Position numbers and translations under genes: made by a program
The notes under the pieces: model-generated
Told to the model about the DNA's origin: nothing
Databases searched by the model: none
What the model saw: only the letters and a program-made list of their open reading frames with translations
Shown here: one piece after another, positions 1-64,000 of the stretch
How positions within the stretch are numbered: position 1 is the first letter of the stretch
How the letters are laid out: the number at the start of each line of letters is the position of its first letter
Source of the DNA: an uncultured virus (IMG/VR IMGVR_UViG_3300005805_000085)
Taxonomy: Duplodnaviria > Heunggongvirae > Uroviricota > Caudoviricetes
DNA: 64,000 nucleotides
Strand: one strand, 5' to 3'
Virus record (IMG/VR): IMGVR_UViG_3300005805_000085
Span: 1,963 to 65,962 of that record

Positions 1-32
1 CTTAGCAAGAACTGTGCCAGGTGCTGGCGCCG

Positions 33-62
33 ATTTTATCATATAAAATCGGCCCGTGTCAA
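33..62 (-). promoter_or_regulatory. Leftward sigma-70 promoter
   Basis: TTGACA-N18-TAAAAT with extended TG, embedded in the palindrome CCGATTTTAT-CAT-ATAAAATCGG. Confidence 0.6.
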
Positions 63-128
63 GCGCAGAATTGTAACAATTTGTAACCGTGGCTTTTTCG
101 CCACAAAGCAAGATTCGTGCCAGGCGTA

Positions 129-147
129 GATGCGAATGATTCTCATT
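129..147. promoter_or_regulatory. Fur-box-like site
   Basis: Reverse complement AATGAGAATCATTCGCATC resembles the proteobacterial Fur box. Confidence 0.65.
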
Positions 148-212
148 CTCACCAAGCAAAATTCGTGCCACTAGCAAAATTCGTGCCACTAGCAAGATTC
201 GTGCCAGGCTAA

Positions 213-260
213 GTTAGTGAGCACTCACTAACCCCACCAAGTTAGTGAGCACTTACTAAC
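213..260. repeat. Two 20-bp operator-like palindromes
   Basis: GTTAGTGAGCACTCACTAAC (213-232) and GTTAGTGAGCACTTACTAAC (241-260). Confidence 0.8.
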
Positions 261-273
261 CTGCAAAGCAGGT

Positions 274-372
274 TGCGCCAGTGCAAAACCTTGTCAAGTG
301 CAAAATCTTGGCCGTGCGCCAGTGCAAAACCTTGCAAGCGCAAAAACTTGGTCTTCTTGCGCCAGTGCAAAA
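274..372. repeat. Three direct repeats TGCGCCAGTGCAAAA at 41-43 bp spacing
   Basis: Copies start at 274, 315 and 358. Confidence 0.85.
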
Positions 373-395
373 GTGGCAAACCGAAAAATCTAGTC

Positions 396-424
396 TTGCT
401 TGTGAGTGGTAAACCTTGTATAAT
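396..424 (+). promoter_or_regulatory. T5-type sigma-70 promoter
   Basis: TTGCTT-N17-TATAAT followed by an AT-rich ATTTAT. Confidence 0.8.
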
Positions 425-456
425 ATTTATATTGAGTCAGCGATTAAAGGAACAAC

Positions 457-525
457 ATGAACAAATTTGTGCCACCGGATACCGTAGGCGATTTACCTGA
501 CTGGTTGAAGCCTAAAAAATCCTGA
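457..525 (+). CDS. 22-aa micropeptide MNKFVPPDTVGDLPDWLKPKKS
   Basis: Own promoter (396-424), AAGGA RBS, ATG...TGA; below the ORF-track cutoff. Confidence 0.6.
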   Translation: MNKFVPPDTVGDLPDWLKPKKS

Positions 526-526
526 C

Positions 527-555
527 TTGATTCCTAAGCCTAATCCCTGTATAAT
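527..555 (+). promoter_or_regulatory. T5-type sigma-70 promoter
   Basis: TTGATT-N17-TATAAT. Confidence 0.8.
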
Positions 556-583
556 ATTTATATTGATTGATAAGGAAACCCAA

Positions 584-892
584 ATGACTGACAAAGTAAT
601 GAACTATACCCCTGAACAAGTTCAGGAACTGGTCCAGAAGTATCAGCAAGGCGTTAGCGTTGAGCAACTGGCTGAAACTCTTGGCAAGAGCGTGCGTAGT
701 GTGGTTGCTAAACTGAGCCGCGAGGGTGTGTACGTGGCGAAGACTCGGACCCAAAACTCGGCCCGAGTCACCAAAGCTGAGCTGGTCGAGCGCATCGCTC
801 GGGTATGCGATCGTAATAGTGAACAGTTTGAATCGCTGGAAAAAGCAAATCAGGATGTTCTGACCCGCCTGGTCGAAGTGCTCAAAGCCTGA
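584..892 (+). CDS. T5 A2/D3-like small HTH DNA-binding protein
   Basis: YTPEQVQELVQKY...LAETLGKSVRSVVAKLSREGVY; TAAGGA RBS before ATG 584. Confidence 0.65.
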   Translation: MTDKVMNYTPEQVQELVQKYQQGVSVEQLAETLGKSVRSVVAKLSREGVYVAKTRTQNSARVTKAELVERIARVCDRNSEQFESLEKANQDVLTRLVEVLKA

Positions 893-919
893 TCGTGTGG
901 GGGCTGCAAAAATTTACTC

Positions 920-948
920 TTGCAACCCCCGCTCAAACAGTGTATAAT
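920..948 (+). promoter_or_regulatory. Sigma-70 promoter driving the ncRNA cassette
   Basis: TTGCAA-N17-TATAAT; no long ORF before the terminator at 1337. Confidence 0.8.
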
Positions 949-954
949 ATTATT

Positions 955-1241
955 ATAGTTTGGGAAATGCGATAAAGCGCACAAACAGAGTCCACTTAGC
1001 CAACTACAAGTGTCGATAACCTAAGTACGAGACTCAAGTTTGATTCCCAAACTATCCCACTTCAGAAAAGCAGCAGTTAGTTACTGCTAGCAGATGGTAA
1101 TATTGGTCTGTAGTTTTATGATGTCTGGCTCTGACCGGTCCCTAATGTCAAGTACCTGTGGGCAGTAACTCCAGAGAACGCACTTACGGGAATCAACCAG
1201 ACCCTAAACCAAGGCAATCCCAACCATCGTTGCTGCTTTTC
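955..1241 (+). ncRNA. Two stem-closed structured RNA domains (955-1055, 1065-1241), unknown family
   Basis: ATAGTTTGGGAA/TTCCCAAACTAT (12 bp), GAAAAGCAGCA/TGCTGCTTTTC (11 bp), inner AGTTACTGCT/GGCAGTAACT. Confidence 0.6.
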
Positions 1242-1246
1242 ACCCT

Positions 1247-1334
1247 ATTCCTCTGATGAGCTCACCAAGAGCGAAACCCAAACCAGGAAAGCTAGTGCCC
1301 CATGCCTAGGTGAGTACGGTTTAGGGTCAGGAAT
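1247..1334 (+). ncRNA. Type I hammerhead ribozyme
   Basis: Stem I ATTCCT/AGGAAT; core CTGATGA; stem II GCTC-accaa-GAGC; GAAA; stem III CCCAAACC/GGTTTAGGG; GUC cleavage triplet (cut after C1328). Confidence 0.9.
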
Positions 1335-1336
1335 CG

Positions 1337-1370
1337 AGCTCCTACAGCGCAAGTTGTAGGAGCTTTTTTA
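1337..1370 (+). terminator. Rho-independent terminator
   Basis: AGCTCCTACAGC-GCAA-GTTGTAGGAGCT followed by a T-run. Confidence 0.85.
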
Positions 1371-1387
1371 TTTGCTCCGGCGCCAAT

Positions 1388-1417
1388 ATTATACAGTGGT
1401 AAACCTTTATGTGTCAA
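1388..1417 (-). promoter_or_regulatory. Leftward sigma-70 promoter antisense to the ncRNA cassette
   Basis: TTGACA-N18-TATAAT followed by ATTGGCGCC. Confidence 0.7.
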
Positions 1418-1482
1418 GAGCAAATTTGTTGGGGTTCTGACCCTAAGCCAGAGCAAGTCGGTACAATTTACGCCCGCAAAAC

Positions 1483-1521
1483 AAAAACCCCCAAAGCCGC
1501 ATAGGTTTTGGGGGTTTTTTC
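1483..1521 (-). terminator. Terminator (bidirectional-type)
   Basis: AAAAACCCCCAAAGCC...GGTTTTGGGGGTTTTT. Confidence 0.8.
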
Positions 1522-1534
1522 TGATTACTACGGT

Positions 1535-1846
1535 TTAGGGTCGGTTATTCTTGGATAATTCCCGTTCTATGACCTCGAGCACACCTTTATTGACCTTTTC
1601 TAGACTTTCTAGGAGTTCAAGGTTCATGTTGAGCAGTAGGGCGATCCGTTCGATGTACTCCGACTTCTTGCGTGGAACCTCACCACGTTTGTTTAGGTAC
1701 TGTTTTTTCTGGTACACCTCGAGCGAGCTGAGCTTGGCAATTATGCTACGTTGTGGCACTTGTAGCTCTTGAGCTAGTTGGTCCACTGAGACACCCTCTC
1801 GGTATCTTTGCACTAGACGGTCAGTAATTTCTTTAGTATATTTCAT
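1535..1846 (-). CDS. Second A2/D3-like HTH protein, paralogue of 584-892
   Basis: MKYTKEITDRLVQRYREGVSVDQLAQEL...RSIIAKLS...ESLEKVN aligns along its length with 584-892. Confidence 0.7.
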   Translation of the reverse strand: MKYTKEITDRLVQRYREGVSVDQLAQELQVPQRSIIAKLSSLEVYQKKQYLNKRGEVPRKKSEYIERIALLLNMNLELLESLEKVNKGVLEVIERELSKNNRP

Positions 1847-1850
1847 GTTG

Positions 1851-2633
1851 TTAGTCGTCCCATGGCATATCTGCGACTTTGACTTGTTTCGGACCCTCAA
1901 CCGCCGCAACCGAAAAAATCTCATCGGGTACTAGGGGTGTGGGCATCCTGTCCCACTGCCAGGGGTCTAAGATTAAGTAGGGTGTTCGTAGCTGTGGGTG
2001 GCAAACCCAGATTTGTGTAAGCATGGTGAGTACTAGTTTAGGCACTTCCCGCCAAGGTGAGTCTAAGCCTGTAAGTTGCCAAGTTGCTAGTGCTGATCTT
2101 TGTTGACCACTTCGTTGACCAGTTTTGATGGTTAAACCTCTGGTACGAACCTCTACGAGTTCATCCGACCCTAAACCGCTCCAGGTAGTATTTTCCTTAG
2201 CCCACCTCAAGCACTCGTAAAGATCTCGACTAATAATCCTGTCTAGGCCTTCCAGCGGCCACTGCTGGTAACCCACACCCCGATCTCGTTTTTGTGCTAG
2301 CATGATTGTGGGAGCTAGGGCGCTCCAATTTACACTCTGGGGGTCACTTTGACGACGAATCAATTTTGAACGGGGAACTCTACACACCAGTCTCCATAAA
2401 CCCAAATCCCAATCGCTGCAGATATTGATACGGAGCGTCTTGGGAATGTCTACCCTACCTTGGTCGTCTAAAATAAGATTCCACCGTTGGTAATGCCCCA
2501 CAATCTGAGGCCATAGCCAGCCTTCCTTAGTGATCAGTTGTTGTTCTGCAACCCAAGCCTCAAGCAGTTTAGGGTCAGTTTGGTTAGCGATTTCGTGGAG
2601 TGGAACTGCTTCCAGCTTATTTAGTTTTTGCAT
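1851..2633 (-). CDS. Hypothetical Trp-rich protein with acidic C-terminal tail (ADMPWDD)
   Basis: 260-aa ORF downstream of promoter 2871-2899. Confidence 0.75.
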   Translation of the reverse strand: MQKLNKLEAVPLHEIANQTDPKLLEAWVAEQQLITKEGWLWPQIVGHYQRWNLILDDQGRVDIPKTLRINICSDWDLGLWRLVCRVPRSKLIRRQSDPQSVNWSALAPTIMLAQKRDRGVGYQQWPLEGLDRIISRDLYECLRWAKENTTWSGLGSDELVEVRTRGLTIKTGQRSGQQRSALATWQLTGLDSPWREVPKLVLTMLTQIWVCHPQLRTPYLILDPWQWDRMPTPLVPDEIFSVAAVEGPKQVKVADMPWDD

Positions 2634-2715
2634 CGAGTTTTAGCGTAAAATAGGGGTATAAAAATTTATTATAATTTGTATAAAAGAAAACAATTCGCCA
2701 AATTATTTATTTGGA

Positions 2716-2840
2716 GTGATTAACACCTCTAGTTTTAAACACAACTGCACTAGGCTTACTGGGCCTCCGGGAACCCTCGTTGGAATCGTCCCAGGTCCTG
2801 CATAGCTTTGTGCAGTTGTTTTAAACTAGGGTTTAATCAC
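2716..2840 (-). ncRNA. Long imperfect hairpin in a 5' leader (ncRNA or DNA cruciform)
   Basis: GTGATTAA..CTAGTTT..ACAACTGCAC pairs with GTGCAGTTGT..AAACTAG..TTAATCAC. Confidence 0.5.
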
Positions 2841-2870
2841 CAATTGTTTAATCTCTTTAGATATAACAAT

Positions 2871-2899
2871 ATTATATCATACTTTTTTGTGTTTTGCAA
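2871..2899 (-). promoter_or_regulatory. T5-type sigma-70 promoter
   Basis: TTGCAA-N17-TATAAT on the minus strand. Confidence 0.8.
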
Positions 2900-2922
2900 G
2901 CGTATTTTTATCAGTGCTTAGG

Positions 2923-3117
2923 TTAATCTTCATGTTGGACCCTGACATAGCAATCTGTGTACATTGGGGTACTGGTGAATACGTAAACTTCTCGGTGGGG
3001 AAACATCTGGTTAAAATAAAGTTTAACCTGTTCGGTGTTGATGGGGGTGTGGTCTAGGTTCTTGACCCACCAGGTGTTGTGGTTAACGACTTCGATAAAC
3101 TGGGGAGGGTTATTCAT
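2923..3117 (-). CDS. Hypothetical protein
   Basis: Coupled ORF in the minus-strand early operon. Confidence 0.55.
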   Translation of the reverse strand: MNNPPQFIEVVNHNTWWVKNLDHTPINTEQVKLYFNQMFPHREVYVFTSTPMYTDCYVRVQHED

Positions 3118-3292
3118 GGCGGTCTTCCTGGAAGTCAAACCACTCATCTAGTTCACTCCATATCGCTTGATAAATTTCGGTATGGATTTGGAGTTCAGTA
3201 GGATTATCTTGGTGCTTATGTGCACGTTGCCAGCCAAGCTGAATGCCGGTTTCAATGCACTGGTCTAGTACGGGAATGGTTTTAGGAGTCAT
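3110..3292 (-). CDS. Hypothetical protein
   Basis: Overlapping start/stop with neighbours. Confidence 0.65.
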   Translation of the reverse strand: MTPKTIPVLDQCIETGIQLGWQRAHKHQDNPTELQIHTEIYQAIWSELDEWFDFQEDRHE

Positions 3293-3486
3293 TATGCGCT
3301 CAAATCAAAGTTAGAGGGATATACAATCTGGTAGAGTTGGTCATAGGCTTTACCGATCTGGCCACTCTCCATGAGTTGGAGAATTTTTTCTAGTTCGTGT
3401 TGTTGGACTGTGTAGATGGCTTCGGTGATTTGGGTTTGCCATAGATTGGTGTCGAAGTTGGGTTTTTTATAACTATCATCCCACAT
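3292..3486 (-). CDS. Hypothetical protein
   Basis: GGAGAGG RBS before ATG 3486. Confidence 0.6.
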   Translation of the reverse strand: MWDDSYKKPNFDTNLWQTQITEAIYTVQQHELEKILQLMESGQIGKAYDQLYQIVYPSNFDLSA

Positions 3487-3757
3487 AGTGGTACCTCTCC
3501 AAAATAGTACGGATACAATCGCTAATAGCATTTAGTTCTACAGTAGCTTGTGGTTCTTGTAGATGTTGCATAGGTAAGAGGGCCAGCTGGGTAGCACAGT
3601 CACGAGCGACCAGTTGTACTAGATGTTTAACACACTCCTGCTGGTACTGGTCTAGCTCATCCCAGCCGCCTTGGGCGATAAGTCCGCTGTTGTAAAGTAA
3701 GTCTTCAAAGGGATGGTGTGGAAAGTCTATAGGATTTGTGGTGTTTGTCTGGTGCAT
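3476..3757 (-). CDS. Hypothetical protein (start uncertain)
   Basis: ORF within the operon. Confidence 0.55.
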   Translation of the reverse strand: MHQTNTTNPIDFPHHPFEDLLYNSGLIAQGGWDELDQYQQECVKHLVQLVARDCATQLALLPMQHLQEPQATVELNAISDCIRTILERYHYVG

Positions 3758-3926
3758 CGTTTGCCTCGTCATCAGGTATTCGTTCGCCATAGGGGTCAAT
3801 AATATCAAATCGTTTACCGCACTGCTTACACCACCACCAAGACCAGCCTAGGCCGTTGTAGTGGAAAAGCTTTTGGCCGGTGTGGTTGTTAGGTGGACAT
3901 GGAGTTCTGTCTAAGTTTAGTTTCAT
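3705..3926 (-). CDS. Hypothetical small Zn-ribbon-like protein
   Basis: C..H and CKQC motifs; ATGA overlap. Confidence 0.55.
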   Translation of the reverse strand: MKLNLDRTPCPPNNHTGQKLFHYNGLGWSWWWCKQCGKRFDIIDPYGERIPDDEANDAPDKHHKSYRLSTPSL

Positions 3927-4234
3927 TTGTCAACTCCAAACTGGTCTTTAATGAGTTTAGCTAAAGTCCAACCCCTAATATCCGGATTACGAGCAGCTAT
4001 ACTAGCACATTCCAGAATAATCAACTCGGCGAACTTTTCTGAATAGTAATCAACCCACCTATTCATATCTTTTTCAAAATAATCGGTATCCAAGTTGGTT
4101 GTGATAGCGGCCTCAATAGCAAGTTCTCGAATCAATAGGTTCATTTGGGGTTTTACCTCAACCGGACCACACACGTGTGCATAGTCCCATGTAGGATCAA
4201 ATTGACCACATTTGTGGCATTGTATAAGCTGCAT
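3923..4234 (-). CDS. Hypothetical protein
   Basis: CHKC..HVC N-terminus; EKFAELIILEC motif common in aquatic phages. Confidence 0.65.
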   Translation of the reverse strand: MQLIQCHKCGQFDPTWDYAHVCGPVEVKPQMNLLIRELAIEAAITTNLDTDYFEKDMNRWVDYYSEKFAELIILECASIAARNPDIRGWTLAKLIKDQFGVDK

Positions 4235-4236
4235 AC

Positions 4237-4446
4237 CTACTCCTTGTAGTGTGCAAGCATATTAAGTGCCTCTAGCTGACCCCAAGTCAGAGCAAATCTC
4301 TGCCCGTCTAGTTCGCAGTCAAATCCCTCGCCGTTCTGCCATTCTGTCAGGTAGAGCTGCTTGTTCTCGCTTAGATAGCAGTACTTGTCTAGGTCTAGTT
4401 CACGTGTAGTAACTTGGTAGGTTTTAATCACAAAAATATGCCTCAA
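4237..4446 (-). CDS. Hypothetical protein
   Basis: ORF within the operon. Confidence 0.6.
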   Translation of the reverse strand: MRHIFVIKTYQVTTRELDLDKYCYLSENKQLYLTEWQNGEGFDCELDGQRFALTWGQLEALNMLAHYKE

Positions 4447-4648
4447 ATTGGTGTTTGTGGATTAGACATTTAAACCACACAGTATGTTCGTAGACGTTGG
4501 TCCACTCACGAATGTGCCACTGGTGTTGGGGAACATTTTCTCGTAACCAGTGTTTTACTGGTCTGAGCAAATCACTGTGGAATGGAGCTTGATACGCTTG
4601 GGGAATCCACCTCTGCTTATAGCTCCACTGTTCTTGCGGCGTCATCAT
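4424..4648 (-). CDS. Hypothetical protein
   Basis: AAGGA RBS, first gene after promoter 4674-4702. Confidence 0.65.
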   Translation of the reverse strand: MMTPQEQWSYKQRWIPQAYQAPFHSDLLRPVKHWLRENVPQHQWHIREWTNVYEHTVWFKCLIHKHQFEAYFCD

Positions 4649-4673
4649 ATGTCCTTTTCTCAAATTATATAAT

Positions 4674-4702
4674 ATTATAGCACAAACAAAAAGGGCATTC
4701 AA
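4674..4702 (-). promoter_or_regulatory. T5-type sigma-70 promoter
   Basis: TTGAAT-N17-TATAAT. Confidence 0.7.
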
Positions 4703-4737
4703 CACAAAAATAATTGTGGTGAATGCCCCAGTGGTAT

Positions 4738-5391
4738 TTATGATTTAATTTTTTGCCTGTAGTATTGAGTACAAGCTAGTTGTACAGCAACTAGGACAGG
4801 CAGTATCCCAACAACCCAACGATCTAGTGCTTGCAGCCAGTTAGCTAAGATTGGCTCATCAAGGATCATTTTGGTAGCTACTAGGTATAACACACCAGCT
4901 CCCCAATATACTAGCCACGGTCTATGCTCTAGGTGTTCTTGAATCCAAGTGGCCCCCCACACAATAATGGGTACACTAATTAGGAGACCTAGGATAATAA
5001 GTAGCCAACTGCCACCACTTGCCCCCGCAATAGCTAGGCTATTGTCTAGACCCATGGTAAAGTCAGCTAGTACAATGGTAGTAATGGCTCCGAACAGTGT
5101 AGTTTTACCCTCAACTGCAGCACTCTCTTGATGTTGGCCTAGCCGCCAAGCAATCCACACCAGTGCAAGTCCGCCTACCAGCCGTAAGCCTGGAATAAGG
5201 AGCAGCCATGCTAAGATAACTACACAGACGAATCGGGCTACCACCGCTCCTACTGTACCCCACAAAATAGCCTTACGCTTTAGGTCTAGTGGCAGGTTAC
5301 GACTAGCTAGTGCAATTACTAGTGCATTTTCACCGCCTAGTACAATGTCGATAAGGATGATGGTGACTAGTGCTAGGAAAAATTCCATCAT
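4738..5391 (-). CDS. TerC-family (YjbE-like) integral membrane protein
   Basis: IILIDIVLGGENALVIALASRNLP, ADFTMGLDNSLAIAGA, GLLISVPIIVWGA. Confidence 0.9.
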   Translation of the reverse strand: MMEFFLALVTIILIDIVLGGENALVIALASRNLPLDLKRKAILWGTVGAVVARFVCVVILAWLLLIPGLRLVGGLALVWIAWRLGQHQESAAVEGKTTLFGAITTIVLADFTMGLDNSLAIAGASGGSWLLIILGLLISVPIIVWGATWIQEHLEHRPWLVYWGAGVLYLVATKMILDEPILANWLQALDRWVVGILPVLVAVQLACTQYYRQKIKS

Positions 5392-5723
5392 AGCTGAATC
5401 CAGTCAATTTCGTCTTTGTACCAGACACACTCTAGTCCATCATACTCATGAATAAAAAACTTGCGATGCCGGTCGGTCCAGCAGACTTCAAGTTCTTGTA
5501 TGTCTTCTATGCTAATATTATCAAGAAGTACAGTACCCTCTTGGTTAGCAATCTCCGTTACAAGGTCTATGGCATCTTCCCAAACCCCCTCATCAACAGC
5601 CCTGCATAGTTCAGCATCCACACAAAGTCGCCAGATATAATGGTAGGTAAACCAGCCGGTACCATATCCTCGGGTGATTAGTACCCCAACCTGCCCCTGT
5701 TCGTTAGTATAGTAATTACCCAC
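5388..5723 (-). CDS. Hypothetical phage protein
   Basis: VLITRGYGTGW...EYDGLE pattern. Confidence 0.7.
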   Translation of the reverse strand: MGNYYTNEQGQVGVLITRGYGTGWFTYHYIWRLCVDAELCRAVDEGVWEDAIDLVTEIANQEGTVLLDNISIEDIQELEVCWTDRHRKFFIHEYDGLECVWYKDEIDWIQL

Positions 5724-5955
5724 GATATGCCCACTCCTTAATCTTGAGTCTAGCTAGTTCGAGCGCTTCCTCACACTGGGGAAGTGGTCCCGCATAACTA
5801 TTAGCAATAATTTGATCAACTTGTTCTACCAGTTGGTTAACAAACCAGTCTACTGGGCTCATATTAATTGGGGCCGCTAGTTGAGATTTAACCCAGAGGT
5901 CCCAAACCCCTTCACTTATATGCTGAACTTGATTGCTCACTGCAATGCCATCCAT
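5716..5955 (-). CDS. Hypothetical protein (start uncertain)
   Basis: ORF within the operon. Confidence 0.55.
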   Translation of the reverse strand: MDGIAVSNQVQHISEGVWDLWVKSQLAAPINMSPVDWFVNQLVEQVDQIIANSYAGPLPQCEEALELARLKIKEWAYRG

Positions 5956-6106
5956 GTTGAGTTTTGATTACTACACCACCGCGGGTAAAGCAGTCTTGGT
6001 GTGGGTCTAGGTGATATTTAATGGTGTTAGCTACATATGCTAGTGTGACCAGCACAAACATACCAATTAGTGTCCAGTGTAGTATGGTTTTATTTTCTTC
6101 GTTCAT
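5912..6106 (-). CDS. Hypothetical membrane protein
   Basis: N-terminal TM helix, C..RGG...C. Confidence 0.6.
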   Translation of the reverse strand: MNEENKTILHWTLIGMFVLVTLAYVANTIKYHLDPHQDCFTRGGVVIKTQHGWHCSEQSSSAYK

Positions 6107-6321
6107 ACCGTTTCCATGTTGTGGTATTTGCCAAGACCCTTGAGCAGTTCAGGATTAATAATAGGCTGATAAGCACCTTTAGCAAGGGGAACTACGCAGT
6201 GTGTTTGCTGGCGTGCTTTACGCTCGCCGCACACTAAACACAGCTTGCTGATGTAGAGATACCGCTCACGAGGCACATCATCCTGACACTGTGGATTAAC
6301 GCAGAAAAACATTGTAGTCAT
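6103..6321 (-). CDS. Small Zn-finger protein (DksA/TraR-like C4 pattern)
   Basis: CVNPQC..DVPRERY...CLVCGE. Confidence 0.55.
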   Translation of the reverse strand: MTTMFFCVNPQCQDDVPRERYLYISKLCLVCGERKARQQTHCVVPLAKGAYQPIINPELLKGLGKYHNMETV

Positions 6322-6348
6322 TGCCTTTTTTAATTTTGCAAAGAATAT

Positions 6349-6377
6349 ATTATACACAGTTAATCACACACAATCAA
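6349..6377 (-). promoter_or_regulatory. T5-type sigma-70 promoter
   Basis: TTGATT-N17-TATAAT. Confidence 0.7.
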
Positions 6378-6580
6378 GTGCGAATTCCTAAGGTTTGTTC
6401 TACTAGGAGTTTGCCCTCATCCGGGTTCAGGAATCGGCCCAAGCTATGACCACCAGCTGTAGCAATCCAGTCCCTACTATGCACACCAGGTCGCATAACC
6501 TGTGCCTGAATACGGTTCATTGTGTCTACAAGAATCCAAGTATTACCAAGTAGGATCTTCCAAGTAAGTTTTTCAGTCAT
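6374..6580 (-). CDS. Hypothetical protein
   Basis: Coupled ORF. Confidence 0.6.
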   Translation of the reverse strand: MTEKLTWKILLGNTWILVDTMNRIQAQVMRPGVHSRDWIATAGGHSLGRFLNPDEGKLLVEQTLGIRT

Positions 6581-6944
6581 TGCGATTCATTGCCTTTTTA
6601 AGCATATAAACAAGGTTATTAATAGTTTGCTTGTAGTTGTTAATACTAGCACGCTGACCCGGTAACCAGTCAGGTCTAAGTGTAAGTGCTAGCTCGTCGT
6701 CTTGTGTAACAATAATAGGTTTTTGAGAGCCATCCGACCAGCGCAGCCTGTAACACTCTAGGACCACAGTTTTGGGTTGATGTGGGGTAGTGGGGTCTGC
6801 ATCAGTTATCCACTGGGTAGTTGGGGGTTCTTGTACCGCTACACGTACTCTGCCCTGCTTTTCCATTTGTTCGATTAACCAGACCGGCAAGTCAAGGATT
6901 GTGATAGGCTCAAAGTCTTTGGTATAAAGTACTATATTCACCAC
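6573..6944 (-). CDS. Hypothetical protein
   Basis: Coupled ORF of 123 aa. Confidence 0.7.
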   Translation of the reverse strand: MVNIVLYTKDFEPITILDLPVWLIEQMEKQGRVRVAVQEPPTTQWITDADPTTPHQPKTVVLECYRLRWSDGSQKPIIVTQDDELALTLRPDWLPGQRASINNYKQTINNLVYMLKKAMNRND

Positions 6945-7717
6945 AATCTCCTGTAGATGTCAACTACACGATGTAGCTGCTGCTTATCTTCAACTAGGTA
7001 GGCTACCTCTAGCCGGTTAAGCTTAGCAAGCATATGATCAACTCGAGCACGAGTAGCCTCGTCATAATCTTTATTTAGAATACCTAGACCCTTTTGACTT
7101 GCGGTCCACTCGGTCCAGCCAGTAACCTCGTAGGGATCAGGCCGGTTGGGGCGGGCTTCGGTCCACCATAGGTAGAGCTCTTTAAGCTCACGAGCGGCAT
7201 GAGACTGATCTGGGCTTTCGTCGCCGAGTTGGATCTCCCAGTCTAGGTAGTCTAGGCCTGCTTGCCTACACCGCCAGCCGCGGGGGTAAGGCCACCGAAA
7301 CATCCACCACGGAGTGTTATACTTGATACGGCTATCCTTATCCCAACGTACTTGATCTAGCGCTTTGTCAATCTCCACAAAGTCGACCAGCTCGCTCATT
7401 ACACACGGCAGAAGGCGGTCACAGAAATCCCAGCCTGTTCCGGGTCGAATGTGTTCTTTATGTGCGCGAAGCACGTGATTAGGTCTTTGCCAACGCGTGT
7501 ACACCCAGTATACTAGGTTATCAATCCGGTCCGGAACCCAATGGATAGCAGCTTGTACATTATCTAGAAGTGTTTCAGCAATCCAGTAGCGAAGGGGACG
7601 CTTGGCCTTAGCTTCCTCATGCCAGCTATCCCAAGCACCCCACTCTAGGGCTGTGGGCTTAGGTGTACCACGAATCCGATCCGCTAGTGTGGTACAAGAC
7701 CAGTAGTGGGCTCTCAT
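6938..7717 (-). CDS. Hypothetical Trp-rich phage protein
   Basis: 259-aa ORF; ELKELYLWWTEARPNRPDP. Confidence 0.8.
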   Translation of the reverse strand: MRAHYWSCTTLADRIRGTPKPTALEWGAWDSWHEEAKAKRPLRYWIAETLLDNVQAAIHWVPDRIDNLVYWVYTRWQRPNHVLRAHKEHIRPGTGWDFCDRLLPCVMSELVDFVEIDKALDQVRWDKDSRIKYNTPWWMFRWPYPRGWRCRQAGLDYLDWEIQLGDESPDQSHAARELKELYLWWTEARPNRPDPYEVTGWTEWTASQKGLGILNKDYDEATRARVDHMLAKLNRLEVAYLVEDKQQLHRVVDIYRRLW

Positions 7718-7917
7718 TATGCTTTACTCCAGGTATGTGCAATCTTAACAAAAACACCAGCAATACACAACAACCAAGCTCCCGTAAACTTTTGTGAATC
7801 CCAGTTTAAGATAATAGTATGGTCAAACATAATTAGTGTCCATAAGTCAACAATACCTATTAGTATGGGCAAGAAAAACAAAAAAGCTATTAAATTAAAT
7901 AGAACATTTTTTACCAC
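7717..7917 (-). CDS. Small membrane protein
   Basis: GTG overlapping the thyX stop; two hydrophobic segments. Confidence 0.5.
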   Translation of the reverse strand: MVKNVLFNLIAFLFFLPILIGIVDLWTLIMFDHTIILNWDSQKFTGAWLLCIAGVFVKIAHTWSKA

Positions 7918-8810
7918 TTTGCTTCTCCTGGAATAAGTTTGCGGTACTGAACCCAACCACAAAAGTTGCCAGACCATAATTGCCCATACCTGTCTTGATG
8001 CGATACACCGATACGTTCTAGAGTATCCCACTGCGTAATAGGAGTAGCCTGATGTTCAACTGGGCTAGCGTGTGCTGGTTTAGATTCTACTAATTGATCA
8101 TAGATACGAATAGCCTTGTCTAGTGAAGTGTCCTGACGGCGATAACTTACTTGTGCACAGCAACTAGCACTAATCTTGATAGCGTCGGCCAGCTTGATCT
8201 CTAGGCCTGTTTGCTCATCAATAAACATTTGAGTATGATTAGCTGCTCGAGTTGTACGAACATAAGGCAGATGCCATTCTTCTGGGTGAAGTGCTTGTGG
8301 CTGCGATTCCTTGTAGAGTATATGCATTTGGTGGGCAAGCTCCTTAAACTCAGGCTGTGCCATCTCATGATCTCGTAGCCAAAAAAAGTTTTCCCATTCT
8401 GTTGCAGTTACTACAGTTTTAACAATCTGAAACGGCTCTGTAAGCCGGTTAGTAATCTGCTTGTGTACATCAAAATCTGCTAGTAACCTACTGTAGCGAA
8501 TTGCGCTATCTCTAGCCTCCATCCAAGTTAACCTAGCATAGTTTTGCATATCTGGCAGTATTTCTTCATCTGCTTGCATCCCTGCTTTATTCTGACCCCA
8601 AACCGCAGGAACCGCAGTATTGTCACGAATATGTTCGTGCATTTTTTGTACAGGAATTGCTCGTGAACTAGCTGTATTGCGCGATAGCATACGGTGAGTA
8701 TTAAACTCAGCTAGGATGAATCTGGGATACTCAATTTCAAATGTAGTAATTCTGGACTTAGTGGGAGTATATACACTGTCCTTGATAATAGTAGCTTTTA
8801 TATTGCTCAT
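7911..8810 (-). CDS. thyX: Flavin-dependent thymidylate synthase
   Basis: AEFNTHRMLSRNTASSRAIP, phage-type ThyX motif; HASPVEHQATP. Confidence 0.9.
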   Translation of the reverse strand: MSNIKATIIKDSVYTPTKSRITTFEIEYPRFILAEFNTHRMLSRNTASSRAIPVQKMHEHIRDNTAVPAVWGQNKAGMQADEEILPDMQNYARLTWMEARDSAIRYSRLLADFDVHKQITNRLTEPFQIVKTVVTATEWENFFWLRDHEMAQPEFKELAHQMHILYKESQPQALHPEEWHLPYVRTTRAANHTQMFIDEQTGLEIKLADAIKISASCCAQVSYRRQDTSLDKAIRIYDQLVESKPAHASPVEHQATPITQWDTLERIGVSHQDRYGQLWSGNFCGWVQYRKLIPGEAKW

Positions 8811-8811
8811 T

Positions 8812-9237
8812 TTAGTGGTAAAATGTGTGCCGACCTATTGTAGCCAGCTTGCGATGTTGCCAGCGTGGGCGAACTGTATGATTGTGAAAGTATAGTGCAG
8901 GAAAGTGTCTGGCATACTCATGTGCAAACTCTTGTGCAATAAGTGCTACTAAGATGCTATCATTCCAAGCTATGGTATCAGTTATCCTAAGATGCTTGTT
9001 ACCAGTCCAGTGAAACTGTCCGGGTTGATAAACTACTTTACAAATAGTTTTAGGAAACTGCCAATGCTTAGTACGATTTATGGTAGTTATTGCTACTGCC
9101 ATTTTACCCTGCCAAGGTTCACCGCGGGCTTCGTGGTAAATATTACGAGCCAAGCACTGTGTTTCTGAATCCGTAGGCTTTGCCCAAGCACTGCCAATTA
9201 GCACTGCGCCACACAACACAACAAAAAACTTTTTCAT
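8812..9237 (-). CDS. Cell wall hydrolase, SleB/Hydrolase_2 family
   Basis: Signal peptide; CLARNIYHEARGE, VVYQPGQFHW, ALYFH, IGRHTFY. Confidence 0.9.
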   Translation of the reverse strand: MKKFFVVLCGAVLIGSAWAKPTDSETQCLARNIYHEARGEPWQGKMAVAITTINRTKHWQFPKTICKVVYQPGQFHWTGNKHLRITDTIAWNDSILVALIAQEFAHEYARHFPALYFHNHTVRPRWQHRKLATIGRHTFYH

Positions 9238-9276
9238 TTGAGCCCCCTTGGTGGATTGCTCAAATCACACACTAGT

Positions 9277-9423
9277 TTAGTCTACAATTTGCCATACTTG
9301 CCAGTTCTTTCGTTGAATTCGGTTAAGATCAATTCGATTCTTGTAACAATGCAGCCACGCGTCTAGATAGAATAGGAATTCGTTAGCTAGAAGCGGCACT
9401 TTGTCCATTTTTACGATTTGCAT
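9277..9423 (-). CDS. Small hypothetical protein (48 aa)
   Basis: MQIVKMDKVPLL...WQIVD downstream of promoter 9489-9517. Confidence 0.45.
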   Translation of the reverse strand: MQIVKMDKVPLLANEFLFYLDAWLHCYKNRIDLNRIQRKNWQVWQIVD

Positions 9424-9488
9424 TTTTGGTGTGATTTGGTAAAGGTTATTAATGGGTTCTAGCCTAAAAAGTAATGACTAGATTATAT

Positions 9489-9592
9489 ATTATACTCTAT
9501 CAACAAAAATAAATCAAGTCTGAAATATAACCAGGTCCTTGATGGGCAATAAAAATTTTGTGTTGCGCAAGGTTCTGCTAGAGTGCTATAAT
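9489..9592. promoter_or_regulatory. Divergent promoter pair at the strand switch
   Basis: Minus TTGATT-N17-TATAAT (9489-9517); plus TTGCGC-N18-TATAAT (9563-9592). Confidence 0.7.
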
Positions 9593-9616
9593 TATAAAAA
9601 TTGTGGAGGATTTACT

Positions 9617-9799
9617 ATGCAAACAGATTACACTAAAAATCTAGAACAGGTTATTAGACAAGAATTGCTTCCTACGTATTTAAAGTATAATAGAGAACAT
9701 ACCATAGAAACTAGTCCTAAAGTAAATGAACTTATAGAAACACTTGCGGTTCGTCGTGAACAGCAGGTTCCAGCACTGTTTAAACCACCAAAAAAGTAG
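9617..9799 (+). CDS. Hypothetical protein
   Basis: GGAGGA RBS before ATG 9617. Confidence 0.65.
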   Translation: MQTDYTKNLEQVIRQELLPTYLKYNREHTIETSPKVNELIETLAVRREQQVPALFKPPKK

Positions 9800-9801
9800 C
9801 G

Positions 9802-9830
9802 TTGACATAATCTTCCACAAATGCTATAAT
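9802..9830 (+). promoter_or_regulatory. Consensus sigma-70 promoter
   Basis: TTGACA-N17-TATAAT. Confidence 0.85.
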
Positions 9831-10037
9831 ATTACTTTGCGTGGTGTTCAAGGATTTGACCACGAACTGCTAGTTGCAAGAAACAACTCAAATGCCTTAA
9901 TCCACTATATAATCTGGGCCGTACACGGCTCAGAGGTACAAGTTGGATGCTACACTATAAGTCCTGTGTACAGGTAAGTGTGTTCCCGCGGCCAAGTTCT
10001 CCTACGAGACTTGGCCGCCTTTGTCTATACTATAACC

Positions 10038-10493
10038 ATGACAACTATAAATTTTACACAAACACCACTATATTCGCAAGAAGAAGTAGACAAAATGAAA
10101 CAGGCTATAGAAACAAATCAGTTTTTTGGGCCTGGCTGGAGTAAGCCTACTTGGAAAGAAGTCACACCAAAGCTACAAGGTACTGCATTAAAGTATGACA
10201 GCCATAAGGCCCCTATGAGCCTGCTGAGCAGTGAAGCACTACATCAAACTGCTATGGTACTAGCCTTCGGCAAAGACAAATACGCTGCACATAATTGGCG
10301 TGGCGGATTTGAGTGGTCCCGTCCCCTTAGTGCAGCACTACGCCACATCTTAGCGTTTCAAGACGGTGAAGATCGTGATCCTGAATCGGGACTAAGCCAC
10401 CTAGCTCACGCTATGTGTTGCATTATGTTCCTCCTAGAATTTGAAAAAACACACCGTGAACTCGATGACCGCTGGAAGCCTGAAACTAAGTGA
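10038..10493 (+). CDS. dATP/dGTP diphosphohydrolase-domain protein (DUF5664)
   Basis: KYDSHK..VLAFGKDKYAAHNWRGG..AALRH..DPESGLSHLAHA. Confidence 0.85.
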   Translation: MTTINFTQTPLYSQEEVDKMKQAIETNQFFGPGWSKPTWKEVTPKLQGTALKYDSHKAPMSLLSSEALHQTAMVLAFGKDKYAAHNWRGGFEWSRPLSAALRHILAFQDGEDRDPESGLSHLAHAMCCIMFLLEFEKTHRELDDRWKPETK

Positions 10494-10692
10494 GCTGGTT
10501 AAACGCCTAGAGCGTACCCGTGTGCCACTTAAAAAAGTATGCAATGAACTTGACTTAGACTACGAAAGTATACTAGAGATGGACATTGGCATAGAGCAAT
10601 GCACACACTGTTCAATCTGGTCTAAGCGCTTAATCCTAGACCTAGATCAAAATCCCATTTGTAGTGTATGCAGGGATATAGCTGGTATGTAA
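10465..10692 (+). CDS. Small Zn-finger protein
   Basis: CTHC...CSVC. Confidence 0.6.
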   Translation: MTAGSLKLSELVKRLERTRVPLKKVCNELDLDYESILEMDIGIEQCTHCSIWSKRLILDLDQNPICSVCRDIAGM

Positions 10693-10696
10693 AACA

Positions 10697-10771
10697 CTGG
10701 CCGTCGTTCAACGGATAGGACAGCATTCTTCTAAAGTGCGAATGGGGGTTCGATTCCCTCCGGCCGGGCCA
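10697..10771 (+). tRNA. tRNA-Arg(UCU)
   Basis: Cloverleaf, GCATT-ct-TCT-aa-AGTGC, encoded CCA. Confidence 0.9.
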
Positions 10772-10783
10772 TAAATTCCTATC

Positions 10784-10812
10784 TTGACCCTAAATCTCAA
10801 AAATTATATAAT
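10784..10812 (+). promoter_or_regulatory. T5-type promoter containing GACCCTAAA
   Basis: TTGACC-N17-TATAAT. Confidence 0.8.
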
Positions 10813-10841
10813 ATTTATTCAATAATCAAACTGAGACAATC

Positions 10842-11699
10842 ATGCGAGTTCATGTCGCTAGTGACCTACACATTAACTTTGATACCGGATACGACACACT
10901 AGTCTTGCCGGGCGGAGATCTCCTGCTCCTGTGCGGTGACCTCTTAGAGGCGGGACATATCAGACTGGCCCACAATGTGGGGCGTGGTATAAGTACACTA
11001 GATGCGTATCACAAGTTTTGTGATACTCAACTGCCCAAGTATGGGCAAGTTCTATACGTGTTCGGCAATCACGAGTATTACAACCATGATTTCTCAACTG
11101 CGCGTAAACGTATCGAGCCCCTCCTACCCCCTAACGTAACTATCCTACAAAACAGTTATGTTAAGATTGAAGATTACCTGATCTGGGGCGCTACGATGTG
11201 GACGGATAATGATCGTGGTAATCCTACAGTTGCCCATGCTATTGGTGGACTTATGAGCGATTACCAAGTAATCAAACATGAGCCAGCTAAACTTGTAGAG
11301 GGAGCTGGTGGTGGCTACTGGACTAACAGGTTTACTCCTAGCGATAGTGAACAAGAGCATCGGTATAGCCGTGCCCGCCTAGAAGAATTTCTCCTAGCCT
11401 ACCCCAGCCACAAAACTATTGTAATGACTCACCATGCTCCTAGCTACGAGTCAATTGCTAGTGAGTACCGGGAGCACGTGCATGGTTATATCAACCATGC
11501 ATACTACAGTGATCTTACTAGCATCATCTTAGACAATCCACAGATTAAACTGTGGGCACATGGTCATGTGCATTCGATGAACGACTACCAGATTGGTAGT
11601 TGCCGTGTGGTAAGTAATCCTCGTGGATATGCTGGTTATGAGCGGCAAGCCGAGCGGTTTGAACAGGCTAGTAGTAAAATCTGGATTGACTTGGAGTAG
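10842..11699 (+). CDS. Calcineurin-like metallophosphoesterase
   Basis: SDLH, GD, GNHE, THHAP, HGHVH, NPRGY. Confidence 0.9.
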   Translation: MRVHVASDLHINFDTGYDTLVLPGGDLLLLCGDLLEAGHIRLAHNVGRGISTLDAYHKFCDTQLPKYGQVLYVFGNHEYYNHDFSTARKRIEPLLPPNVTILQNSYVKIEDYLIWGATMWTDNDRGNPTVAHAIGGLMSDYQVIKHEPAKLVEGAGGGYWTNRFTPSDSEQEHRYSRARLEEFLLAYPSHKTIVMTHHAPSYESIASEYREHVHGYINHAYYSDLTSIILDNPQIKLWAHGHVHSMNDYQIGSCRVVSNPRGYAGYERQAERFEQASSKIWIDLE

Positions 11700-11801
11700 G
11701 CTATGAATATCCGACTACACAACTTTATACATTGTGGAAGTTTTACCGTAGTAGAGCGGCTAGTTATTGTTGTGGGGTGTGTAGTTGGGTTATTTTTAAT
11801 C

Positions 11802-11830
11802 TTGACTTAGTGGGTACAGTGTGCTATAAT
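11802..11830 (+). promoter_or_regulatory. T5-type promoter
   Basis: TTGACT-N17-TATAAT. Confidence 0.8.
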
Positions 11831-11853
11831 ATTCTTTCAACTGGAGAATAAAC

Positions 11854-12042
11854 ATGGCAGGTTATACCCGTGAATTTTTACTAGAATGTTTTGCGAGCAG
11901 ATATGAGCCACTGGGACTTGAAGCCACCGAAAAGCAGTACAAACTGGCTAGGGAATTCTACGACAAAGTTGGTAAAGACAAATTCAGAGTCTATGCTAGC
12001 TTGGACGCCGAAGCAATCCGTAACTATAAAAACAGACGATAA
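11854..12042 (+). CDS. Hypothetical protein
   Basis: GGAG RBS; stop overlaps the uvsE start. Confidence 0.7.
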   Translation: MAGYTREFLLECFASRYEPLGLEATEKQYKLAREFYDKVGKDKFRVYASLDAEAIRNYKNRR

Positions 12043-13043
12043 TGTTCAAACAACACCCACGAATTGGTTTTGCTTGCAAGATTCAAGAAAGCCATGACAA
12101 AGCAGCTCCTGGCTTAAACACCGGCACTACTACAATTACTTGGCTAAACAATCAGACCCGTGATGTAGCTGTGGCTAAACTGTGGGGTATTCTTGACAAG
12201 AATACAAACGCTATCCGTAAACAACTTGACTGGATAAGCAAACTACCACACAGTCAACGTATGTTTCGCCTAAGCAGCGACCTACTCCCAGCATATACTC
12301 ATGACGACTGGTCGTGGTTCTATTGGCAACCAGATGTTGTCAGTGAACTAGAAGCCCGGTTTGCACAGATCGGTGACCTTGCCAGACAACATGATATTCG
12401 CCTTAGCTTTCATCCGGGTCAATTTTGCGTGTTAGCTAGTGACAATCCTGAAATTGTGGAAAATAGTATTCAAGAGTTTGAGTATCACTGCGATCTTATT
12501 CGTTACATGGGATACGGTCGTGAGTTTCAAGACTTTAAATGCAACGTACATATTGCAGGTAAACAAGGTCCGGATGGCATTAAGCGGGCAATGACTAAGT
12601 TGAGCCGCGAAGCTCGTAATACACTCACCATTGAGAATGCCGAGTTTACATGGGGTATTGATGCCAGCCTAGAGCTAGTAGATACCTGTGCTCTTGTCTT
12701 AGACATTCACCACCACTGGATTATGAGTGGCGAGTATATTGAACCCCAAGACCCTCGTGTGCAGCGCTTATGGGAATCTTGGCGCGGTGTTAGACCAGTC
12801 ATCCACTACAGCCTAAGTCGTGAGAATGTGGTGGTAGAGCACGATGCTCAAACCAAGCCACAGCTGAGTGAACTGCTTCAACAAGGTTTTACCAAAGCCA
12901 AACTACGAGCACATAGTGATTACTACTGGAATGAAGAGTGTAATCGCTGGGCAGCAAGCTTTTCTCCCTATGCCGATATTATGCTAGAAGCTAAAGAAAA
13001 GAACCTTGCTCAACAGGCTTTTGTCAAGCAAATGAAAATTTAG
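12042..13043 (+). CDS. uvsE: UV-damage endonuclease
   Basis: RIGFACK, FRLSSDLLP, RLSFHPGQFCVLAS, TIEN, LDIHHH, AHSD, IMLEAK. Confidence 0.92.
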   Translation: MFKQHPRIGFACKIQESHDKAAPGLNTGTTTITWLNNQTRDVAVAKLWGILDKNTNAIRKQLDWISKLPHSQRMFRLSSDLLPAYTHDDWSWFYWQPDVVSELEARFAQIGDLARQHDIRLSFHPGQFCVLASDNPEIVENSIQEFEYHCDLIRYMGYGREFQDFKCNVHIAGKQGPDGIKRAMTKLSREARNTLTIENAEFTWGIDASLELVDTCALVLDIHHHWIMSGEYIEPQDPRVQRLWESWRGVRPVIHYSLSRENVVVEHDAQTKPQLSELLQQGFTKAKLRAHSDYYWNEECNRWAASFSPYADIMLEAKEKNLAQQAFVKQMKI

Positions 13044-13045
13044 AC

Positions 13046-13074
13046 TTGCTCTAGCCCAGTAGTTATGATATAAT
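13046..13074 (+). promoter_or_regulatory. Promoter of the tRNA/ncRNA cluster
   Basis: TTGCTC-N17-TATAAT. Confidence 0.8.
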
Positions 13075-13175
13075 ATTATTATAGTGTGAATGGGGCGGCA
13101 CAAACCGCAAAAGCTCAACAAGCGTCAGCTTGGGGTACATGAGCCACAACGATTAAAACCTTAGATCGTTACCAT

Positions 13176-13258
13176 GCCCAGGTGGTGAAATTGGTAGACA
13201 CGCTGGTCTTAGAAGCCAGTGCGCGAGCGTGACGGTTCGAGTCCGTCCCAGGGCACCA
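13176..13258 (+). tRNA. tRNA-Leu(UAG)
   Basis: CTGGT-ct-TAG-aa-GCCAG, long variable arm, CCA. Confidence 0.93.
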
Positions 13259-13441
13259 TAGTTAAGTATTTTGTTCGTCCTAGGTGAAATAAACAGGACA
13301 TTGCAGCCCAGAGAAATAAGGGTACCCGGCCGGTATATCCCTAAAGCGGGCTGAAGTTAATCGTAGCCGATTCTTAGCGGGATCATATGGCAGGAAGATT
13401 AACTCATGCGTAAGCAGGCAGTAAGCAAAATACTTTACTAT
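13258..13441 (+). ncRNA. ~180-nt multibranched RNA filling the tRNA-Leu/tRNA-Tyr spacer
   Basis: Closing stem ATAGTTAAGTATTTTG/CAAAATACTTTACTAT; inner GTCCT/AGGAC, CAGCCC/GGGCTG, AGTTAATC/GATTAACT. Confidence 0.6.
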
Positions 13442-13528
13442 GGATGCGTAGCCAAATGGTTGACGGCAGCGGGCTGTAAACTCGTGACACTAGAAACGCT
13501 GGTGGTTCGAATCCATCCGCATCCACCA
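13442..13528 (+). tRNA. tRNA-Tyr(GUA)
   Basis: GCGGG-ct-GTA-aa-CTCGT, CCA. Confidence 0.93.
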
Positions 13529-13531
13529 TAC

Positions 13532-14055
13532 TATAGCTAATTGACTAATAAGTAGGACACCCATATGTATAGTGTGGGCCAACCTCACCTGCAGTTAGCT
13601 ATACTATGGCTGTTGACTGGCCCGATATATGGCACTCTAAAGCCTGAAATGGGAAAACTTATTTCTAGTCAACATCCGTAACTGCGCTGCTCACGCTGAA
13701 CCTATAAACTCTAGGCTGGTGACTAGGCTGGGGTCGTACCCCGTAAAGATATTCGACTGTACAACGTGAACAGTGAAGTCTAGAGCAAGCAGGAATGAGC
13801 ACCTGCATATATAGTTCCCGCCACGCTTATATAATCAAATCCCTAGATTATATAGCGCAACAAGGCGAAAAAAGTTACGAGTGATGGTGGACTACGTAAC
13901 TGGACACTGGAGACCTGCGGGCCGTCGCCCAATAGTAAAAAGACACTATGAATCCACTTTAGGGAGTGGGGCCATAGTTCAATACATTAATGTAAGATGG
14001 AGTCGCTCTCCCATTATTCGGTCGCCCCGATAAAATCTAATGTATTGAACTATGG
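13532..14055 (+). ncRNA. Tandem run of stem-closed small RNAs
   Basis: Units 13532-13603, 13605-13680, 13688-13801, ~13811-13949 and 13972-14055 (perfect 18-bp closing stem). Confidence 0.55.
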
Positions 14056-14071
14056 TTTTTTGGAGATAACA

Positions 14072-14398
14072 ATGAGTCGTACTCTAAAAGATAAGCCGCA
14101 TAATGTAATATATCCAGAAGATAACTGGGATTTTGATTTCATTCTACTAGATAATGATCCAAAATCAAGAATTGGTTTTCGTTACATACAAGTTGCGGGC
14201 AAAAAAACTAAAAAGCGTAGAAACTACTGTCATTTTCGCTGGTATAGCACAACTCCTAGCTGGTGGACTCGTATTACAATGACTCGTCCACAACGTCGTC
14301 GTGGCCGTGTGTGGGAGCACACAGTGCTTAAAGCCACAGACTTAGAGCTAGTAGATCCTCCCACAGTAGGACGTAAACCGCACGTATATTATTATTAA
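14072..14398 (+). CDS. Basic hypothetical protein
   Basis: GGAG RBS; STTPSWWTR..RPQRRRGR..RKPHVYYY. Confidence 0.75.
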   Translation: MSRTLKDKPHNVIYPEDNWDFDFILLDNDPKSRIGFRYIQVAGKKTKKRRNYCHFRWYSTTPSWWTRITMTRPQRRRGRVWEHTVLKATDLELVDPPTVGRKPHVYYY

Positions 14399-14473
14399 GG
14401 GCTGCTAGTGATAATGGGAGCACGGTGCCTTTGCACGGCATAGGTCGGAGTTCGATCCTCCGGCGGTCCACCA
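14399..14473 (+). tRNA. tRNA-Ala(UGC)
   Basis: G3.U70 pair, GTGCC-tt-TGC-ac-GGCAT, CCA. Confidence 0.9.
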
Positions 14474-14479
14474 TCCAAT

Positions 14480-14556
14480 GCAGGGAATAGTGTTAGTGGC
14501 AAGCACGTCTGTCTGTGAAACAGAAAGTTAGGGATCGAAACCCGTTCACCTGCCCA
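14480..14556 (+). tRNA. tRNA-His(GUG), atypical acceptor/T arm
   Basis: TCTGT-ct-GTG-aa-ACAGA; T-loop ATCGAAA; bulged acceptor stem. Confidence 0.7.
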
Positions 14557-14624
14557 GCCAAATAAGATTTGGGAACCAACCCAAACAGCCCCCGTAAGGG
14601 GAATTTAAACACACGGAGATGTGT

Positions 14625-14822
14625 ATGATGGCATATAACGGATTAGACATTATTTCAGTCGATGTTCCGCTAATGCTTAGATTAATGGAATTTGCACGCG
14701 AAGATGCTAAACACGATAAAGATTTGCACTTTGTAGCAGAGCACTTAATCAGGCTAATGCAAACAAATACTCTCCTCACTATGAAACACTATGACACAAT
14801 AGTTGATAGAGGGGGTTTTTAA
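14625..14822 (+). CDS. Small helical hypothetical protein
   Basis: DVPLMLRLMEFAREDAK..DLHFVAE..LTMKHYD. Confidence 0.75.
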   Translation: MMAYNGLDIISVDVPLMLRLMEFAREDAKHDKDLHFVAEHLIRLMQTNTLLTMKHYDTIVDRGGF

Positions 14823-15025
14823 TGGGCGATAAATATTACAAGTTCGTAGAGATTGAGGTTAGCCCTAAACTCATGAAAAAGCTCTTGGAACATATCAAAG
14901 ACCCTAAGGTAACGCAAGATCATATAAACTATATGATGGAAAACTTGATGTGGTTAAGTAAACACGACGAGTGCCTTACCCTAGATGAATATGAAGTAAT
15001 CACAGAGAAACCCATAGTTAGTTAA
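14822..15025 (+). CDS. Small helical protein, probable paralogue of 14625-14822
   Basis: VSPKLMKKLLE..INYMMENL..LTLDEYE follows the same pattern. Confidence 0.7.
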   Translation: MGDKYYKFVEIEVSPKLMKKLLEHIKDPKVTQDHINYMMENLMWLSKHDECLTLDEYEVITEKPIVS

Positions 15026-15100
15026 CTATGGTCGGCAGCTAGGCTTGCCGGCCTAGTAGCCGTTTAACTCCACAAACAATAATAAAAAACGGAGAATAAA

Positions 15101-15859
15101 ATGGCAGAATCAATCACACCTGCAGGCATGATGATGAGTGGCGGCGACGGTCTTTTCGGAGGCGGTGGTCTTATTGGCGGTCTTATCTTAGGCTCGCTCC
15201 TACGCAACAATGGTAATCTCTTTGGAGGAGATGGCGCAGCTGCTGGAGCAACTCTACGTAGTCCGCCTGAGCAAGTTGACGCTAACATGAGCCTCATGCA
15301 AGCAATTGGCGATGTTAATCGTTCTGTTGCTCTAGGCACTGCAACCACAGAAACTAGCAATGCCACACAAACAGGCCAGCTAACAAATGCAATTAACTCA
15401 GCTACTAGCGCAAATCTAATTGCTATTCAAGGTGTCAAAGACAATGTTAGTCAAGGCACAATGATGCTTTCTCAGCAGTTAAATGGTGTTCAGCAGCAAG
15501 TAATGGAAAACCGTTACCAGCTAGCTCAAGACATTAACAATGACGGCGATAAGACTCGTGCTCTAATTACAGCACAATACGAAGCTACCCTAAACCGTCA
15601 GCTAAGCGATGCTAATGCACAAGTTATTGCACTACAAGCTCGTTTTGAAAACGCTGAACGCACTCGTGGTGTTGAGGTCAACACAACCAACAACATCACT
15701 CAGATGCAACAGCAAGCTCAACAGCAGCAACAGTACGGTCAGCTATACAATGCTCTCTGGGGTATTGCTCAGCAAATTCAGAGCACTAACTCAGCAATCA
15801 ATGTTGGTAGTGGAACACAAACCGCTAATCCATCAAACACAAATACAAATATTAGATAA
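15101..15859 (+). CDS. Gly-rich hydrophobic N-terminus plus Q/N-rich coiled-coil protein
   Basis: GLFGGGGLIGGLILGSLL; DGDKTRALI; poly-Q; GGAG RBS. Confidence 0.85.
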   Translation: MAESITPAGMMMSGGDGLFGGGGLIGGLILGSLLRNNGNLFGGDGAAAGATLRSPPEQVDANMSLMQAIGDVNRSVALGTATTETSNATQTGQLTNAINSATSANLIAIQGVKDNVSQGTMMLSQQLNGVQQQVMENRYQLAQDINNDGDKTRALITAQYEATLNRQLSDANAQVIALQARFENAERTRGVEVNTTNNITQMQQQAQQQQQYGQLYNALWGIAQQIQSTNSAINVGSGTQTANPSNTNTNIR

Positions 15860-15875
15860 TCTCTAATTAACGGTT

Positions 15876-15910
15876 GGCCCCCACGTTCAAAAGACTTGGG
15901 GGCGCTTTTA
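15876..15910 (+). terminator. Hairpin/weak terminator after 15101-15859
   Basis: GCCCCCA..TGGGGGC followed by GCTTTT. Confidence 0.5.
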
Positions 15911-15923
15911 CTAGGAGTTATCT

Positions 15924-16421
15924 ATGCTAAATCAAAGACAGCACTTATTGCCCATTATTGGTTGGTGTCCTGTAATACCTCCAGCACCACCAGCAGCTCC
16001 ATGTCCTCCGCCACCCCTACTCGAAGATAATGACCTTTTTATTAATTATAACGGCAGTGGCATGCCTGGTCCTCCGGGACCACCGGGTCCGCCAGGCCCA
16101 CAGGGACCAGAAGGTCCGCAAGGACCACCTGGCACAGTAGCTAATATACCAGTTACGCTTATAGATCAGAGTACATACTCGCCTACTATAGACGAATACT
16201 TTTTAGGCGTTATCTATGATGGCACAACTACCGTTACACTACCTGTAGGTGTGTTAGGCAAAGCCTATATCATCAAAGATAGTGTTGGCGATGCTGAAAC
16301 TAATCCTATTGTAGTTCAAGCTACTGGCTCTACTATAGATGGCGATACCAGCTATACAATTAATGTAAACTGGGCTAGTATTGGCCTAGTTTACAACGGC
16401 ATAGAATGGAATGTAATATGA
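15924..16421 (+). CDS. Collagen-like protein with C-terminal beta-sandwich fibre domain
   Basis: About 8 Gly-X-Y triplets; [18 protein letters not shown]. Confidence 0.85.
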
Positions 16422-16978
16422 GTTACAATCTACCACTAGCCACTAATACAACTTTTGGCGTAATGCAAGCTAGTACAGGTTTAAGTGCTACAACAGGTAT
16501 AGTAACTGCAACTGGTGGAGGCACCGGAGGAGATGTAGGTTACTTTTACGCTAATGTAACTCAGACCAATTTATTACCTATTAACACAGTTACTCTTACA
16601 AATACTACCCTATCACAAGGTATAACTCTTGTAGCTGGCAGTCAACTTACTGTAAGTAAATCCGCTAACTACCTACTACAAGTAACTATTCAATTTGCTA
16701 AAAGCACAAGTGCTGGCGGCGCAGCAACTGGTTTTTTCTGGTTGCGTAAGAATGGTATAGATGTAGCAGATAGTGCTACTGACGTAATAACTACGGCTGC
16801 AGGTGCTGGTGTAGTCCTAGCAGTAAATTACACACTACCACTTCTAGCTGGCGATTACCTAGAGATGGTATGGTCGGCTAATACCACAAATGCAGAACTA
16901 ATTAACATACCAGCACAGCCCGGGCCGCCTGTAATACCCGCTGCTCCTTGTGTTCGTATGACTCTTCTTGAAGTATGA
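16418..16978 (+). CDS. Fibre-repeat plus BclA-C/C1q-like beta-sandwich protein
   Basis: ATNTTFGVMQASTGL; FFWLRKNG..LLAGDYLEMVW. Confidence 0.7.
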   Translation: MSYNLPLATNTTFGVMQASTGLSATTGIVTATGGGTGGDVGYFYANVTQTNLLPINTVTLTNTTLSQGITLVAGSQLTVSKSANYLLQVTIQFAKSTSAGGAATGFFWLRKNGIDVADSATDVITTAAGAGVVLAVNYTLPLLAGDYLEMVWSANTTNAELINIPAQPGPPVIPAAPCVRMTLLEV

Positions 16979-17007
16979 TGCTATAATAAAAATAACAAGG
17001 AAACATC

Positions 17008-17412
17008 ATGGCTTATAATACCCCAGTAACCTCTACCACAAACTATGGTGTAGTTAAAGTTGGTAGTGGAATTAATGTAACTAACGGCGTTATTTCAGTA
17101 GTAGGAAATGAAACTGTAAATACGCATCTAGTAAACAATGCAGCAAGTCCATATACACTAGACAGCGCAGGAGCTACTCCAAACTACTACTTAGGCGTAG
17201 TTGGCACTGGCGCAGCGATTACCATTAACTTAACTGCTGGTACTGATGGCAGAACAGTAGTCATCAAAAGCGAAGCAGGACAAACAAGTGATATTACTAT
17301 AGTGCCTAATGGCGCAGAAACTATTGAAAATGTAGCAAGTTATACTATCCTTGCTGCTACAGACGGCAGTACAACTCTTATATTTCGCGGAACAAATTGG
17401 AACGTAGTCTAA
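17008..17412 (+). CDS. Fibre-repeat plus beta-sandwich protein (same C-domain type as 15924-16421)
   Basis: TSTTNYGVVKVGSGINVTNGVIS; TINL..GRTVVIK..ETIE..W. Confidence 0.75.
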   Translation: MAYNTPVTSTTNYGVVKVGSGINVTNGVISVVGNETVNTHLVNNAASPYTLDSAGATPNYYLGVVGTGAAITINLTAGTDGRTVVIKSEAGQTSDITIVPNGAETIENVASYTILAATDGSTTLIFRGTNWNVV

Positions 17413-17595
17413 GGAGATAACGGGTTAAATTAACTTTGACACAAACTTAGAGGTACCTGCTAGGTTATGTGGAGCACTATTATAGTGTGGTTTCTTCGGC
17501 CTAGGGTGTAACAGCTTCTAGAGGGCTTGGACGTAGCAATCTAAGACATAGTTAGATTTTAATTATAACCTTTAAAAACCTTATAAAGTAGTAAA

Positions 17596-17811
17596 ATGTC
17601 AGCTTTAAAGATTCACAAATACTGGTGTCAAAAACAAGAACAAGATTACAAAACCATAATGCAAGCTGTAGATGACTTGGGCGCAGCTAGCCTTGCTCTA
17701 GCAACTAACGGTGCTCAAGCCTATACACAGTTCCTACAAGCCCGTGACGATTTTCGAGAATGTTTTACAGAGATAAATAAACACTATCGTTATGTAGAAC
17801 AAGACAGTTAA
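17596..17811 (+). CDS. Hypothetical protein
   Basis: 71-aa helical ORF. Confidence 0.6.
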   Translation: MSALKIHKYWCQKQEQDYKTIMQAVDDLGAASLALATNGAQAYTQFLQARDDFRECFTEINKHYRYVEQDS

Positions 17812-17821
17812 AATTTTAATA

Positions 17822-17850
17822 TTGAATTATGCAGTCTAGTTTGTTATAAT
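17822..17850 (+). promoter_or_regulatory. T5-type promoter
   Basis: TTGAAT-N17-TATAAT. Confidence 0.75.
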
Positions 17851-17906
17851 ATTACTTTGGCGTTGATTGAAACTGCAAAGTAATTAATATTTAATTTAGG
17901 TGTACT

Positions 17907-18023
17907 ATGAAACTAAAGCCTCGCAATCCACTAGTTGTACTGGCCCGAAAGCGTAAGGCTGGTTCACATACCAAAACCCATAAGCAAGTTCGTGGTCAAC
18001 TAAATCGCAAACTAGATGCATAA
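17907..18023 (+). CDS. 38-aa basic peptide MKLKPRNPLVVLARKRKAGSH...
   Basis: AGGTG RBS, first ORF after the promoter. Confidence 0.65.
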   Translation: MKLKPRNPLVVLARKRKAGSHTKTHKQVRGQLNRKLDA

Positions 18024-18029
18024 GTTAAC

Positions 18030-18130
18030 GGAAGGGTTGCTAATATTGGCCTTAGGGCGAGCCTTATAAACTCGTAAGCACTGTCCAGATAAGGCAGTTA
18101 ATGTGGGTTCGATTCCCACCCCTTCTACCA
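18030..18130 (+). tRNA. Atypical tRNA with anticodon UAU and long variable arm
   Basis: GGAAGGG/CCCTTCT-A-CCA, loop CT-TAT-AA, extra arm ACTGTC..GGCAGT, canonical T arm. Confidence 0.75.
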
Positions 18131-18135
18131 TTAAT

Positions 18136-18228
18136 AGTGAGTTGGCTGAGCGGCTTAAGGCAGCGGTTTGCTAAACCGTCGATTCGGGTCAACCGGGTCC
18201 GTGGGTTCGAATCCCACACTCACTGCCA
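18136..18228 (+). tRNA. tRNA-Ser(GCU)
   Basis: GCGGT-tt-GCT-aa-ACCGT, long arm, G73, CCA. Confidence 0.93.
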
Positions 18229-18239
18229 CGGAGAATACT

Positions 18240-18545
18240 ATGAACTACTCTACAGAAACGCTTATAGCAGCACTAGATGCTATAATTACTAAAGCAAAAA
18301 ATGTTAAACGAGGCGATAGCGTTAGCTGGAATTCCAGTGGCGGTACTGCTCGTGGCAAAGTTACTAAAGTTATTACAAGCGGTGAGGAACAAGTCCCCGG
18401 TAGTAGCTTTAAAATTACTGGAACGCCTGATGATCCCGGCGCATTAATCAAGGTATACCGGGAACAGGATGGCAAATACAAGCCTACAGATACTATTGTA
18501 GGGCATAAAACAAAAACTCTAACAAAAATTCCTGCACTGGATTAA
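18240..18545 (+). CDS. DUF2945/Tudor-like (HVA1-like) protein
   Basis: GDSVSWNSSGGTARGKVTK...VGHK. Confidence 0.7.
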   Translation: MNYSTETLIAALDAIITKAKNVKRGDSVSWNSSGGTARGKVTKVITSGEEQVPGSSFKITGTPDDPGALIKVYREQDGKYKPTDTIVGHKTKTLTKIPALD

Positions 18546-18547
18546 TT

Positions 18548-18700
18548 ATGCCTTGCTATAAATGTTCAAACGGTAAATATAAATATGGTCAACGTGGCAA
18601 CTGTCAGTTTGACACACTAGAGGCTTGTAAGGCTGCTGAAGCAGCTATTCATGCTCGCGAGTCGAAAAAGCCTAAAAAAGAACAAAAACCTAAAAAATAA
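18548..18700 (+). CDS. 50-aa Cys/Lys-rich protein
   Basis: MPCYKCSNGKYKYGQRGNCQFDTLEAC... Confidence 0.65.
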   Translation: MPCYKCSNGKYKYGQRGNCQFDTLEACKAAEAAIHARESKKPKKEQKPKK

Positions 18701-18702
18701 AT

Positions 18703-18779
18703 GCACCTATCGTCTAGCGGCCTAGGACAACTCCCTTTCACGGAGTAGATCGCGGGTTCGAATCCCGCTAGGTGTGCCA
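18703..18779 (+). tRNA. tRNA-Glu(UUC)
   Basis: ACTCC-ct-TTC-ac-GGAGT, CCA. Confidence 0.93.
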
Positions 18780-18783
18780 TATA

Positions 18784-18862
18784 CTGAGTGTATTGTCAGC
18801 CCGGTTAGACGGCCGAGCTTGGAACTCGGAGGTCGCAGGTTCAAATCCTGCCACTCAGACCA
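18784..18862 (+). tRNA. tRNA-Pro(UGG)
   Basis: CCGAG-ct-TGG-aa-CTCGG, CCA. Confidence 0.92.
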
Positions 18863-18867
18863 TATAC

Positions 18868-18943
18868 GCCGCTTTAGCTGATGTGGTCATAGCATGGGTC
18901 TGAAGAGCCCGGGAACCTGGTTCGATCCCAGGAGGCGGTACCA
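18868..18943 (+). tRNA. tRNA-Phe(GAA)
   Basis: TGGGT-ct-GAA-ga-GCCCG, CCA. Confidence 0.9.
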
Positions 18944-18975
18944 ATTCAGGTTAGCTATAGAACCTAAACCGCTAT

Positions 18976-19050
18976 AGCCGTTACTAGCTGCGGCAGTGCT
19001 AGCGTCATCCATAACAGACGATACGGGTTATGCCGGACAGGTAACCGGCT
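18976..19050 (+). ncRNA. Cloverleaf-like structured RNA followed by a U-run
   Basis: AGCCGTTAC/GTAACCGGCT closing; CTAGC/GCTAG, CGTC/GACG, CGG/CCG arms. Confidence 0.5.
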
Positions 19051-19086
19051 TTTTCTTTTTACACACACAACACACAAGGTTCTAAC

Positions 19087-19326
19087 ATGACAACTAAAAA
19101 TCCGTACGAAATCCGCACTGAGTTGCTGCAACTTGCTCAGGGCTATCTTCAACAACAGTTTGACGCTAATAAACAATTTGCAGAACAGGCCTTTCACCAG
19201 ATGGTAGATCTTGGCAAAGTTCAACCCGAAGATTGGGCTAAACATATGCCCAAGTTCTATGATTTTAAAGATATTCTAGAGAAAGCCAAGGAATTATACG
19301 GCTTTGTAAATAATGAAAGTCGCTGA
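19087..19326 (+). CDS. Hypothetical phage protein
   Basis: KNPYEIRTELLQLA...ILEKAKELYGFV. Confidence 0.75.
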   Translation: MTTKNPYEIRTELLQLAQGYLQQQFDANKQFAEQAFHQMVDLGKVQPEDWAKHMPKFYDFKDILEKAKELYGFVNNESR

Positions 19327-19327
19327 T

Positions 19328-19471
19328 ATGTGGCAGCGCATCCTGGAATTTGTTCGTCCGTACACTTTCGAGGATTACATCAAAGAATACGGCCCTAAAG
19401 ACCACAAAGAACTAGAAGATCTAGAAAAGCGTTGGCTTACCTCTAGTAACTGGTTCAATCGTTCACAATAA
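19328..19471 (+). CDS. 47-aa protein (DUF3563-like)
   Basis: MWQRILEF..EDYI..DHKELE..EKRW. Confidence 0.5.
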   Translation: MWQRILEFVRPYTFEDYIKEYGPKDHKELEDLEKRWLTSSNWFNRSQ

Positions 19472-19478
19472 CAATTTT

Positions 19479-19552
19479 CGCGGAATAGAGTAAAGGTAAC
19501 TCAGGAGTCTCATAAGCTCCAGATGGGGGTTCGATTCCCTCTTCCGCTACCA
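19479..19552 (+). tRNA. tRNA-Met(CAU), initiator-like
   Basis: C1xU72 mismatch, CGCGGAA acceptor, ct-CAT-aa. Confidence 0.88.
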
Positions 19553-19562
19553 AGGACCACAT

Positions 19563-20021
19563 ATGAGTGTAACACTTAAAAATCTAGAAAGTGCTCTAGC
19601 TGGTGAATCTATGGCACATATTAAATATCTATACTTTGCAAAACTTGCTGAAGAACAGGGCTTCTGGGAAGTAGCAGATCATTTCTACTGGACTGCAGAT
19701 CAGGAGATTAAACACGCTTGGGGTCACCTTGAGTTGCTAATAGGTAAACCTAGTGTAGTAGAGTCTCTTGAGATGGCAATTGCTGGCGAAACTTATGAGT
19801 ATACACAAATGTATCCTGAGTTTAAGCAAATTGCACAGGTTGAAAAAAATCTTAAAATTGCTGCCGAGTTTAAAGAGCAGGAAACAGAATCCAAAGACCA
19901 TGCTCAACGCTTTGCTGAAGTGCTACAAAAAGCCGAAAAGCGATTTGCAGCTCTTGCTAAGGTAGAACAAAAACACGCTGAAGCATATAAACAAATTCTT
20001 AAAGAGGTTGACCATGAGTGA
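19563..20021 (+). other. Rubrerythrin (ferritin-like domain only)
   Basis: NLESALAGESMAH..Y..FA..A, QEIKHA, AIAGETYEYTQMYP, ESKDHA. Confidence 0.92.
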
Positions 20022-20157
20022 AGAACACGTTTGTGTAGTTTGTGGCTGGGTTTATGAAGGCAGCGAACTTGATGAAGGCATTCACTGGAACGACCTTGAA
20101 CACGATTTTGAATGTCCAGAGTGCGGCGTAGGCAAAACCGACTTTGAGATAATTTAA
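20014..20157 (+). CDS. Rubredoxin
   Basis: CVVCGWVY...FECPECGVGKTDF; below the ORF-track cutoff. Confidence 0.9.
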   Translation: MSEEHVCVVCGWVYEGSELDEGIHWNDLEHDFECPECGVGKTDFEII

Positions 20158-20168
20158 GCCTACTAGTT

Positions 20169-20242
20169 CTCTCCATGGTGTAATGGCAGCATACCAGTCT
20201 CCAAAACTGTTGGTTGCGGTTCGAGTCCGTATGGGGAGGCCA
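20169..20242 (+). tRNA. tRNA-Trp(CCA)
   Basis: CAGT-ct-CCA-aa-ACTG, G73, CCA. Confidence 0.9.
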
Positions 20243-20256
20243 AGAAAATTTTTGTC

Positions 20257-20285
20257 TTGACCCTAAATCGCAGATTTGCTATAAT
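20257..20285 (+). promoter_or_regulatory. T5-type promoter containing GACCCTAAA
   Basis: TTGACC-N17-TATAAT. Confidence 0.8.
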
Positions 20286-20314
20286 ATTATTTCTGTGACA
20301 ATTTAGGAATCCAA

Positions 20315-20530
20315 ATGCAAGCATTAAATCAAGTTACTAGCCCCATGTTCTTGTTGCCTGCCTATGGTCGCCAGTATAAGACTCGTGAGCAAGTGCTCCG
20401 CGACTGGCAGATGGGCAAAGATTTTCAAATTGAGGGCGGCCCGTATTGTTCGATCCGCGACCTTGACCTAATGCACAAGCAGTTCCAAAATATCTATATT
20501 CTCTACGACAGGGGAACTGTAGAAGTCTGA
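20315..20530 (+). CDS. Hypothetical phage protein
   Basis: PAYGRQYKT..DWQMGKDF. Confidence 0.7.
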   Translation: MQALNQVTSPMFLLPAYGRQYKTREQVLRDWQMGKDFQIEGGPYCSIRDLDLMHKQFQNIYILYDRGTVEV

Positions 20531-20535
20531 TCTAA

Positions 20536-20621
20536 GCCCCGGTGGTGAAATCGGTAGACACAAGGGACTTAAAATCCCTCGCTGAAAATGCGTGCCGGTT
20601 CGAGTCCGGCTCGGGGCACCA
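20536..20621 (+). tRNA. tRNA-Leu(UAA)
   Basis: AGGGA-ct-TAA-aa-TCCCT, CCA. Confidence 0.94.
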
Positions 20622-20638
20622 TACACTTAGGAATCTGA

Positions 20639-20836
20639 ATGAAGTATCCATACGCTACACTTAATATGTGCTTAAAGAGTATGCTTGGTTCACAAGAGTT
20701 AGTAGACAAGTGGTACGAATCTCCTAATCGTGCATTTGGTATGCAGACTCCCTTACAAATGTTGGAGTCAGGAGATGAACCTCGTAAAACAGTTTACAAG
20801 TATATCTTAGCACAACTTAATTATATTCCACAGTAG
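20639..20836 (+). CDS. Xre/MbcA/ParS antitoxin C-terminal-domain-like protein (DUF2384)
   Basis: KWYESPNRAFGMQTPLQML. Confidence 0.7.
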   Translation: MKYPYATLNMCLKSMLGSQELVDKWYESPNRAFGMQTPLQMLESGDEPRKTVYKYILAQLNYIPQ

Positions 20837-20901
20837 CTCAGCGGTAGAGCAGTTGACTGTTAATCAATTGGTCGTTGGTTCGATCCCAGCCTGTGGAGCC
20901 A
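20827..20901 (+). tRNA. tRNA-Asn(GUU)
   Basis: GTTGA-ct-GTT-aa-TCAAT, CCA. Confidence 0.94.
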
Positions 20902-20903
20902 AG

Positions 20904-20977
20904 TGGGGTATAGTGAAACGGTATCACACAGGATTTTGATTCCCATATTCTTGGTTCGACTCCAAGTACCCCTGCCA
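20904..20977 (+). tRNA. tRNA-Gln(UUG)
   Basis: TGGGGTA acceptor, tt-TTG-at loop, weak anticodon stem, CCA. Confidence 0.85.
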
Positions 20978-20982
20978 TAATC

Positions 20983-21453
20983 ATGAAACAATTCGACCTA
21001 GACGAAATCAAACAATTTATTAGTGCTCAGAGCCCAGACACCAAGATATACTTGGGCGCAGACAGTGAGCGTGTAAGTGGTGGTGATTGCTGGATGGCTG
21101 AATACTACCTAGCTGTTGTAGTTCATCTAGAAGGTAAGCACGGCTGTAAAATATTTGGTCAGATTACTCGTGAGCGAGACTATGACCAACGCCGAGACAA
21201 GCCTGCGCTCAGGCTCATGGGCGAAGTTTACAAAGTAGCCCAGCTATTTAATGAGCTAAGCGACGTCCTACAAGATCGTCATGTAGAAGTACACCTAGAC
21301 ATTAATCCAGATGACCGCTATGCAAGTTCGCAAGTAATTTCTCAAGCTATTGGATATATTCGTGGTACTTGCAATATAGAAGCACAAGTTAAACCTCAAG
21401 CATTTGCAGCAAGTTACGCAGCAGACCGACTAAAATTTATTCTTTCAAACTAA
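20983..21453 (+). CDS. RNase H-like YkuK family protein (DUF458)
   Basis: IYLGADS, EVHLDIN, KPQAFAASYAADR. Confidence 0.85.
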   Translation: MKQFDLDEIKQFISAQSPDTKIYLGADSERVSGGDCWMAEYYLAVVVHLEGKHGCKIFGQITRERDYDQRRDKPALRLMGEVYKVAQLFNELSDVLQDRHVEVHLDINPDDRYASSQVISQAIGYIRGTCNIEAQVKPQAFAASYAADRLKFILSN

Positions 21454-21454
21454 A

Positions 21455-21676
21455 ATGACTAAAGACCGCTTTGACCTTGAACAAGAAATCCTAGATTGCT
21501 GGCATATCACCGATGATCTACAGACTATTATGGAAACAGATAGTCTTAATCTTAGTGATGATGTGCATAATCTCCTACTTGGGCTTAAGACTCTTTATCA
21601 CCTTAAGTTTGAGCGTACTTTTGCAACATTTGAACAGCTAGTTACCGAACGCAAACTAGATTCCCGAATTATGTGA
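21455..21676 (+). CDS. Hypothetical phage protein
   Basis: DRFDLEQEILDCW..LLGLKTLYHLKFE. Confidence 0.75.
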   Translation: MTKDRFDLEQEILDCWHITDDLQTIMETDSLNLSDDVHNLLLGLKTLYHLKFERTFATFEQLVTERKLDSRIM

Positions 21677-21749
21677 CGGTGTTGCTGAACGGCTAGGCTA
21701 CAGTCTGCAAAACTGTGTTATGTGGGTTCAAGTCCCACCCGTCACTCCA
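21673..21749 (+). tRNA. tRNA-Cys(GCA)
   Basis: ACAGT-ct-GCA-aa-ACTGT, U73, CCA. Confidence 0.88.
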
Positions 21750-21753
21750 CACC

Positions 21754-21828
<75 letters not shown>

Positions 21829-21840
21829 CTAGATATAATC

Positions 21841-22230
21841 ATGAACGAAGAACTTAAAGATTCACTAAGTGAAATTGGGGAAGCTTGGAATAAAGCTATG
21901 CTTGAAATTGAACAAGCTAGTGAGGACTACTGGAATAGTTTAACTAAAGAACAACAGCTTGATGCCTTCTGTGCAGTGTGTCGTCGCATCTACAAAGGTG
22001 ACATTGAAGACAAAGGCACTTATCGCTATGTTCTCTACAATGTGTTTGAGTTCGGGCCAGAAGCCTATGCTCCTGCACAAATGGCAGGTTATCTGACCAT
22101 ACATAACAGCATTTTTGATGCTGAACACGATGACAACTTGCTAACTAAATTTGCTGAGTTTTGTGGTCTTGACCAAGCAAAAGTTAGTGAATTCTGGAAT
22201 CAGCATTCTTGGGCACAAGATATAGGATAA
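21841..22230 (+). CDS. Hypothetical phage protein
   Basis: GTYRYVLYNVFEFGPEAY. Confidence 0.75.
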   Translation: MNEELKDSLSEIGEAWNKAMLEIEQASEDYWNSLTKEQQLDAFCAVCRRIYKGDIEDKGTYRYVLYNVFEFGPEAYAPAQMAGYLTIHNSIFDAEHDDNLLTKFAEFCGLDQAKVSEFWNQHSWAQDIG

Positions 22231-22235
22231 ATACT

Positions 22236-22415
22236 ATGGCTTGGGTATGGGTTATACTATTTTCTGTGTTAGGCACTGGCGGCGAGCACGGAACCAGAGG
22301 CGCATACTCTAGCAGAGCGGAGTGCGAACAAGCACTAATCAAACTTAAACTAGACTACGAAACTAAAGGTAAAACTCTAGTTGGTAGTTGTAGTGTTACG
22401 CAAAAGAAAATATAG
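22236..22415 (+). CDS. Small exported protein
   Basis: Hydrophobic N-terminus; YSSRAECEQA...C. Confidence 0.6.
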   Translation: MAWVWVILFSVLGTGGEHGTRGAYSSRAECEQALIKLKLDYETKGKTLVGSCSVTQKKI

Positions 22416-22758
22416 TTGTATGAAGTTAACCCAAAGGTGCTTTGGACGCGGGTTCGACTCCCGCCTGGTCCACCATAGATACATTACACCATTAACGCCA
22501 CGGGGTTATCTAGAGCTGCAGCTCGAAAAGCACACTGTGAGAAGTGCAGATAACGGTAGTGTATCTTTGATGGGCCAGTCATGGTTTCGACAGGGTGCAG
22601 AGTAGGAAAATGGACAACTCGACAATGCAGAAGTCGTAGGGCTGGGACTACCCGGCTAGAGAAGCAAACAAACTAAACGCAAACGATGAAACGTTCGCAT
22701 TAGCCGCCTAAACTCGGCTTAGGGTTCCAGGTTATCCTCGTAACAGAAAACCTGGACT
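22413..22758 (+). ncRNA. ssrA: Circularly permuted (two-piece) tmRNA
   Basis: Acceptor piece ends GGTTCGACTCCCGCCTGGTCCACCA (22475); coding piece starts GGGCCAG (22572) with G3.U70; tag 22679-22711 reads ANDETFALAA*. Confidence 0.92.
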
Positions 22759-22813
22759 TAAATGGCCATTTGGCATTTTTATTAACAATTCTTGCTCAAC
22801 TGAGGAGAATAAG

Positions 22814-23254
22814 ATGACACTAAAAGATATTAATAAATACTTTCTAGGCTTTGATGAAGCTCAGGATCGCCTTAACAAATTGCATACGCAAATGATTGCT
22901 AAGGCAAATGTTAACTATCCCCCATACAATGTTCGCAAAACAGAAGATCACAAGTATCTCCTAGAGCTAGCTGTTGCTGGTTTTAAGGAGAGTGAGATTA
23001 GTGTTGAAGTATCAAAAGGCGAACTTGTAATCACTGCTCAAAAGTCTGAACAAGACGATGACAAAGATTACGCAGGATGGATTCATCAAGGTATTGCCTA
23101 CAGAGGCTTTACTCGTAGCTTTTTCCTAGACAATCAGTATGAAGTCCTACATGCCGAGCTTAAAGACGGCTTGCTAAAGGTTTACCTAGGCTTGCAAGAA
23201 ACCCTGAAGCCTAAGCGTATTCCTATTGGTGGACAACAACAGCTTGATCTTTAG
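22814..23254 (+). CDS. Small heat-shock protein (Hsp20/IbpA-like)
   Basis: NYPPYN, LELAVAGF, HQGIAYRGFTRSF, LKDGLL. Confidence 0.93.
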   Translation: MTLKDINKYFLGFDEAQDRLNKLHTQMIAKANVNYPPYNVRKTEDHKYLLELAVAGFKESEISVEVSKGELVITAQKSEQDDDKDYAGWIHQGIAYRGFTRSFFLDNQYEVLHAELKDGLLKVYLGLQETLKPKRIPIGGQQQLDL

Positions 23255-23342
23255 AAGCGTGGTCGAGGGGTTTAAGGCACCGGTCTTGAAAACCGACGAT
23301 TCCGTAAGGGGTCCGTGAGTTCGAATCTCACCGCTTCTGCCA
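23253..23342 (+). tRNA. tRNA-Ser(UGA)
   Basis: CGGT-ct-TGA-aa-ACCG, long arm, CCA. Confidence 0.93.
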
Positions 23343-23510
23343 ACACAGAGGGTGCCCAGCACCCTCTACTTTTTAGATTTGCGCCAATGAACCAAACAAA
23401 AATTCCACCCAGTGCTGGCTACCTTATTCCACTACCAACTAAAATGTTCCTAAATTGGACTGTGGACGAGTGGGGATTCTGGAACGTAGAAGTGCTAGTT
23501 TTAGACTAAT

Positions 23511-23693
23511 ATGATTACCCCTTGTATTAAAGTGTGTAGGCTAGACCCTAAATTGGAGTATTGCACCGGATGTTGGCGATCTAGAGAAGAAATCCAAGAC
23601 TGGACTACATACACAAACGAACAGCGACAACAAATAGTAGATAATCTTACCCATCGATGGGCTAAGCTAGCGGGTATAGTGTTTAACGGTTAG
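23511..23693 (+). CDS. DUF1289 Fe-S-like protein
   Basis: TPCIKVC..YCTGCWRSREEI..W. Confidence 0.85.
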   Translation: MITPCIKVCRLDPKLEYCTGCWRSREEIQDWTTYTNEQRQQIVDNLTHRWAKLAGIVFNG

Positions 23694-23747
23694 CACGCCA
23701 GTCTTCCAAACTCGAAGTGAGGAGTTCGAATCTCCCTACCCGCTCCA
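23670..23747 (+). tRNA. tRNA-Gly(UCC)
   Basis: GCGGGTA acceptor, ct-TCC-aa, U73, CCA. Confidence 0.9.
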
Positions 23748-24316
23748 TGAAAAAAATTATACTTTCCCTGTTCGATTATAGTGGCAATTGGCCTAAATAC
23801 TACCGCGACAGCGGATTATATGACGTATATCAAGTAGACGTTAAACTTGGTCTTGATATACTTGATATAACTCCCGGCGACTTACCACATCCCATACACG
23901 GTATCCTAGCTGCTCCACCTTGCACAGACTTTGCTAGTAGCGGCGCTCAGTACTGGTCACAAAAAGATAGGGATGGTCGTACCCAACAGAGCTTACAACT
24001 AGTAGATAAAACCCTAGAAATTATAAGTTATCACGAACCCAAATGGTGGGTGCTTGAAAATCCTGTGGGTAGACTAGCAAAACTTAGACCAGAATTAGGC
24101 ACGCCTTGGTATTTTCAGCCGTGGTGGTTTGGTGACGCCTACACCAAGAAAACAGGACTGTGGGGCACGTTTAATCGTGACTTACCACAATCGCCAGTTG
24201 ATCCGGACCCTAAATCGCCAATAATGCAGTTGGGCGGTAAATCAGAACGAACTAAAGAATTGCGTAGTATGACTCCACTAGGCTTTGCCCTAGCATTTTA
24301 TCTAGCAAATCCCTAG
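23747..24316 (+). CDS. Short C5-cytosine DNA methyltransferase-like protein
   Basis: ILSLFD.SG, AAPPCTDF, VLENPVGRL, YTKKTGLWG. Confidence 0.8.
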   Translation: MKKIILSLFDYSGNWPKYYRDSGLYDVYQVDVKLGLDILDITPGDLPHPIHGILAAPPCTDFASSGAQYWSQKDRDGRTQQSLQLVDKTLEIISYHEPKWWVLENPVGRLAKLRPELGTPWYFQPWWFGDAYTKKTGLWGTFNRDLPQSPVDPDPKSPIMQLGGKSERTKELRSMTPLGFALAFYLANP

Positions 24317-24389
24317 TACCTTAGCTCAGTGGTAGAGCATCTCGTTTACACCGAGAGGGTCGTGGGTTCGAAACCCTCAGGTACTACCA
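24315..24389 (+). tRNA. tRNA-Val(UAC)
   Basis: TCTCG-tt-TAC-ac-CGAGA, CCA. Confidence 0.92.
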
Positions 24390-24399
24390 AAACTTAAAC

Positions 24400-24428
24400 T
24401 TGCACAGGCCCAGTCAGTGTGATATAAT
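24400..24428 (+). promoter_or_regulatory. T5-type promoter
   Basis: TTGCAC-N17-TATAAT. Confidence 0.75.
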
Positions 24429-24472
24429 ATAAAAATGTCACACAGGCTGGGCATTATTTTTAAGGTCTAAAA

Positions 24473-25009
24473 ATGAGCAATGTATTTTTTGCTAGTGACC
24501 ATCACTTTCATCACGAGAACATCTTAAAGTTTCTTAGAAGTGACGGCACACAACTACGTAGTTTTAATGGCATCAATCATATGCACGAGCACATTATTGC
24601 TCAACACAACAGTGTGGTCAAGCCTGATGACAAAGTATATTTTCTAGGCGATGTTTGCATGACTAAGAATGCAGCAGGCCTAGAAATTCTAGGTCGTCTT
24701 AACGGTATAAAAATATTGGTTCGAGGCAATCACGACGAGTGTAAGCTATCACAGTATGCACAATACTTTGATGACATTCGTGGTGTAACTCACAGGTATG
24801 GCGTAGTAATGACCCACGTGCCTATACATCCAGAGAGCTTGGATCGCTGGGGTACTAACTTACACGGACACCTGCACTACAAACGAGTGCTCTTACCAAA
24901 CGGCCACCCAGACCCACGTTACATAAATGTTAGCATGGAGTGTCTTGACAACTATACTCCAGTTAGTCTAGCAGAGATAAATAAAAGGATTGCAAAAAGT
25001 GCAAAATAA
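24473..25009 (+). CDS. Metallophosphoesterase
   Basis: SDHHF, LGDV, GNHD, THVP, HGHLH. Confidence 0.9.
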   Translation: MSNVFFASDHHFHHENILKFLRSDGTQLRSFNGINHMHEHIIAQHNSVVKPDDKVYFLGDVCMTKNAAGLEILGRLNGIKILVRGNHDECKLSQYAQYFDDIRGVTHRYGVVMTHVPIHPESLDRWGTNLHGHLHYKRVLLPNGHPDPRYINVSMECLDNYTPVSLAEINKRIAKSAK

Positions 25010-25193
25010 AAGTTGGCCTTGGCCTAAAAGCTCAGAAACCTTAACTAATACTAACACACAAAATACTGTGGAATATGCAGGGGTTCCACTAAGCAAACAA
25101 ACTGTACTTACACTCAAAGATCCAGGTTGGATTATTGCTGTATTTTTTGGTGCACTACTTTTTCTGCCCCTCCTATACGCAGCATTTATGTAA
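24990..25193 (+). CDS. Small membrane protein (start uncertain)
   Basis: C-terminal TM helix. Confidence 0.5.
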   Translation: MQKVQNKSWPWPKSSETLTNTNTQNTVEYAGVPLSKQTVLTLKDPGWIIAVFFGALLFLPLLYAAFM

Positions 25194-25200
25194 CCCATAC

Positions 25201-25278
25201 GGGCCTCTAGCTCACGGTGGTTAGAGCATCCGACTCATAATCGGCAGGTACTGGGTTCGACTCCCAGGGGGCCCACCA
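25201..25278 (+). tRNA. tRNA-Ile2-type (CAU)
   Basis: GGGCCTC acceptor, CCGA-ct-CAT-aa-TCGG, CCA; Met not excluded. Confidence 0.85.
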
Positions 25279-25283
25279 ATACT

Positions 25284-25529
25284 ATGAATAATATTCCACA
25301 ATTAGCACAAATTATTGAACTAGCACAAGAGGAAGAAGTTAACGATCCTATTGATTGGGGTATGCTAAGCATAGATGAAAACAGTGCTTATTTGCTAATA
25401 GCAAACGGACTAGTAGACCTGTTTGGCTATCCTGAAACTGAACGAGAAATGCTAATCTTAGCTACTCTAGTCAGAACAACAGTAGAAAACTTTACCCTAA
25501 ATCTTAAACTACTAGGAGATCCAAGTTGA
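25284..25529 (+). CDS. Conserved T5-like hypothetical protein
   Basis: DPIDWGML...LATLVRTTVENF. Confidence 0.7.
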   Translation: MNNIPQLAQIIELAQEEEVNDPIDWGMLSIDENSAYLLIANGLVDLFGYPETEREMLILATLVRTTVENFTLNLKLLGDPS

Positions 25530-25720
25530 GCAAATATATTGTAGCTAGCTACATGAATCATACCGGAACTGTAGATCAAAAGATCATACACGCGGATACG
25601 GATTTTGATGCTGTAGTTAACTACTTAGGCGCAAAACCACCCGGCATTGCTACACTAGACAAACTCTTAGAGTGGTGTATAGATCAAAATATCGCAATTA
25701 ACTTTATTGAAATTAACTAA
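25526..25720 (+). CDS. Hypothetical protein
   Basis: Coupled ORF. Confidence 0.55.
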   Translation: MSKYIVASYMNHTGTVDQKIIHADTDFDAVVNYLGAKPPGIATLDKLLEWCIDQNIAINFIEIN

Positions 25721-25730
25721 GGAAACACAA

Positions 25731-26042
25731 ATGAAAATCTTTTTTGGCGCAGTAGATTACAACCCCAGCGAACTTGATGCAGATGAGCTGTTTACTACTA
25801 CTGAAGCACCTACTAAATACTTTTATTACGAGCTTGAGTGGGGCACTAATAACGGCGGTATGGAAGACGTAATGCTGCGTGATACCTGTGATCGAGAAGT
25901 TCCAGTTAGCATTGACCATATTAATGAACTTATTGATGCACTAGTTCGTGTACGCGATATGAATGATGATATTAAACGAGGCAAAGAACTTGAAGAAAAG
26001 GTAGAAGGAGATAGTGAAGAAGTAATTGGCGATTGCTGGTAA
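25731..26042 (+). CDS. Acidic hypothetical protein
   Basis: TAAGGA RBS before ATG 25731. Confidence 0.7.
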   Translation: MKIFFGAVDYNPSELDADELFTTTEAPTKYFYYELEWGTNNGGMEDVMLRDTCDREVPVSIDHINELIDALVRVRDMNDDIKRGKELEEKVEGDSEEVIGDCW

Positions 26043-26045
26043 TTT

Positions 26046-26306
26046 ATGCATGAAATTATTATAGTATATTTTTCAATCGCACTAGCTACTAGCATTGTTA
26101 GTTGGTGGTTCATGTTTAGACCCTTAGTTAGAGAGGCTATTCAGGCAGGAGTAATCAACGATATTACTCGTAGTCCCAAGTTAAGCTCTGTAGTATTTAT
26201 TCTGCTAAACACACTAATGGCTCCTATCATACTTCCAATAGTATTTATTCCATCAATGTTTGAATCGGCTAGAGCAGGAATGCGTAAAGCAATTAACGAA
26301 GATTAA
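26046..26306 (+). CDS. Two-TM membrane protein
   Basis: Hydrophobic segments. Confidence 0.7.
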   Translation: MHEIIIVYFSIALATSIVSWWFMFRPLVREAIQAGVINDITRSPKLSSVVFILLNTLMAPIILPIVFIPSMFESARAGMRKAINED

Positions 26307-26316
26307 AAATTTAATC

Positions 26317-26345
26317 TTGAATTGTGTGCCATATATTGCTATAAT
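26317..26345 (+). promoter_or_regulatory. T5-type promoter
   Basis: TTGAAT-N17-TATAAT. Confidence 0.75.
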
Positions 26346-26374
26346 ATTATTTCTTCATTAGGAAAACACAGACT

Positions 26375-26647
26375 ATGAAACTTGTAGAATTCAATTACAC
26401 AAAACAAGATGGTTCTCAATCACAACGTGCTGTTATGATCCTGCAAGAACCTCAGCGTAATTACGCTGGTATTGATCTCACTCAACTTGATGAGTCTAGC
26501 TTTGCACTTTTCTTGGACGAGTATCGTCAAGTAAAGAACCGTCAACATGAAGAAATTATGCAGCTAATGGCTCGCCATGATCTTAAACACAATTATCGGC
26601 AGTTTGTTCCTGATCGGATGCAAATTACCGAAACTACTTTAGTATGA
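26375..26647 (+). CDS. Hypothetical protein (SH3/WYL-like N-terminus)
   Basis: FNYTKQDGSQSQR. Confidence 0.7.
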   Translation: MKLVEFNYTKQDGSQSQRAVMILQEPQRNYAGIDLTQLDESSFALFLDEYRQVKNRQHEEIMQLMARHDLKHNYRQFVPDRMQITETTLV

Positions 26648-26901
26648 CAGATAAACCATTCAGAATATGGGATGCCATAACACTTCAAGAAGCAGCTAAA
26701 ATCGCCATTCAATTAGGCGCAATTATTGACGAAACTTGCCGACAAAATAAAACTATTCCAGCTATGTTACCGCCTAGCTTAATACCAACAGAAAAACTCT
26801 ACATTTTAGCCGCAAGTTTTGATGCAGCATATAATAAACTAATTGAATACGAACTTACAAAAACCGGAAACTTACGCTCTGACAAAGACAATATACACTA
26901 A
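26644..26901 (+). CDS. Hypothetical protein
   Basis: ATGA overlap. Confidence 0.65.
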   Translation: MTDKPFRIWDAITLQEAAKIAIQLGAIIDETCRQNKTIPAMLPPSLIPTEKLYILAASFDAAYNKLIEYELTKTGNLRSDKDNIH

Positions 26902-26910
26902 GGATTAAAA

Positions 26911-27276
26911 ATGACTCAATGGACTCCTGAACTTAAAGAACAAGTTGTTAAAATGTATCAAGATGCTGATCCTACCCCTGAGAGCAGCACTGAGATTATC
27001 AAAGACATTGCTGACGAGATCGAAGCCTCACCTAACGGTGTTCGCATGGTTCTTGTTCAAGCTGGTGTCTATGTTAAGAAAGAAGCTAGTGCCAGCACTA
27101 GCAAGGGTGGCAGTACCGCCAAAACTGGCGAAGGCACTAAGCGTGTAAGCAAAGAAGCAGCTATTGCTGAGCTTACTAAAGCTATCGAGGCCAAGGGTGC
27201 TCCTATCGACGAGGATATTCTTGGCAAACTGACTGGTAAAGCTGCTGTTTACCTGTTGAGTGTTATCAAGGCTTAA
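26911..27276 (+). CDS. T5 D3-like DNA-binding protein
   Basis: WTPELKEQVV..Y..IKDIADE..SPNGVRMVL..AGVYVKK..KLTGKAA. Confidence 0.8.
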   Translation: MTQWTPELKEQVVKMYQDADPTPESSTEIIKDIADEIEASPNGVRMVLVQAGVYVKKEASASTSKGGSTAKTGEGTKRVSKEAAIAELTKAIEAKGAPIDEDILGKLTGKAAVYLLSVIKA

Positions 27277-27282
27277 TATTCC

Positions 27283-27308
27283 GGGCAGCCCTTGCTGCCC
27301 TTATTTTT
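27283..27308 (+). terminator. Terminator
   Basis: GGGCAGC-CCTT-GCTGCCC followed by a T-rich tail. Confidence 0.65.
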
Positions 27309-27322
27309 CGAGGTTATAGGCT

Positions 27323-27946
27323 ATGGCAAAGAAACGATCAGCTCTTGAACAAGAGCGTATGACTGACACTAATCTACAAAAGGTTATTGGTCTACTTGAG
27401 CCTAAAGATGCCAACACTAAGCCTATAACCAAAAAAGAAGCCTGCGCGATTCTAGGCATGAACTATAACACTTCACGTCTAGAAACCCTTCTTGAACAGT
27501 TCAAAGAGCGTCAACGTCGAGATGGTGAGCGTCGGGCAGCACTACGTGGAAAACCTGCAACCCAACAAGAAACCGGATTTATTATTCGTGAATATCTTGA
27601 GGGTAATACCATTGAGGGTATTTCTAGGTCTACGTATCGTGGTGGGGAATTCATTAAACGAATTCTAGAAGAAAACCACGTTCCAAAACGAAATAGTTCT
27701 CACGACTATTTTCATCCACAGCTTATTCCTGAAGGCGCAATGCAGGATAAGTTTGAAGTAGGAGAAACTGTATATAGCAGCAGATACGATTCTACTGCTA
27801 AGATTATTACAGAACAACCACATCCTACTTATGGCTGGGTTTACCGTGTATGGCTAACTAATGAAAAGTGGCTTCAGTATGCCTACCAACCAGCCTGTGA
27901 ATTAGCCTCTCTTAAGCACTTAAAAGAAGTTGGAGTTCAATTCTAA
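27323..27946 (+). CDS. Conserved T5-like HTH protein
   Basis: TKKEACAILG, EYLEG, YRVWL, ELASLKHL. Confidence 0.75.
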   Translation: MAKKRSALEQERMTDTNLQKVIGLLEPKDANTKPITKKEACAILGMNYNTSRLETLLEQFKERQRRDGERRAALRGKPATQQETGFIIREYLEGNTIEGISRSTYRGGEFIKRILEENHVPKRNSSHDYFHPQLIPEGAMQDKFEVGETVYSSRYDSTAKIITEQPHPTYGWVYRVWLTNEKWLQYAYQPACELASLKHLKEVGVQF

Positions 27947-28227
27947 TGGATAATAACATTATCTATGAAAAACTTATAGAAGAAAACTTGGAAAAAGGCT
28001 TTCAGATCAAACTGGTGGTCAACGACTTCAGGGAAACAATCTATATTCAACTCCGTAAATACTTTCTGAGCTATGAAGGCGAGTGGGTTGCCAGCCGAGA
28101 AGGTGTAAGTTTCCCAGCTAGTATGGAGAATATTTACAACCTTCTTGACGGCATGATGGAAATCTGCGCTGAAGCAGAGGGTGAGGAAATCATTGAGCAC
28201 TACCATAACCAGCTCAAGAAATCCTAA
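27946..28227 (+). CDS. PC4/p15-like ssDNA-binding protein
   Basis: VNDFRETIYIQLRKYFLSYEGEW..SREGVS; T5 synteny before the ligase. Confidence 0.8.
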   Translation: MDNNIIYEKLIEENLEKGFQIKLVVNDFRETIYIQLRKYFLSYEGEWVASREGVSFPASMENIYNLLDGMMEICAEAEGEEIIEHYHNQLKKS

Positions 28228-28228
28228 C

Positions 28229-28257
28229 TTGACCACACGACCCTAAACTGTTATAAT
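28229..28257 (+). promoter_or_regulatory. T5-type promoter with GACCCTAAA in the spacer
   Basis: TTGACC-N17-TATAAT. Confidence 0.8.
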
Positions 28258-28281
28258 ATTAAACTCTTGTGAAAGTTTAAC

Positions 28282-29238
28282 ATGACAAACAAACTCAAAG
28301 AATTTCTTGATCTCGCAAGCAAGCACTATTACGACGGCTGGCCTATTATTAGTGATAAGCAGTTTGATAGTCTTGCTGAGTTGATTGGCTACGGCGAAGT
28401 AGGTAGTGCTCCGCAGACCAACAAGGCTAAACACTTTAGGCAAATGTATAGCCTGCAAAAATTCTATGAGGATGAGGGTCAGCGTAATCCACTAGAAGGC
28501 GTTCGGGAAGTTAGCGTTACTCCCAAACTGGATGGCGCAGCCATCTCACTGCTTTACATCAACGGCGAGTTAGTTCAAGCGCTTACTCGTGGTGATGGAG
28601 TAGAGGGTCAACTGATTACTGACAAGCTATTGTCAACTAATCTGGTACCGCATAAAATTTCCTATACGCCTATTCTCCAAATTACCGGAGAAATTGTTGC
28701 TCCAAGCCATGTTGAAAATAGCCGAAACTATGCCGCTGGCTCGCTTAATCTAAAGGATCTAGATGAATTTAGAACGCGAGCCATTAGTTTCTTTGCCTAT
28801 GGCGTATTCCCTAGCTGGTCAGACTCATACTCGCAAGATATGAAATGGCTGCGTAAGCAGGGTTTTCAAACTGTCTTGGAAGCAGACTTAGATAAAATTT
28901 ATCCTTGTGATGGTGTAGTATTCCGGTGTGACTCAAACCAAGAGTTTGAAGCCTTGGGCTATACTAGCAAGCATCCCCGCGGTGCATACGCTAGAAAAGA
29001 ACGAGCTGAACACGTAGAAACTACACTCTTAGGCGTAGAATGGCAAGTAGGTAAAACTGGCAAAGTTACCCCTGTGGCTATTCTAGAACCTGTTATGATT
29101 GGCGATGCACAAGTGAGCCGAGCTACCCTAAACAATCCAGGCTTTATCGAAGCACTGGGCCTTGAAATTGGCGACAGGGTAGCTGTAATCAGGGCTGGAG
29201 AAATCATTCCCTGTGTGCTGCACAAAGTAGATGCCTAA
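28282..29238 (+). CDS. ligA: NAD-dependent DNA ligase, subunit A (adenylation + OB)
   Basis: KLDG, TRGDG, DGVV, WQVGKTG, RATLNN, RAGEIIP. Confidence 0.93.
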   Translation: MTNKLKEFLDLASKHYYDGWPIISDKQFDSLAELIGYGEVGSAPQTNKAKHFRQMYSLQKFYEDEGQRNPLEGVREVSVTPKLDGAAISLLYINGELVQALTRGDGVEGQLITDKLLSTNLVPHKISYTPILQITGEIVAPSHVENSRNYAAGSLNLKDLDEFRTRAISFFAYGVFPSWSDSYSQDMKWLRKQGFQTVLEADLDKIYPCDGVVFRCDSNQEFEALGYTSKHPRGAYARKERAEHVETTLLGVEWQVGKTGKVTPVAILEPVMIGDAQVSRATLNNPGFIEALGLEIGDRVAVIRAGEIIPCVLHKVDA

Positions 29239-29270
29239 ATTTATCAGGCTCGGGCAAGTAAAATTTAGAC

Positions 29271-29299
29271 TTGCTAAGCCTATACAATTAGTGTATAAT
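29271..29299 (+). promoter_or_regulatory. Promoter between ligase subunits
   Basis: TTGCTA-N17-TATAAT. Confidence 0.75.
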
Positions 29300-29325
29300 A
29301 TTTATATTCTGTTGGATAAAACCCC

Positions 29326-30087
29326 ATGAAAATCACGATTCCCACAAATTGTCCGTGTTGTGAATACCCACTTGAGTGGGTTAATGACCAGCTGTTTTGC
29401 CGGAATCAGGCTTGTAGTGCTCAGCTTGGTAAAAAGTTAGAACACTTCTGCAAAACCCTTGGTATCAAGGGCATGGGTTCTAAGACTATAGAAAAACTAG
29501 AACTGGCAGATATTACTGAACTCTACTACCTAGAGGAAAGTGAGATTGCTGAATGCTTGGGCAGTGAGCGTATGGCTGAGAAACTGATTGATGAAATCAA
29601 TCGCAGCCGTAGTGCAAGTCTAGCCGAAGTCCTAGCAAGTTTTAGTATTCCCCTAATTGGTAATACCGCATCACAGAAAGTTTCTAAAGTAGTTAGTCAT
29701 ATTGACGAACTTACCACAGAAAAGTGCCGTGAAGCTGGTTTAGGGGAAAAAGCCACTGAAAATCTTATGAATTGGATTCAAACAGATTTTCAAGAAATGA
29801 GAGAATTTCTGCCGTTCTCATTTCGCTCTAACCATGTAGTAGATGCCCTAGAAGATAGAAAAACTATTTGTATTACTGGTAAACTAAAAAGTTTCAAAAC
29901 AAAACAAGAAGCATACGATCAACTTGAACAGCTTGGATTTAAAATTTCCGAAACTGTAACCAAATCCCTAGACTTTCTAGTTGACGAATCTGACAAATCT
30001 AGTTCTAAGCGTAAACGTGCCGAAGAACTAAATATTAAAATTATCACAGACCTACAACAATTTTTGAAAGAAAATAAAGATGACTGA
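29326..30087 (+). CDS. ligB: NAD-dependent DNA ligase, subunit B (Zn finger, HhH, BRCT)
   Basis: CPCC..C..C, IKGMG, ICITGKL. Confidence 0.9.
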   Translation: MKITIPTNCPCCEYPLEWVNDQLFCRNQACSAQLGKKLEHFCKTLGIKGMGSKTIEKLELADITELYYLEESEIAECLGSERMAEKLIDEINRSRSASLAEVLASFSIPLIGNTASQKVSKVVSHIDELTTEKCREAGLGEKATENLMNWIQTDFQEMREFLPFSFRSNHVVDALEDRKTICITGKLKSFKTKQEAYDQLEQLGFKISETVTKSLDFLVDESDKSSSKRKRAEELNIKIITDLQQFLKENKDD

Positions 30088-30826
30088 AAAAGCTAAAAAA
30101 TGGAATGACGAGGTTGTTGACCAACTGCTTCAAATCGTTGGTAGCCAAAGCCCCGTTAGCGTAGCTAAAGTTGAAGAAGCCGCCGAAACCCTTGGATTCA
30201 CTACTCGTAGTATCGCTGCTAAACTACGCCAGCTAGACCGTGATGTTGCTAGCATGGCCAAAGAAAAGACCACTGCCTTCACCGAAGACGAGACCGATGA
30301 TCTTGCCAACTTTGTTGAGGATAATGTTGGTCGTTATACCTACAAAGAAATTGCAGAGAACTTTGCTGATGGCAAGTTTACTGCTAAACAAATTCAGGGT
30401 AAACTTCTTGCCCTAGAACTTACCGGCGCTGTAAAGCCTGCCGAGAAAGTTGAAGTTGCTCGTACTTACACAGAAGCTGAAGAAGCAAAATTTGTTCAAA
30501 TGGCTGAGCGCGGTGCCTTTATTGAGGATATTGCTGCTGCCCTTAACAAGACTGTTGCAAGTGTACGTGGCAAGGCTCTTAGCCTTACTCGTAAAGGTCA
30601 AATTGCTAAGATTCCCGCACAGCGCGAGTCCCATGCTAAAGATCAAGTTGATCCTATCGTTGCTCTTGGTAGTCGTATTGCTACTATGACTGTAGCAGAG
30701 ATTGCCAAAGAAGTTGATAAGACTGAGCGTGGTCTTCGTACCCTTCTTACCCGCCGCGGAATTAATGTTGCCGATTACAAAGGCGCAGACAAGAAAGCCA
30801 AGGCCGAGGCTAAAGCTGCTGCCTAA
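30080..30826 (+). CDS. T5 D5-like DNA-binding transcription regulator
   Basis: RSIAAKLR, KQIQGK.LALEL, SVRGKALSL, LTRRG; synteny. Confidence 0.88.
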   Translation: MTEKAKKWNDEVVDQLLQIVGSQSPVSVAKVEEAAETLGFTTRSIAAKLRQLDRDVASMAKEKTTAFTEDETDDLANFVEDNVGRYTYKEIAENFADGKFTAKQIQGKLLALELTGAVKPAEKVEVARTYTEAEEAKFVQMAERGAFIEDIAAALNKTVASVRGKALSLTRKGQIAKIPAQRESHAKDQVDPIVALGSRIATMTVAEIAKEVDKTERGLRTLLTRRGINVADYKGADKKAKAEAKAAA

Positions 30827-30846
30827 TCTAGATTAGGCATAACACT

Positions 30847-30880
30847 AGGCCGGGAGTCTAATCAACTCCCGGCCTTTTTA
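30847..30880 (+). terminator. Terminator
   Basis: AGGCCGGGAGT..ACTCCCGGCCT followed by TTTT. Confidence 0.85.
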
Positions 30881-30895
30881 CTTTGGATACTGTAA

Positions 30896-31195
30896 ATGAA
30901 AGTTACAATCACATATCACGATACAGAATCGTTTACTGTAGAAGAAGTAGTAAAGCAAGCAGTACATAACTATGGTCGCCAAGCTCAAGTAGAAGTCATG
31001 CCAGAATCTACAATGGCATACGACCATATATATTTTGGCTTACAACAGCTCGTAACACATGAACAGCTAAGTCTACTATTTGACAAAGGTAGTAGTTATC
31101 AGCAAGATATTAAAAAGTTACGAGAAAATATTGTTTATAAAGTTACAGAGATTATAGACCAAGTTATAGTAGACAATGAATCTAAGGTAGGTTAA
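30896..31195 (+). CDS. Hypothetical protein
   Basis: 99-aa ORF. Confidence 0.7.
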   Translation: MKVTITYHDTESFTVEEVVKQAVHNYGRQAQVEVMPESTMAYDHIYFGLQQLVTHEQLSLLFDKGSSYQQDIKKLRENIVYKVTEIIDQVIVDNESKVG

Positions 31196-31196
31196 T

Positions 31197-32573
31197 GTGG
31201 ATGTATCCGCCGTAGTCTTAAATAAATTGCTATCTGAGCAGAGCCTAGATATATGGGCAAAGCTTAAGCTGGTGTTTTTAGACCCGGCATACTCCTCTTT
31301 GTATAGTGTCATCAATAAACACTATGAACGGTATAATAAACTACCTAATTTTGATGACTTAGAACTTACTATTAGAGAAGGTCCGGCAGCTAAAACTCTA
31401 GCTACACTAAAGTTAACTGAGATACCAGATGTTAGTGCTGAAGTAGCACTTGATGCTCTTATAGATCAGTATACTCAGAATGAGACTGTAAAATTATTAG
31501 ATAAATTTGTAGACAAACTGCCACTTTACGACTCCAACGAAATAAAAGAAAACTTATCAACCATAGCACTAACTATAGAAGAAAAGACTCATACTAGTGA
31601 AAAAGTATACACAATGAGCGATATTCTTCTATTCCGCAACCCTCAAGAGTTAGAAAAAGAACGTGTTTATCTTGGACTTAATAATACTTTTGATGCTGTG
31701 CTTGGTGGCGTGGCTAGACAAGAACTCATACTCATCGGCGGTAAGCGAGGCAGCGGTAAGAGTATTACTAGTAGTAATATTTTTATCAATCAGTATGAGA
31801 GTGGTAATAGCTGCCTTTACTTTAGCATAGAGATGACAGCTATAGAAGTAATGGAGCGAAACTTGGCTATCTTAGCCAATGTTAATCATCAAAGCCTAAA
31901 ACAAAATAAATTAACTGATGAAGAAGTGCTCAAAGTAGTAAAAGCTAGAGCCGAGATGTTTGAAGATGCGGATCAACCAGTCCTAGAATTTATGCGTCAT
32001 AGAGATAGATTTAAATTTGAGGAAACACTAGTCAGAAACTATCGTTTAAAACAAACCAATCAGATGGTTATTGTTGATGATCGAGATTTGAGCATAGGTG
32101 CTATTGACTTGCATATTGGTAAAATGAAAGCTAGATTTGGCGATAAACTGGCCGTTGTAGTAGTAGACTACTTAAATCAAATTGTTGCCGACGGTATAGA
32201 TCAGTATGACTGGAAACCACAAATTGAGGTATCCAAAAAATTAAAGAATCTGGCTCGTAAGTATGAAATAGTACTAGTAAGTCCATATCAAATTGATGCT
32301 AGTGGTGAGGCAAGATTTTCAAAAGGTATTCTTGATGCTGCTGATATTGCATTAGTAATGGAAGCACACGATAAAGAAAAGCAAGCAATTACCTTTGAAA
32401 CTACTAAAATACGTGGCGGTAAAGAAATGCAGTTTACCTGTCCTATTGATTGGGATACACTACGTATTAGTCCTCAAACTATAGAAAAACCAGAGCACGA
32501 AGAAAAAGTAAAACGCGCAGGAAAAACTAAGAAAACACAAGAACCAGTAGACGATCTACCTTGGGACACATAA
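31197..32573 (+). CDS. Replicative DnaB-like helicase (T5 D6)
   Basis: GGKRGSGKS, FSIEM, VVVDYLN, SPYQID. Confidence 0.92.
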   Translation: MDVSAVVLNKLLSEQSLDIWAKLKLVFLDPAYSSLYSVINKHYERYNKLPNFDDLELTIREGPAAKTLATLKLTEIPDVSAEVALDALIDQYTQNETVKLLDKFVDKLPLYDSNEIKENLSTIALTIEEKTHTSEKVYTMSDILLFRNPQELEKERVYLGLNNTFDAVLGGVARQELILIGGKRGSGKSITSSNIFINQYESGNSCLYFSIEMTAIEVMERNLAILANVNHQSLKQNKLTDEEVLKVVKARAEMFEDADQPVLEFMRHRDRFKFEETLVRNYRLKQTNQMVIVDDRDLSIGAIDLHIGKMKARFGDKLAVVVVDYLNQIVADGIDQYDWKPQIEVSKKLKNLARKYEIVLVSPYQIDASGEARFSKGILDAADIALVMEAHDKEKQAITFETTKIRGGKEMQFTCPIDWDTLRISPQTIEKPEHEEKVKRAGKTKKTQEPVDDLPWDT

Positions 32574-33434
32574 ATGAGCGATCCAGTACTAGAACTATTG
32601 CAAAAACAGGGATTAAGTTATACCGTAAGTGGTAGGGATTATCTTGTAAAATGTATTAATCCAGAGCATGACGATTCAAATCCTAGTTTTAGAATAGATC
32701 GAGTAACTGGAGTCGCCCACTGCTTTAGCTGCGGATTTAAAACAAATGTATTTAAACATTTTAATGTTTTTACAAATCCAGTACCAATTAAAATAGCTAA
32801 ATTAAAGAAAAAATTACGTGATCTTATGGTTACAAATACTGGACTAGATATGCCTCTAGGAGCTACTCCTTACACAAAGCAATTTAGAGGTATTAGTCCA
32901 AAAACTTTAAAGAAATTTGAAGCATTTTATACAAATCAAGTAGAAAAGCTTCAGGATAGAATAGTGTTTCCTATTTGGGACATTACTAATAAAATCCAAG
33001 TATTTGTAGCCCGGCATACTATGAGCAATGGCAATCCTAGATATGTAAATTATCCTAGCGGTGTGCAGATTCCCTTATTCCCACCACATATGCCGTACGA
33101 GTCAACTAGCCTAGTGATGGTTGAAGGCATATTTGATTTACTAAATGTCTACGATAAAGGACTACACCCAGTAGTATGCACATTTGGTACAAACACACTT
33201 CAAAACGATACACAGCTTAAACTATTACCATACAAAGCCCAAGGTATAACAAAAATCTACTTGATGTTTGATGGCGACGAAGCAGGTCAAAATGCTATGC
33301 AAACACTAAAACCACTTGTTGAAGATTGTGGATTTCTAGTAGAAATTATAAATCTACCTGAAGATACAGACCCTGGCGAACTAGATCAAGAAACAGTAGA
33401 CAGCATAAAAAATTATATTGGATATAACACATGA
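32574..33434 (+). CDS. DNA primase
   Basis: C..H..CFSCG Zn finger; VEGIFD; FDGDEAG TOPRIM. Confidence 0.93.
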   Translation: MSDPVLELLQKQGLSYTVSGRDYLVKCINPEHDDSNPSFRIDRVTGVAHCFSCGFKTNVFKHFNVFTNPVPIKIAKLKKKLRDLMVTNTGLDMPLGATPYTKQFRGISPKTLKKFEAFYTNQVEKLQDRIVFPIWDITNKIQVFVARHTMSNGNPRYVNYPSGVQIPLFPPHMPYESTSLVMVEGIFDLLNVYDKGLHPVVCTFGTNTLQNDTQLKLLPYKAQGITKIYLMFDGDEAGQNAMQTLKPLVEDCGFLVEIINLPEDTDPGELDQETVDSIKNYIGYNT

Positions 33435-35713
33435 AGCGCGTAGCCTTAATTGACAAAGCACCAAATAGAACTAGATATTCTGACTACTTTCCTTTTGAGT
33501 TTGAACACTTTCATATGAGTAGTGTTCCTATTACTAAGTTGCTCAAAAAAGATGTTGATTTAGATTTTGATCATGAACTGTATGATCTAGTTATTCTAGT
33601 GGGGGCAGAAGCTGCTAAAGAATATGCTAAAGTTACCAGCGTTACTAACATGGCTGGGCAGCTAGTAGACGATAAGTTTGTTTGTATTACTAACCCGGCA
33701 ATGCTTGCGTTCAAGCCAGAGGGTAAACCTGATTTTGAACGTGCACTAGATAAAATTATCAAGATTTATAATGGTGAAGTTAAGCCCATACAGGCTGGCG
33801 ATTATAAGGGTATTGATGATACCGTAGAAGCTAAAGAATTCTTTAGGGAAATTTTAGCTAATGCCCAAGGCGTGGTGTGTATGGACACAGAAACTACCGC
33901 ACTATATCCTCGAGATGGCTATGTGCTTGGTCTTAGTGTAACCTACAAGTCAAAACATGGCAGATACATTCTTACAGATTGCCTAGATGAGGAATGTATT
34001 CAGCTTATTCAAGAAATTGCTGATACTTTTGACATTGTATTTCATAATCTAAAGTTTGACTTCAAGATGATTCGATACCATCTTGGAATTAACTTTAGAC
34101 CAGACCATGTTCATGACACTATGGTTATGCACTATGTACTTGATGAAACTGATAGTCATGGCTTAAAAGAACTAGCCCTAAAGTATACAGATTTTGGCGA
34201 CTATGACGCTGCTCTAGATACTTTCAAAAAAGAATACTGTAGATCAAAAGGTATTCTAGAAGAGCAGTTTACCTATGACCTAATTCCTTTTGATATTATC
34301 TCAGAATATGCAAGTATTGATACTGCTGTAACTTATGAGTTGTATCAAAAATTCTGGCCTATCATTCAAAAAAATGATAAGTTTTTGTGGGTATATAAAA
34401 ATCTGTTAATTGATGGCACCGTGTTTCTCATGAATATGGAAGAAGTAGGTATTCCTATTAGTGTAGAAAGAATGCAGGCAGCAAAACTTTATTTAGACGA
34501 TCAGATTGAAGAAGCAAAACAGGCTATATTTACCTACAAGGAGGTACAAGAATTTGAAAAAGATTCTGGTAAAATCTTTAACGCTAATTCTGTGTTTCAT
34601 CTACGTGAGGTACTATTCGACTATGTTGGACTACAGCCTACAGGTAAAAAAACTAGTACCGGAGCGGTTTCTACAGACGCCGAAGTACTAGAAAAACTTA
34701 GTGAAGAACATCCTCTGCCGGGCGCTATCCTAAAAGTTAGGCAATTAGGTAAAATTCAAAATACTTACATCAATAAAATCCTGCCGGAGTTAGACAAAGA
34801 TGGTAGAATTAGGACTAATTTTAATCTTATTTTCACAACAAGCGGTCGACTTAGTTCTAGTGGGAAGTTTAATGCACAACAAATACCGCGAGATGACCCA
34901 ATCATTAAAGGATGTATTAGAGCTCCCTTGGGTTATAAAATAGTTTCACAAGATTTGACTACTGCAGAAATGTACTACGCAGCTGTACTAAGTGCAGATA
35001 AAAACCTGCAACAAGTGTTTAGCAGCGGCGGGGACTTTCATAGTACAATTGCTAAAATGGTGTTTAATCTGCCTTGCGAAGTAGATCAGGTTAAGAAACT
35101 GTATCCAGAAATGCGACAAAGTGCTAAGGCTATTAGCTTTGGTATCTTATACGGATCTGGTGCTCAAAAAGTTTCTGTAACTGTTACAAAAGCTACTGGA
35201 AAGCCCTATCCTGTTAGACAGGCACAAGATGATATTGACGCATATTTTAACAAATTTAATAAACTAAAAAAGTGGCTGGATGGTCGCAAGAAGTTTATCG
35301 AAGAAAACGGGTTTACTTATAGCTTTTTTGGCAGAAAACGCCGGCTGCCTAACGTATTTTCTAGTGATAAAGGTATTGCAGCGCACGAAGTACGCAGCGG
35401 TATTAACAGCGAAGTACAATCTCTAGCCAGCGACATGAACTTGCTGGCTGCAATGGAAACTCAACAAGAAGTTAATAACCTTGGCCTAGATGCTAAAATA
35501 TTCATGTTAGTACATGACTCTATTGTTGCGCTAGTTAATGAAAAAGATGTTGATACTTATTGCAAAATTCTAAAAACTAGAACTCAAACGGATCGTGGGT
35601 GCAGTATTTCTGGCTCACCTATTGGTGTAGATCAAGATATTGGCAACGACTATAGTTTTGGATCTTTTGAGGAAACTTATGAATTTAGGGGAGATCGTCT
35701 GGCCCGTATTTAG
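33431..35713 (+). CDS. Family A DNA polymerase with 3'-5' exonuclease
   Basis: DTET, HNLKFD, TSGRLSS, DLTTAE, RQSAKAISFGILYG, VHDS. Confidence 0.96.
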   Translation: MKRVALIDKAPNRTRYSDYFPFEFEHFHMSSVPITKLLKKDVDLDFDHELYDLVILVGAEAAKEYAKVTSVTNMAGQLVDDKFVCITNPAMLAFKPEGKPDFERALDKIIKIYNGEVKPIQAGDYKGIDDTVEAKEFFREILANAQGVVCMDTETTALYPRDGYVLGLSVTYKSKHGRYILTDCLDEECIQLIQEIADTFDIVFHNLKFDFKMIRYHLGINFRPDHVHDTMVMHYVLDETDSHGLKELALKYTDFGDYDAALDTFKKEYCRSKGILEEQFTYDLIPFDIISEYASIDTAVTYELYQKFWPIIQKNDKFLWVYKNLLIDGTVFLMNMEEVGIPISVERMQAAKLYLDDQIEEAKQAIFTYKEVQEFEKDSGKIFNANSVFHLREVLFDYVGLQPTGKKTSTGAVSTDAEVLEKLSEEHPLPGAILKVRQLGKIQNTYINKILPELDKDGRIRTNFNLIFTTSGRLSSSGKFNAQQIPRDDPIIKGCIRAPLGYKIVSQDLTTAEMYYAAVLSADKNLQQVFSSGGDFHSTIAKMVFNLPCEVDQVKKLYPEMRQSAKAISFGILYGSGAQKVSVTVTKATGKPYPVRQAQDDIDAYFNKFNKLKKWLDGRKKFIEENGFTYSFFGRKRRLPNVFSSDKGIAAHEVRSGINSEVQSLASDMNLLAAMETQQEVNNLGLDAKIFMLVHDSIVALVNEKDVDTYCKILKTRTQTDRGCSISGSPIGVDQDIGNDYSFGSFEETYEFRGDRLARI

Positions 35714-36218
35714 ACTAGGAGAACACAAGCCCACTGTTGAAGATGGGGTTGTGTTCTACTCTAAAGAGTACGTAGACAAAGATTCTACAGATAGTTTTAT
35801 AGGTTTTCGTCTTGTAGATGATAAAACTATAGATGCACCGACCCTAGGGCTGAGACGATTGCAGTTAAAATATAAACTGGATCAATCAAAACTGTTTCCT
35901 ATTACCCGTGCAATATATTTTTTGGCGGATTTAATAAAATTAGCAAAGCCTACTACATGGTTTATAGACAACCATGGAAACTTATTTCAGTATAAAAAAT
36001 CCACACGCGCCAAGCTGACTTGCCGGAAGATTAAAAGAGTGTTACCTGCGACCAATCTAGGGTGTATTCTAGAAATTGAGGGTCTAGATCAAAGATTTAA
36101 GTCCCTTAGGCATCCACAAAATGGTGAACGCTATGCTGGTATCTTACAGTGGGGTTTAGGTTATATGTTATACGGCTTATACTTAGACTCGTTTAAAACT
36201 ACCTATAGGCTAATCTAA
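35679..36218 (+). CDS. Conserved T5-like hypothetical protein
   Basis: Between pol and D10 as in T5. Confidence 0.75.
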   Translation: MNLGEIVWPVFRLGEHKPTVEDGVVFYSKEYVDKDSTDSFIGFRLVDDKTIDAPTLGLRRLQLKYKLDQSKLFPITRAIYFLADLIKLAKPTTWFIDNHGNLFQYKKSTRAKLTCRKIKRVLPATNLGCILEIEGLDQRFKSLRHPQNGERYAGILQWGLGYMLYGLYLDSFKTTYRLI

Positions 36219-36349
36219 TGATACAGTTTATAGTTAAACTATTTTGGACTATAGTTAGCTTTATTTTGCTATTACCTATAATAGGTTTAATAATTGTAGG
36301 TGTGGCAATACTCTTTGGAGTATTAAAAAGTGCCATAGTTGGGACCTAA
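36218..36349 (+). CDS. 43-aa membrane peptide
   Basis: TAATG coupling; wholly hydrophobic. Confidence 0.5.
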   Translation: MIQFIVKLFWTIVSFILLLPIIGLIIVGVAILFGVLKSAIVGT

Positions 36350-36350
36350 A

Positions 36351-37643
36351 ATGAAAGCAGTCATAAGTAATAAAATATACTTAAATAATCCAGGTGCAGA
36401 ACTATCTAAAAAAATTATTGATACACTTACCTATAAATTTAAAAAAGATACTGGCAGTAAACATTTTAGTAGTATAGAAACTATTAGAAATTATAAAATA
36501 ATTGGTAATGGTATTATTAGTGTTCCACAAGGCCGTAAGGATTTAATTCCCCAAGGCTGGGAAATAGTAGATAAACGAGTACTTATTCCTGCCCCGTTTC
36601 CAGACCCTAAGTTTGAGCTACGCCCAGAACAGCAAGAAGTATGTGATGAAATTACTGATACCTGCTTTATTAATGCACTAGTAGGCTGGGGTAAAACATT
36701 TACCGCCCTACATCTTGCTAGAAAATTAGGTCAAAAAACACTGGTAATTACGCATACTACTGCGCTTAGAGATCAGTGGTCTGAAGAAATAGAAAACTTA
36801 TTTGGTATACCAGTAGGAATTATAGGTAGTGGTAAGCTAGACTGGGAAGATCATGCTATTACCGTAGCCAATGTACAAACTCTTGTAAAACATTGCAACA
36901 CACTAAGCAAAGAATTTGGAACAGTTATCCTAGATGAAGCACATCACTGTCCAGCAACAACATTTACACAAATTATTGACACCTTCCACAGTAGATTTCG
37001 TATTGCCTTATCAGGAACAATGCAACGTAAAGATGGAAAACACGTGTTGTTTCAAGACTATTTTGGAAATCATGTTATTAAACCTGCCCAAAGTAATACA
37101 TTAGCTCCAACTGTTAGAACGGTAAATACCGGAATTACACTTAAACATGGCGCTACATGGGTTGAAAAAGTAAATACACTAGCAAATGATACTAGCTATC
37201 AAGAGTTTATTGCTAGCATTGCCAAACAAGAAATTGGTGAAGGTCATCAGGTTCTTATAATTGCAGATAGAGTGGAGTTTTTAAGAAATGTCAAAGAATA
37301 CATCGGAGAAAATTGTGTGTTGGTTACTGGCGAAACCGGGTTTGACGAGCGTCAGGCAATTAAACAACAACTCCTCAACCGTGAAAAAATGTCGATTGCT
37401 GGTAGCAGACAGATCTTCTCAGAAGGAATTTCAATCAACTCACTCTCCTGTGTTATCCTAGCAATACCAATGAACAACGATAGCTTACTAGAACAAATTA
37501 TTGGTAGAATACAGCGACAATATCCTGATAAATTAGATCCACTAGTAATAGACTTACAGTTTGCTGGTTGGGCCGATAAAAAGCAAAACAGAAACCGCTT
37601 AGGCTTGTACCTTAGAAAGGGCTGGCACATTGAAACGGTTTAA
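36351..37643 (+). CDS. SF2 helicase (T5 D10/UvsW-like)
   Basis: GWGKT, DEAHH, LSGT, EQIIGRIQR. Confidence 0.92.
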   Translation: MKAVISNKIYLNNPGAELSKKIIDTLTYKFKKDTGSKHFSSIETIRNYKIIGNGIISVPQGRKDLIPQGWEIVDKRVLIPAPFPDPKFELRPEQQEVCDEITDTCFINALVGWGKTFTALHLARKLGQKTLVITHTTALRDQWSEEIENLFGIPVGIIGSGKLDWEDHAITVANVQTLVKHCNTLSKEFGTVILDEAHHCPATTFTQIIDTFHSRFRIALSGTMQRKDGKHVLFQDYFGNHVIKPAQSNTLAPTVRTVNTGITLKHGATWVEKVNTLANDTSYQEFIASIAKQEIGEGHQVLIIADRVEFLRNVKEYIGENCVLVTGETGFDERQAIKQQLLNREKMSIAGSRQIFSEGISINSLSCVILAIPMNNDSLLEQIIGRIQRQYPDKLDPLVIDLQFAGWADKKQNRNRLGLYLRKGWHIETV

Positions 37644-37654
37644 AAAATTTTGAC

Positions 37655-37683
37655 TTGCAAAATGTTCTACAAAGTGATATAAT
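37655..37683 (+). promoter_or_regulatory. T5-type promoter
   Basis: TTGCAA-N17-TATAAT. Confidence 0.75.
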
Positions 37684-37701
37684 ATTATTTTACTTCAAAG
37701 A

Positions 37702-38103
37702 ATGATCTTCTTTTTTAACCTAAACAAATTAGAGTTTGCTACAAACAACGACCCTGAATATTTAGTTGCAGCTCTACAAAAGTGTTTTCTTGGTATTCGG
37801 ATACCTAAAAATGCACGAGAAAAGTACAAACCTATTCCGGGGCTAGAAGCAGGCAGTAGTTATTTGTTAAATCCAAAAGCACTATTTGAAGATAAAATAA
37901 CAGATGCAATATTTAAGGCACAGTATATTAGGCTAGCTGGACGCAGAGATTATCTTTCCTATAAAACCATAAAACAAAAACATCTTGACTTAACCTTATA
38001 CCCAGACTTAAATATAGCTACAATTAAACACAATCCGCTATTAATAATTGAACACGCACATTTAAAATTTATATACGAGGAAACAAATGGCACTCTCATT
38101 TAA
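37702..38103 (+). CDS. Conserved T5-like hypothetical protein
   Basis: GSSYLLNP..QYIRLAGRRDY; synteny. Confidence 0.75.
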   Translation: MIFFFNLNKLEFATNNDPEYLVAALQKCFLGIRIPKNAREKYKPIPGLEAGSSYLLNPKALFEDKITDAIFKAQYIRLAGRRDYLSYKTIKQKHLDLTLYPDLNIATIKHNPLLIIEHAHLKFIYEETNGTLI

Positions 38104-38731
38104 ACAAACCAAAGGCAAAGCACAAACATCTAAAGTTGAATCTTACGAGTACAAAGACGGAGAAAACTCTGTTAGGCTTATTGGTGGGGTTCTTCCACGC
38201 TATGTATACTGGGTAAAAGGCACTAATAACAAAGATATTCCTATTGAATGTCTAGCTTTTAGTCGTGAAAAAGAAAAATTTGATAATCTAGAAAAAGATT
38301 GGGTACAAGATTCATATCCTGACTTAAAGTGTAGTTGGAGCTATGCAGTTAATTGTATTGATCCTAAAGATGGAAAAGTTAAAGTACTAAATCTTAAAAA
38401 GAAACTGTTTGAGCAAATCCTAACTGCTGCAGAAGACTTGGGCGATCCTACTGACTACGATACTGGTTGGGATGTTGTATTTAAACGAGTTAAAACTGGC
38501 CCACTAGCTTTTAATGTTGAATACACCTTGCAAGTTCTTCGCTGCAAGCCTCGCAGTCTTAACGATAACGAGCGTAAGCTAGCTGATACCGCAGTATCTA
38601 TTGATGAAAAGTATCCTCGCCCCACCAGCGACGAGGTAAAAGCTCTAATCGAGAAACTGCAAAAAGGTCAAGAAGAAGAACAAGAGAATCAAACAGATAG
38701 CGAACGTGAAGCTGTTAAAGATTTAGCTTAA
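38087..38731 (+). CDS. T5 D11-like ssDNA-binding protein
   Basis: GVLPRYVYW, LKKKLFEQI, GWDVVFKR.KTGP; acidic tail. Confidence 0.85.
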   Translation: MALSFKQTKGKAQTSKVESYEYKDGENSVRLIGGVLPRYVYWVKGTNNKDIPIECLAFSREKEKFDNLEKDWVQDSYPDLKCSWSYAVNCIDPKDGKVKVLNLKKKLFEQILTAAEDLGDPTDYDTGWDVVFKRVKTGPLAFNVEYTLQVLRCKPRSLNDNERKLADTAVSIDEKYPRPTSDEVKALIEKLQKGQEEEQENQTDSEREAVKDLA

Positions 38732-38737
38732 TAATCC

Positions 38738-38771
38738 AGCCTGCTAAGCCAAAAGTTTAGCAGGCTATTTT
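38738..38771 (+). terminator. Terminator
   Basis: AGCCTGCTAAGC..GTTTAGCAGGCT followed by ATTTT. Confidence 0.75.
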
Positions 38772-38781
38772 ATCTTATATT

Positions 38782-39744
38782 ATGAAATTACTTTTTACAG
38801 CCGACATTCACATTAAACTAGGTCAAAAGAATGTGCCCACAGAATGGGCTAAAAATAGATTTCAGCTATTTGTAGATCAATTTCATGAGATGCAAGATAA
38901 AGCTGATATGATTATTATAGGCGGTGATATATTTGACAGACTGCCTAATATGGATGAAGTCGAGCTATATTTTGACCTAGTAGCTAGCCTTCAAAAACCC
39001 AGTGTTATTTATAGTGGTAATCACGAAATGCTTAAAAAGGATACTACCTTTTTAACATATCTTAAACGTGCAACTAATCGACTAAATAAACTAGTAACTG
39101 TATGTGACGATTATAGGAGTGATTTACTTGGTGGAGACATTGATATTATTCCTTATAATAAATTACGGGATTTTCAAGATAATTACAGTACTTTAAATTT
39201 TCATGGTAGAGTACTAGTAACTCATGTTCGTGGAGATATTCCTCCACACGTTAAATCAGAAATTAATCTAGAACTACTAAATCGTTGGCAAGTAGTACTA
39301 GCAGGAGATCTACACAGTTATGAAAACTCTCAGCGTAATATTCTCTATCCCGGTAGTCCTTATACTACTAGTTTTCATCGTAACAGAGTTGAAACTGGAT
39401 GCATCTTACTTGACTTGGACAATTTGGAACATGAGTGGCTAAAGTTTGACCTACCACAGCTTATTAAGCGAACAGTAGGTGTGGACGACCCTAAACCGCA
39501 GACATACCCCGATCATACAATCTATGAGATTGAGGGTAACTTGCACGAATTAAGTCAACTAGAAGATAGTGACCTAATCGATAAAAAAGTAGTAAAACGA
39601 GCACAAGATACTCAGCTTATTCTAGACCCTAATATGACTATGGCTGAAGAAATCAGGGAATATTTAACATATATACTAGAACTTCCTGATAAAATAATTG
39701 AACAAGTAATTGAGGAGTTTTATAATAATGACCGAACAAAATAA
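38782..39744 (+). CDS. SbcD/Mre11-like nuclease (T5 D12)
   Basis: ADIH, GGDIFD, GNHE, GDLH, YPGSP. Confidence 0.92.
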   Translation: MKLLFTADIHIKLGQKNVPTEWAKNRFQLFVDQFHEMQDKADMIIIGGDIFDRLPNMDEVELYFDLVASLQKPSVIYSGNHEMLKKDTTFLTYLKRATNRLNKLVTVCDDYRSDLLGGDIDIIPYNKLRDFQDNYSTLNFHGRVLVTHVRGDIPPHVKSEINLELLNRWQVVLAGDLHSYENSQRNILYPGSPYTTSFHRNRVETGCILLDLDNLEHEWLKFDLPQLIKRTVGVDDPKPQTYPDHTIYEIEGNLHELSQLEDSDLIDKKVVKRAQDTQLILDPNMTMAEEIREYLTYILELPDKIIEQVIEEFYNNDRTK

Positions 39745-40027
39745 TACTCAAACAGATTCTCCAATTGAATTAAAAAATATTATACTATGGTCACAACCTA
39801 ATTGTATAGCTTGTGATATAGTTAAAGGAATTTTTGATAATATTTTAAAAGTTCCGTATACAGTAAAAATTATAAAAGACGATATTAGTAAAGAAGAATT
39901 TTATAAAATGTTTCCAAATGCAAGAACTGTTCCACAAATTGTAATTAATGGAAATATTATTGGAGGATTTTCAGAATTACAAGGAATGATTAGAAATGGT
40001 CTTATTAAAACAACTAACGTGGTCTAA
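39728..40027 (+). CDS. Glutaredoxin
   Basis: CIAC, ARTVPQI, IGGFSEL. Confidence 0.8.
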   Translation: MTEQNNTQTDSPIELKNIILWSQPNCIACDIVKGIFDNILKVPYTVKIIKDDISKEEFYKMFPNARTVPQIVINGNIIGGFSELQGMIRNGLIKTTNVV

Positions 40028-41792
40028 TTGTTTTAGCTATGGTAGTAATAATTCTATAAACTTTAATAAAAATCCATTAGTTCAATTAGTTGGTAAAAAC
40101 GGACACGGTAAAAGTTCTATAGCTCTTATACTTGAAGAAGTTTTATACAATAAGAATAGTAAAGGTATTAAAAAAGCAGATATTTTAAACCGATATGTAA
40201 AAGATAATTGGTATGGAATAGAGCTTGTACTAGCTAAAGATAACAATGAATATAAGATAGAAACAAAACGATCTGGTTCTCAGATTGTTAAGCTGTATAA
40301 GAATGGCAAAGATATAAGTGGACATACTGCTACTACTACCTATAAAATTATTGAAGATATTATAGGTATAGATCATAAAACTTTTACACAAGTAGTTTAT
40401 CAAAGCGGAGCAAATAGTCTAGAGTTTTTAACTAGTGCTGATACAGCTCGTAAAAAGTTTTTAATTGAGCTCCTAAACTTAACCAGATACACAGAAGCAG
40501 GTGATCAGTTTAAACGTTTACATCAAGATCTAGGGGTACTAGTAGCCGGTGCAGAATCTAAGTTACGAACAATTCAAGACTGGATTGATAAGTATAACAA
40601 ACAAAATTTAGAACAAAAACCACTCCTACCAGTTCCTCCCCAACCAGAAGATGATATAAGCCAATATGCTAGTATTCGAGAAACTATTAGTACTATAAGT
40701 GCTAAAAATAAAAAGATTTCTCAGAATAATACTTATAAAGAAATACAAAGTAAATTACAAATTTTACCCGTTCCAGAAAAGCCTACAGAAAATATAAATG
40801 AATATATAACTAAACGAGCAGAACATGATAAGGCTGCACAAGATGCTCAACAGTTTATTCGTAAACTTACTAATCTATCAGATTCTTGTCCTACTTGTTT
40901 ACAAGCAATTAATAAAGATAAAACTCAACAATTACTTAGTGAATATGAACAGATTGTTACAACTAGTAAAGAGTTTAGTAAACAAATAAATGCAAAAATT
41001 CAAGATGTTGAAAACAGATTAAAACTGTGGAAAAATGCCTTAGATGCTCAAATTGATTGGGAAAAATACTATCAATTAATTGATAATGATTTACCCAGTG
41101 AACTTCTAGATGAAAAAATTCTACAAAAACAGTTAGATGATTTGCAAAAGTCCATACAACAAGCTAAAACTGCAATTCAAACTATTGAACTAGAAAATCA
41201 AGCACGACAACAACATAACAGTAAAGCAGAACTTTTAAAGTCTCAACTTGCTGATATGCAAGAAGATCTAAATACTTGGCAAGCTAATCTTAATAGCTTA
41301 CAAAGCCGCTTAAATATATTAGCAATTCTAGTAAAAACATTTAGTACAACTGGCTTAGTAGCCTATAAAATAGAAAACTTAGTAAAAGATCTAGAAGTAC
41401 TAACTAATCAGTATTTAGCTGAATTAAGTGGTGGAAGATTTCAACTTGCATTTGAGATTAGTGGTAATGACAAACTTAATGTTATTATTGTAGACAATGG
41501 TAATAACATTGATATACAAGCACTAAGCGGTGGAGAGCGTGCTAGGGTTAATGTAGCTACACTGCTTGCTATTCGTAAGCTAATGCAGAGTCTCAGCCAA
41601 AACAGAGTAAACTTACTAATCTTAGATGAAACTGTAGAAGCTCTAGACTTAGACGGAAAAGAAAAACTAGTAGAAATTCTTTTACGCGAAGAAAATTTAA
41701 ATACACTACTAGTATCACACGGCTTTACCCATCCCCTGCTAGAAAAAATTACGGTTGTTAAAAAGCAAAATATTTCTAAGATAGAGGACTAA
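39996..41792 (+). CDS. SbcC/Rad50-like ATPase (T5 D13)
   Basis: GKNGHGKSS, CPTC hook, LSGGE, LILDE, SH. Confidence 0.93.
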   Translation: MVLLKQLTWSNCFSYGSNNSINFNKNPLVQLVGKNGHGKSSIALILEEVLYNKNSKGIKKADILNRYVKDNWYGIELVLAKDNNEYKIETKRSGSQIVKLYKNGKDISGHTATTTYKIIEDIIGIDHKTFTQVVYQSGANSLEFLTSADTARKKFLIELLNLTRYTEAGDQFKRLHQDLGVLVAGAESKLRTIQDWIDKYNKQNLEQKPLLPVPPQPEDDISQYASIRETISTISAKNKKISQNNTYKEIQSKLQILPVPEKPTENINEYITKRAEHDKAAQDAQQFIRKLTNLSDSCPTCLQAINKDKTQQLLSEYEQIVTTSKEFSKQINAKIQDVENRLKLWKNALDAQIDWEKYYQLIDNDLPSELLDEKILQKQLDDLQKSIQQAKTAIQTIELENQARQQHNSKAELLKSQLADMQEDLNTWQANLNSLQSRLNILAILVKTFSTTGLVAYKIENLVKDLEVLTNQYLAELSGGRFQLAFEISGNDKLNVIIVDNGNNIDIQALSGGERARVNVATLLAIRKLMQSLSQNRVNLLILDETVEALDLDGKEKLVEILLREENLNTLLVSHGFTHPLLEKITVVKKQNISKIED

Positions 41793-42440
41793 ATGTTAGA
41801 AACTATATGTGACATATTTCAAGAAGGGTATAGACGTGGCTGGGTAACTACTCGAGATGGAAATGCTAGTATTAGGTATCGTGAGCAAAAATACTTTTAT
41901 GTAACTCCTAGTGGTGTTCGTAAGCAAACACTTCAACCAGATCAATTTAAAAAACTAAATATTATTAGTGGAATACATAGTGGAATAGTAGGTCCAGATA
42001 TGTATTGGATAGACTGGAAAGAAGCTGAACATACACCTATAAGTAAAAACTTAAAGCCTAGTGGCGAAATTCCTATGCACTTTGCCTTGCAAAAGGAAAT
42101 TACTACAGATACCAGAGTTGTTTTACACTTACACCCTACTTATACAACTGCAGCTATGTATAAAGGAATTGATCTAACAACATTATCTGATGAATTTCCT
42201 GAGTTAAGTAGGTATACTAAAGTAGGTAAAACTGTTCCAGCATTTTTACCACTAACTCAAGAATTAGCTGATGCGTGTGTTCGAAATCTTGGACTTGAAC
42301 TAGACGGCTCATTAGAGTATAATATAGTAGGAATGGATAGGCATGGCGTTGTAGCTGTAGATACCAGTCCTTGGCGTGCTTTTGAACATATTGAAAGGTT
42401 AGAGCATATATGTAAAATTATTTTACATGGAGCTACATAG
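41793..42440 (+). CDS. Class II aldolase/adducin family protein
   Basis: DGNAS, VTPSG, PSGEIPMH, HLHP, HG. Confidence 0.88.
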   Translation: MLETICDIFQEGYRRGWVTTRDGNASIRYREQKYFYVTPSGVRKQTLQPDQFKKLNIISGIHSGIVGPDMYWIDWKEAEHTPISKNLKPSGEIPMHFALQKEITTDTRVVLHLHPTYTTAAMYKGIDLTTLSDEFPELSRYTKVGKTVPAFLPLTQELADACVRNLGLELDGSLEYNIVGMDRHGVVAVDTSPWRAFEHIERLEHICKIILHGAT

Positions 42441-42616
42441 TGAAGCCCAAACGCTCAAAGATTGTAAAAGGCAAGCATACCACATTTGTTTATCATGCTG
42501 GTGGTAAAGTAGATATGATAACTGATTGGGATGCCCTAGCCAAAGAAATAAATCAAGCAATAGAATCGTGGAAAAAGTCAAATAAGCCCGTAAAGACTAA
42601 ACCATTTCAAACTTAG
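42440..42616 (+). CDS. 58-aa hypothetical protein
   Basis: GTG-start ORF coupled on both sides (TAGTG). Confidence 0.55.
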   Translation: MKPKRSKIVKGKHTTFVYHAGGKVDMITDWDALAKEINQAIESWKKSNKPVKTKPFQT

Positions 42617-43071
42617 TGGTAGATAGCCGACAAAAAGGTGCCAGAACCGAAACCAAAGTAAAAGAATTTTTACGAGAACATACCCAGTTAAAGTGGGAAC
42701 GAGTTCCAGGCTCTGGTGCACTAAATGAAAAACATGGCTTAAAAGGTGACTTATATATTCCGGGCGAAAAGAATATATACTGTGTAGAAGTAAAAGGCTA
42801 TGCAGACGATCATCTTACTAGCCATATATTAACCAGTAAAAGTCCTACACTCTTAGACTGGTGGCAACAAACTATACGAGAAAGTGGTCAAGTTAGTAAA
42901 CAACCACTACTATTCTTTAAGTTTGATCGTAGTAAAATATTTGTAGCATTTCAAGATATACCTAATGATCTATATCCTTATGTGTATATAAACAGAGATG
43001 ATTATAAATTTTTTGTTGCACTAGCAGAAGATTGGGTAACCAGCGAAACTATAAAATTCATATATGAGTAA
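42616..43071 (+). CDS. T5 D14-like Holliday-junction resolvase/endonuclease
   Basis: SRQKGAR.E, RVPGSGA, GDL, VEVK. Confidence 0.88.
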   Translation: MVDSRQKGARTETKVKEFLREHTQLKWERVPGSGALNEKHGLKGDLYIPGEKNIYCVEVKGYADDHLTSHILTSKSPTLLDWWQQTIRESGQVSKQPLLFFKFDRSKIFVAFQDIPNDLYPYVYINRDDYKFFVALAEDWVTSETIKFIYE

Positions 43072-43906
43072 ATCATTTCAACAAGTAAGCGAACTAGAAA
43101 ATACCTTAATGGTAGTTGATGCCTTAAACTTAGCATTTCGCTGGAAGCATAATGGCAGTACAGACTTTTATGAAGATTACCTGCGTACAGTAGATAGTCT
43201 TAAAAAGAGTTATAAAGCTCGCTGGGTTATTATAGCTGCCGATCAAGGTTCAAGCAGCTATCGTAAACAGATTTATCCTGAGTATAAGCAAAACCGAAAA
43301 GATAAATTTGCTGAACAAACTGAAGCGGAACGTGCAGCTTTTGAGCGATTTTTTGAAGATTATCAGCACACACTAGACTGGATTCGTACTCAAACTACAT
43401 ATCCGGTTGTTCAGTTTCCACAAACTGAGGCTGATGATATAGCTGCCTATATTACTCAGCAAGTCAAAAACTATCCTATTACTCATACTTGGCTAATTAG
43501 CAGTGATAAAGACTGGGACTTGTTAGTGGGTGAAGATACTAGCAGATTTAGTTATGTAACACGCAAAGAAGTTACAGCTAATAATTGGCACACTCACTAC
43601 GACTTTACACAAGATCAATACATTAGTATTAAATGCCTAATGGGAGATACAGGAGATAATGTGCGCGGTGTAGAAGGCATTGGCCCTAAACGTGCTCATC
43701 AACTTGTGGAAGAATGGGGCACTGCTCTAGACATAGTTGCAAATCTACCTATCTCCAGCAAACTAAAATACGTTAAAACACTTAATGATAGTGCAGATAC
43801 TATCATGCTAAACTATCAGCTTATGGACTTAGTTACATACTGTGCAGATGCACTAGGTTCTAATACACAACAAATAGACACTATCCTACAAGAGTATATT
43901 AAATGA
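43064..43906 (+). CDS. Flap endonuclease / 5'-3' exonuclease (T5 D15)
   Basis: VDALNLAFR, YKQNR, EADD, SSDKD, GDTGDN, GIGPK. Confidence 0.94.
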   Translation: MSKSFQQVSELENTLMVVDALNLAFRWKHNGSTDFYEDYLRTVDSLKKSYKARWVIIAADQGSSSYRKQIYPEYKQNRKDKFAEQTEAERAAFERFFEDYQHTLDWIRTQTTYPVVQFPQTEADDIAAYITQQVKNYPITHTWLISSDKDWDLLVGEDTSRFSYVTRKEVTANNWHTHYDFTQDQYISIKCLMGDTGDNVRGVEGIGPKRAHQLVEEWGTALDIVANLPISSKLKYVKTLNDSADTIMLNYQLMDLVTYCADALGSNTQQIDTILQEYIK

Positions 43907-44382
43907 TAAACGGCGCAACATTAACAGGAACAACTAATATAGCAGGGTTTTATAGTAGTACACTTAATATTCAATGTTTACGACTAACGGCAGATGCAGA
44001 ATTACCTAAACGTCAGCATCCCACAGACGCAGGAGCAGATCTGTGCTGCATAGAAGATATAGATCTGTATCCTGAAGAAACCAAAGCTGTTGGTACAGGT
44101 ATAGCAGTCAAAATTCCAATGGGCTTTGTCGGGTTAATCTTTAACAGATCCAGTCAAGGAAAAAGGGGAATCATACTGCCTAATAGCGTAGGCGTTATAG
44201 ACAGTGATTACCGTGGCGAACTAAAAATTCTCTTAAAAAATATTTCAGGCGATAAGTATAAAATTTCACAAGGCGACAGAATTGCACAGCTAGTAATAGT
44301 ACCAATTCAATTAGCTACATTTACAGACTGCTGGAATGATACCCAACGAGGTACAGGCGGATTTGGCAGCACAGGAACATAG
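43903..44382 (+). CDS. dut: Trimeric dUTPase
   Basis: AGADL, RSS, GVIDSDYRGE, RIAQL, RGTGGFGSTG. Confidence 0.95.
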   Translation: MINGATLTGTTNIAGFYSSTLNIQCLRLTADAELPKRQHPTDAGADLCCIEDIDLYPEETKAVGTGIAVKIPMGFVGLIFNRSSQGKRGIILPNSVGVIDSDYRGELKILLKNISGDKYKISQGDRIAQLVIVPIQLATFTDCWNDTQRGTGGFGSTGT

Positions 44383-44391
44383 AGGAGTAAC

Positions 44392-46353
44392 ATGACAAGC
44401 ACACGAGCACAAGTAATTACCCGACGAACTTATAATAGGCCCATCAGTGATGATGGCAAACAATTTGAAACTTGGCAGGACACAGTTAGCCGAGTAATCT
44501 CACATCAAGCTTGGTTATGGGAGCGTGCCGCCGGTAGACAGCTCCTACCCAATGAGTACGCAGAACTAAATCGCCTAGAGCAGCTTATGCTTGAGCGTAA
44601 GGTTTCTATGAGTGGTCGTACCCTATGGCTAGGCGGCACACAGGTAGCTAAAAATCGTGAAGCATCACAGTTTAATTGTAGCTTTACAGAAGTAGAAACT
44701 GTATATGACGTAGTAGATGTACTATGGCTCCTACTACAAGGCTGCGGTGTAGGCTTTAAGCCTATTGTAGGCACATTAAACGGATTCTCAAAACCTATTC
44801 AAAATATTGAAGTGGTCCGATCACAGCGTACTGAAAAGGGCGGCTGTGAGCACAATGTAGAAACTTGGGACCCACAAACTAAAACTTGGCGTATTCAGGT
44901 TGGCGATAGTGCAGAAGCATGGGCTAAAAGTATTGGTAAATTAATGGCGGGAAAATATCCTGCTAATACTCTTGTCCTAGACTTCTCCCAACTACGTCCT
45001 GCTGGTGAAAGGTTAAAAGGCTATGGTTGGATTTCTAGTGGAGATAGTGCTATTTCTACTGCTTATGTTGCTATTGCCCGTATTCTTAATGGCCGTGCTG
45101 ATAGCCTTCTTACTCGCATGGACATCATGGATATTGTTAATTGGCTTGGCACTATCCTTTCAAGTCGTAGATCGGCTGAAATTGCTCTTTTCGACTATGG
45201 CCAACCGGAATGGCAAGAGTTTGCAGTAGCTAAAAAAGACTGGTGGTTGCATGACAATGCACACCGTCAGCAGTCGAACAATAGCTTAGTATTTAATGAA
45301 AAACCTACACACGAGCAGCTAAGCGAAATATTTGCAATTATGCAAGAAGCTGGCGGTAGTGAACCAGGTTTTATTAATGCACAAGAAGCACGTCGTCGTG
45401 CACCTTGGTACAAAGGAGCAAATCCTTGTGTTGAGATTTTACTCGGAAACAAGTCATTCTGTAATCTTACAGAAACAGATATTGGAAAATTTAAAGGCAA
45501 TACCGCAGGACTTCACGAAGCTATACGGCTTGCCGCTCGAGCTAACTATCGTCAAACCTGTGTTAACCTTAAAGATGGTATCCTCCAAGAAGCATGGCAT
45601 CTCAACAATTACTTCTTGCGACTGTGTGGTGTAGGCCTAACTGGTATTGCTAAACGCCCAGATATGACTGGATATGACTACGAATACTTAAAGCGTACAG
45701 CTACTAGTGCTGCTATTGGTATGGCAGATGAGCTAGGGTTGCCCCGTCCTAAAAATATTACTTGCGTTAAGCCGTCAGGCACACTAAGTAAAATTATGGA
45801 TACAACTGAGGGTGTTCACAAGCCGCTAGGCAAGTACATTTTCAACAATGTGCAATTTAGCAAGTACGATCCAGTTGTAGATAAGCTACGTGAGGCAAAC
45901 TACAAAGTATTTAATCATCCTACTGATGATACCGGCGTGTTAGTAACCTTTCCAGTAGAATGGTCGGATGTTCCGTTCCATAAACAAGACGGTAAAGAAG
46001 TTAACCTAGAAACTGCTATTGATCAGCTAGAGCGTTACAAGTTAATTCAGACTAGTTGGACTCAGCAAAATACGTCAGTAACTATTAGCTACGAGCCACA
46101 TGAAGTTCCACAAATTGTGGATTGGTTAATGAATAATTGGGACTGCTATGTTGGCGTTTCATTTATTTATAGAAGTGATCCTACAAAAACAGCCAAAGAT
46201 CTTGGCTACTTATACTTACCACAAGAAGTTGTCGATGAATATACGTTTCGCACATATGTTCAAGACCTAAAAGCCGTCAATATAGATAGTGCCAATAGTT
46301 TTGATGCAATCTTAGATGACGAATGTTTAACCGGCGCATGCCCAGTGAAATAA
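44392..46353 (+). CDS. nrdJ: Class II (B12-dependent) monomeric ribonucleotide reductase
   Basis: RRTY.R, FNCS, G.GVGF, NPCVEI, KPSGT, C-terminal CLTGACP. Confidence 0.92.
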   Translation: MTSTRAQVITRRTYNRPISDDGKQFETWQDTVSRVISHQAWLWERAAGRQLLPNEYAELNRLEQLMLERKVSMSGRTLWLGGTQVAKNREASQFNCSFTEVETVYDVVDVLWLLLQGCGVGFKPIVGTLNGFSKPIQNIEVVRSQRTEKGGCEHNVETWDPQTKTWRIQVGDSAEAWAKSIGKLMAGKYPANTLVLDFSQLRPAGERLKGYGWISSGDSAISTAYVAIARILNGRADSLLTRMDIMDIVNWLGTILSSRRSAEIALFDYGQPEWQEFAVAKKDWWLHDNAHRQQSNNSLVFNEKPTHEQLSEIFAIMQEAGGSEPGFINAQEARRRAPWYKGANPCVEILLGNKSFCNLTETDIGKFKGNTAGLHEAIRLAARANYRQTCVNLKDGILQEAWHLNNYFLRLCGVGLTGIAKRPDMTGYDYEYLKRTATSAAIGMADELGLPRPKNITCVKPSGTLSKIMDTTEGVHKPLGKYIFNNVQFSKYDPVVDKLREANYKVFNHPTDDTGVLVTFPVEWSDVPFHKQDGKEVNLETAIDQLERYKLIQTSWTQQNTSVTISYEPHEVPQIVDWLMNNWDCYVGVSFIYRSDPTKTAKDLGYLYLPQEVVDEYTFRTYVQDLKAVNIDSANSFDAILDDECLTGACPVK

Positions 46354-46355
46354 TT

Positions 46356-46529
46356 ATGAACGAACCTACACTAACTTTTACAGACCTTACTATTCAAGAA
46401 GCTAATGCAATACTAGCAGGCCTACAAGAACTACCTGCTAAAGTATGTAACCCATTAACTCAAAAACTTCAGCAACAGGCGCAACAACAGCTACAGCCTC
46501 CTGCCGAAGCTCCAGCAGCAGCTGAATAA
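46356..46529 (+). CDS. Small hypothetical protein
   Basis: EANAILAGLQELP..KLQQQAQQQL. Confidence 0.65.
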   Translation: MNEPTLTFTDLTIQEANAILAGLQELPAKVCNPLTQKLQQQAQQQLQPPAEAPAAAE

Positions 46530-46564
46530 AAAAGCCCCGTTACTTTACAGTAACGGGGCTTTTT
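46528..46564. terminator. Bidirectional terminator at the early/late convergence
   Basis: AAAAAAGCCCCGTTACT-TTAC-AGTAACGGGGCTTTTT. Confidence 0.92.
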
Positions 46565-46565
46565 G

Positions 46566-47216
46566 TTATCGGGGCGAGTCGTCAGTGTCTTCGTCACTAT
46601 CCTCGTCGTCCATGTCCTCCGAATCGTCTTCATCACTATCATATAGTGTACTAACTATTTCTATTAGTATGTCGCGATAAGGTTGGTCTACGTCTGGCAA
46701 GTCTTGTAAGTATACATCAACATGACCATTACGTAATAATTCTGCATGATACATAAATTGACCAAAAGCCTCTTGTTCTTCTGAGATACTTTCGTTAGCA
46801 TAGTCTTCAATTGCTTGGGCAACAATGTCTAAGTATTCTTGTTTTACGTATGCTTTTACTGTTAGGCTTAGTAATTTAAGAGCCTTGCCTTCGCGTTCGC
46901 GCATTATCTGATTACGTTTAGCCTTGCTCCAAGAATAACCGCCATCGCCACCCCACAGATCCCAAGCTACACGACCCTTACTAGGAAAACCTTCTTCGCC
47001 ACTACGAAAGCCAGTTGCTTGACGATCTACTTCATGACGAGAAAAAAAGCTGTACATTCGTAGGACAGTTGAAGCGCTTAGTGGATCACGATCCTTTAAT
47101 TGATTAGCTCTGGCTAAACCTACTAGGGTACCACCAGGCTTACCTTCGTCTTTCCACTTTAGGGCACGACGAGCTGCTGATGCCATGCCACTAGTGGGTT
47201 TGTAAGTTTTTGCCAT
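46566..47216 (-). CDS. Conserved phage protein with acidic tail
   Basis: GGT.VG.ARA.QL, RMYSFFSRHE, AWDLWGGD.G.SW. Confidence 0.75.
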   Translation of the reverse strand: MAKTYKPTSGMASAARRALKWKDEGKPGGTLVGLARANQLKDRDPLSASTVLRMYSFFSRHEVDRQATGFRSGEEGFPSKGRVAWDLWGGDGGYSWSKAKRNQIMREREGKALKLLSLTVKAYVKQEYLDIVAQAIEDYANESISEEQEAFGQFMYHAELLRNGHVDVYLQDLPDVDQPYRDILIEIVSTLYDSDEDDSEDMDDEDSDEDTDDSPR

Positions 47217-47217
47217 T

Positions 47218-47907
47218 TTAATCCTTATATGCTAAAATTATTTGTTTACACATTTTGCTACGTACTATATCTTGATCTAAAAATCTAATTACTTCAATAC
47301 CTTCAATACCTTCTAGCCGTTTTATAGCGTCCTCTAGTCCTGAATTATTTAAGTCTCGTTGGTCTGGATCACCGCTTAAAATTACTTTACAATTTTTACC
47401 TATGCGTGATAAGAGCATTTTCAGTTCAGTTTTAGTTAAGTTTTGCGCTTCATCGACTAAAACTATTGCATTATCAAATGTTGCTCCACGCATAAATCCT
47501 ATAGGTCGGGGTTCTATATCCTTGTTTTTAAGTGCATACTCATAGAATCCTTTACCTAAAGATCGTTGAAACACGTTGTCAAATGGTTCTAAGTATGGGG
47601 CATACTTTTCCTCTAATTCACCTGGTAAAAATCCTAAACCGCGGCCAGTTTCTACATTTGGACGGGTTAGTATAATTTTATTTATGCGTCTATGAAAAAG
47701 CTCTCCTGCAGCATAGCTAGCAGCTACAAATGTTTTACCTGTACCTGCACTGCCTACTCCAAAAACTACCTCATTTTGTTTTATAGCATTTAAATATTGT
47801 TCTTGTATAAAATTAAGAGGTTTTACATCTCTAAATCCATACTCAATTGGGTTTGATTGAGTATTGGTTTGTTGTTTACGAGCTTTTTTACCTGATCTAG
47901 TTGCCAT
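47218..47907 (-). CDS. phoH: PhoH-family ATPase
   Basis: GSAGTGKT, LGFLPG, MRGATF, DEAQN, GD..Q.D. Confidence 0.95.
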   Translation of the reverse strand: MATRSGKKARKQQTNTQSNPIEYGFRDVKPLNFIQEQYLNAIKQNEVVFGVGSAGTGKTFVAASYAAGELFHRRINKIILTRPNVETGRGLGFLPGELEEKYAPYLEPFDNVFQRSLGKGFYEYALKNKDIEPRPIGFMRGATFDNAIVLVDEAQNLTKTELKMLLSRIGKNCKVILSGDPDQRDLNNSGLEDAIKRLEGIEGIEVIRFLDQDIVRSKMCKQIILAYKD

Positions 47908-47947
47908 TGATTCGACCCTGTTAAGAAGTTAAGGTTAAACACTTAGA

Positions 47948-48145
47948 TTACTTTTTTGTGTCTGGTTTTACCTCACTAGGCTTTTGGGCACCTTCTAGTT
48001 TCTTATGGATCTTTATAGTTTTACAAACTTCTTTTTCCTTGCCTTGACTATCCTTTTGGATCTCACAGACTCGTTTTGTTTCGGGTTCAGCTGCTACATA
48101 GCCTGTAGCAAACAAGGAAATTAACGCGGCTAAAATATATTTCAT
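47948..48145 (-). CDS. Small exported protein
   Basis: Signal peptide; C...C, KIHKKLEG. Confidence 0.7.
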   Translation of the reverse strand: MKYILAALISLFATGYVAAEPETKRVCEIQKDSQGKEKEVCKTIKIHKKLEGAQKPSEVKPDTKK

Positions 48146-48147
48146 AG

Positions 48148-48366
48148 CTAGTCCTTTTTGTGTGGGCTAAACTTTTCAGTAACAATTACACCTAAACCTA
48201 CTAATACTATATACATCATACTATCGTATAGTGTTCCGTCTACTTTATAACCAAAAAATAAATTAGCTACAAAACCTAGGCTACATAGCATAAAAGCTAA
48301 AAATGTTATTACACGTTTGCTGCTTAGGCTGCCGTCTACTCCATCTTGTAGTAGTGATTTAAGCAT
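48148..48366 (-). CDS. Two-TM holin-like protein
   Basis: SSKRV plus two TM helices in the lysis cassette. Confidence 0.55.
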   Translation of the reverse strand: MLKSLLQDGVDGSLSSKRVITFLAFMLCSLGFVANLFFGYKVDGTLYDSMMYIVLVGLGVIVTEKFSPHKKD

Positions 48367-48810
48367 TTAAATCTCCGGATGTGGTGCTTGTGGAGGCTTA
48401 GGTTTTCCGCCGTATCCTGCTTCTGGTTGACCACTAGCAAATAGTACTGGCTCTTGTCTAACGTGCTGCGGTTTAGGTTCTGGTGTACGTATAGCTTCAA
48501 TAGTAGTTTTAAATCCTTCTTGCTGCTGTTTTTGTGCTTGAAGCATTATTTCTTGATCTTCTTTTTTAGCTCCTGCAAGCATAATACCACTAAGTGTACC
48601 CGTTAAGAATGTTGCTATAGGTACAATAAGTTCAAAGAACTTTTGATCAATTGGACTCATAGCATTAAGTGGTTGTGTAACAAATATTATACTGTATAAA
48701 ACTACAAATACAATGCCTGTTAGTGTAAGTGCTAGACAAACCCCTATAAAGAATTTAAGTCTAGCCATTAGTTGTTCTTCGGTATAAATTAGAGTCTCCT
48801 TATTTTGCAC
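48367..48810 (-). CDS. Two-TM membrane protein
   Basis: TM helices; PIATFLTGTLSGIML. Confidence 0.7.
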   Translation of the reverse strand: MQNKETLIYTEEQLMARLKFFIGVCLALTLTGIVFVVLYSIIFVTQPLNAMSPIDQKFFELIVPIATFLTGTLSGIMLAGAKKEDQEIMLQAQKQQQEGFKTTIEAIRTPEPKPQHVRQEPVLFASGQPEAGYGGKPKPPQAPHPEI

Positions 48811-49093
48811 CTTTAGCTCCTCCTTTATCTGGTTGGCACTGTTGACAAGTTTGACCTATCGGTTCAACTCTAGTCTCTGGTGGGCCTAGTCTAGGATCAC
48901 GTTGTCCTTTAAATATGTGTTCAGGACAAGTACGAGTAACGTCGCATAATGGTTTCTGACACTGCTTAGTTTCCCAGTTTTGAGGATCTTGACAAGGATA
49001 TCTAAACCTATCGCTACCAAAAGCAGCTAGTGCAACAGGTAGTGCAAGTAAAATTAACAAGAATAGAAATAGTTTTTTATCACTAATCACCAT
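48800..49093 (-). CDS. Cys-rich periplasmic membrane-anchored protein
   Basis: TM then RYPCQDP.NW...C..P.C....TCPE. Confidence 0.7.
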   Translation of the reverse strand: MVISDKKLFLFLLILLALPVALAAFGSDRFRYPCQDPQNWETKQCQKPLCDVTRTCPEHIFKGQRDPRLGPPETRVEPIGQTCQQCQPDKGGAKGAK

Positions 49094-49716
49094 TAGCCTC
49101 CTAGTATGTGTAAGGCGTGCTCGTAGTGTTTTTTACGATCTTCTATGCCTATTGTACCACCATTAATTCGTTTTGTCAAGGTTAAAATATCCCCTTGGTC
49201 TGCCCAACGATTTAAGCTATTAGTTTCCCAAAACCAGCATGCACTTTGAGCAGCTCCTTCAAAGGTTTCTAGGTAATCTGCTGCTTCTTCTGGTTTGATT
49301 TCTATGCTGTGAGCAAACCAAGTATAATTGTCTTTACCAGTTAGCTGAATAAGTCCACGACCCCGGTATCGCCAACCATCGCCTGAAGCCTCATCACCAT
49401 TACCCATACGATTAGCATATACTCGGTTAGCTATTGCTTCTTGCTTATTAGGTTTACCAGCATATTGTTGCGCTAGTTCATCTGTAGGAAAGTATTTTGG
49501 AAATACCTTGCGTAGGCTTTGCCAACGATAGTTAAGATTTTCTTGTAGGACTGTAAACTCAGCCGACTCATGTGCACACTGTGCAATCCAAGCTGCTTGA
49601 CGTAGTGGAGTGTTAATCTCGTAATCTGGAAATAGTTGATTGATAACTTGTAACCAATAACTTGTATACTTATTTCGTGGTATTAATTTTTGTAATTGTT
49701 CTAGGGTTAGGGTCAT
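49093..49716 (-). CDS. Endolysin, glycoside hydrolase family 19
   Basis: AQCAHES, ENLNY, YRGRGLIQLTG, RINGG..G..DR. Confidence 0.93.
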   Translation of the reverse strand: MTLTLEQLQKLIPRNKYTSYWLQVINQLFPDYEINTPLRQAAWIAQCAHESAEFTVLQENLNYRWQSLRKVFPKYFPTDELAQQYAGKPNKQEAIANRVYANRMGNGDEASGDGWRYRGRGLIQLTGKDNYTWFAHSIEIKPEEAADYLETFEGAAQSACWFWETNSLNRWADQGDILTLTKRINGGTIGIEDRKKHYEHALHILGG

Positions 49717-49976
49717 TTTATGTCCTCAAATAATTTACGTTGAGTTTTGTACCACTCCTGCCACATACTAGATTTTAAGCTACAATCATGGTAAAGATGA
49801 TAATTTTCTGTAACCGTTTTAGCTACATCACTAAGTTTAGCATTTTGTTCTAGTGGTTTTAAGGATTTGCAAGGCTCTAGTAATACTTGTGGAGCTTCTG
49901 GGAATTTGGGTTTTAGTGGAACAGGAGTGCTACAGCCTACTAACGCTAGTGATAATACTATTACTATCGATTTCAT
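49713..49976 (-). CDS. o-spanin (Rz1-like lipoprotein)
   Basis: Lipobox LVGC, Pro-rich, C...C. Confidence 0.8.
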   Translation of the reverse strand: MKSIVIVLSLALVGCSTPVPLKPKFPEAPQVLLEPCKSLKPLEQNAKLSDVAKTVTENYHLYHDCSLKSSMWQEWYKTQRKLFEDIK

Positions 49977-50422
49977 TGTATTTTTTCCGCCGCACGATTA
50001 TGTGCGTCTACAAATGGTTTAGGAATTTCACACTTAGTGTCATACTTAACTACTTCTCTGTCAACATACTGTACTATATTTTGACCGCGTTCGCGTACTA
50101 TTTTCTGTTGCACAACGACTTTTTCTACTATTTTAATATTTTCTTTTGCTGCCTCAGCCTCAGCTTGTGCTAGTTTAACTTCTAGCTCTTTTATCCTAGC
50201 CTGCCAAGCACGTTCATTAGCTATAGATCCTAACATATAGACTCCAATAACTACAAGTATAATTGACCCAACTTGTAGTGGAGTTTTGTATACATGAATT
50301 ATGGGTAGTGGAATAAACTTAAGTAGATAAGTTACTCCCAATCCAACTAATCCTAGGGCTAGTACCACATAAAATAGCCACCAAGGCAGCCATTGAAGAA
50401 TCCACATTGCATCTCCTACCAT
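49973..50422 (-). CDS. i-spanin (Rz-like)
   Basis: TM helices then coiled coil, C.IP. Confidence 0.75.
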   Translation of the reverse strand: MVGDAMWILQWLPWWLFYVVLALGLVGLGVTYLLKFIPLPIIHVYKTPLQVGSIILVVIGVYMLGSIANERAWQARIKELEVKLAQAEAEAAKENIKIVEKVVVQQKIVRERGQNIVQYVDREVVKYDTKCEIPKPFVDAHNRAAEKIQ

Positions 50423-50934
50423 CGGCCTGCTTCGCGGCCAATATCAAATAACCATACAAAAAATCTAATTGCAATAGTAAGTGTTATAACTAGTAAGGTT
50501 CCCCAGAATAGGTTTTCAATAAATCGTTTTCTGCGACGAGCTTGATCACGAATCATACGCTCACGGCGCTCACGAATTTCACGACGTAGTTGATTAAACT
50601 GACTATAACCCTCTGCTCCTAAGTGTTGAAGTTCACCATAGTAAAACATATGATATATTTCAGCTTCCATTTCTCGCAATTTTTGCTGTGCTATAATTAT
50701 ATCAAAAGCCTCTGCTGTTGCGGTTTTACCAAATCCTATTTTTTCAAATAAACCAGGCTTCTGTTCACCGGTATCAGTTTTATTATCATTAATTAGCTGT
50801 TGAAGCTGACCAGCAGCATCCGCCCACTTACTTAATTGACGGTATACTCCCTCTACTTCCTGACCTACTTTTACAGCAGCTTTTAGGCCATTAAATGCAG
50901 CTGTTACCGTACCCATTAGCGTTAGCGGATCCAT
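50416..50934 (-). CDS. Helical protein with C-terminal TM
   Basis: MDPLTL..AAFNGLK; Arg-rich helix; TM. Confidence 0.75.
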   Translation of the reverse strand: MDPLTLMGTVTAAFNGLKAAVKVGQEVEGVYRQLSKWADAAGQLQQLINDNKTDTGEQKPGLFEKIGFGKTATAEAFDIIIAQQKLREMEAEIYHMFYYGELQHLGAEGYSQFNQLRREIRERRERMIRDQARRRKRFIENLFWGTLLVITLTIAIRFFVWLFDIGREAGRW

Positions 50935-50942
50935 TAGGTCTC

Positions 50943-51614
50943 CTAGTTAGCAAGGGGATTATCTAGTGCCTTTTTAATCTTGTCATCTACTTCACGACGA
51001 ATTACTCGTAGTTCTGCATTAGTATCACGTTCAATTCGGTTTACGCGCTCATTTACGGTTTGTACTGTACTATCAACTTGCTTTTGCATTTCGCGTACAC
51101 TAGATTCCGCACTACGACGTATTTCTTTTATTTCTGTATCTACTTGTCGTCGTATTTCTTTAACATCGTCATCAACCTGTCTACGAATACTAGCCACTTC
51201 TTTTTCGGTTTCACGTTGAGCAACTTTACTACCACGCTCTACGCCTTCTAGAACAGTTTCTGTGCGACGAATATCGCCTTTTAGATTTTGATTAATGTCT
51301 CGTGTATATCCCAACATCTTTTCATTATCTGCTTCTAGTTTAATTATACGGGCTTCATATTCGCTAAAGTCAGGCGCAACATAGTTTGCAATTTTTTTCT
51401 TCATATTTTCATAGTCTTTGTAGGCTTCAAAAACTCCGTACATACCCCCAACCACGGACGATACAATACCTGCAGCAATCATTAGTTTTGCAGGTGTAAA
51501 ACTATAACCACCAATACTAATAACAGTATCTTTACTAGCATACTTTTTCATGGCAGCTTCTGCAGCTTCTACCTTTTTGTTAATGTCAACATTATCTTCT
51601 GTATTGCTCATCAA
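50943..51614 (-). CDS. Membrane-anchored coiled-coil protein
   Basis: TM; 11-aa repeats IRRQVDxxxKE; KALDNPLAN. Confidence 0.75.
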   Translation of the reverse strand: MMSNTEDNVDINKKVEAAEAAMKKYASKDTVISIGGYSFTPAKLMIAAGIVSSVVGGMYGVFEAYKDYENMKKKIANYVAPDFSEYEARIIKLEADNEKMLGYTRDINQNLKGDIRRTETVLEGVERGSKVAQRETEKEVASIRRQVDDDVKEIRRQVDTEIKEIRRSAESSVREMQKQVDSTVQTVNERVNRIERDTNAELRVIRREVDDKIKKALDNPLAN

Positions 51615-53040
51615 TCATCTCCTGGTGAAGCCGGTCGCTACGCTGTGAAAGTGCGCGTTGAGCACGTGGATTATCTGGTAGGGTACGATTACGATAAATT
51701 TCCTTGCTAGTATAAAATACAGCGTCTGGTAGGTTAACTTGTTGATACTGATCAAACCCCGGTACTGTACCCATTTGTGCAACTTGCTGTGCTTGTTGCT
51801 GCTGCTGTGGATCTTGCCGAGCGCGCTCCGCGCGCTGGGCTTGAGCGGCTTGGGCTCGACGTTGCTGTTGTGCTGTAGGTTGAGGTGTAATACCGGATAC
51901 AGTTAGGCCTGTACCAAGTTGTGGGCTAGTATTAATTTGAGAAGTAGGACTGGTGGTACTAGTAATACTTGGCACAGTAATTGCTTGCTGCGCTTGAGGG
52001 TTTGCTATTAATACAGTTTCTGCTAGGTTACTACTATCAGTTAAAAAATTTGATTGACTAGGGCTAGAATTAGGAGAAACATAACCGGCACACTGTGGAC
52101 TACTCTGCGAATTAAATTTACACGCATCTGTTACCTGTTTTTCTTTAAAAGCGTTTGCATATCCTGAACAACCAGAATTGTATAGAGGATTTGCTGTGCA
52201 TTGTTGATTGAAATATGCCTGTTGGTACAGTGGACAGGCTGTAGAAAAAAGGGGGTTAGAAGAACATTGTTGATTTAGATATGCTGATTCGTATCCGGGA
52301 CATTCAGGAGAAAACAAAACATTTACCGAGCATTGTTGACTACGATATGCTTGTGCGTATCCCTGACAATTTGGACTGTATAGAAAATTAATATTGCATT
52401 GAGATTGAAAATACGCTTGTTGATAGTTTGGACAGGTTGATGCATAAAGTGGATTCACAGCGCACTCATCAACCACATACATTGCATTTAAAGAAACATT
52501 TCTAACTTGTGGTCCATAATAGCCGGCCCAATACCTATCATCTTTTCCATTAAAACTTACATCAAACCTATCAACAAAATCTAAATTAAATGGACTACCA
52601 TAATTTCTTTTGCCACTTACAGTTTCCCATCCATTTGTTTGATTAAGTGTATAACTATCTTTTTGTTTACTGAATCCAAATTGATCTTTTAAATCAACAG
52701 AAAAAGAAACAAATCCTCTATTAAATTCACTATTCATGTATTGAAAAGAATAGTTGTATCCATAGAGTCTTAGATGACTACCTTGTAGAGTTTCGCGTAA
52801 TCGTATTTCTTGGTTAACAATTTGCTGCGTATAACCAAATAAGATTGTTTGTGTTTGAGGATTGTAAGCTGCGCGATTTCCTCCAGATGTTCCTCCTGGA
52901 GTATAATTACCTGTAACAGTATTTGCCCAATTATTTTGTATTAAATTGGATGTTGTTTGTATATCCTGAGCATTACAAAAGAATGAGAAGAATAGCCAGG
53001 ACGCCAAGCCCAGCACTAACTTTTTGCCAGAAACTTGCAT
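51592..53040 (-). CDS. Secreted protein with ~22-aa Cys repeats
   Basis: Signal peptide; C.xNPL(Y/F)S..C.GY..AY..QQ about six times. Confidence 0.8.
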   Translation of the reverse strand: MQVSGKKLVLGLASWLFFSFFCNAQDIQTTSNLIQNNWANTVTGNYTPGGTSGGNRAAYNPQTQTILFGYTQQIVNQEIRLRETLQGSHLRLYGYNYSFQYMNSEFNRGFVSFSVDLKDQFGFSKQKDSYTLNQTNGWETVSGKRNYGSPFNLDFVDRFDVSFNGKDDRYWAGYYGPQVRNVSLNAMYVVDECAVNPLYASTCPNYQQAYFQSQCNINFLYSPNCQGYAQAYRSQQCSVNVLFSPECPGYESAYLNQQCSSNPLFSTACPLYQQAYFNQQCTANPLYNSGCSGYANAFKEKQVTDACKFNSQSSPQCAGYVSPNSSPSQSNFLTDSSNLAETVLIANPQAQQAITVPSITSTTSPTSQINTSPQLGTGLTVSGITPQPTAQQQRRAQAAQAQRAERARQDPQQQQQAQQVAQMGTVPGFDQYQQVNLPDAVFYTSKEIYRNRTLPDNPRAQRALSQRSDRLHQEMIDEQYRR

Positions 53041-53518
53041 TGTTACTTTCCTTTATGGATTCAGGTTTTCGTTCTGGATTGTTATCCCATATTCTCTTGG
53101 CTTCTTCGCCGATCTTACCGTCTACAGGACAAGGTGTTCCAGCATTCATCATAGCAGTAAATACTCGATCATCTTGGCATAGTGTAGATACGGCTGCAAC
53201 CTTCATGCCCATGTCGTATAAGTTTTTTGCTAGTTTAATACGTTCACAGTTCATATCCCGAACAGTACTACCACCACTAATACCTAGGATTTGAGTTTGT
53301 ACTGCTCCTGACACACCAACAGTACAAAGATCATTGTTAATTACAGTAATACCTGGACTAATAGCACTAGGTGGTGGAGATTTAACTGTAGTTTCATTTA
53401 CACTAGTACTAGTCGAATTAGATTGACTATTACTTGTTGATTCTGAGATAATCCTGTCTGTTGTTTGTGCAAAGGAAAGGGTTGAGATCAATAATAATAG
53501 CCAAACTAATTGTCGCAT
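52973..53518 (-). CDS. Secreted/anchored Cys-containing protein
   Basis: Signal peptide; PPSAISP, CTVGVSGAVQTQ, D.NCER, GTPCP; C-terminal TM. Confidence 0.8.
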   Translation of the reverse strand: MRQLVWLLLLISTLSFAQTTDRIISESTSNSQSNSTSTSVNETTVKSPPPSAISPGITVINNDLCTVGVSGAVQTQILGISGGSTVRDMNCERIKLAKNLYDMGMKVAAVSTLCQDDRVFTAMMNAGTPCPVDGKIGEEAKRIWDNNPERKPESIKESNNASFWQKVSAGLGVLAILLILL

Positions 53519-53531
53519 AGTAATTCCTAAA

Positions 53532-53891
53532 TTATGTGCTAGAAGTAACCTCTGGTGCGGGAACAGGTTCTGGTACCCAAGGCATTTGAGTTTCGTTTAA
53601 GGCTTTTTTCTCTAGTTCACGATTTACTACTAACTCTATGTGTGCTTTAATTGCTGGTAAGTTTAATTCTTGTGCTTCTATCCACTCTACAACATTTTGT
53701 TCAGTTATTTCACTAAGTGGAACAAATGTTTGTTGAGTAGGATCAGCAAGTGTAGTTGTATTTGGTAGTGAAAAACTTACTGAATCTGCTGAGCCAGTAA
53801 TAGTCCAATCTACTTGTTTAATTACATTAGTTAGTCCATCTAGTGTATGAGTATAAAGTTTTTCTGGTTTAATTATATAAGTAATTGTCAT
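53532..53891 (-). CDS. Tail-associated hypothetical protein
   Basis: DGLTNVIKQVDW..FVPLSEITEQNVVEW..PW. Confidence 0.7.
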   Translation of the reverse strand: MTITYIIKPEKLYTHTLDGLTNVIKQVDWTITGSADSVSFSLPNTTTLADPTQQTFVPLSEITEQNVVEWIEAQELNLPAIKAHIELVVNRELEKKALNETQMPWVPEPVPAPEVTSST

Positions 53892-53900
53892 AATTAACTC

Positions 53901-54161
53901 CTATTGTGGAGGTTGTGGCCAAACTATGTTATATGGATAGTTAGTTTGTTTAGTAATATCTCGTAGTGCTTGCCTGTATATAGCCCATGCTTCACGATCA
54001 ACTGGAGCGTCGGGTAGTTGAGTCCAATCTGATTCTTTAAGACGATAATTTCTAATACTTTTTATCATCTCTTCATTTGATAGTGCAACTGATGAATTAT
54101 CAATGCGCTTACTATTAAGAAGCGTTTGTATTTCCATTTGTTCTTTATATGTTAATTTCAT
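53901..54161 (-). CDS. Tail fibre assembly chaperone
   Basis: RN..L..SDWTQLPD..W..YRQALRDI..WP..P. Confidence 0.85.
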   Translation of the reverse strand: MKLTYKEQMEIQTLLNSKRIDNSSVALSNEEMIKSIRNYRLKESDWTQLPDAPVDREAWAIYRQALRDITKQTNYPYNIVWPQPPQ

Positions 54162-54169
54162 ATAGTTCC

Positions 54170-55081
54170 TTATACTGAAATATATGGATAAAAAGTAATT
54201 CCATTAGATGTTATAATATTATCAAGTTTAGGCAATACTCTTAAAATTGGATCAGCCGTAAAAGGAATTCCTTGAAGTCCTATAGTTTTTATATTTCCCA
54301 CATTACCAGTAAAAGAAGTCATATAAAATCTATAGTGTGTATATTCTACAAGATTATTTACGGTCTGTATAATTCCATTTTGAGCAGAACTACTGTAGCC
54401 TGAATATGTTTGAATTGTTGTATAAGTTATACCGTCTATAGAGCCTTGAAACTCAAAAGCATCAAGAAAGTTATTACTTATACATAATATAGCAAATTTA
54501 TTAATTACTACAGGATATGGAAATTTATATCCCCATATCCAGGGAGGCGCATAATAAGCTCCGGAATCCCAATTTTGACCATAAGTTAATACTGGAATTA
54601 TTGCTCCAGTGCCTTTTGGATAAGTTCTACCACCAAATGTATAAGCTGTAGTACCAAACATACTATCAGTTGAAGCAAAAGTTTCGCCTGGGCCATAACC
54701 AAAATCTGGTAAATCTGCGGGATCCGCCCCAGTCATTGTTGAAAATATTCCTATTCCTCCACTAAACGAGTTAACAGTTGGTAATTCATCTAAATTGGGA
54801 TAAGTGACGCTTGATACAATAGATCCATTACATGCTAACATTCCGGCTGGAGGAGTTGATTGTACATACCATTGAACTCGTTTTAATAGTCCACTCGATG
54901 TTCCAGAACTACCAGTTGGTCCAAGAAAAGCAGAACTCAAATTACTCCATGTTTGATTTTGTCCACCTATTCGTACAACTTTTGTTGTAGTGTCATACCC
55001 AATTTCACCAGAAGCTAATGTTGGATTTGTAGCACTCCATTGTGCTGTAGTTCCTTTTCTTAAGTATAATAATGTTGGCAT
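54170..55081 (-). CDS. Tail fibre/RBP: Mtd-N domain + collar + discoidin-like insert (copy 3)
   Basis: LRKGTTAQWSATNPTLASGEIGY; P.GMLACNG; FEFQGS.DG. Confidence 0.75.
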   Translation of the reverse strand: MPTLLYLRKGTTAQWSATNPTLASGEIGYDTTTKVVRIGGQNQTWSNLSSAFLGPTGSSGTSSGLLKRVQWYVQSTPPAGMLACNGSIVSSVTYPNLDELPTVNSFSGGIGIFSTMTGADPADLPDFGYGPGETFASTDSMFGTTAYTFGGRTYPKGTGAIIPVLTYGQNWDSGAYYAPPWIWGYKFPYPVVINKFAILCISNNFLDAFEFQGSIDGITYTTIQTYSGYSSSAQNGIIQTVNNLVEYTHYRFYMTSFTGNVGNIKTIGLQGIPFTADPILRVLPKLDNIITSNGITFYPYISV

Positions 55082-55082
55082 A

Positions 55083-55940
55083 TTAAGTCTTTATATATGG
55101 ATATAATATTTGATTTAAAGGAGAAACTGTTATAGAAGATAAAATAGGTAAAAATTTAAATCCACTTGTTGCATTAAGGGAGATTTTAAATCCCATTCTG
55201 GCAATTCCTATATCAGTGGAGTAACCAACATCGTGTTTTACCTGTACTATATATGTATCTGCTACTACAGATGTACTAAAACTATACCAATTAGGAGTAA
55301 CACCACTATTATAGCCACCTATCTGTGCCCATGTACCTGCTGCACCAGCAACAACAGTACCTCCAATAGATCTTATTTCCCATGCTGAAGGTGGCGCACC
55401 AAAACCAACACTAAGCATAGTTATGGCGCTTAATATAACAGGTTGACTAAATGTTATAGAAAAAGCATCTATAAATTGTCCGGAAGAAACATAATTACTT
55501 AAATATGCTCCATCATTATAATAATTTCCAACAGTTGTATAATCAAAAATACCAGTTGTTGGAAGCCAAGTTGCTGGATAATATCCACTAGTCGATATAC
55601 TTGTTGGTGTAGTTATTGAAGTAATACTAGCCGGTAAAAATGCGGTTAAATCTGGATAAGAACTACTAGCTATTTCTAATCCATTTGCTGATAACCACCC
55701 ACTGGGTGCACTAGATGTTGGCATATATGATAAGGCACCAGTTGATGCTGAACTTATTCCCGTTGTACCAGTTGTTCCCTGAGTACCTCCATAGGTTAAT
55801 GAATTCCAAGGAGTAATACCATCACCAATTTTTATTTTATTAGTATCAGTTTCTACTGCAAGTTCCCCATTAGCTAAAATTGAATTAGCACTGGACCACT
55901 GAGATGCCGTTCCTCGTCTTAATTGAATTTTAACAGGCAT
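55083..55940 (-). CDS. Tail fibre/RBP: Mtd-N domain + collar + insert (copy 2)
   Basis: IQLRRGTASQW..KIKIGDG..WNSL; PSGWLSANG. Confidence 0.78.
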   Translation of the reverse strand: MPVKIQLRRGTASQWSSANSILANGELAVETDTNKIKIGDGITPWNSLTYGGTQGTTGTTGISSASTGALSYMPTSSAPSGWLSANGLEIASSSYPDLTAFLPASITSITTPTSISTSGYYPATWLPTTGIFDYTTVGNYYNDGAYLSNYVSSGQFIDAFSITFSQPVILSAITMLSVGFGAPPSAWEIRSIGGTVVAGAAGTWAQIGGYNSGVTPNWYSFSTSVVADTYIVQVKHDVGYSTDIGIARMGFKISLNATSGFKFLPILSSITVSPLNQILYPYIKT

Positions 55941-55943
55941 AAT

Positions 55944-56861
55944 TTAAACCTTTATATGTGCATAAAGCGATACACCACTAGTATTAATAGTTGGCAAATC
56001 TGGTAATACTAGAACAGAGGGATCTTCAGCTACAGCGGGCCCAACCATAGCTAATTCAGAAAGAGCAATATATCCATATCCAGCATTATTAGTATAAAAT
56101 ACTAGTCTATATTTTGTATATGGTGTTGAGTTACCAGAAGAATACGCTGACATCTCTGCAGTACTTAAACTAGTGCTGAAGCTATATGTTGGATACTGAC
56201 CATACAAAGCTTGTATAATTGTCCAATTAATACCATCATTCGATCCCTGAAACTCCCAACCTGTTGGTATCCAACTACCACTTCTTGCTGTCATAAAATA
56301 ACCAGTAATTACAACTGCAGTTGGAAAATTATATTGTACCCAAGTTCCAGGCATGTCCGAATTACTGTGCCATACTGGAGCATCATACCCGTGATTAGGG
56401 TCCCAAGATCCTTTGCCCTCTGTTAAGTTTTGTATACCAGTAGAATAAGCATATTGATCAGTCTCTAATGTTGAACTAACTGTAATATTTATTCCTAAAG
56501 AATTTGCAGTGCCAAATTGAGCACCAACACCTCCAGGAAATCCCGGTTTAGACGGTAATTTACCAACTAAGTTTGGATAAGAACTAGCAGGTATTTGTCC
56601 GCCATCACATCTGAGCCAACCTGAAGGTGCAGTAGATTGTCTACTATATTGTATAGATCCGGCAGTATCTGTACCTGTTCCATTGGCTCCAGTACCCCCT
56701 GGTATACCTGCATATGATAGAGAATTCCAAGTAGTACTACCATTTCCAATCTTAAATCTTCTAGTATTAAGTTCTATTCCGATTTCACCGGCTGCTAATA
56801 CGGGATTTGAGGAACTCCATTCAAGCGAAGAACCTCTTCTAAATTGTGTTATTGACGGCAT
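55944..56861 (-). CDS. Tail fibre/RBP: Mtd-N domain + collar + discoidin-like insert (copy 1)
   Basis: QFRRG..GEIG.E..KIGNG; PSGWLRCDG; WEFQGSNDG; LPDL. Confidence 0.78.
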   Translation of the reverse strand: MPSITQFRRGSSLEWSSSNPVLAAGEIGIELNTRRFKIGNGSTTWNSLSYAGIPGGTGANGTGTDTAGSIQYSRQSTAPSGWLRCDGGQIPASSYPNLVGKLPSKPGFPGGVGAQFGTANSLGINITVSSTLETDQYAYSTGIQNLTEGKGSWDPNHGYDAPVWHSNSDMPGTWVQYNFPTAVVITGYFMTARSGSWIPTGWEFQGSNDGINWTIIQALYGQYPTYSFSTSLSTAEMSAYSSGNSTPYTKYRLVFYTNNAGYGYIALSELAMVGPAVAEDPSVLVLPDLPTINTSGVSLYAHIKV

Positions 56862-57331
56862 TATGTAACTCCTCCACCATCTACTACCGGTGTACTAGTA
56901 TAATCACTACTTGGTGTTCCTCCATCTATATTTATATTACTACTAAGTAACGCACCATTATTATATATATTACCAGTAAAATTTATAGAACCACCAATAT
57001 TTAATTTATATGCTGAATTATCACTAATATTACCTATAACAACATTACCACTATATTGTGCAAGTTTAACCAGTCCGGTATCTAAGACCTCTATGCTGGG
57101 TATGCCCGACACGTCATTTACACTATAAATAGTTCCGGTTAGTGTATTAGTTACGCTAAATAACTGTCCAGCACTACCCTCAAGGCTAATAGTGCCGCTA
57201 CTAGTAGGATACACACGTAAGGTAATTGTTTGTGGGCCTAGGGTGCTGCTTGCTCCAACAAACTCAATTTTAGGGTCGGCAGTTTGACTCCGATTAGGGG
57301 TAATTAAAATATTCTTATCAGACAAGGCCAT
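56861..57331 (-). CDS. Tail-associated protein
   Basis: GSAGQLFSV..SVNDVSGIPSIEV. Confidence 0.7.
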   Translation of the reverse strand: MALSDKNILITPNRSQTADPKIEFVGASSTLGPQTITLRVYPTSSGTISLEGSAGQLFSVTNTLTGTIYSVNDVSGIPSIEVLDTGLVKLAQYSGNVVIGNISDNSAYKLNIGGSINFTGNIYNNGALLSSNINIDGGTPSSDYTSTPVVDGGGVT

Positions 57332-57349
57332 AATTAGTTCCTGTTAATA

Positions 57350-58600
57350 TTATATTCCATAACGGCCTCTTATAGCCGAAAAGTTTTGAAAAACTTCGTC
57401 GTCTGAGAGTACACGATCATATATTTGGCATAAGCCCATAGTAGCTAAATCTTGTGGATAGTATGGAAATAAGGTAACTCCAGCGTTTCCTGAAGTTTTT
57501 GGACTAGATACTCCAGCTGTTCCTACTTGAAGGCCATTAACATACATTTTTGCAGTACCACCATTTTTAGTAACTCCAATATAATACCAAGTATCTATGT
57601 TAAATGGATCGCCTGTTCCACCAGCGCTTTTTCCAAAGTCACAACCGCTGTTACCGGGATCATATCTCCAGTGTATAGATCTTTCTCCAGGCCATCTCCA
57701 TACTCCAGGACTTCTATCTGTGCCACTTGGAGCAAATTGAAATATCATATCCCAGCTACCACTATATCCATTACTACCATAACTGCTGGTAGTATTAAAT
57801 CTAATAGTAAAAAATATACTGTGTGTATCTGTATTTAAGATAGAACTGCTATCTGTACCCACTGTATTTTGACTTGCATAAGAAGTTAAGTAGGGATAGT
57901 TATCTTGAAATTTACCACTAGGAAAAGTTATATTGCTAGTTTGAGTAGTACGATTGTTTACTAGGTCTAGTACGGACTGTGCCGTGGTACGTGTGCCTTG
58001 TACAAGGGGACTTGCAAAACCTTTTTGTTCTAGTTGACCACCTGCATAGCACACTTTATCACCAACTTGTGCACCTATATAGTTACTTAAATATACCCCA
58101 TTTTCATTACTTGAAGTAGTAAAAGTTGCTTTAATTCTTATCCATTCATTTGTTGGCCAATTTGCTGGTTGGGTATCTCCTAACCAATCAAAACTTGCAT
58201 GCCAATTATTATTTACGTTCTGTCTTAAATACGGCCCATAAGAGCCCATATCTTGCCTATTCTTTCTATACCACAAGGACATAGTATATGTAGTACTAGG
58301 ATTAATATTAGTATACATATAACCACACTGCAATCCTTGTGCACTGGCTGTGGTAGTTGTACAACTTACTACTTGTAGTGGTGAGGTAAAAGTATGGGCA
58401 TTTGGTATATTAGGTAAAGATTCACTAGTATCATTATCGGTATAAACACCATTTCCACTATTTATCCAATTATAACCCGTAGCAGGAAATGCAGCTATAT
58501 TAGTAGTAGGAGCACCTATAAAAGATTTTTCCTGATTTCCGAAGTCTACATAGTATGTTAATCCAGATGTTATAGTTCTTGCATTAGTAAAGCTACCCAT
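57350..58600 (-). CDS. CBM-like + LamG/concanavalin-A domain protein
   Basis: W..I..T, MYVNG, IYDRVLS..EV.QNF...RGRYGI. Confidence 0.8.
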   Translation of the reverse strand: MGSFTNARTITSGLTYYVDFGNQEKSFIGAPTTNIAAFPATGYNWINSGNGVYTDNDTSESLPNIPNAHTFTSPLQVVSCTTTTASAQGLQCGYMYTNINPSTTYTMSLWYRKNRQDMGSYGPYLRQNVNNNWHASFDWLGDTQPANWPTNEWIRIKATFTTSSNENGVYLSNYIGAQVGDKVCYAGGQLEQKGFASPLVQGTRTTAQSVLDLVNNRTTQTSNITFPSGKFQDNYPYLTSYASQNTVGTDSSSILNTDTHSIFFTIRFNTTSSYGSNGYSGSWDMIFQFAPSGTDRSPGVWRWPGERSIHWRYDPGNSGCDFGKSAGGTGDPFNIDTWYYIGVTKNGGTAKMYVNGLQVGTAGVSSPKTSGNAGVTLFPYYPQDLATMGLCQIYDRVLSDDEVFQNFSAIRGRYGI

Positions 58601-58603
58601 GGT

Positions 58604-58810
58604 TTAAAACCTCCAACGATCTATTGGACACATAGCAACTTGATGTATAGGTAGTGTCAATTTTGTACAAGTAGGAACTCCCATAACTTCTTTTAAATAT
58701 TCACATAATGAGCACCCATTAATTTTTATTATGTCTACCTGACTAGGGATAGTTTCTACTATTATAGCAGGATTATCATTTATAGGTAAAATAGGTGCTG
58801 TATTACTCAT
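58604..58810 (-). CDS. Small Cys-motif protein
   Basis: CSLC..C..CPIDRW. Confidence 0.65.
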   Translation of the reverse strand: MSNTAPILPINDNPAIIVETIPSQVDIIKINGCSLCEYLKEVMGVPTCTKLTLPIHQVAMCPIDRWRF

Positions 58811-59949
58811 AATCCGTATACTCCTCGTTGAGCAGCAAAATTTTGTGTGACTTCGTTAGCAGATAGTGCTCTATTATAAATTTTTACATTATAAATATTT
58901 CCAGTAAAATAATCATATGTACTGCTAGCACCTCCTCTAGCCCCTATTTTTAATGTATCGCTGTAAACATTTCCTATAGCACCAGTTAATGATGCACTAT
59001 AAATTTCTAATCCATTTAAATACATTTTTTGATTGACTTGATCATAGGTAATTGTTACACAATAATTTTGATTTGTATTGAATGCTGTTGCACCAACCCA
59101 TGCCCAATTAGGTCGAAATGCGTATGTAATGTATCCGCCACCAGCAGAAATTTCATATTCGTTTTCTTTGTTTATAAGAATACTTCCATTTTGACTACCA
59201 GTTGCAGTAGCTTTAAACCAAATTTCAGTTGTTATGTACCCAGAAGATGGTTTAATTAATGCGTTATCTGGTATACTTAAATATTGACTACCATTAAAGC
59301 TAAAAGTACCGTCGGTATTATAAACTAAACTTTGTGCAGTAATTATATTTTGTCCAGTTAGGTCTACCACTGCTTGAGTATTAGACCTAGTTCCTTGAAC
59401 AAAACCTGTTGCAAAATTATTAGCTTCAATTTGTATGTCTGCTATTTGCCAAGTAGCTCCATTTGTACCCCATACATAAACTATATTTTTAGCAATATCT
59501 AGTGTAGCGGTATGAGAAAATCTTTGCCAAGTAGGTGTAATAGTTTGACCATGACTTAAGTTATTCTGATCTCCACTACCATTTTGATTACTAAACCAAA
59601 CGCTTATATTTCCATTTTCTAAAGTTCTAGCGTAATAACTAATAGTATAAGTTGTTCCTGCACTAAGACTAGGAGCTATCCAATAAAAACACTGCCCCCA
59701 ATCTGTAGTTGAGCATCTGACTTGAAGAACGTTTCTAGAGTTGCCGGGAGTAGTAGGTACTGAATCTATTTCTACTATTGTTGGTGGAAAGGGTCCATAT
59801 TGCCCATAGTTGGTGCTGCCGGATGCTAAACTAGGATTAACTTGTAAATTTGTAGTGGGTTTACCACGCCATGATTTTTTAGTATTCTGCATGTCGTAGT
59901 AGAATACTAAACCATCAGTAACTATTCGAGGAGAATGTATCAGTGCCAT
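58807..59949 (-). CDS. CBM-like + LamG domain protein (paralogue of 57350-58600)
   Basis: IVTDGLVFYYD, MYLNG, IYNRALSANEV.QNF. Confidence 0.82.
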   Translation of the reverse strand: MALIHSPRIVTDGLVFYYDMQNTKKSWRGKPTTNLQVNPSLASGSTNYGQYGPFPPTIVEIDSVPTTPGNSRNVLQVRCSTTDWGQCFYWIAPSLSAGTTYTISYYARTLENGNISVWFSNQNGSGDQNNLSHGQTITPTWQRFSHTATLDIAKNIVYVWGTNGATWQIADIQIEANNFATGFVQGTRSNTQAVVDLTGQNIITAQSLVYNTDGTFSFNGSQYLSIPDNALIKPSSGYITTEIWFKATATGSQNGSILINKENEYEISAGGGYITYAFRPNWAWVGATAFNTNQNYCVTITYDQVNQKMYLNGLEIYSASLTGAIGNVYSDTLKIGARGGASSTYDYFTGNIYNVKIYNRALSANEVTQNFAAQRGVYGL

Positions 59950-60498
59950 TTATCTAAACACCATTATTTGACTGATTATACAAGTTCCGCCGCCAGTACA
60001 AGCAAATCCTGCAGCAGGGCCAGCACTAAGAGTTCCATTTCGTCTACGAGTCATATTCCAGTGTCTAAACGATCCGGTTAAAAAGCTTCCGTGTGTAAAG
60101 TTATCTGGATTATTATCACAAGCATTCATTTTAAGAGTATACTGTGGTAGTTCCCAAGAATTTTTTGGCTTAGAAATACTATCTAAGGAACTATTCCAGC
60201 TTAGTATATTATGAGCACCGTTTCCGTAAACAAAATTATTATTTGCAAAATCCCAGCAACTAGAACCAAAATTAATCCAAGTTTTCCAACTAATTTTAGT
60301 CCACTCAAATGGGATAGTACCGTCACTTATTATTAAATTAAGTCCTGTACTACCACAACCTACATTTTGCATACTAAATGTCCAAGTTCCATAGCTACCT
60401 TCAAACCCACTAGAAGTAAGTGTAGAATTTGTTAAATTAATAGTACTTATATTACTAGGGCCTATTATATAGCCTGATTGACCATAATTAATTCCCAT
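59950..60498 (-). CDS. Hypothetical tail-associated protein
   Basis: 182-aa ORF among fibre genes. Confidence 0.7.
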   Translation of the reverse strand: MGINYGQSGYIIGPSNISTINLTNSTLTSSGFEGSYGTWTFSMQNVGCGSTGLNLIISDGTIPFEWTKISWKTWINFGSSCWDFANNNFVYGNGAHNILSWNSSLDSISKPKNSWELPQYTLKMNACDNNPDNFTHGSFLTGSFRHWNMTRRRNGTLSAGPAAGFACTGGGTCIISQIMVFR

Positions 60499-60502
60499 AT
60501 AT

Positions 60503-60685
60503 TCACCATTTATTTATAGGACATGTAATATTTAAGTAATAAACTCTTCGGCTTATTAAGCAAGAACACTCAGAACAAGAATCTGTTTGTTGAGTATAAT
60601 TTGGACAGCTATTACATATACTACGTCTTCTTTCTTGTAGTTCTTGGGGTGCTTTTTCTTCGTCGTCATGGTATATAATTTGCAT
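60503..60685 (-). CDS. Small Cys-motif protein (DUF6171-like)
   Basis: RRSICNSC..CSECSC..CPINKW. Confidence 0.7.
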   Translation of the reverse strand: MQIIYHDDEEKAPQELQERRRSICNSCPNYTQQTDSCSECSCLISRRVYYLNITCPINKW

Positions 60686-62613
60686 TATTCTTCTACCTGT
60701 AACTTGGCCACGTCCTTACGTTCTGCTTGTACAAAATAGTAACAATCTATATCTGTAGTCCAAGCTCCGTCTATGTCAACCCACACACAGTTGTCTCTAA
60801 TGTCTGTAACATATAGTTGCTGTGGTTTTCCACGACAAGTAAGTTGTACGGTTATACTATCTGGGTCTACTAGTTTAGTCCAATACTCGGGTAGTTGGAT
60901 ACAACCTGTGCCCTGTAACCTACCACGAACATATACGCCATTTTCTGGACCTTCCAAGCTGCCGTATCTGAGCTTTTTGCCGGGTTTAGTCGGGTGTGGA
61001 ATAAGGAATGATTTACTAGTAGCAGTAAGAGTACCATTAATTGTTAAACTACCGGTCATTGTATCGCCAGACTTTAACACATATATGCCAGTGTAGTTTG
61101 TATAATTAGCACTATCTAGGATAGTTGCTTGGGTTCCGCCTCCTGGGTTACCTTTATGAACATAGCCTGTTCCACCGCTCCACCAAAATTGCCAACCATA
61201 GCCATTACGATGAAAACCAACTTCACTACTGTTTGCCATCAGGCTTACACCTGAATCAAACTCTAAGCCATACCAACCATTACGAGTTCCAGCAATACGC
61301 CATGAACCATAAGTTGCATTATTTGGATAAAAATGTGCACCATTATTGTTGGGCGCATATAGTCCATAAGCACCATTAAGCTGTATCCAATTGTTTACTT
61401 GATAATAATTATTTCCATTATAACCAATATAATTAGAAGGGCTATAACCACCTAACTGCGAGGAATTGCTAGCAGTAGCAGCATTACCAGTTATACTTAT
61501 ACCCCAAGTACCCGACGCTCCACCGCCTGTTAGGGTTGGTGCGTAGCTATTATAGTTTGCAGCATTTAAAATTTTATCGCCAAAATGATAAGTGCTTGAC
61601 TTATCGTCGTTAACATAAGCTATATCTGCTGCACTAGGACTGTCATAAAAAACTGTATAACACCCACTGGTTCCATCCGTAGGATTTGTAGTTTGATAAC
61701 TATGACCATATGTTGTTGCTATTACACGAACTGTTGTGTAATAATCTATATCAATATAAATATCTTGATAGTACGTATTTTGACCACTATATTGCCAACC
61801 TGCATAAGTTACTGTACCTAAACTAACTCTAAAATAACTAGTATTTGCCCCGTCAGCATCTTTTAGTCGTAATATCCAACTATTTCCGTTACCCATTCCG
61901 TAGTAACCAAATAGGTTATAGTCTACGTATCCACTGCTCCAATCTTCTTGAAGTATTTTTATACGAATATTTTGCCAAGTGCCTATCCAATGATTTGGAG
62001 TACCGTACACTCTGGCAATTGTGTGTCGACGAGCTTGTGCTCCATTTGCAGCAACGGTCCACTGTCGAACTGAATCAGCACCGTCCGGCAGCCCTATGTC
62101 ACCTATATCCCAAGTAACGGCAGCACTACCGTTAACCGATCTACTAGTCTTTCCTATTGTTATATTTCTGCTAGTGCCCCAATTAGCTGTAGTAATATCA
62201 GCACTTCCATTAAAACTAGTACCATTAATATTTCTTGCTGTAGTTAGTGTTCCAGCACTTCCAGTAGTATTTTGATTTAGTGTTGGTATATCAGCAGCTA
62301 CTAGTGCTCTAAATGTAGGAACACCTGCGGCACCACTAGGAGCTGCAAGTACTGTATTAGCAGTTTGTGAAGCAAAATTAGAAGCTGCTACACTAAGAGT
62401 TCCACCAAGAGTTAAATTACCACTACCAGTTACAGTGCCAGTTAGAGTTAAACCACTAACAGTTCCAGTACCGCCTACACTAGTTACAGTTCCTGCTCCT
62501 AAATTTGTACGAGCTGCAGAAGCTGTAGTTGCTCCAGTACCACCATTTGCTATAGCAACAGTTCCAGATAAAGTACTTGCTGCTAATGTAACGGGAGAAA
62601 TTATAAGAGGCAT
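60685..62613 (-). CDS. Long tail fibre with C-terminal chaperone-like domain
   Basis: GGTGATTA..ARTNLG, ARNING..FNGSADIT, K.GDTMTG.L, KSF.I.HP..LEGPE.GVY.RG. Confidence 0.85.
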   Translation of the reverse strand: MPLIISPVTLAASTLSGTVAIANGGTGATTASAARTNLGAGTVTSVGGTGTVSGLTLTGTVTGSGNLTLGGTLSVAASNFASQTANTVLAAPSGAAGVPTFRALVAADIPTLNQNTTGSAGTLTTARNINGTSFNGSADITTANWGTSRNITIGKTSRSVNGSAAVTWDIGDIGLPDGADSVRQWTVAANGAQARRHTIARVYGTPNHWIGTWQNIRIKILQEDWSSGYVDYNLFGYYGMGNGNSWILRLKDADGANTSYFRVSLGTVTYAGWQYSGQNTYYQDIYIDIDYYTTVRVIATTYGHSYQTTNPTDGTSGCYTVFYDSPSAADIAYVNDDKSSTYHFGDKILNAANYNSYAPTLTGGGASGTWGISITGNAATASNSSQLGGYSPSNYIGYNGNNYYQVNNWIQLNGAYGLYAPNNNGAHFYPNNATYGSWRIAGTRNGWYGLEFDSGVSLMANSSEVGFHRNGYGWQFWWSGGTGYVHKGNPGGGTQATILDSANYTNYTGIYVLKSGDTMTGSLTINGTLTATSKSFLIPHPTKPGKKLRYGSLEGPENGVYVRGRLQGTGCIQLPEYWTKLVDPDSITVQLTCRGKPQQLYVTDIRDNCVWVDIDGAWTTDIDCYYFVQAERKDVAKLQVEE

Positions 62614-62622
62614 GTCATCTCC

Positions 62623-63999
62623 TTATACATATTGAACATCAAACCAACAATTAGCAGAACCAATCGTAAGTGTTGGTCCTGTTGTTGAGTTTGATACTAC
62701 AATACCAGCAGAGAAATAACGTCCATATGGATTTAAATCTAAGCTAAAATTAGAATCGGCGGGTACTTTAAATATAACTGTTGGCGCAACACCGTTTGCA
62801 GGTAAAGCCGTAGCATTATGCACTTGAATCCATTGTGCACTAGTATGAGAATTATATCCAGTTACTGCTAAAAGTTCGCCTGCGCTTGTTTTTACAACAA
62901 GTGATGATGCATATGCAGTAGTTGTTGCATTACTTACATTATTAGTTGCTGGCGAAGGAGGAGCTAATACAACATTACCAATAGTATTAGTACCTGCTGG
63001 TAGTGCGTTAACACTAACAGTACCACTTACGGGCTGAGTTGCTGGCCAAAAAGTACCTGTAACAGCTATAGTTTCTAATGCAGTAAGAGAAACGGTTCCT
63101 AGATCAACTGTACCAGGAACAGTAACACTAATATTTTCTAGAGCAGCTAAAGACGTTGCACCTAATTCTACTGTACCAGTAACTGTTGCATTTAAATTAG
63201 CTGCAGTTGCTTGAGCAATAGTTACAACATCATCTGTAGCAATAGTAACTCGTTGAGTACCAGCACTTCTGGTGCCAGAATTCATAGCAATTGCAGTACC
63301 ACCTAGCTGGCTTAGATTAGTTACAGTTGAAACTGTACCAATATTGCCTATTGAATTTGATCCTGCTGGTAGTGAACTAGCTATGCTGCCAATATTAAGC
63401 CTTCCACTAGTATCAGTAGCTATAGATCTAGCGTTAGCACCATCCCAGCCGCCTATTTGAACTAACATTGGTGCTTGTGATGGTGATCCTGATAGTATAG
63501 TAAATAGTTCAGGCCCTGCAATAGATTTTCCTGCATGTAAAGCAACAGTTATAGTACCACTTGTATAAGAGTTTATTCTTACTCTTATATGTGTAGCTCC
63601 TGCGCCTGCTACAAGTCCCCAAGACCCACCAGCAGCACTAATTGTTAATGCAGAAGTTCTAGTACCAGTAGGTGTAGTAAACCAGCCATAACCATTTTGC
63701 CAAGTTGTACCGCCATCATAAGATACATCGCATTGAACTTGAATACCTACAGGAGAAGAGACTGCTGTTACTGTAAATCCTACAGAAGAATTACCCCATA
63801 GTTGTACAGATTGCCATACGTTTAGTCCGGTTAAAGTACCTGTAGATTGATAGTCTGCATGTCTTATTAACCAAGGAGTTGTATTAGCAGTATTACCTGG
63901 CTGTACTGTCCAAGTACCACCTTGATTAGCTGTAATTGTACCACTTACTGGCTGAGTTGCTTGCCAAAAAGTACCTGTAACAGCTATACTAGCGTTATT
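62623..63999 (-). CDS. Tail fibre/structural protein, 5' end outside the window
   Basis: Frame stays open past 63468 to the window edge; repeated VTGTFW.ATQPVSG. Confidence 0.8.
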   Translation of the reverse strand, partial: NNASIAVTGTFWQATQPVSGTITANQGGTWTVQPGNTANTTPWLIRHADYQSTGTLTGLNVWQSVQLWGNSSVGFTVTAVSSPVGIQVQCDVSYDGGTTWQNGYGWFTTPTGTRTSALTISAAGGSWGLVAGAGATHIRVRINSYTSGTITVALHAGKSIAGPELFTILSGSPSQAPMLVQIGGWDGANARSIATDTSGRLNIGSIASSLPAGSNSIGNIGTVSTVTNLSQLGGTAIAMNSGTRSAGTQRVTIATDDVVTIAQATAANLNATVTGTVELGATSLAALENISVTVPGTVDLGTVSLTALETIAVTGTFWPATQPVSGTVSVNALPAGTNTIGNVVLAPPSPATNNVSNATTTAYASSLVVKTSAGELLAVTGYNSHTSAQWIQVHNATALPANGVAPTVIFKVPADSNFSLDLNPYGRYFSAGIVVSNSTTGPTLTIGSANCWFDVQYV

Positions 64000-64000
64000 A

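What the first reader, a model, noticed from the sequence alone, without database searches (positions are those of the whole stretch)
1200..57277. Over-represented dispersed motif GACCCTAAA
Found by eye at 1200(+), 1320(-), 1534(-), 2167(+), 2568(-), 10786, 20259, 23544, 24206, 28239, 39487(+) and 57269(-); a rough expectation at ~40% GC is under one copy. Five copies cluster around the A2-like pair and ncRNA cassette, three sit inside promoters, and CGACCCTAAACCG recurs three times. Caveat: several coding copies read Asp-Pro-Lys. Inference: a binding site for a phage or host protein, a nick or modification site, or a target of the 955-1328 RNA, which carries both the motif and its complement.
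Basis: partly seen in the sequence, partly recalled or inferred. Interest (0 to 1): 0.75.

Follow-up and report, generated by a model that had tools for sequence, protein, structure and literature searches.

The report
Conserved dispersed phage DNA motif
An eight-to-nine-letter DNA word is kept at about twenty places, plus one dense cluster, in every genome of an uncultivated group of T5-like phages, and it most likely marks where a phage regulatory protein binds.

Summary
GACCCTAAA occurs 12 times at the stated coordinates against 0.42 expected. The core GACCCTAA occurs 18 times and is the most over-represented 8-mer of the contig. Enrichment survives codon-order and synonymous shuffles, with 9 coding copies against 0.86 and 1.62 expected and 0 of 1000 shuffles reaching 9.

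The window is a T5-like phage. All 15 related records searched carry 5-26 copies, more than the control word in each. Each of the four complete or near-complete relatives fetched whole has a mixed-orientation cluster beside small helix-turn-helix genes. Coding copies read Asp-Pro-Lys because that frame is the cheapest, but synonymous positions are conserved.

The word sits at fixed places in early promoters: over the -35, in the spacer of the replication-operon promoter, and upstream of cluster promoters.

Best reading (0.45): it is the recognition site of a phage multi-HTH DNA-binding protein, working like the operators and stoperators of mycobacteriophage L5.

The copy at 1320-1328 is also the cleavage site of a hammerhead ribozyme. 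Relatives that lack the ribozyme, or whose ribozyme cuts a different word, still keep the motif, so the RNA-target idea fails. Nick sites and Chi-like signals remain untested rivals.

The parts
1200..1208 (+). Motif copy (GACCCTAAA) inside the ncRNA. It is an 11-nt perfect complement of 1318-1328.
1320..1328 (-). Motif copy. On the + strand it reads UUUAGGGUC, which forms the 3' strand of hammerhead stem III plus the GUC cleavage triplet.
1439..1446 (+). 8-mer copy (GACCCTAAG), 21 bp upstream of the -35 of the minus-strand promoter P2 (reverse-upstream class).
1534..1542 (-). Motif copy whose TAA is the stop codon of the small HTH gene 1535-1846(-).
2167..2175 (+). Motif copy, antisense inside ORF 1851-2633(-).
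2568..2576 (-). Motif copy, sense, reading Asp-Pro-Lys in ORF 1851-2633(-).
10786..10794 (+). Motif copy overlapping the -35 (TTGACC) of an early-type promoter, 15 nt after tRNA-Arg and upstream of the phosphoesterase gene.
14900..14907 (+). 8-mer copy, sense, Asp-Pro-Lys.
20259..20267 (+). Motif copy overlapping the -35 of an early-type promoter, 17 nt after tRNA-Trp.
23544..23552 (+). Motif copy, sense, Asp-Pro-Lys, in a 60-aa ORF.
24206..24214 (+). Motif copy, sense, Asp-Pro-Lys, inside the C5-methylase-like gene.
28239..28247 (+). Motif copy in the spacer of the promoter of the ligase / D5-like / helicase / primase / polymerase operon, 5 nt before the TATAAT (an extended -10, TGnTATAAT).
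36603..36610 (+). 8-mer copy, sense, in the helicase gene. This position is gained and lost among relatives.
39487..39495 (+). Motif copy in the SbcD-like gene. It is kept in most of 50 related loci while its flanks change.
39625..39632 (+). 8-mer copy (Asp-Pro-Asn) in the SbcD-like gene.
49707..49714 (-). 8-mer copy overlapping a start/stop junction (ATGACCCTAA).
56395..56402 (-). 8-mer copy, sense (Asp-Pro-Asn), in a tail-fibre-like gene.
57269..57277 (-). Motif copy, sense, Asp-Pro-Lys, in a late-region gene.
920..1372 (+). ncRNA unit: promoter P1 (920-948), transcript from about 955, intrinsic terminator 1336-1365 followed by a T run.
1247..1334 (+). Hammerhead ribozyme: stem I 1247-1252/1329-1334, core CUGAUGA 1253-1259, stem II 1260-1272, GAAA 1273-1276, stem III 1276-1284/1318-1327. 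Predicted cut after C1328.
1388..1417 (-). Promoter P2 (12 of 12 match to consensus), antisense to the ncRNA. It is conserved in relatives, always with a reverse motif copy upstream.
584..892 (+). Small single-module HTH protein (Pfam GcrA N-terminal domain, 28.5 bits against a cut-off of 26.9).
1535..1846 (-). Small single-module HTH protein (GcrA-like, 25.0 bits, below the cut-off).
30080..30826 (+). D5-like protein made of four tandem HTH modules. It is the candidate binder and lies in the operon whose promoter carries the 28239 copy.

Best explanation
GACCCTAA, with weaker flanks (roughly yT-GACCCTAA-R-Y-H-G, extending to ...YAGCAA in the cluster copies), is an asymmetric double-stranded DNA recognition site for a phage-encoded HTH protein.

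The most likely binder is the D5-like protein at 30080-30826. It consists of four tandem HTH modules and could read about 20 bp as a monomer. Its single-module paralogues at 584-892 and 1535-1846 may compete with it or assist it.

Copies that overlap the -35 (10786, 20259), or that fill the spacer of the replication-operon promoter (28239, the operon that contains the D5-like gene itself), would act as operators that switch early promoters. Copies upstream of the strong promoters in the cluster at 1200-2576 would tune the ncRNA hub. Copies written into genes as Asp-Pro-Lys codons would act as further binding points, either as polar roadblocks like L5 stoperators or as nucleation points.

What is shown: the enrichment, its conservation across the clade, the nucleotide-level constraint, the promoter placements, and the four-module architecture. 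What is inferred: that a protein binds, which protein it is, and the sign of the effect.
For: (1) Enrichment is real under every null used.

(2) All 15 related records searched carry more copies than the reversed control word: 21/3, 19/1, 20/4, 26/4, 17/6; 9/5, 10/3, 16/1, 10/3, 24/6; 24/6, 5/0, 8/0, 10/1, 11/3. This holds down to about 75% PolA identity.

(3) The constraint is on nucleotides, not on the peptide. Of 11 Asp-Pro-Lys/Asn tripeptides, 9 use GAC-CCT, where codon usage predicts about 14%. At the SSB-like site most of the 78 related loci keep GACCCT while neighbouring codons vary synonymously. The 308 copies in 80 polymerase loci fall into only 31 position classes, several of which are kept in 26-52 loci.

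(4) Promoter placement. Of 197 strong promoters (at least 11 of 12 consensus matches) in 10 records, 21 have a copy within -75 to -10, against 4.0 expected. The copies fall into three placement classes. The spacer copy of the ligase-operon promoter is exact in 24 and one mismatch off in 8 of 52 loci, always 5 nt before the TATAAT, while the 3' half of the -35 varies.

(5) In the cluster, orientation is mixed and the consensus is long (about 22 nt), as expected for a double-stranded protein site.

(6) The D5-like protein is as conserved as PolA (77-81% against 75-78%). It is more conserved than the other HTH candidates. It consists of four three-helix modules joined by flexible linkers. It lies in the operon whose promoter carries the motif.

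(7) L5-type repressors give a precedent: monomers bind more than 20 asymmetric sites in promoters and within transcription units, oriented with transcription (PMC9283540, passages read).
Against: No binding has been shown, and no tool here models protein-DNA contacts.

Only about 10% of strong promoters carry the word (21 of 197), and most copies are deep inside genes, where an operator role is not obvious.

Part of the promoter association could be a by-product: TTGAC of a -35 already supplies 5 of the 8 letters, and spacer length is constrained anyway.

The co-orientation with genes (31 of 31 position classes) is only weak extra evidence, because codon usage alone predicts about 90% sense copies, giving P of about 0.04.

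The motif never varies across the clade, so no covariation with any protein could be tested.

Fold matches of the D5-like model are weak (no match at E of 0.001 or better). They include the RNA-binding tandem winged helices of SelB, so RNA binding is not excluded.

The phage looks virulent, unlike the temperate L5.
Confidence: 0.45

Rival explanations
1. Localized single-strand interruptions: the word is the recognition site of a phage nickase, as in T5, BF23, phiKMV-like phages and Pseudomonas phage tf.
For: Size and copy number fit. Phage tf has 14 copies of a 9-mer nick consensus in 46 kb, and T5 has a nick consensus R/GCGCRGG (PMC3517423, passages). T5-like phages are the classic nicked phages (PMC10644984, passages). 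The T5 record annotates one major nick inside the iss repeat region and others dispersed, which parallels the pattern of cluster plus dispersed copies. The phage carries its own NAD-dependent ligase.
Against: In T5 and tf all sites are on one strand. Here the window has 8 copies on + and 4 on -, and the strand flips with the gene blocks in every complete relative. Cluster copies on opposite strands lie only 51-120 bp apart, which would make the duplex fragile. No site-specific nickase gene was recognised; the only endonuclease hit is UvdE-like. The fixed promoter placements have no reason under this reading.
Confidence: 0.1
2. A polar signal read by a DNA-tracking machine. This could be a Chi-like word (5'-TTAGGGTC-3') that tames a host RecBCD/AddAB-type or phage nuclease entering from either end of the linear genome, or a polar replication signal (fork barrier or priming site).
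For: This is an over-represented, oriented 8-mer whose strand flips at the convergence point in mid-genome. TTAGGGTC then lies on the strand ending 3' at the nearer presumed end, which is the protective orientation for Chi (inference from the established RecBCD mechanism, recalled). A mixed-orientation cluster would be needed if it lies in a direct terminal repeat that serves both ends. The reverse complement contains GGGTC, a T7 primase recognition word (recalled).
Against: The physical ends of the genome are not known. The presumed pre-early block between the terminase gene and the cluster has no copies. A nuclease would therefore remove it before meeting a site. The host is unknown, and 5 arbitrary bacterial genomes show no enrichment. 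Most of the orientation bias is explained by codon usage. The extended 12-22-nt consensus is longer than known Chi words.
Confidence: 0.12
3. An RNA-level signal: GACCCUAA in transcripts is bound by a phage RNA-binding protein or an RNase. In the first reader's version, it pairs with the 3' end of the ribozyme-processed ncRNA.
For: All 31 position classes in replication-module loci are on the sense strand. The promoter copies also lie in read-through intergenic RNA just after tRNA genes. Both strands of the cluster have promoters. After hammerhead cleavage the ncRNA ends in ...CGGUUUAGGGUC, which is complementary, with wobble, to GACCCUAA-R-YY-G. The D5-like fold resembles the tandem winged helices of SelB, which bind RNA (weak).
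Against: G003 has no hammerhead and no anti-motif in the homologous RNA, yet keeps 20 copies. In G011 the hammerhead cuts ACUGUGGGUC; other relatives' ribozymes cut CCUGGGGGUC, UUUGGGGUC or UUUAGGGUA, and all these records keep GACCCTAA clusters. In G004 the ribozyme strand (GCAGCUUAGGGUC) cannot pair with the A that most dispersed sites have at position 9. Reverse copies upstream of cluster promoters are not transcribed from those promoters. The sense bias is largely a codon effect.
Confidence: 0.1
4. For the cluster only: the repeats are the cis-acting DNA-transfer element of this clade, the counterpart of the T5 injection-stop region. The dispersed copies would be secondary.
For: In G001 the cluster lies between a block of small genes that follows the terminase gene and the early region. 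This matches the place of T5 Repeat Region 3/iss (Davison bioRxiv 10.1101/866236, sections 15 and 20 read). The T5 iss holds 8 same-strand copies of its own repeat word (GTCGGATTTGCACA) in 9762-10487, next to the major nick. Several metagenomic contigs end in or beside the cluster.
Against: The terminal repeat and two-step transfer are not shown for this clade. The DnaA boxes that Davison considers central in T5 are absent from window 1-3000 (0 there; 8 in the whole window against 8.9 expected). This reading does not explain why about 12-15 copies per genome are kept outside the cluster at conserved coding positions.
Confidence: 0.1

Closest known systems
Operators and stoperators of Cluster A mycobacteriophages (L5 gp71-type repressors)
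   Same: Both have an asymmetric short site in about 20 or more copies per genome. In both, some copies lie in promoters and others inside transcription units, oriented with transcription. In L5 the site is read by a monomer through more than one DNA-binding domain (PMC9283540, passages read).
   Different: Here the phage is T5-like and apparently virulent. Most non-promoter copies are written into coding sequence as Asp-Pro-Lys codons rather than placed in intergenic gaps. There is an additional dense mixed-orientation array. The candidate binder has four GcrA-like HTH modules, not an HTH plus a stoperator domain. Binding and repression are untested.
Localized nick consensus sites of T5, BF23, phiKMV-like phages and phage tf
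   Same: Both are a 7-9-nt word present 5-14 times, dispersed, in a phage with its own ligase. T5 has one such site in its iss region.
   Different: Known nick sites are confined to one strand, whereas these lie on both. The sequence is unrelated to R/GCGCRGG or TACT/RTGMC. No nick has been demonstrated.
T5 Repeat Region 3 (iss) DRD repeats
   Same: Both are a repeated roughly 14-nt word packed into a large untranslated region at the same relative map position, beside pre-early-type genes (Davison preprint, section 15).
   Different: T5 repeats are all on one strand, and 8 of the 9 copies of its repeat core GGATTTGCAC in the first 50 kb lie in that region. This clade's word is also dispersed genome-wide and has mixed orientation in the cluster. 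T5 has 0+1 copies of GACCCTAA in its first 50 kb. No DnaA boxes lie in window 1-3000, the region that holds the cluster.
Chi sites (crossover hotspot instigators)
   Same: Both are an over-represented oriented 8-mer that is tolerated in particular reading frames.
   Different: Chi is a host word recognised as single-stranded DNA. Here the host is unknown, the flanking consensus is longer, and there are fixed promoter placements.
Hammerhead ribozymes (Rfam clan CL00010, nearest model HH9), for the element at 1247-1334 only
   Same: It has the CUGAUGA...GAAA core, three stems and a GUC cleavage triplet, with compensatory changes in stems II and III.
   Different: It scores 20.1 bits against a gathering score of 52. 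Stem III carries a long insert, and its 3' strand coincides with the dispersed motif in most lineages.

Membership tests
L5-type operator/stoperator system | Asymmetric short site present in about 20 or more dispersed copies per genome | tested here: met
   There are 18 copies in the 64-kb window and 17-26 per roughly 98-kb relative. The site is non-palindromic.
L5-type operator/stoperator system | Some sites overlap promoters (operators) | tested here: met
   Sites 10786, 20259 and 28239. Of 197 strong promoters, 21 carry a copy against 4.0 expected. The spacer copy is conserved in 24+8 of 52 loci.
L5-type operator/stoperator system | Other sites lie in short intergenic spaces within operons | tested here: not met
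   Most non-promoter copies are inside ORFs in the Asp-Pro-Lys frame.
L5-type operator/stoperator system | Orientation follows the direction of transcription | tested here: inconclusive
   All 31 position classes are co-oriented, but codon usage alone predicts about 90%. The cluster copies are mixed.
L5-type operator/stoperator system | Bound by a monomeric immunity repressor that blocks initiation and elongation | not testable with these tools
   No binding assay was possible. Homology to gp71-type repressors was not searched for.
T5/tf-type localized nick sites | All sites on one DNA strand | tested here: not met
   The window has 8 on + and 4 on -. The strand flips with the gene blocks in relatives.
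T5/tf-type localized nick sites | Ligatable strand breaks at the sites in virion DNA | not testable with these tools
   All runs that hold the sequence are kept as contigs only.
Chi-like sequences | Over-represented and strand-skewed in the host chromosome | not testable with these tools
   The host was not identified; the ThyA scan gave at most 49% identity in scattered taxa, apart from one 49-residue fragment at 65%. Five arbitrary bacterial genomes show motif counts no higher than the control.
T5 iss / Repeat Region 3 | Clustered DnaA boxes | tested here: not met
   TTWTNCACA: 0 in window 1-3000, and 8 in the whole window against 8.9 expected.
T5 iss / Repeat Region 3 | Lies at the inner end of the long terminal repeat | tested here: inconclusive
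   The map position is analogous, but the repeat and the genome ends were not determined.
Hammerhead ribozyme (element 1247-1334) | Conserved catalytic core CUGAUGA ... GAAA and an NUH cleavage triplet | tested here: met
   Read from the sequence. The same core is found in G001, G004 and G005 and in 34 distinct sequences from 40 loci.
Hammerhead ribozyme (element 1247-1334) | Three helices supported by covariation | tested here: met
   In 31 sequences, stem II is 98% paired with compensatory changes at 4 of 5 pairs, and stem III is 86% paired. The covariation score is 0.276 against 0.120 in shuffles (0 of 500 reach it), and slid controls give at most 0.086. Stem I is supported for only 3 invariant pairs. 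The sequences were collected with a pattern that fixed the core and, for most, the 3' strand.
Hammerhead ribozyme (element 1247-1334) | Reaches the Rfam gathering score | tested here: not met
   HH9 scores 20.1 bits (E 0.11) against a gathering score of 52. Nothing appears at the gathering threshold.

The most novel reading that the evidence does not exclude
The word is a genome-wide, strand-polar 'self' mark of a whole clade of T5-like phages, read by a machine that travels along DNA. Candidates are a site-specific nickase working on both strands, or a nuclease or translocase that must spare or handle phage DNA while host DNA is destroyed or while the genome is transferred in two steps. The dense two-orientation array at the iss-like position would be the entry or stop point. 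The hammerhead that cuts exactly at one copy would tie an RNA to the same word.
Probability: 0.12. Interest if true: 0.85.

Novelty: new variant of a known kind. Interest (0 to 1): 0.6.

Why it matters
How T5-like phages switch between temporal gene classes is described as unknown (PMC7472727, abstract and passages read). What the repeat-rich untranslated region at the end of their first-transferred DNA does is also described as unknown (Davison preprint, sections 15 and 20).

This clade offers an unusually clean handle on both questions. There is one invariant word. It sits at defined promoter positions. It forms a dense array at the iss-like position. It occupies conserved coding positions across genomes that are otherwise only about 75% identical in their polymerase.

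If a four-module HTH protein reads this word, that would extend the stoperator principle from temperate actinophages to virulent T5-like phages. It would also give a testable model for the D5 class of proteins.

The finding also shows how a nucleotide signal can masquerade as a peptide motif (Asp-Pro-Lys).

I found nothing in print on this word in phages (of 1,757 papers containing the string, none of the 15 listed concerns phages). I also found no hammerhead reported in T5-like phages (none of the 12 listed papers holds the term 'hammerhead ribozyme').

Tried and rejected
- Hammerhead 3' end as a guide for the dispersed sites. Rejected as a general mechanism.
- DNA methylase target. The C5-methylase-like gene is found only in G001 and G003 among 7 relatives, yet all 7 keep the motif.
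- Peptide-level explanation (a functional Asp-Pro-Lys). Rejected because of codon choice and synonymous conservation.
- Frame-specific translational signal. The sense frame-0 excess matches the codon-usage prior, about 65% frame 0 and 25% frame 2.
- Proximity to start codons. Of 63 dispersed sites, 21 lie within -60 to +90 of a start, against 13.3 +/- 3.2 expected. This is weak, and the sites are not independent.
- Generic promoter element. No -10 signal appears in the matrix built from 312 sites, and only 21 of 197 strong promoters carry the word.
- DnaA boxes. None in the cluster.
- The 260-aa protein at 1851-2633(-). No Pfam or PHROG family. The model has pLDDT 69 and no PDB fold match at E of 0.001 or better.
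- Solved-structure sequence searches for the HTH proteins. The GcrA DNA-binding domain matches only at E 0.15, and the D5-like protein matches nothing.
- The fold search with the D5-like model gave only weak matches to tandem HTH or winged-helix arrays.
- Megablast of window 1-6000 against known phages found no match. The closest named phages are Vibrio phages at 48% PolA identity.
- Sequencing runs. All 21 runs listed are kept as contigs, so nick or end pile-ups and the ribozyme cut could not be seen. RNA-run contigs laid on window 1-11000 cover the ncRNA region among other regions, but contigs cannot rank expression or show ends.
- Host search. The ThyA scan of genome contigs was uninformative. 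A phylum-wide motif count was not run.
- T5 itself does not carry the word.
- The supplementary files of the papers were not consulted. Figure S5 of PMC7472727 (T5 promoter alignment) and the Davison supplements (repeat lists) may bear on the comparison with T5.

Full report
**Observation.** Dinucleotide-preserving shuffles give 0.42 copies, and 0 of 100 reach 12. Allowing one mismatch gives 35 sites against 14.8 expected, so the word is sharply defined. An unbiased k-mer ranking of the whole 65,962-base contig puts the 8-mer core GACCCTAA first (18 copies against 1.19) and the 9-mer first among 9-mers. Both rank ahead of the promoter word TATAATATT. The contig's first 1,962 bases, which lie outside the window, hold no copy.

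I called ORFs with a simple longest-ORF rule and shuffled them in two ways.
- Codon order within each ORF, which keeps codon usage.
- Synonymous codons among identical residues, which keeps the proteins.

In 79 ORFs of at least 240 nt, the 8-mer is seen 9 times against 0.86 and 1.62 expected, with 0 of 1000 shuffles reaching 9. The 9-mer is seen 5 times against 0.34 and 0.86, again 0 of 1000. In 13.6 kb of non-coding DNA, the 8-mer is seen 9 times against 0.41 and the 9-mer 7 times against 0.15, with 0 of 500 dinucleotide shuffles reaching the observed count. The same result holds in four related complete or near-complete genomes. The enrichment therefore does not disappear.

**Why the coding copies read Asp-Pro-Lys.** Of 12 coding 8-mer copies in the window, 10 are sense copies in the frame GAC-CCT-AAx. 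Asp-Pro-Lys occurs 9 times where composition predicts about 2.6. Of 11 Asp-Pro-Lys/Asn tripeptides, 9 use GAC-CCT, although GAC makes up 36.5% of Asp codons and CCT 37.8% of Pro codons. The shuffles show that codon usage alone makes this frame the most accessible: about 65% of chance copies fall in sense frame 0, 25% in sense frame 2 and 10% antisense. The frame and much of the strand bias are therefore consequences of writing a nucleotide signal into genes. They are not evidence for a peptide or translational role.

At orthologous positions the signal is kept at the nucleotide level.
- In the SSB-like gene, most of 78 related loci keep GACCCT while neighbouring codons vary synonymously.
- In the SbcD-like gene, the word plus ACCG is kept while the flanking residues change.
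- In the helicase gene, the position is gained and lost repeatedly.

**What the window is.** It is a T5-like phage. It has a split NAD-dependent ligase, a D5-like regulator, a DnaB-type helicase, a primase, PolA, SbcCD-like and flap-nuclease genes, ribonucleotide reductase and tail genes. It also has about 20 tRNA genes and a permuted tmRNA. No known phage matches at the DNA level. The nearest named relatives are Vibrio phages at 48% PolA identity. IMG/VR holds at least 256 relatives, and the 80 kept have 73-99% PolA identity.

**Conservation across the clade.** In all 15 related records searched, the word outnumbers its reversed control.
- 21/3, 19/1, 20/4, 26/4, 17/6
- 9/5, 10/3, 16/1, 10/3, 24/6
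- 24/6, 5/0, 8/0, 10/1, 11/3

G006 (9/5) is the weakest case. Each of the four complete or near-complete relatives fetched whole also has a dense array of 6-11 copies in 1-4 kb, with mixed orientation.

In 80 polymerase-centred loci (1.28 Mb) there are 308 forward and 2 reverse copies, against 69 copies of the control word on both strands. These copies reduce to 31 position classes, all co-oriented with the local gene. Several classes are kept in 26-52 loci. Given the roughly 10% antisense prior, 0 of 31 has P of about 0.04, so orientation adds only modest evidence.

**Anatomy of the site.** A matrix built from 312 distinct sites shows information beyond the core.
- Position -1 is T and almost never G.
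- Position +8 is a purine (93%).
- Position +9 is a pyrimidine (82%).
- Position +10 is never G.
- Position +11 is G (54%).
- Position +17 is A (62%).

Homologous sites are counted repeatedly in this matrix. Cluster copies share a longer form, roughly yCT-GACCCTAA-R-YYG-YAG-CAA. In the window and its relatives the cluster is built largely of convergent pairs, a + copy followed by a - copy.

**Map position.** In the complete relative G001, the late block starts with the small terminase subunit gene. A roughly 6-kb block of small genes follows, including a polynucleotide-kinase-like gene and two D5-like HTH genes. After that come the ncRNA and the motif cluster, and then the early region.

This is the relative position of Repeat Region 3/iss in T5. 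There the record annotates the injection-stop signal and a major nick. Eight same-strand copies of T5's own repeat word lie at 9762-10487 (Davison preprint, sections 15 and 20 read). T5 has 0+1 copies of GACCCTAA in its first 50 kb. Window 1-3000, which holds the cluster, has no DnaA boxes. The terminal repeat and the physical ends of this clade were not determined.

**Promoters.** This is the most telling evidence. Of 197 strong sigma70-type promoters (at least 11 of 12 consensus matches) in ten records, 21 have a copy within -75 to -10, against 4.0 expected under uniform placement. The copies fall into three placements.
- Forward and overlapping the -35 (TTGACCCTAA, 17-bp spacer, TATAAT). 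Window sites 10786 and 20259 belong here.
- Forward in the spacer, 5 nt before an extended -10. Window site 28239 belongs here. It lies ahead of the operon that encodes the ligase, the D5-like protein, the helicase, the primase and the polymerase.
- Reverse, 12-26 bp upstream of the -35 of very strong promoters inside the cluster. Window P2 (1417-1388, minus strand) with the 1439 copy belongs here.

The spacer copy is exact in 24 and one mismatch off in 8 of 52 loci in which the start of the ligase gene was located, while the 3' half of the -35 varies freely. Some of the 20 remaining rows are not the promoter at all. These promoters carry the ATATT discriminator that marks early promoters in T5 (PMC7472727, passages).

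Two caveats apply. A -35 hexamer already supplies 5 of the 8 letters, and spacer length is constrained in any case.

**The RNA.** Window 920-1372 is a transcription unit: promoter P1, a transcript from about 955, and a terminator at 1336-1365. It is conserved at 84-90% among close relatives and folds better than shuffled sequence (z -3.7).

At 1247-1334 it contains a hammerhead ribozyme. The parts are the core CUGAUGA, stem II, GAAA, and a stem III whose 3' strand is GGUUUAGGGU, followed by C1328 and stem I. The 1320-1328 motif copy is therefore the cleavage site. Rfam sees it only below threshold (HH9, 20.1 bits against 52).

A pattern scan found it in 40 IMG/VR loci, giving 34 distinct sequences. 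An alignment of 31 sequences shows compensatory changes at 4 of 5 stem II pairs and at 4 stem III pairs. The covariation score is 0.276 against 0.120 in shuffles, with 0 of 500 reaching it.

It fails on comparison.
- G003 has no hammerhead in the homologous RNA and still keeps 20 copies.
- G011, L209, L216, L201 and L210 have hammerheads that cut other words (ACUGUGGGUC, CCUGGGGGUC, UUUGGGGUC, UUUAGGGUA), and their records still carry GACCCTAA clusters and dispersed copies.

The motif is therefore independent of the ribozyme. In most lineages the ribozyme has one motif copy built into its stem III.

**Candidate readers.** Four HTH proteins of one kind are present in all seven relatives compared.
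- The D5-like protein: 77-81% identical to its orthologues, which is as conserved as PolA at 75-78%.
- The small HTH at 1535-1846: 64-74%.
- A phrog_1725 DNA-binding protein: 63-76%.
- The small HTH at 584-892: 50-68%.

The small proteins match the Pfam GcrA N-terminal domain at or near the cut-off. The D5-like protein is four tandem copies of the same module, with near-invariant third helices. Its model is four three-helix bundles on flexible linkers (pLDDT 71, pTM 0.30). Fold matches are weak and go to tandem HTH or winged-helix arrays. Four modules fit a site of about 20 bp read by a monomer.

For T5 D5 I saw only the title of the 1979 paper in a reference list, which calls it a DNA-binding protein affecting replication and late gene expression. 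Anything further about it is recalled, not read.

**Verdict.** The word is real, strongly selected at the nucleotide level and clade-wide. The best-supported mechanism is recognition by a phage HTH protein that controls early promoters and also occupies intragenic sites. This works like the operator/stoperator system of L5-type mycobacteriophages (PMC9283540, passages), but it is not a member of that family. I give this 0.45.

Nick sites, a Chi-like or replication-polar signal, an RNA-level signal, and an iss-like DNA-transfer role for the cluster each keep about 0.1. The tools available could not test binding, nicks, genome ends or the host.

Noticed in passing
window 1247-1334 (+): A hammerhead ribozyme lies at the 3' end of a roughly 375-415-nt ncRNA in a T5-like phage. 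It falls below the Rfam gathering score but is supported by covariation in 31 sequences. Its stem III carries a long insert. A literature search listed no hammerhead reported in T5-like phages.
   Followed up: yes
window 22355-22802 (+): A phage-encoded permuted (two-piece type) tmRNA with tag peptide ANDETFALAA. It matches Rfam tmRNA_permuted (116 bits) and beta_tmRNA (110 bits), and sits within the tRNA cluster. It may hint at the host lineage.
   Followed up: no
window 10697-25278 (+): About 20-22 tRNA genes are interspersed with small ORFs, as in the tRNA region of T5.
   Followed up: no
window 1388-1417 (-) versus 920-1372 (+): A perfect-consensus promoter (P2) fires antisense into the 3' part of the ncRNA. 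This gives a convergent sense/antisense pair that is conserved in relatives.
   Followed up: partly
window 30080-30826 (+): The D5-like protein is four tandem repeats of the HTH module found singly in the small proteins at 584-892 and 1535-1846.
   Followed up: partly
L273 (T5 NC_005859) 9762-10487 and 12163: T5's own repeat word GTCGGATTTGCACA occurs 8 times on one strand inside the annotated iss. The last copy lies 14 bp from the annotated major nick, and one more copy is at 12163.
   Followed up: partly
G001 77,900-83,500 (-) and window 33-62 (-): A series of near-perfect promoters (CTTGACAC...TATGATAAAAT) carries repeated upstream cassettes. They lie in the block of small genes between the terminase gene and the cluster, on the strand opposite to the ORFs that have PHROG hits.
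   Followed up: no
window 23717-24316 (+): A short C5-cytosine-methylase-like gene (Pfam 27.6 bits) is present only in G000, G001 and G003 among the genomes compared.
   Followed up: partly
L164, L209, L216, L201, L210: Hammerheads of the same family have a cleavage-site strand that differs from the motif (…CUGUGGGUC, …CUGGGGGUC, …UUUGGGGUC, …UUUAGGGUA). Stem III covaries accordingly.
   Followed up: partly
window 1851-2633 (-): A fast-evolving all-helical 260-aa protein (24-41% identity among relatives) has no family or fold match. It always lies beside the cluster and always contains motif copies.
   Followed up: partly
window 12042-13043 (+) and 41793-42440 (+): A UvdE-type UV-damage endonuclease gene and a class II aldolase-like gene lie in the early region. 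Both are unusual cargo for a T5-like phage.
   Followed up: no

What the first reader, a model, noticed from the sequence alone, without database searches (positions are those of the whole stretch)
14625..17412. Fibre/appendage-like six-gene module inserted in the tRNA region, far from virion genes
Seen: two small paralogues; a protein with a Gly-rich hydrophobic N-terminus (GLFGGGGLIGGLILGSLL) and long Q/N-rich coiled coil, followed by a hairpin; then a collagen-like protein and two proteins sharing the N-terminal motif M(S/A)YNxPxxxxTx(F/Y)GV, with beta-sandwich heads. The module is on the early strand, opposite the tail genes, and no Sec signal peptides are evident. Inference: a major-subunit plus minor tip-adhesin system building a trimeric fibre on the infected cell or capsid, for example against grazing or superinfection, or for adhesion.
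Basis: partly seen in the sequence, partly recalled or inferred. Interest (0 to 1): 0.8.

Follow-up and report, generated by a model that had tools for sequence, protein, structure and literature searches.

The report
Mobile mini-fibre cassette of freshwater phage
An uncultured T5-like phage carries, among its tRNA genes, a conserved and movable gene set for a 26-nm rod protein and three very short fibre proteins built from ordinary phage-fibre parts, but where the assembly sits is still unknown.

Summary
All six genes are real, on the + strand and bracketed by tRNA genes.

- g1/g2 are paralogues (hhalign 96%).
- g3 has a Gly-rich hydrophobic segment and a single predicted 175-residue helix.
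- A strong hairpin follows g3. It is conserved in 71 of 79 relatives against 5 of 237 shuffles.
- g4 has nine collagen triplets plus a beta-sandwich of the T4 gp9/gp10-N ("XD1") / depolymerase-C type.
- g5 has a TNF/C1q-like head.
- g6 has the g5 N-terminal motif plus the g4-type head.

The genes co-occur. Of 62 unique g3-derived loci, 60 carry 1-5 such fibre genes just downstream. The cassette sits elsewhere in a syntenic relative and shows mosaic exchange.

g3 founds a large unnamed phage family of 482 clusters. In distant phages it stands without these fibres, next to terminase, head, tail or lysis genes.

Best reading (about 0.5): an accessory, virion-borne mini-fibre set for host-surface binding. 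Location is not shown, and a membrane-anchored role for g3 is not excluded. This scan reached the same reading earlier on other DNA.

The parts
14619..14822 (+). g1, 67-aa acidic protein of unknown role; candidate fibre chaperone (inferred only)
   Evidence: ORF. A g1-like ORF lies beside the module in 23 unique forms, before g3 or after the fibres. Paralogue of g2: hhalign 96.3%. No Pfam or PHROG hit.
14822..15025 (+). g2, 67-aa paralogue of g1
   Evidence: Start overlaps the g1 stop (TAATG). Ten unique homologues in related loci.
15025..15057 (+). GC-rich hairpin after g2, without a U-tract
   Evidence: The 79-nt stretch 15022-15100 folds at -23.4 kcal/mol, z -3.59, with 0 of 200 shuffles as stable.
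15101..15859 (+). g3, 252-aa rod protein: Gly-zipper hydrophobic segment (about 17-34), one long helix (56-230, about 26 nm if straight), conserved C-terminal tail ending ...NTNTNIR
   Evidence: AF2; alignment A3. Family of 482 clusters at E<=1e-3. No Pfam family; the only PHROG hits are to unnamed families. No PDB sequence relative, best E 0.14. The open frame starts only 5 codons upstream of the ATG.
15877..15910 (+). Terminator-like hairpin plus short U-run after g3
   Evidence: Conserved with different stems in relatives: 71 of 79 at <= -16 kcal/mol, against 5 of 237 shuffles and 3 of 79 in-gene controls.
15924..16421 (+). g4, 165 aa: Pro-rich N-terminus, conserved D-x-D-L-F-I-N-Y motif, nine collagen triplets, C-terminal XD1-type beta-sandwich
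   Evidence: The HMM of the g6-type head hits g4 residues 85-168 at E 2e-19.
16418..16978 (+). g5, 186 aa: shared fibre N-terminal motif, Gly-rich linker, TNF/C1q-like jelly-roll head
   Evidence: Alignment A1. AF2 pLDDT 85.6. Foldseek top hits are BxpB, BclA C-terminal domain, ExsFA, 4-1BBL, cyanophage A4 portal-tail chain and A-1(L) short tail fibre. PDB profile gives E 0.024 to ExsFA.
17008..17412 (+). g6, 134 aa: same N-terminal motif as g5, then an XD1-type beta-sandwich head like that of g4
17596..17811 (+). g7, 71-aa protein that follows the fibres in most close relatives; probable last gene of the cassette
   Evidence: tblastn synteny. Sixteen unique homologues. No family hit.

Best explanation
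This is a self-contained, movable accessory-fibre cassette of a clade of roughly 100-kb T5-like freshwater phages.

The parts, as I read them:
- g3 makes a coiled-coil rod of about 26 nm, with a greasy Gly-zipper near its N-terminus and a strictly conserved C-terminal tail.
- The hairpin after g3 lets g3 be made in excess over the genes behind it.
- g4, g5 and g6 are very short trimeric fibres. Each has a proximal attachment piece: a Pro-rich segment plus a collagen triple helix in g4, and a shared N-terminal motif in g5 and g6.
- Each also has a distal beta-sandwich head of a kind that phages use on fibres and spikes: XD1 / depolymerase-C type in g4 and g6, and TNF/C1q type in g5.
- g1, g2 and g7 are small proteins that may help folding.

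I think the products assemble in the cytoplasm and ride on the virion as whiskers, side fibres or capsid fibres. There they would give reversible first contact with host surface glycans, and the heads would be swapped between phages to follow hosts.

Shown: gene structure, domain kinds, co-occurrence, mobility, mosaicism, the conserved hairpin.

Inferred: trimer state, g3-fibre contact, virion location, glycan binding, chaperone roles.
For: 1. Co-occurrence. Of 62 unique loci found with g3 alone that hold at least 2.5 kb downstream, 60 have 1-5 XD1-type genes within 3.5 kb. 51 have a collagen plus XD1 gene and 23 have a TNF-like gene.

2. Moves as a unit. In the complete 124-kb relative (L036/G003) the set g3 + fibres + small gene lies between PhoH/SOD and RNR. 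In the window, the corresponding PhoH-RNR junction (44.4-47.9 kb) lacks it. In L070-type loci the fibres lie upstream of g3.

3. Mosaic exchange. In L018/L020/L021 the flanks are 94-100% identical to the window (g1, g2, g7, g8), yet g3 is 74%, g4 67%, g5 35% and g6 89% identical.

4. Virion-type domains.
- The head profile hits T4 gp10 residues 67-144 at E 6e-4.
- It also hits PF25692 in 16 of 38 members, PF07880 in 3 of 38 and phrog_20556 'baseplate protein' in 5 of 38.
- An Atlas cluster carries PF07880 on 35% of its members.
- The g5 head is nearest to BxpB and BclA, and to phage fibre knobs.
- Short freshwater-phage fibres with TNF-like heads and a separate chaperone are known (Pam3 gp24/gp25, PMC9608196, abstract and passages).

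5. No export signals are seen in g4-g6 (by eye).

6. Distant g3 relatives sit in late or structural surroundings.
- In phiPLPE, gp38 lies between the head and neck genes, beside tail-fibre genes and MS-confirmed virion proteins.
- In At2 it lies between a 1348-aa tail protein and the endolysin/spanin genes.
- Terminase, portal and head families are the commonest neighbours in 9 distant loci.

7. The hairpin after g3 is conserved.

8. These domains occur nowhere else in the window. In five near-complete relatives every match at E <= 1e-10 lies in the module; the one other match is weak (E 0.007) and near a contig end. The cassette is therefore an add-on, not part of the core tail.
Against: - No virion proteomics, imaging or timing data exist for any carrier.
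- The cassette is on the strand of replication genes, among tRNAs, far from the tail genes.
- g3 is conserved across very different phages: a T5-like phage, a dwarf myovirus and At2. That is hard to square with docking to one particular virion protein, and fits a generic partner such as a membrane.
- In 11 distant loci g3 has no XD1, TNF or collagen gene beside it. g3 therefore does not need these fibres.
- The Gly-zipper is unexplained by a plain fibre model.
- The whole-protein Pfam scores of the window's own g4 and g6 are below the curated cut-offs.
Confidence: 0.5

Rival explanations
1. g3 is a membrane-anchored envelope protein. Its Gly-zipper acts as a weak, SAR-like signal anchor and its 26-nm helix spans the periplasm. 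It would act in lysis control, superinfection exclusion or DNA entry. The fibre genes would then be cargo that settled behind the g3 terminator in one clade.
For: - The Gly-zipper and the extreme C-terminal tail are the most conserved parts across 482 clusters and across phage types. This fits a generic host partner.
- The helix length of about 26 nm is near the width of a Gram-negative periplasm (that width is recalled, not from a call).
- g3 homologues lie next to lysis cassettes in L156, At2 and L036.
- Many members have basic residues and a 40-130-aa segment before the zipper, as in type II anchors.
- g3 occurs without the fibres.
Against: - Hydrophobicity is borderline. The median Kyte-Doolittle 19-residue maximum is 1.51. 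Only 36 of 132 members reach 1.6 and only 1 reaches 1.9, with about 7 Gly per window.
- The flanking charge bias is weak and points the other way (0.48 K/R upstream against 1.05 downstream).
- The window appears to have its own TM protein plus lipoprotein pair beside an endolysin-like gene at 49.1-50.4 kb (by eye).
- g3 and the fibres move together, yet the fibres have no export signal.
- No match to spanin, holin or Sie families in Pfam or PHROGs.
Confidence: 0.17
2. g3 is a morphogenetic factor: a scaffold, ruler or assembly platform for fibres or heads. It would be made in large amounts and be absent from the finished virion. g4-g6 would be true virion fibres that attach elsewhere.
For: - g3 is predicted as one long helix with disordered ends, as scaffolding and assembly proteins often are.
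- The hairpin implies high expression.
- Neighbours in distant phages are terminase, portal and head genes.
- gp38 carries no MS note in phiPLPE.
Against: - Cultured T5-like phages lack g3. tblastn of the window's g3, At2's and phiPLPE's homologues against 50,697 phage records found only At2 and phiPLPE. It is therefore not a core assembly factor.
- The middle of the rod varies between near-identical genomes, as exposed host-contact proteins do.
Confidence: 0.13
3. g3 is a virion-borne, membrane-active rod that forms a helical conduit or anchor in the host envelope at infection. By layout it would be an analogue of the phiX174 H pilot protein: a Gly-rich hydrophobic N-terminus followed by a long Q/N-rich helix.
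For: - The layouts resemble each other. The g3 features are; the phiX174 H layout is recalled, with the gene fetched.
- The segment is conserved across phage morphotypes.
Against: - No homology: hhalign probability 0.2% and BLASTP E 0.019 on low-complexity stretches.
- Myoviruses and siphoviruses already have tape-measure-based entry, so the need is unclear.
- No oligomer model was obtained.
Confidence: 0.07
4. The genes are only neighbours. They would be unrelated accessory genes kept together by descent in a recombination-tolerant tRNA region, with no joint assembly.
For: - tRNA regions of large phages collect accessory genes (recalled).
- Complex prediction gave no usable answer, so contact between the products is untested.
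- g3 stands alone in distant phages.
Against: - Order and adjacency are kept in 60 of 62 loci across g3 identities of 53-93%.
- The set keeps together when found at another genome position.
- Start/stop overlaps g1/g2 and g4/g5 suggest coupled translation.
- g4, g5 and g6 share modules with each other.
Confidence: 0.08

Closest known systems
XD1-type beta-sandwich of T4 gp9/gp10 N-terminus and CBA120 TSP4-N (branched receptor-binding complexes); Pfam PF07880 and PF25692
   Same: The C-terminal ~85 aa of g4 and g6 match T4 gp10 residues 67-144 by profile (E 6e-4), PF25692 in 16 of 38 family members and PF07880 in 3 of 38. According to PMC8825819 (abstract and passages), this fold occurs in trimeric fibre and baseplate adaptors, and the same fold binds glycans in StcE and CpaA.
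   Different: - Here the domain is at the C-terminal end of 130-165-aa proteins, not at the N-terminal baseplate end of large spikes.
- The window's own g6 scores 17.1 bits against a cut-off of 25 for PF25692 and does not reach PF07880.
- No XD2 or XD3 docking domains were found.
BclA / BxpB (ExsFA) exosporium proteins, and TNF-like knobs of phage fibres (Pam3 gp24, cyanophage A-1(L) short tail fibre, PRD1 P5)
   Same: - The g5 head folds as a TNF/C1q-like jelly roll. Foldseek gives BxpB 8d02 at E 6e-8 (TM 0.60/0.74), then BclA C-terminal domain, ExsFA, the A4 portal-tail chain and A-1(L) 8ke9.
- g4 has the BclA-like order: short N-terminal peptide, collagen repeats, globular C-terminal domain.
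- PRD1 P5, with a collagen-like motif plus a TNF-like knob, is recalled.
   Different: - Sequence likeness is marginal (E 0.024-0.2).
- The collagen part and the TNF-like head are on different proteins here.
- There is no spore context.
- Trimer formation and any g4-g5 contact are untested.
Trimeric coiled-coil virion fibres: T4 fibritin, P22 tail needle gp26, reovirus sigma1 (all recalled)
   Same: A long single helix of about 175 residues between a short anchoring N-terminal part and a small C-terminal element. Reovirus sigma1 likewise has a hydrophobic N-terminal anchor (recalled).
   Different: No sequence relative in the PDB (best E 0.14) and none in Pfam. The Gly-zipper and the ...NTNxR tail have no counterpart in these proteins. 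The oligomer state is unknown.
i-spanin Rz and SAR-anchored phage proteins (T4 RI, SAR endolysins; recalled)
   Same: A weakly hydrophobic, Gly-rich N-proximal segment followed by a long helical part of periplasm-like length. It lies next to lysis genes in three lineages.
   Different: No family match and no partner lipoprotein beside it. A separate spanin-like pair appears to be present in the window (by eye). The fibres that travel with g3 lack export signals.
phiX174 H DNA pilot protein
   Same: Gly-rich hydrophobic N-terminus plus a long Q/N-rich helix (layout recalled; gene fetched).
   Different: Not homologous: hhalign probability 0.2%. It also belongs to a different virus realm and has a different C-terminal design.

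Membership tests
Collagen triple-helix repeat (PF01391) | Uninterrupted G-X-Y repeats rich in Pro, reaching Pfam's gathering score | tested here: inconclusive
   Nine uninterrupted triplets, G45-V71. Pfam gives 19.0 bits against a cut-off of 27.2. The profile of 30 g4 homologues hits a collagen-like peptide, 1nay, at E 1.2e-4. Relatives carry 8-20 triplets.
T4 gp9/gp10 N-terminal (XD1) domain, PF07880 | Significant profile match to the family | tested here: inconclusive
   The family profile hits T4-type gp10 chains at E 6.4e-4 to 7.6e-3. PF07880 is matched by 3 of 38 members (best 1.3e-4), but not by the window's g6 at E<=0.01.
T4 gp9/gp10 N-terminal (XD1) domain, PF07880 | Nine-stranded mixed beta-sandwich fold packed as a trimer | not tested
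The Atlas holds no model of g6.
Phage depolymerase C-terminal beta-sandwich, PF25692 | Pfam gathering score | tested here: not met
   The window's g6 scores 17.1 bits against a cut-off of 25. 16 of 38 relatives match at E<=0.01, best 1.1e-5. It is a related domain; membership of the window protein is not established.
TNF/C1q-like jelly roll (BclA C-terminal domain / BxpB / ExsF type) | Ten-strand jelly-roll fold | tested here: met
   AF2 pLDDT 85.6, at or above 87 in every 10-residue block from residue 41 on. Foldseek finds 371 PDB matches at E<=1e-3. The top ones are BxpB, BclA, ExsFA and 4-1BBL at probability 1.00, TM 0.51-0.60 by query and 0.65-0.74 by target.
TNF/C1q-like jelly roll (BclA C-terminal domain / BxpB / ExsF type) | Sequence-level family membership and trimer formation | tested here: inconclusive
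   The profile against PDB sequences gives E 0.024 (ExsFA), 0.086 (ExsF) and 0.21 (BxpB). The trimer was not modelled.
Intrinsic terminator | GC-rich stem-loop directly followed by a U-run | tested here: inconclusive
   The stem is strong and conserved. The U-run in the window is only 4 U, and the consensus scan did not list it. Of the 76 hairpins at <= -12 kcal/mol (among 79 unique relatives), 49 have at least 4 U in the next 8 nt by a crude count. Termination itself was not measured.
i-spanin (Rz-like) | N-terminal transmembrane domain | tested here: inconclusive
   The best Kyte-Doolittle 19-residue window is 1.43 in the window's g3, and the family median is 1.51.
i-spanin (Rz-like) | Family match, and an adjacent or embedded o-spanin lipoprotein | tested here: not met
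   No PHROG or Pfam spanin hit. The genes next to g3 are g2 and g4, with no conserved lipobox.
phiX174 H pilot protein | Detectable homology | tested here: not met
   hhalign probability 0.2%.
T5-like phages (for the host genome of the cassette) | Replication genes closest to T5-like phages, a large tRNA block, long direct terminal repeats | tested here: inconclusive
   The DNA polymerase is 48.5% identical to the Vibrio phages Thalassa, Gary and AG74; that these are T5-like is recalled. There are 20 tRNA genes plus a tmRNA. Three relatives are classed as having direct terminal repeats. Capsid and tail genes are not in the window.

The most novel reading that the evidence does not exclude
The cassette does not decorate the virion at all. 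g3 would be the founding member of a large, unrecognised class of phage rods. These rods would insert into the host inner membrane through a weak, releasable Gly-zipper anchor and reach across the envelope. Together with the short lectin-like fibres, g3 would build an infected-cell structure, for example one that shuts the door to superinfecting phages or times lysis.
Probability: 0.13. Interest if true: 0.8.

Novelty: new variant of a known kind. Interest (0 to 1): 0.5.

Why it matters
If the reading is right, this clade of abundant freshwater phages carries a plug-in host-recognition kit. The kit is separate from the tail-fibre genes seen in the window, is built from the smallest versions of standard fibre parts, and is exchanged head by head between genomes. 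That makes it a compact natural model for how receptor-binding modules are combined.

The rod protein g3 is the more open question. It defines a family of hundreds of clusters in uncultured lytic phages. The family has no Pfam family, no named PHROG and no solved relative. Two cultured carriers, Iodobacter phage phiPLPE and Acinetobacter phage At2, make its location and role directly testable.

Tried and rejected
1. blastn of the module against 50,697 phage records found no match.

2. Complex prediction with g3 residues 150-252 x3 and g4 x3 returned the verdict 'no answer' (score 0.00, controls not run). It says nothing either way.

3. A late-promoter motif: upstream regions of the - strand fibre genes looked alike by eye. 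The pattern CATATAWA, however, gave 13 matches against 9.8 expected, and 20 of 100 shuffles did as well. Dropped.

4. The sigma-70 / terminator consensus scan of 13.5-18.2 kb was at background level (8 promoter-like sites against 10.1 expected, 6 terminator-like against 3.9). It did not list the g3 hairpin.

5. Names for the g3 family: none of the 10 clusters looked up carry a name. The best 120 of 2214 hits carry only 'hypothetical protein', plus one evidently misplaced methyltransferase label. The Atlas gave only unnamed viral clusters.

6. Prophage or host search: the first alignment (A4) was too diverse for the tool. A5 gave only 2 hits, both in MAG contigs, so there is no host clue.

7. 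Sequencing runs: 24 runs hold small shares of the stretch. Contigs of four metatranscriptome libraries cover pieces of g1 and g3, and in one run g4-g6, at 88-99% likeness. The tool states that contig depth cannot rank genes and that DNA may be present, so this is not used as evidence of expression or habitat.

8. g1 family against the 84-aa protein that follows the fibres in L036-type loci: hhalign probability 0.1%. They are not related.

9. The original phiPLPE paper is not held. PMC3391216 does not mention gp38 (find mode only), and its supplements could not be seen.

10. A tally of neighbours in 9 distant loci did not show tail-fibre families among the 25 commonest. It showed terminase, portal and head families, RIIA and nucleotide enzymes. 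My idea that g3 always sits beside fibre genes is therefore not supported beyond this clade, phiPLPE and At2.


Full report
**What the window is.** The window is 64 kb of a 65,962-bp IMG/VR viral record that CheckV rates 62% complete. It holds 20 tRNA genes and a tmRNA on the + strand between 10.7 and 25.3 kb. Replication genes follow on the + strand: DnaB-like helicase, DNA polymerase, helicase, SbcC-like nuclease and ribonucleotide reductase. Tail-fibre-like genes lie on the - strand from 54 to 63.5 kb. The DNA polymerase is most like that of the Vibrio phages Thalassa, Gary and AG74 (48.5% identity). From memory these are T5-like, and no call tested that. Three close relatives are complete genomes of 99-124 kb with direct terminal repeats.

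**The observation.** All six ORFs are present as described.
- g1 and g2 (67 aa each) overlap by one base. They are true paralogues: pairwise E 1e-5 and profile-profile probability 96.3%, E 1.7e-9.
- g3 (252 aa) carries the quoted Gly-rich hydrophobic string at residues 17-34.
- With a 35-row alignment, AlphaFold2 predicts a single uninterrupted helix from 56 to 230. Residues 1-52 and 231-252 are disordered (mean pLDDT 70.8, about 80-93 in the helix core). A straight helix of that length is about 26 nm.
- The hairpin after g3 folds at -21 kcal/mol (z -2.4) and is followed by four U.
- g4 (165 aa, good Shine-Dalgarno) has a Pro-rich N-terminus, nine G-X-Y triplets and a C-terminal domain.
- g5 most likely starts at 16418, overlapping the g4 stop.
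- g5 and g6 share their first 36 residues (E 1e-6).
- Rfam finds two more tRNA-like genes, at 14481-14553 and 18030-18127. The module is therefore bracketed by tRNAs on both sides.

**What the parts are.** Single-sequence Pfam and PHROG scans gave only weak hits.

- *g5.* A 30-row alignment gave a confident model (pLDDT 85.6). Its head is a TNF/C1q-like jelly roll. The best PDB matches are B. anthracis BxpB, the BclA C-terminal domain, ExsFA and 4-1BBL. They also include phage fibre parts: a cyanophage A4 portal-tail chain, the A-1(L) short tail fibre and the phi812 spike knob. At sequence level the likeness to ExsFA and BxpB is marginal (E 0.024-0.21).
- *The g6/g4 head.* A 38-row profile matches residues 67-144 of T4-type gp10 (E 6e-4 to 8e-3). 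Scanned one by one, 16 of 38 members match PF25692 (phage depolymerase C-terminal beta-sandwich), 3 match PF07880 (T4 gp9/gp10 N-terminal) and 5 match phrog_20556 (baseplate protein).
- The paper on CBA120 TSP4-N (PMC8825819, abstract and passages) describes this 'XD1' sandwich in T4 gp9, gp10 and TSP4. It notes the same fold in the glycan-binding domains of StcE and CpaA. I could not model g6, so the fold itself is untested here.
- *g4.* Its collagen stretch is short. It falls below Pfam's cut-off but is consistent across 30 homologues.
- In sum, g4, g5 and g6 are very small fibre-type proteins, each with a distal beta-sandwich head of a kind used on phage fibres, spikes and baseplates.

**Is it a unit?** Yes, within this clade.
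- Searches with g3, g5 and g6 in IMG/VR gave 36, 7 and 34 loci. A g3 profile matched 229 loci, of which 80 were kept.
- I counted only loci found with g3 and made them unique. Of 62 with at least 2.5 kb downstream, 60 have one to five XD1-type genes within 3.5 kb. 51 have a collagen plus XD1 gene and 23 have a TNF-like gene. L028 and L033 have none by my HMMs, although tblastn had found a 31%-identical g4-like stretch in L028.
- The order g3, then g4, then the others is kept.
- In the complete 124-kb relative, the set lies between PhoH/superoxide dismutase and ribonucleotide reductase. In the window that junction is empty. The set has therefore moved as a block.
- In three contigs the flanking genes are 94-100% identical to the window, yet g3 is 74%, g4 67%, g5 35% and g6 89% identical. 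That is the mosaic pattern typical of host-recognition genes.
- The module's domains occur nowhere else in the window. In five near-complete relatives they do not occur elsewhere either, apart from one weak match (E 0.007) near a contig end.
- A strong hairpin right after g3 is found in 71 of 79 unique relatives at <= -16 kcal/mol. The same threshold is reached by 5 of 237 shuffles and 3 of 79 in-gene controls, and the stems differ in sequence. This fits a design in which g3 is made in excess of the genes behind it.

**The rod protein g3 beyond this clade.**
- A profile search of 1.84 billion representatives found 482 clusters at E<=1e-3 and 314 at E<=1e-10. Nearly all span the whole profile.
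- The shared layout is a variable N-terminal piece of 10-130 aa, the Gly-zipper, a long helix with a conserved D-G-(D/E)-K-T-R-A-L motif, a Q-rich stretch, and a tail that ends the protein.
- None of the 10 clusters looked up has a name. No Pfam family matches, and only two unnamed PHROGs match: 7 and 5 of 56 members. No PDB sequence matches.
- The family is almost absent from bacterial genomes: 2 hits, both in MAG contigs.
- Two cultured phages carry it. In Acinetobacter phage At2 it lies between a 1348-aa tail protein and the endolysin/spanin genes. In Iodobacter phage phiPLPE it is gp38, labelled 'putative tail-fiber protein'. It lies between the head and neck genes, next to a tail-fibre gene and two virion proteins confirmed by mass spectrometry; gp38 itself carries no such note.
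- In 11 distant IMG/VR loci the g3 homologue has no XD1, TNF or collagen gene beside it. Its commonest neighbours are terminase, portal and head genes, together with RIIA and nucleotide enzymes.
- g3 is therefore older and wider than the fibre set, and it usually lies in or at the edge of late genes.

**How it most likely works.** I put about 0.5 on an accessory virion fibre.
- In this reading the g3 rod and the three mini-fibres assemble in the cytoplasm, perhaps with g1, g2 and g7 as helpers, and ride on the particle to make first contact with host surface sugars.
- For it speak the virion-type domains, the lack of visible export signals in g4-g6, the mosaic exchange, and the late or structural surroundings of g3 elsewhere. 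A known precedent is the short TNF-headed fibre with a separate chaperone in the freshwater phage Pam3 (PMC9608196).
- Against it speak the position among early-strand genes, the absence of any proteomic or imaging data, and above all the Gly-zipper.
- That segment and the extreme C-terminus are the best-conserved parts across phages of very different build. This suggests a generic partner such as a membrane.
- The segment's hydrophobicity is borderline for a membrane span (median 1.51; 36 of 132 members reach 1.6), much like the releasable anchors of some phage lysis proteins (recalled).
- Hence the main rival (0.17): g3 is an envelope protein, and the fibres are passengers behind its terminator.
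- The block movement of g3 with the fibres and the fibres' lack of export signals argue against that rival.
- Other rivals are an assembly factor absent from virions (0.13), an envelope-piercing rod analogous to phiX174 H (0.07; homology excluded), and mere neighbourhood (0.08).

**Comparison with the known, and novelty.**
- The fibre proteins are new, minimal combinations of known domain kinds.
- The cassette as a movable add-on in a tRNA block, led by an uncharacterised rod family, is a new variant of phage accessory-fibre systems rather than a new category.
- I found no paper on the g3 family. The searches were made, and none was aimed at the family by name, since it has none.
- This scan had already reached much the same reading on two other genomes (notes e1-6013019 and e1-6034631). 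I re-derived the rod model, the family size, the domain assignments and the mobility independently here.
- The second note's 'two in-frame starts' does not apply to this window, because the frame opens only five codons before the ATG. Some relatives do have the longer form.

**Verdict.** Interest is moderate (0.5): the feature is real, conserved and unexplained in its key protein, but most of it is made of ordinary fibre parts, and its location can be settled only at the bench.

Noticed in passing
window 13569-13942 (+): The stretch between tRNA-Tyr and ORF 13997-14398, where no protein-coding gene is evident, is covered by contigs of three metatranscriptome libraries at contig depths 23.6, 116 and 120, far above its neighbours. 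No Rfam family matches at E<=0.1. It folds at z -2.2. It may be an abundant non-coding RNA of the tRNA region.
   Followed up: partly
window 14481-14553 and 18030-18127 (+): Rfam finds two tRNA-like genes (29.8 and 39.9 bits) that ARAGORN did not list. They directly bracket the module.
   Followed up: partly
window 22383-22802 (+); L058 7441-7816: A phage-borne tmRNA with tag peptide ANDETFALAA. A relative carries one with ANDEVFALAA.
   Followed up: no
window 48148-50422 (-): A likely lysis cassette: small TM proteins, a 207-aa endolysin-like ORF, an 87-aa ORF with a lipoprotein-like N-terminus and a 149-aa TM protein. PhoH-like and RNR genes lie next to it. This was read by eye, helped by the homologous block in L036. 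It was not tested with family searches.
   Followed up: no
L036 4649-5469: In the 124-kb relative, a 98-aa protein consisting of the XD1-type domain alone and a 175-aa superoxide-dismutase-like ORF lie just upstream of the g3 homologue. The SOD assignment is by eye.
   Followed up: no
L056 3664-4560, L036 5515-6579, L070 7165-8358 and others: Many g3 homologues have an in-frame N-terminal extension. It is either a 45-50-aa helical piece or a 100-150-aa beta-rich domain, and the conserved 'MAE...' start then lies inside the ORF. The window's g3 has no such extension.
   Followed up: partly
window about 10790-10830 and about 28230-28270 (+): Near-consensus sigma-70 promoters (TTGACC, 17 nt, TATAAT) lie upstream of ORFs 10842 and 28282. 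This was seen by eye. None is seen upstream of g1 or g3.
   Followed up: no
L036 8062-8313; L070, L074, L076, L077; L159 8743-9081: A conserved 84-113-aa protein follows the fibres, or g3 itself, in more distant lineages. It is unrelated to g1. At2 and phiPLPE also have a small ORF right after their g3 homologue.
   Followed up: partly
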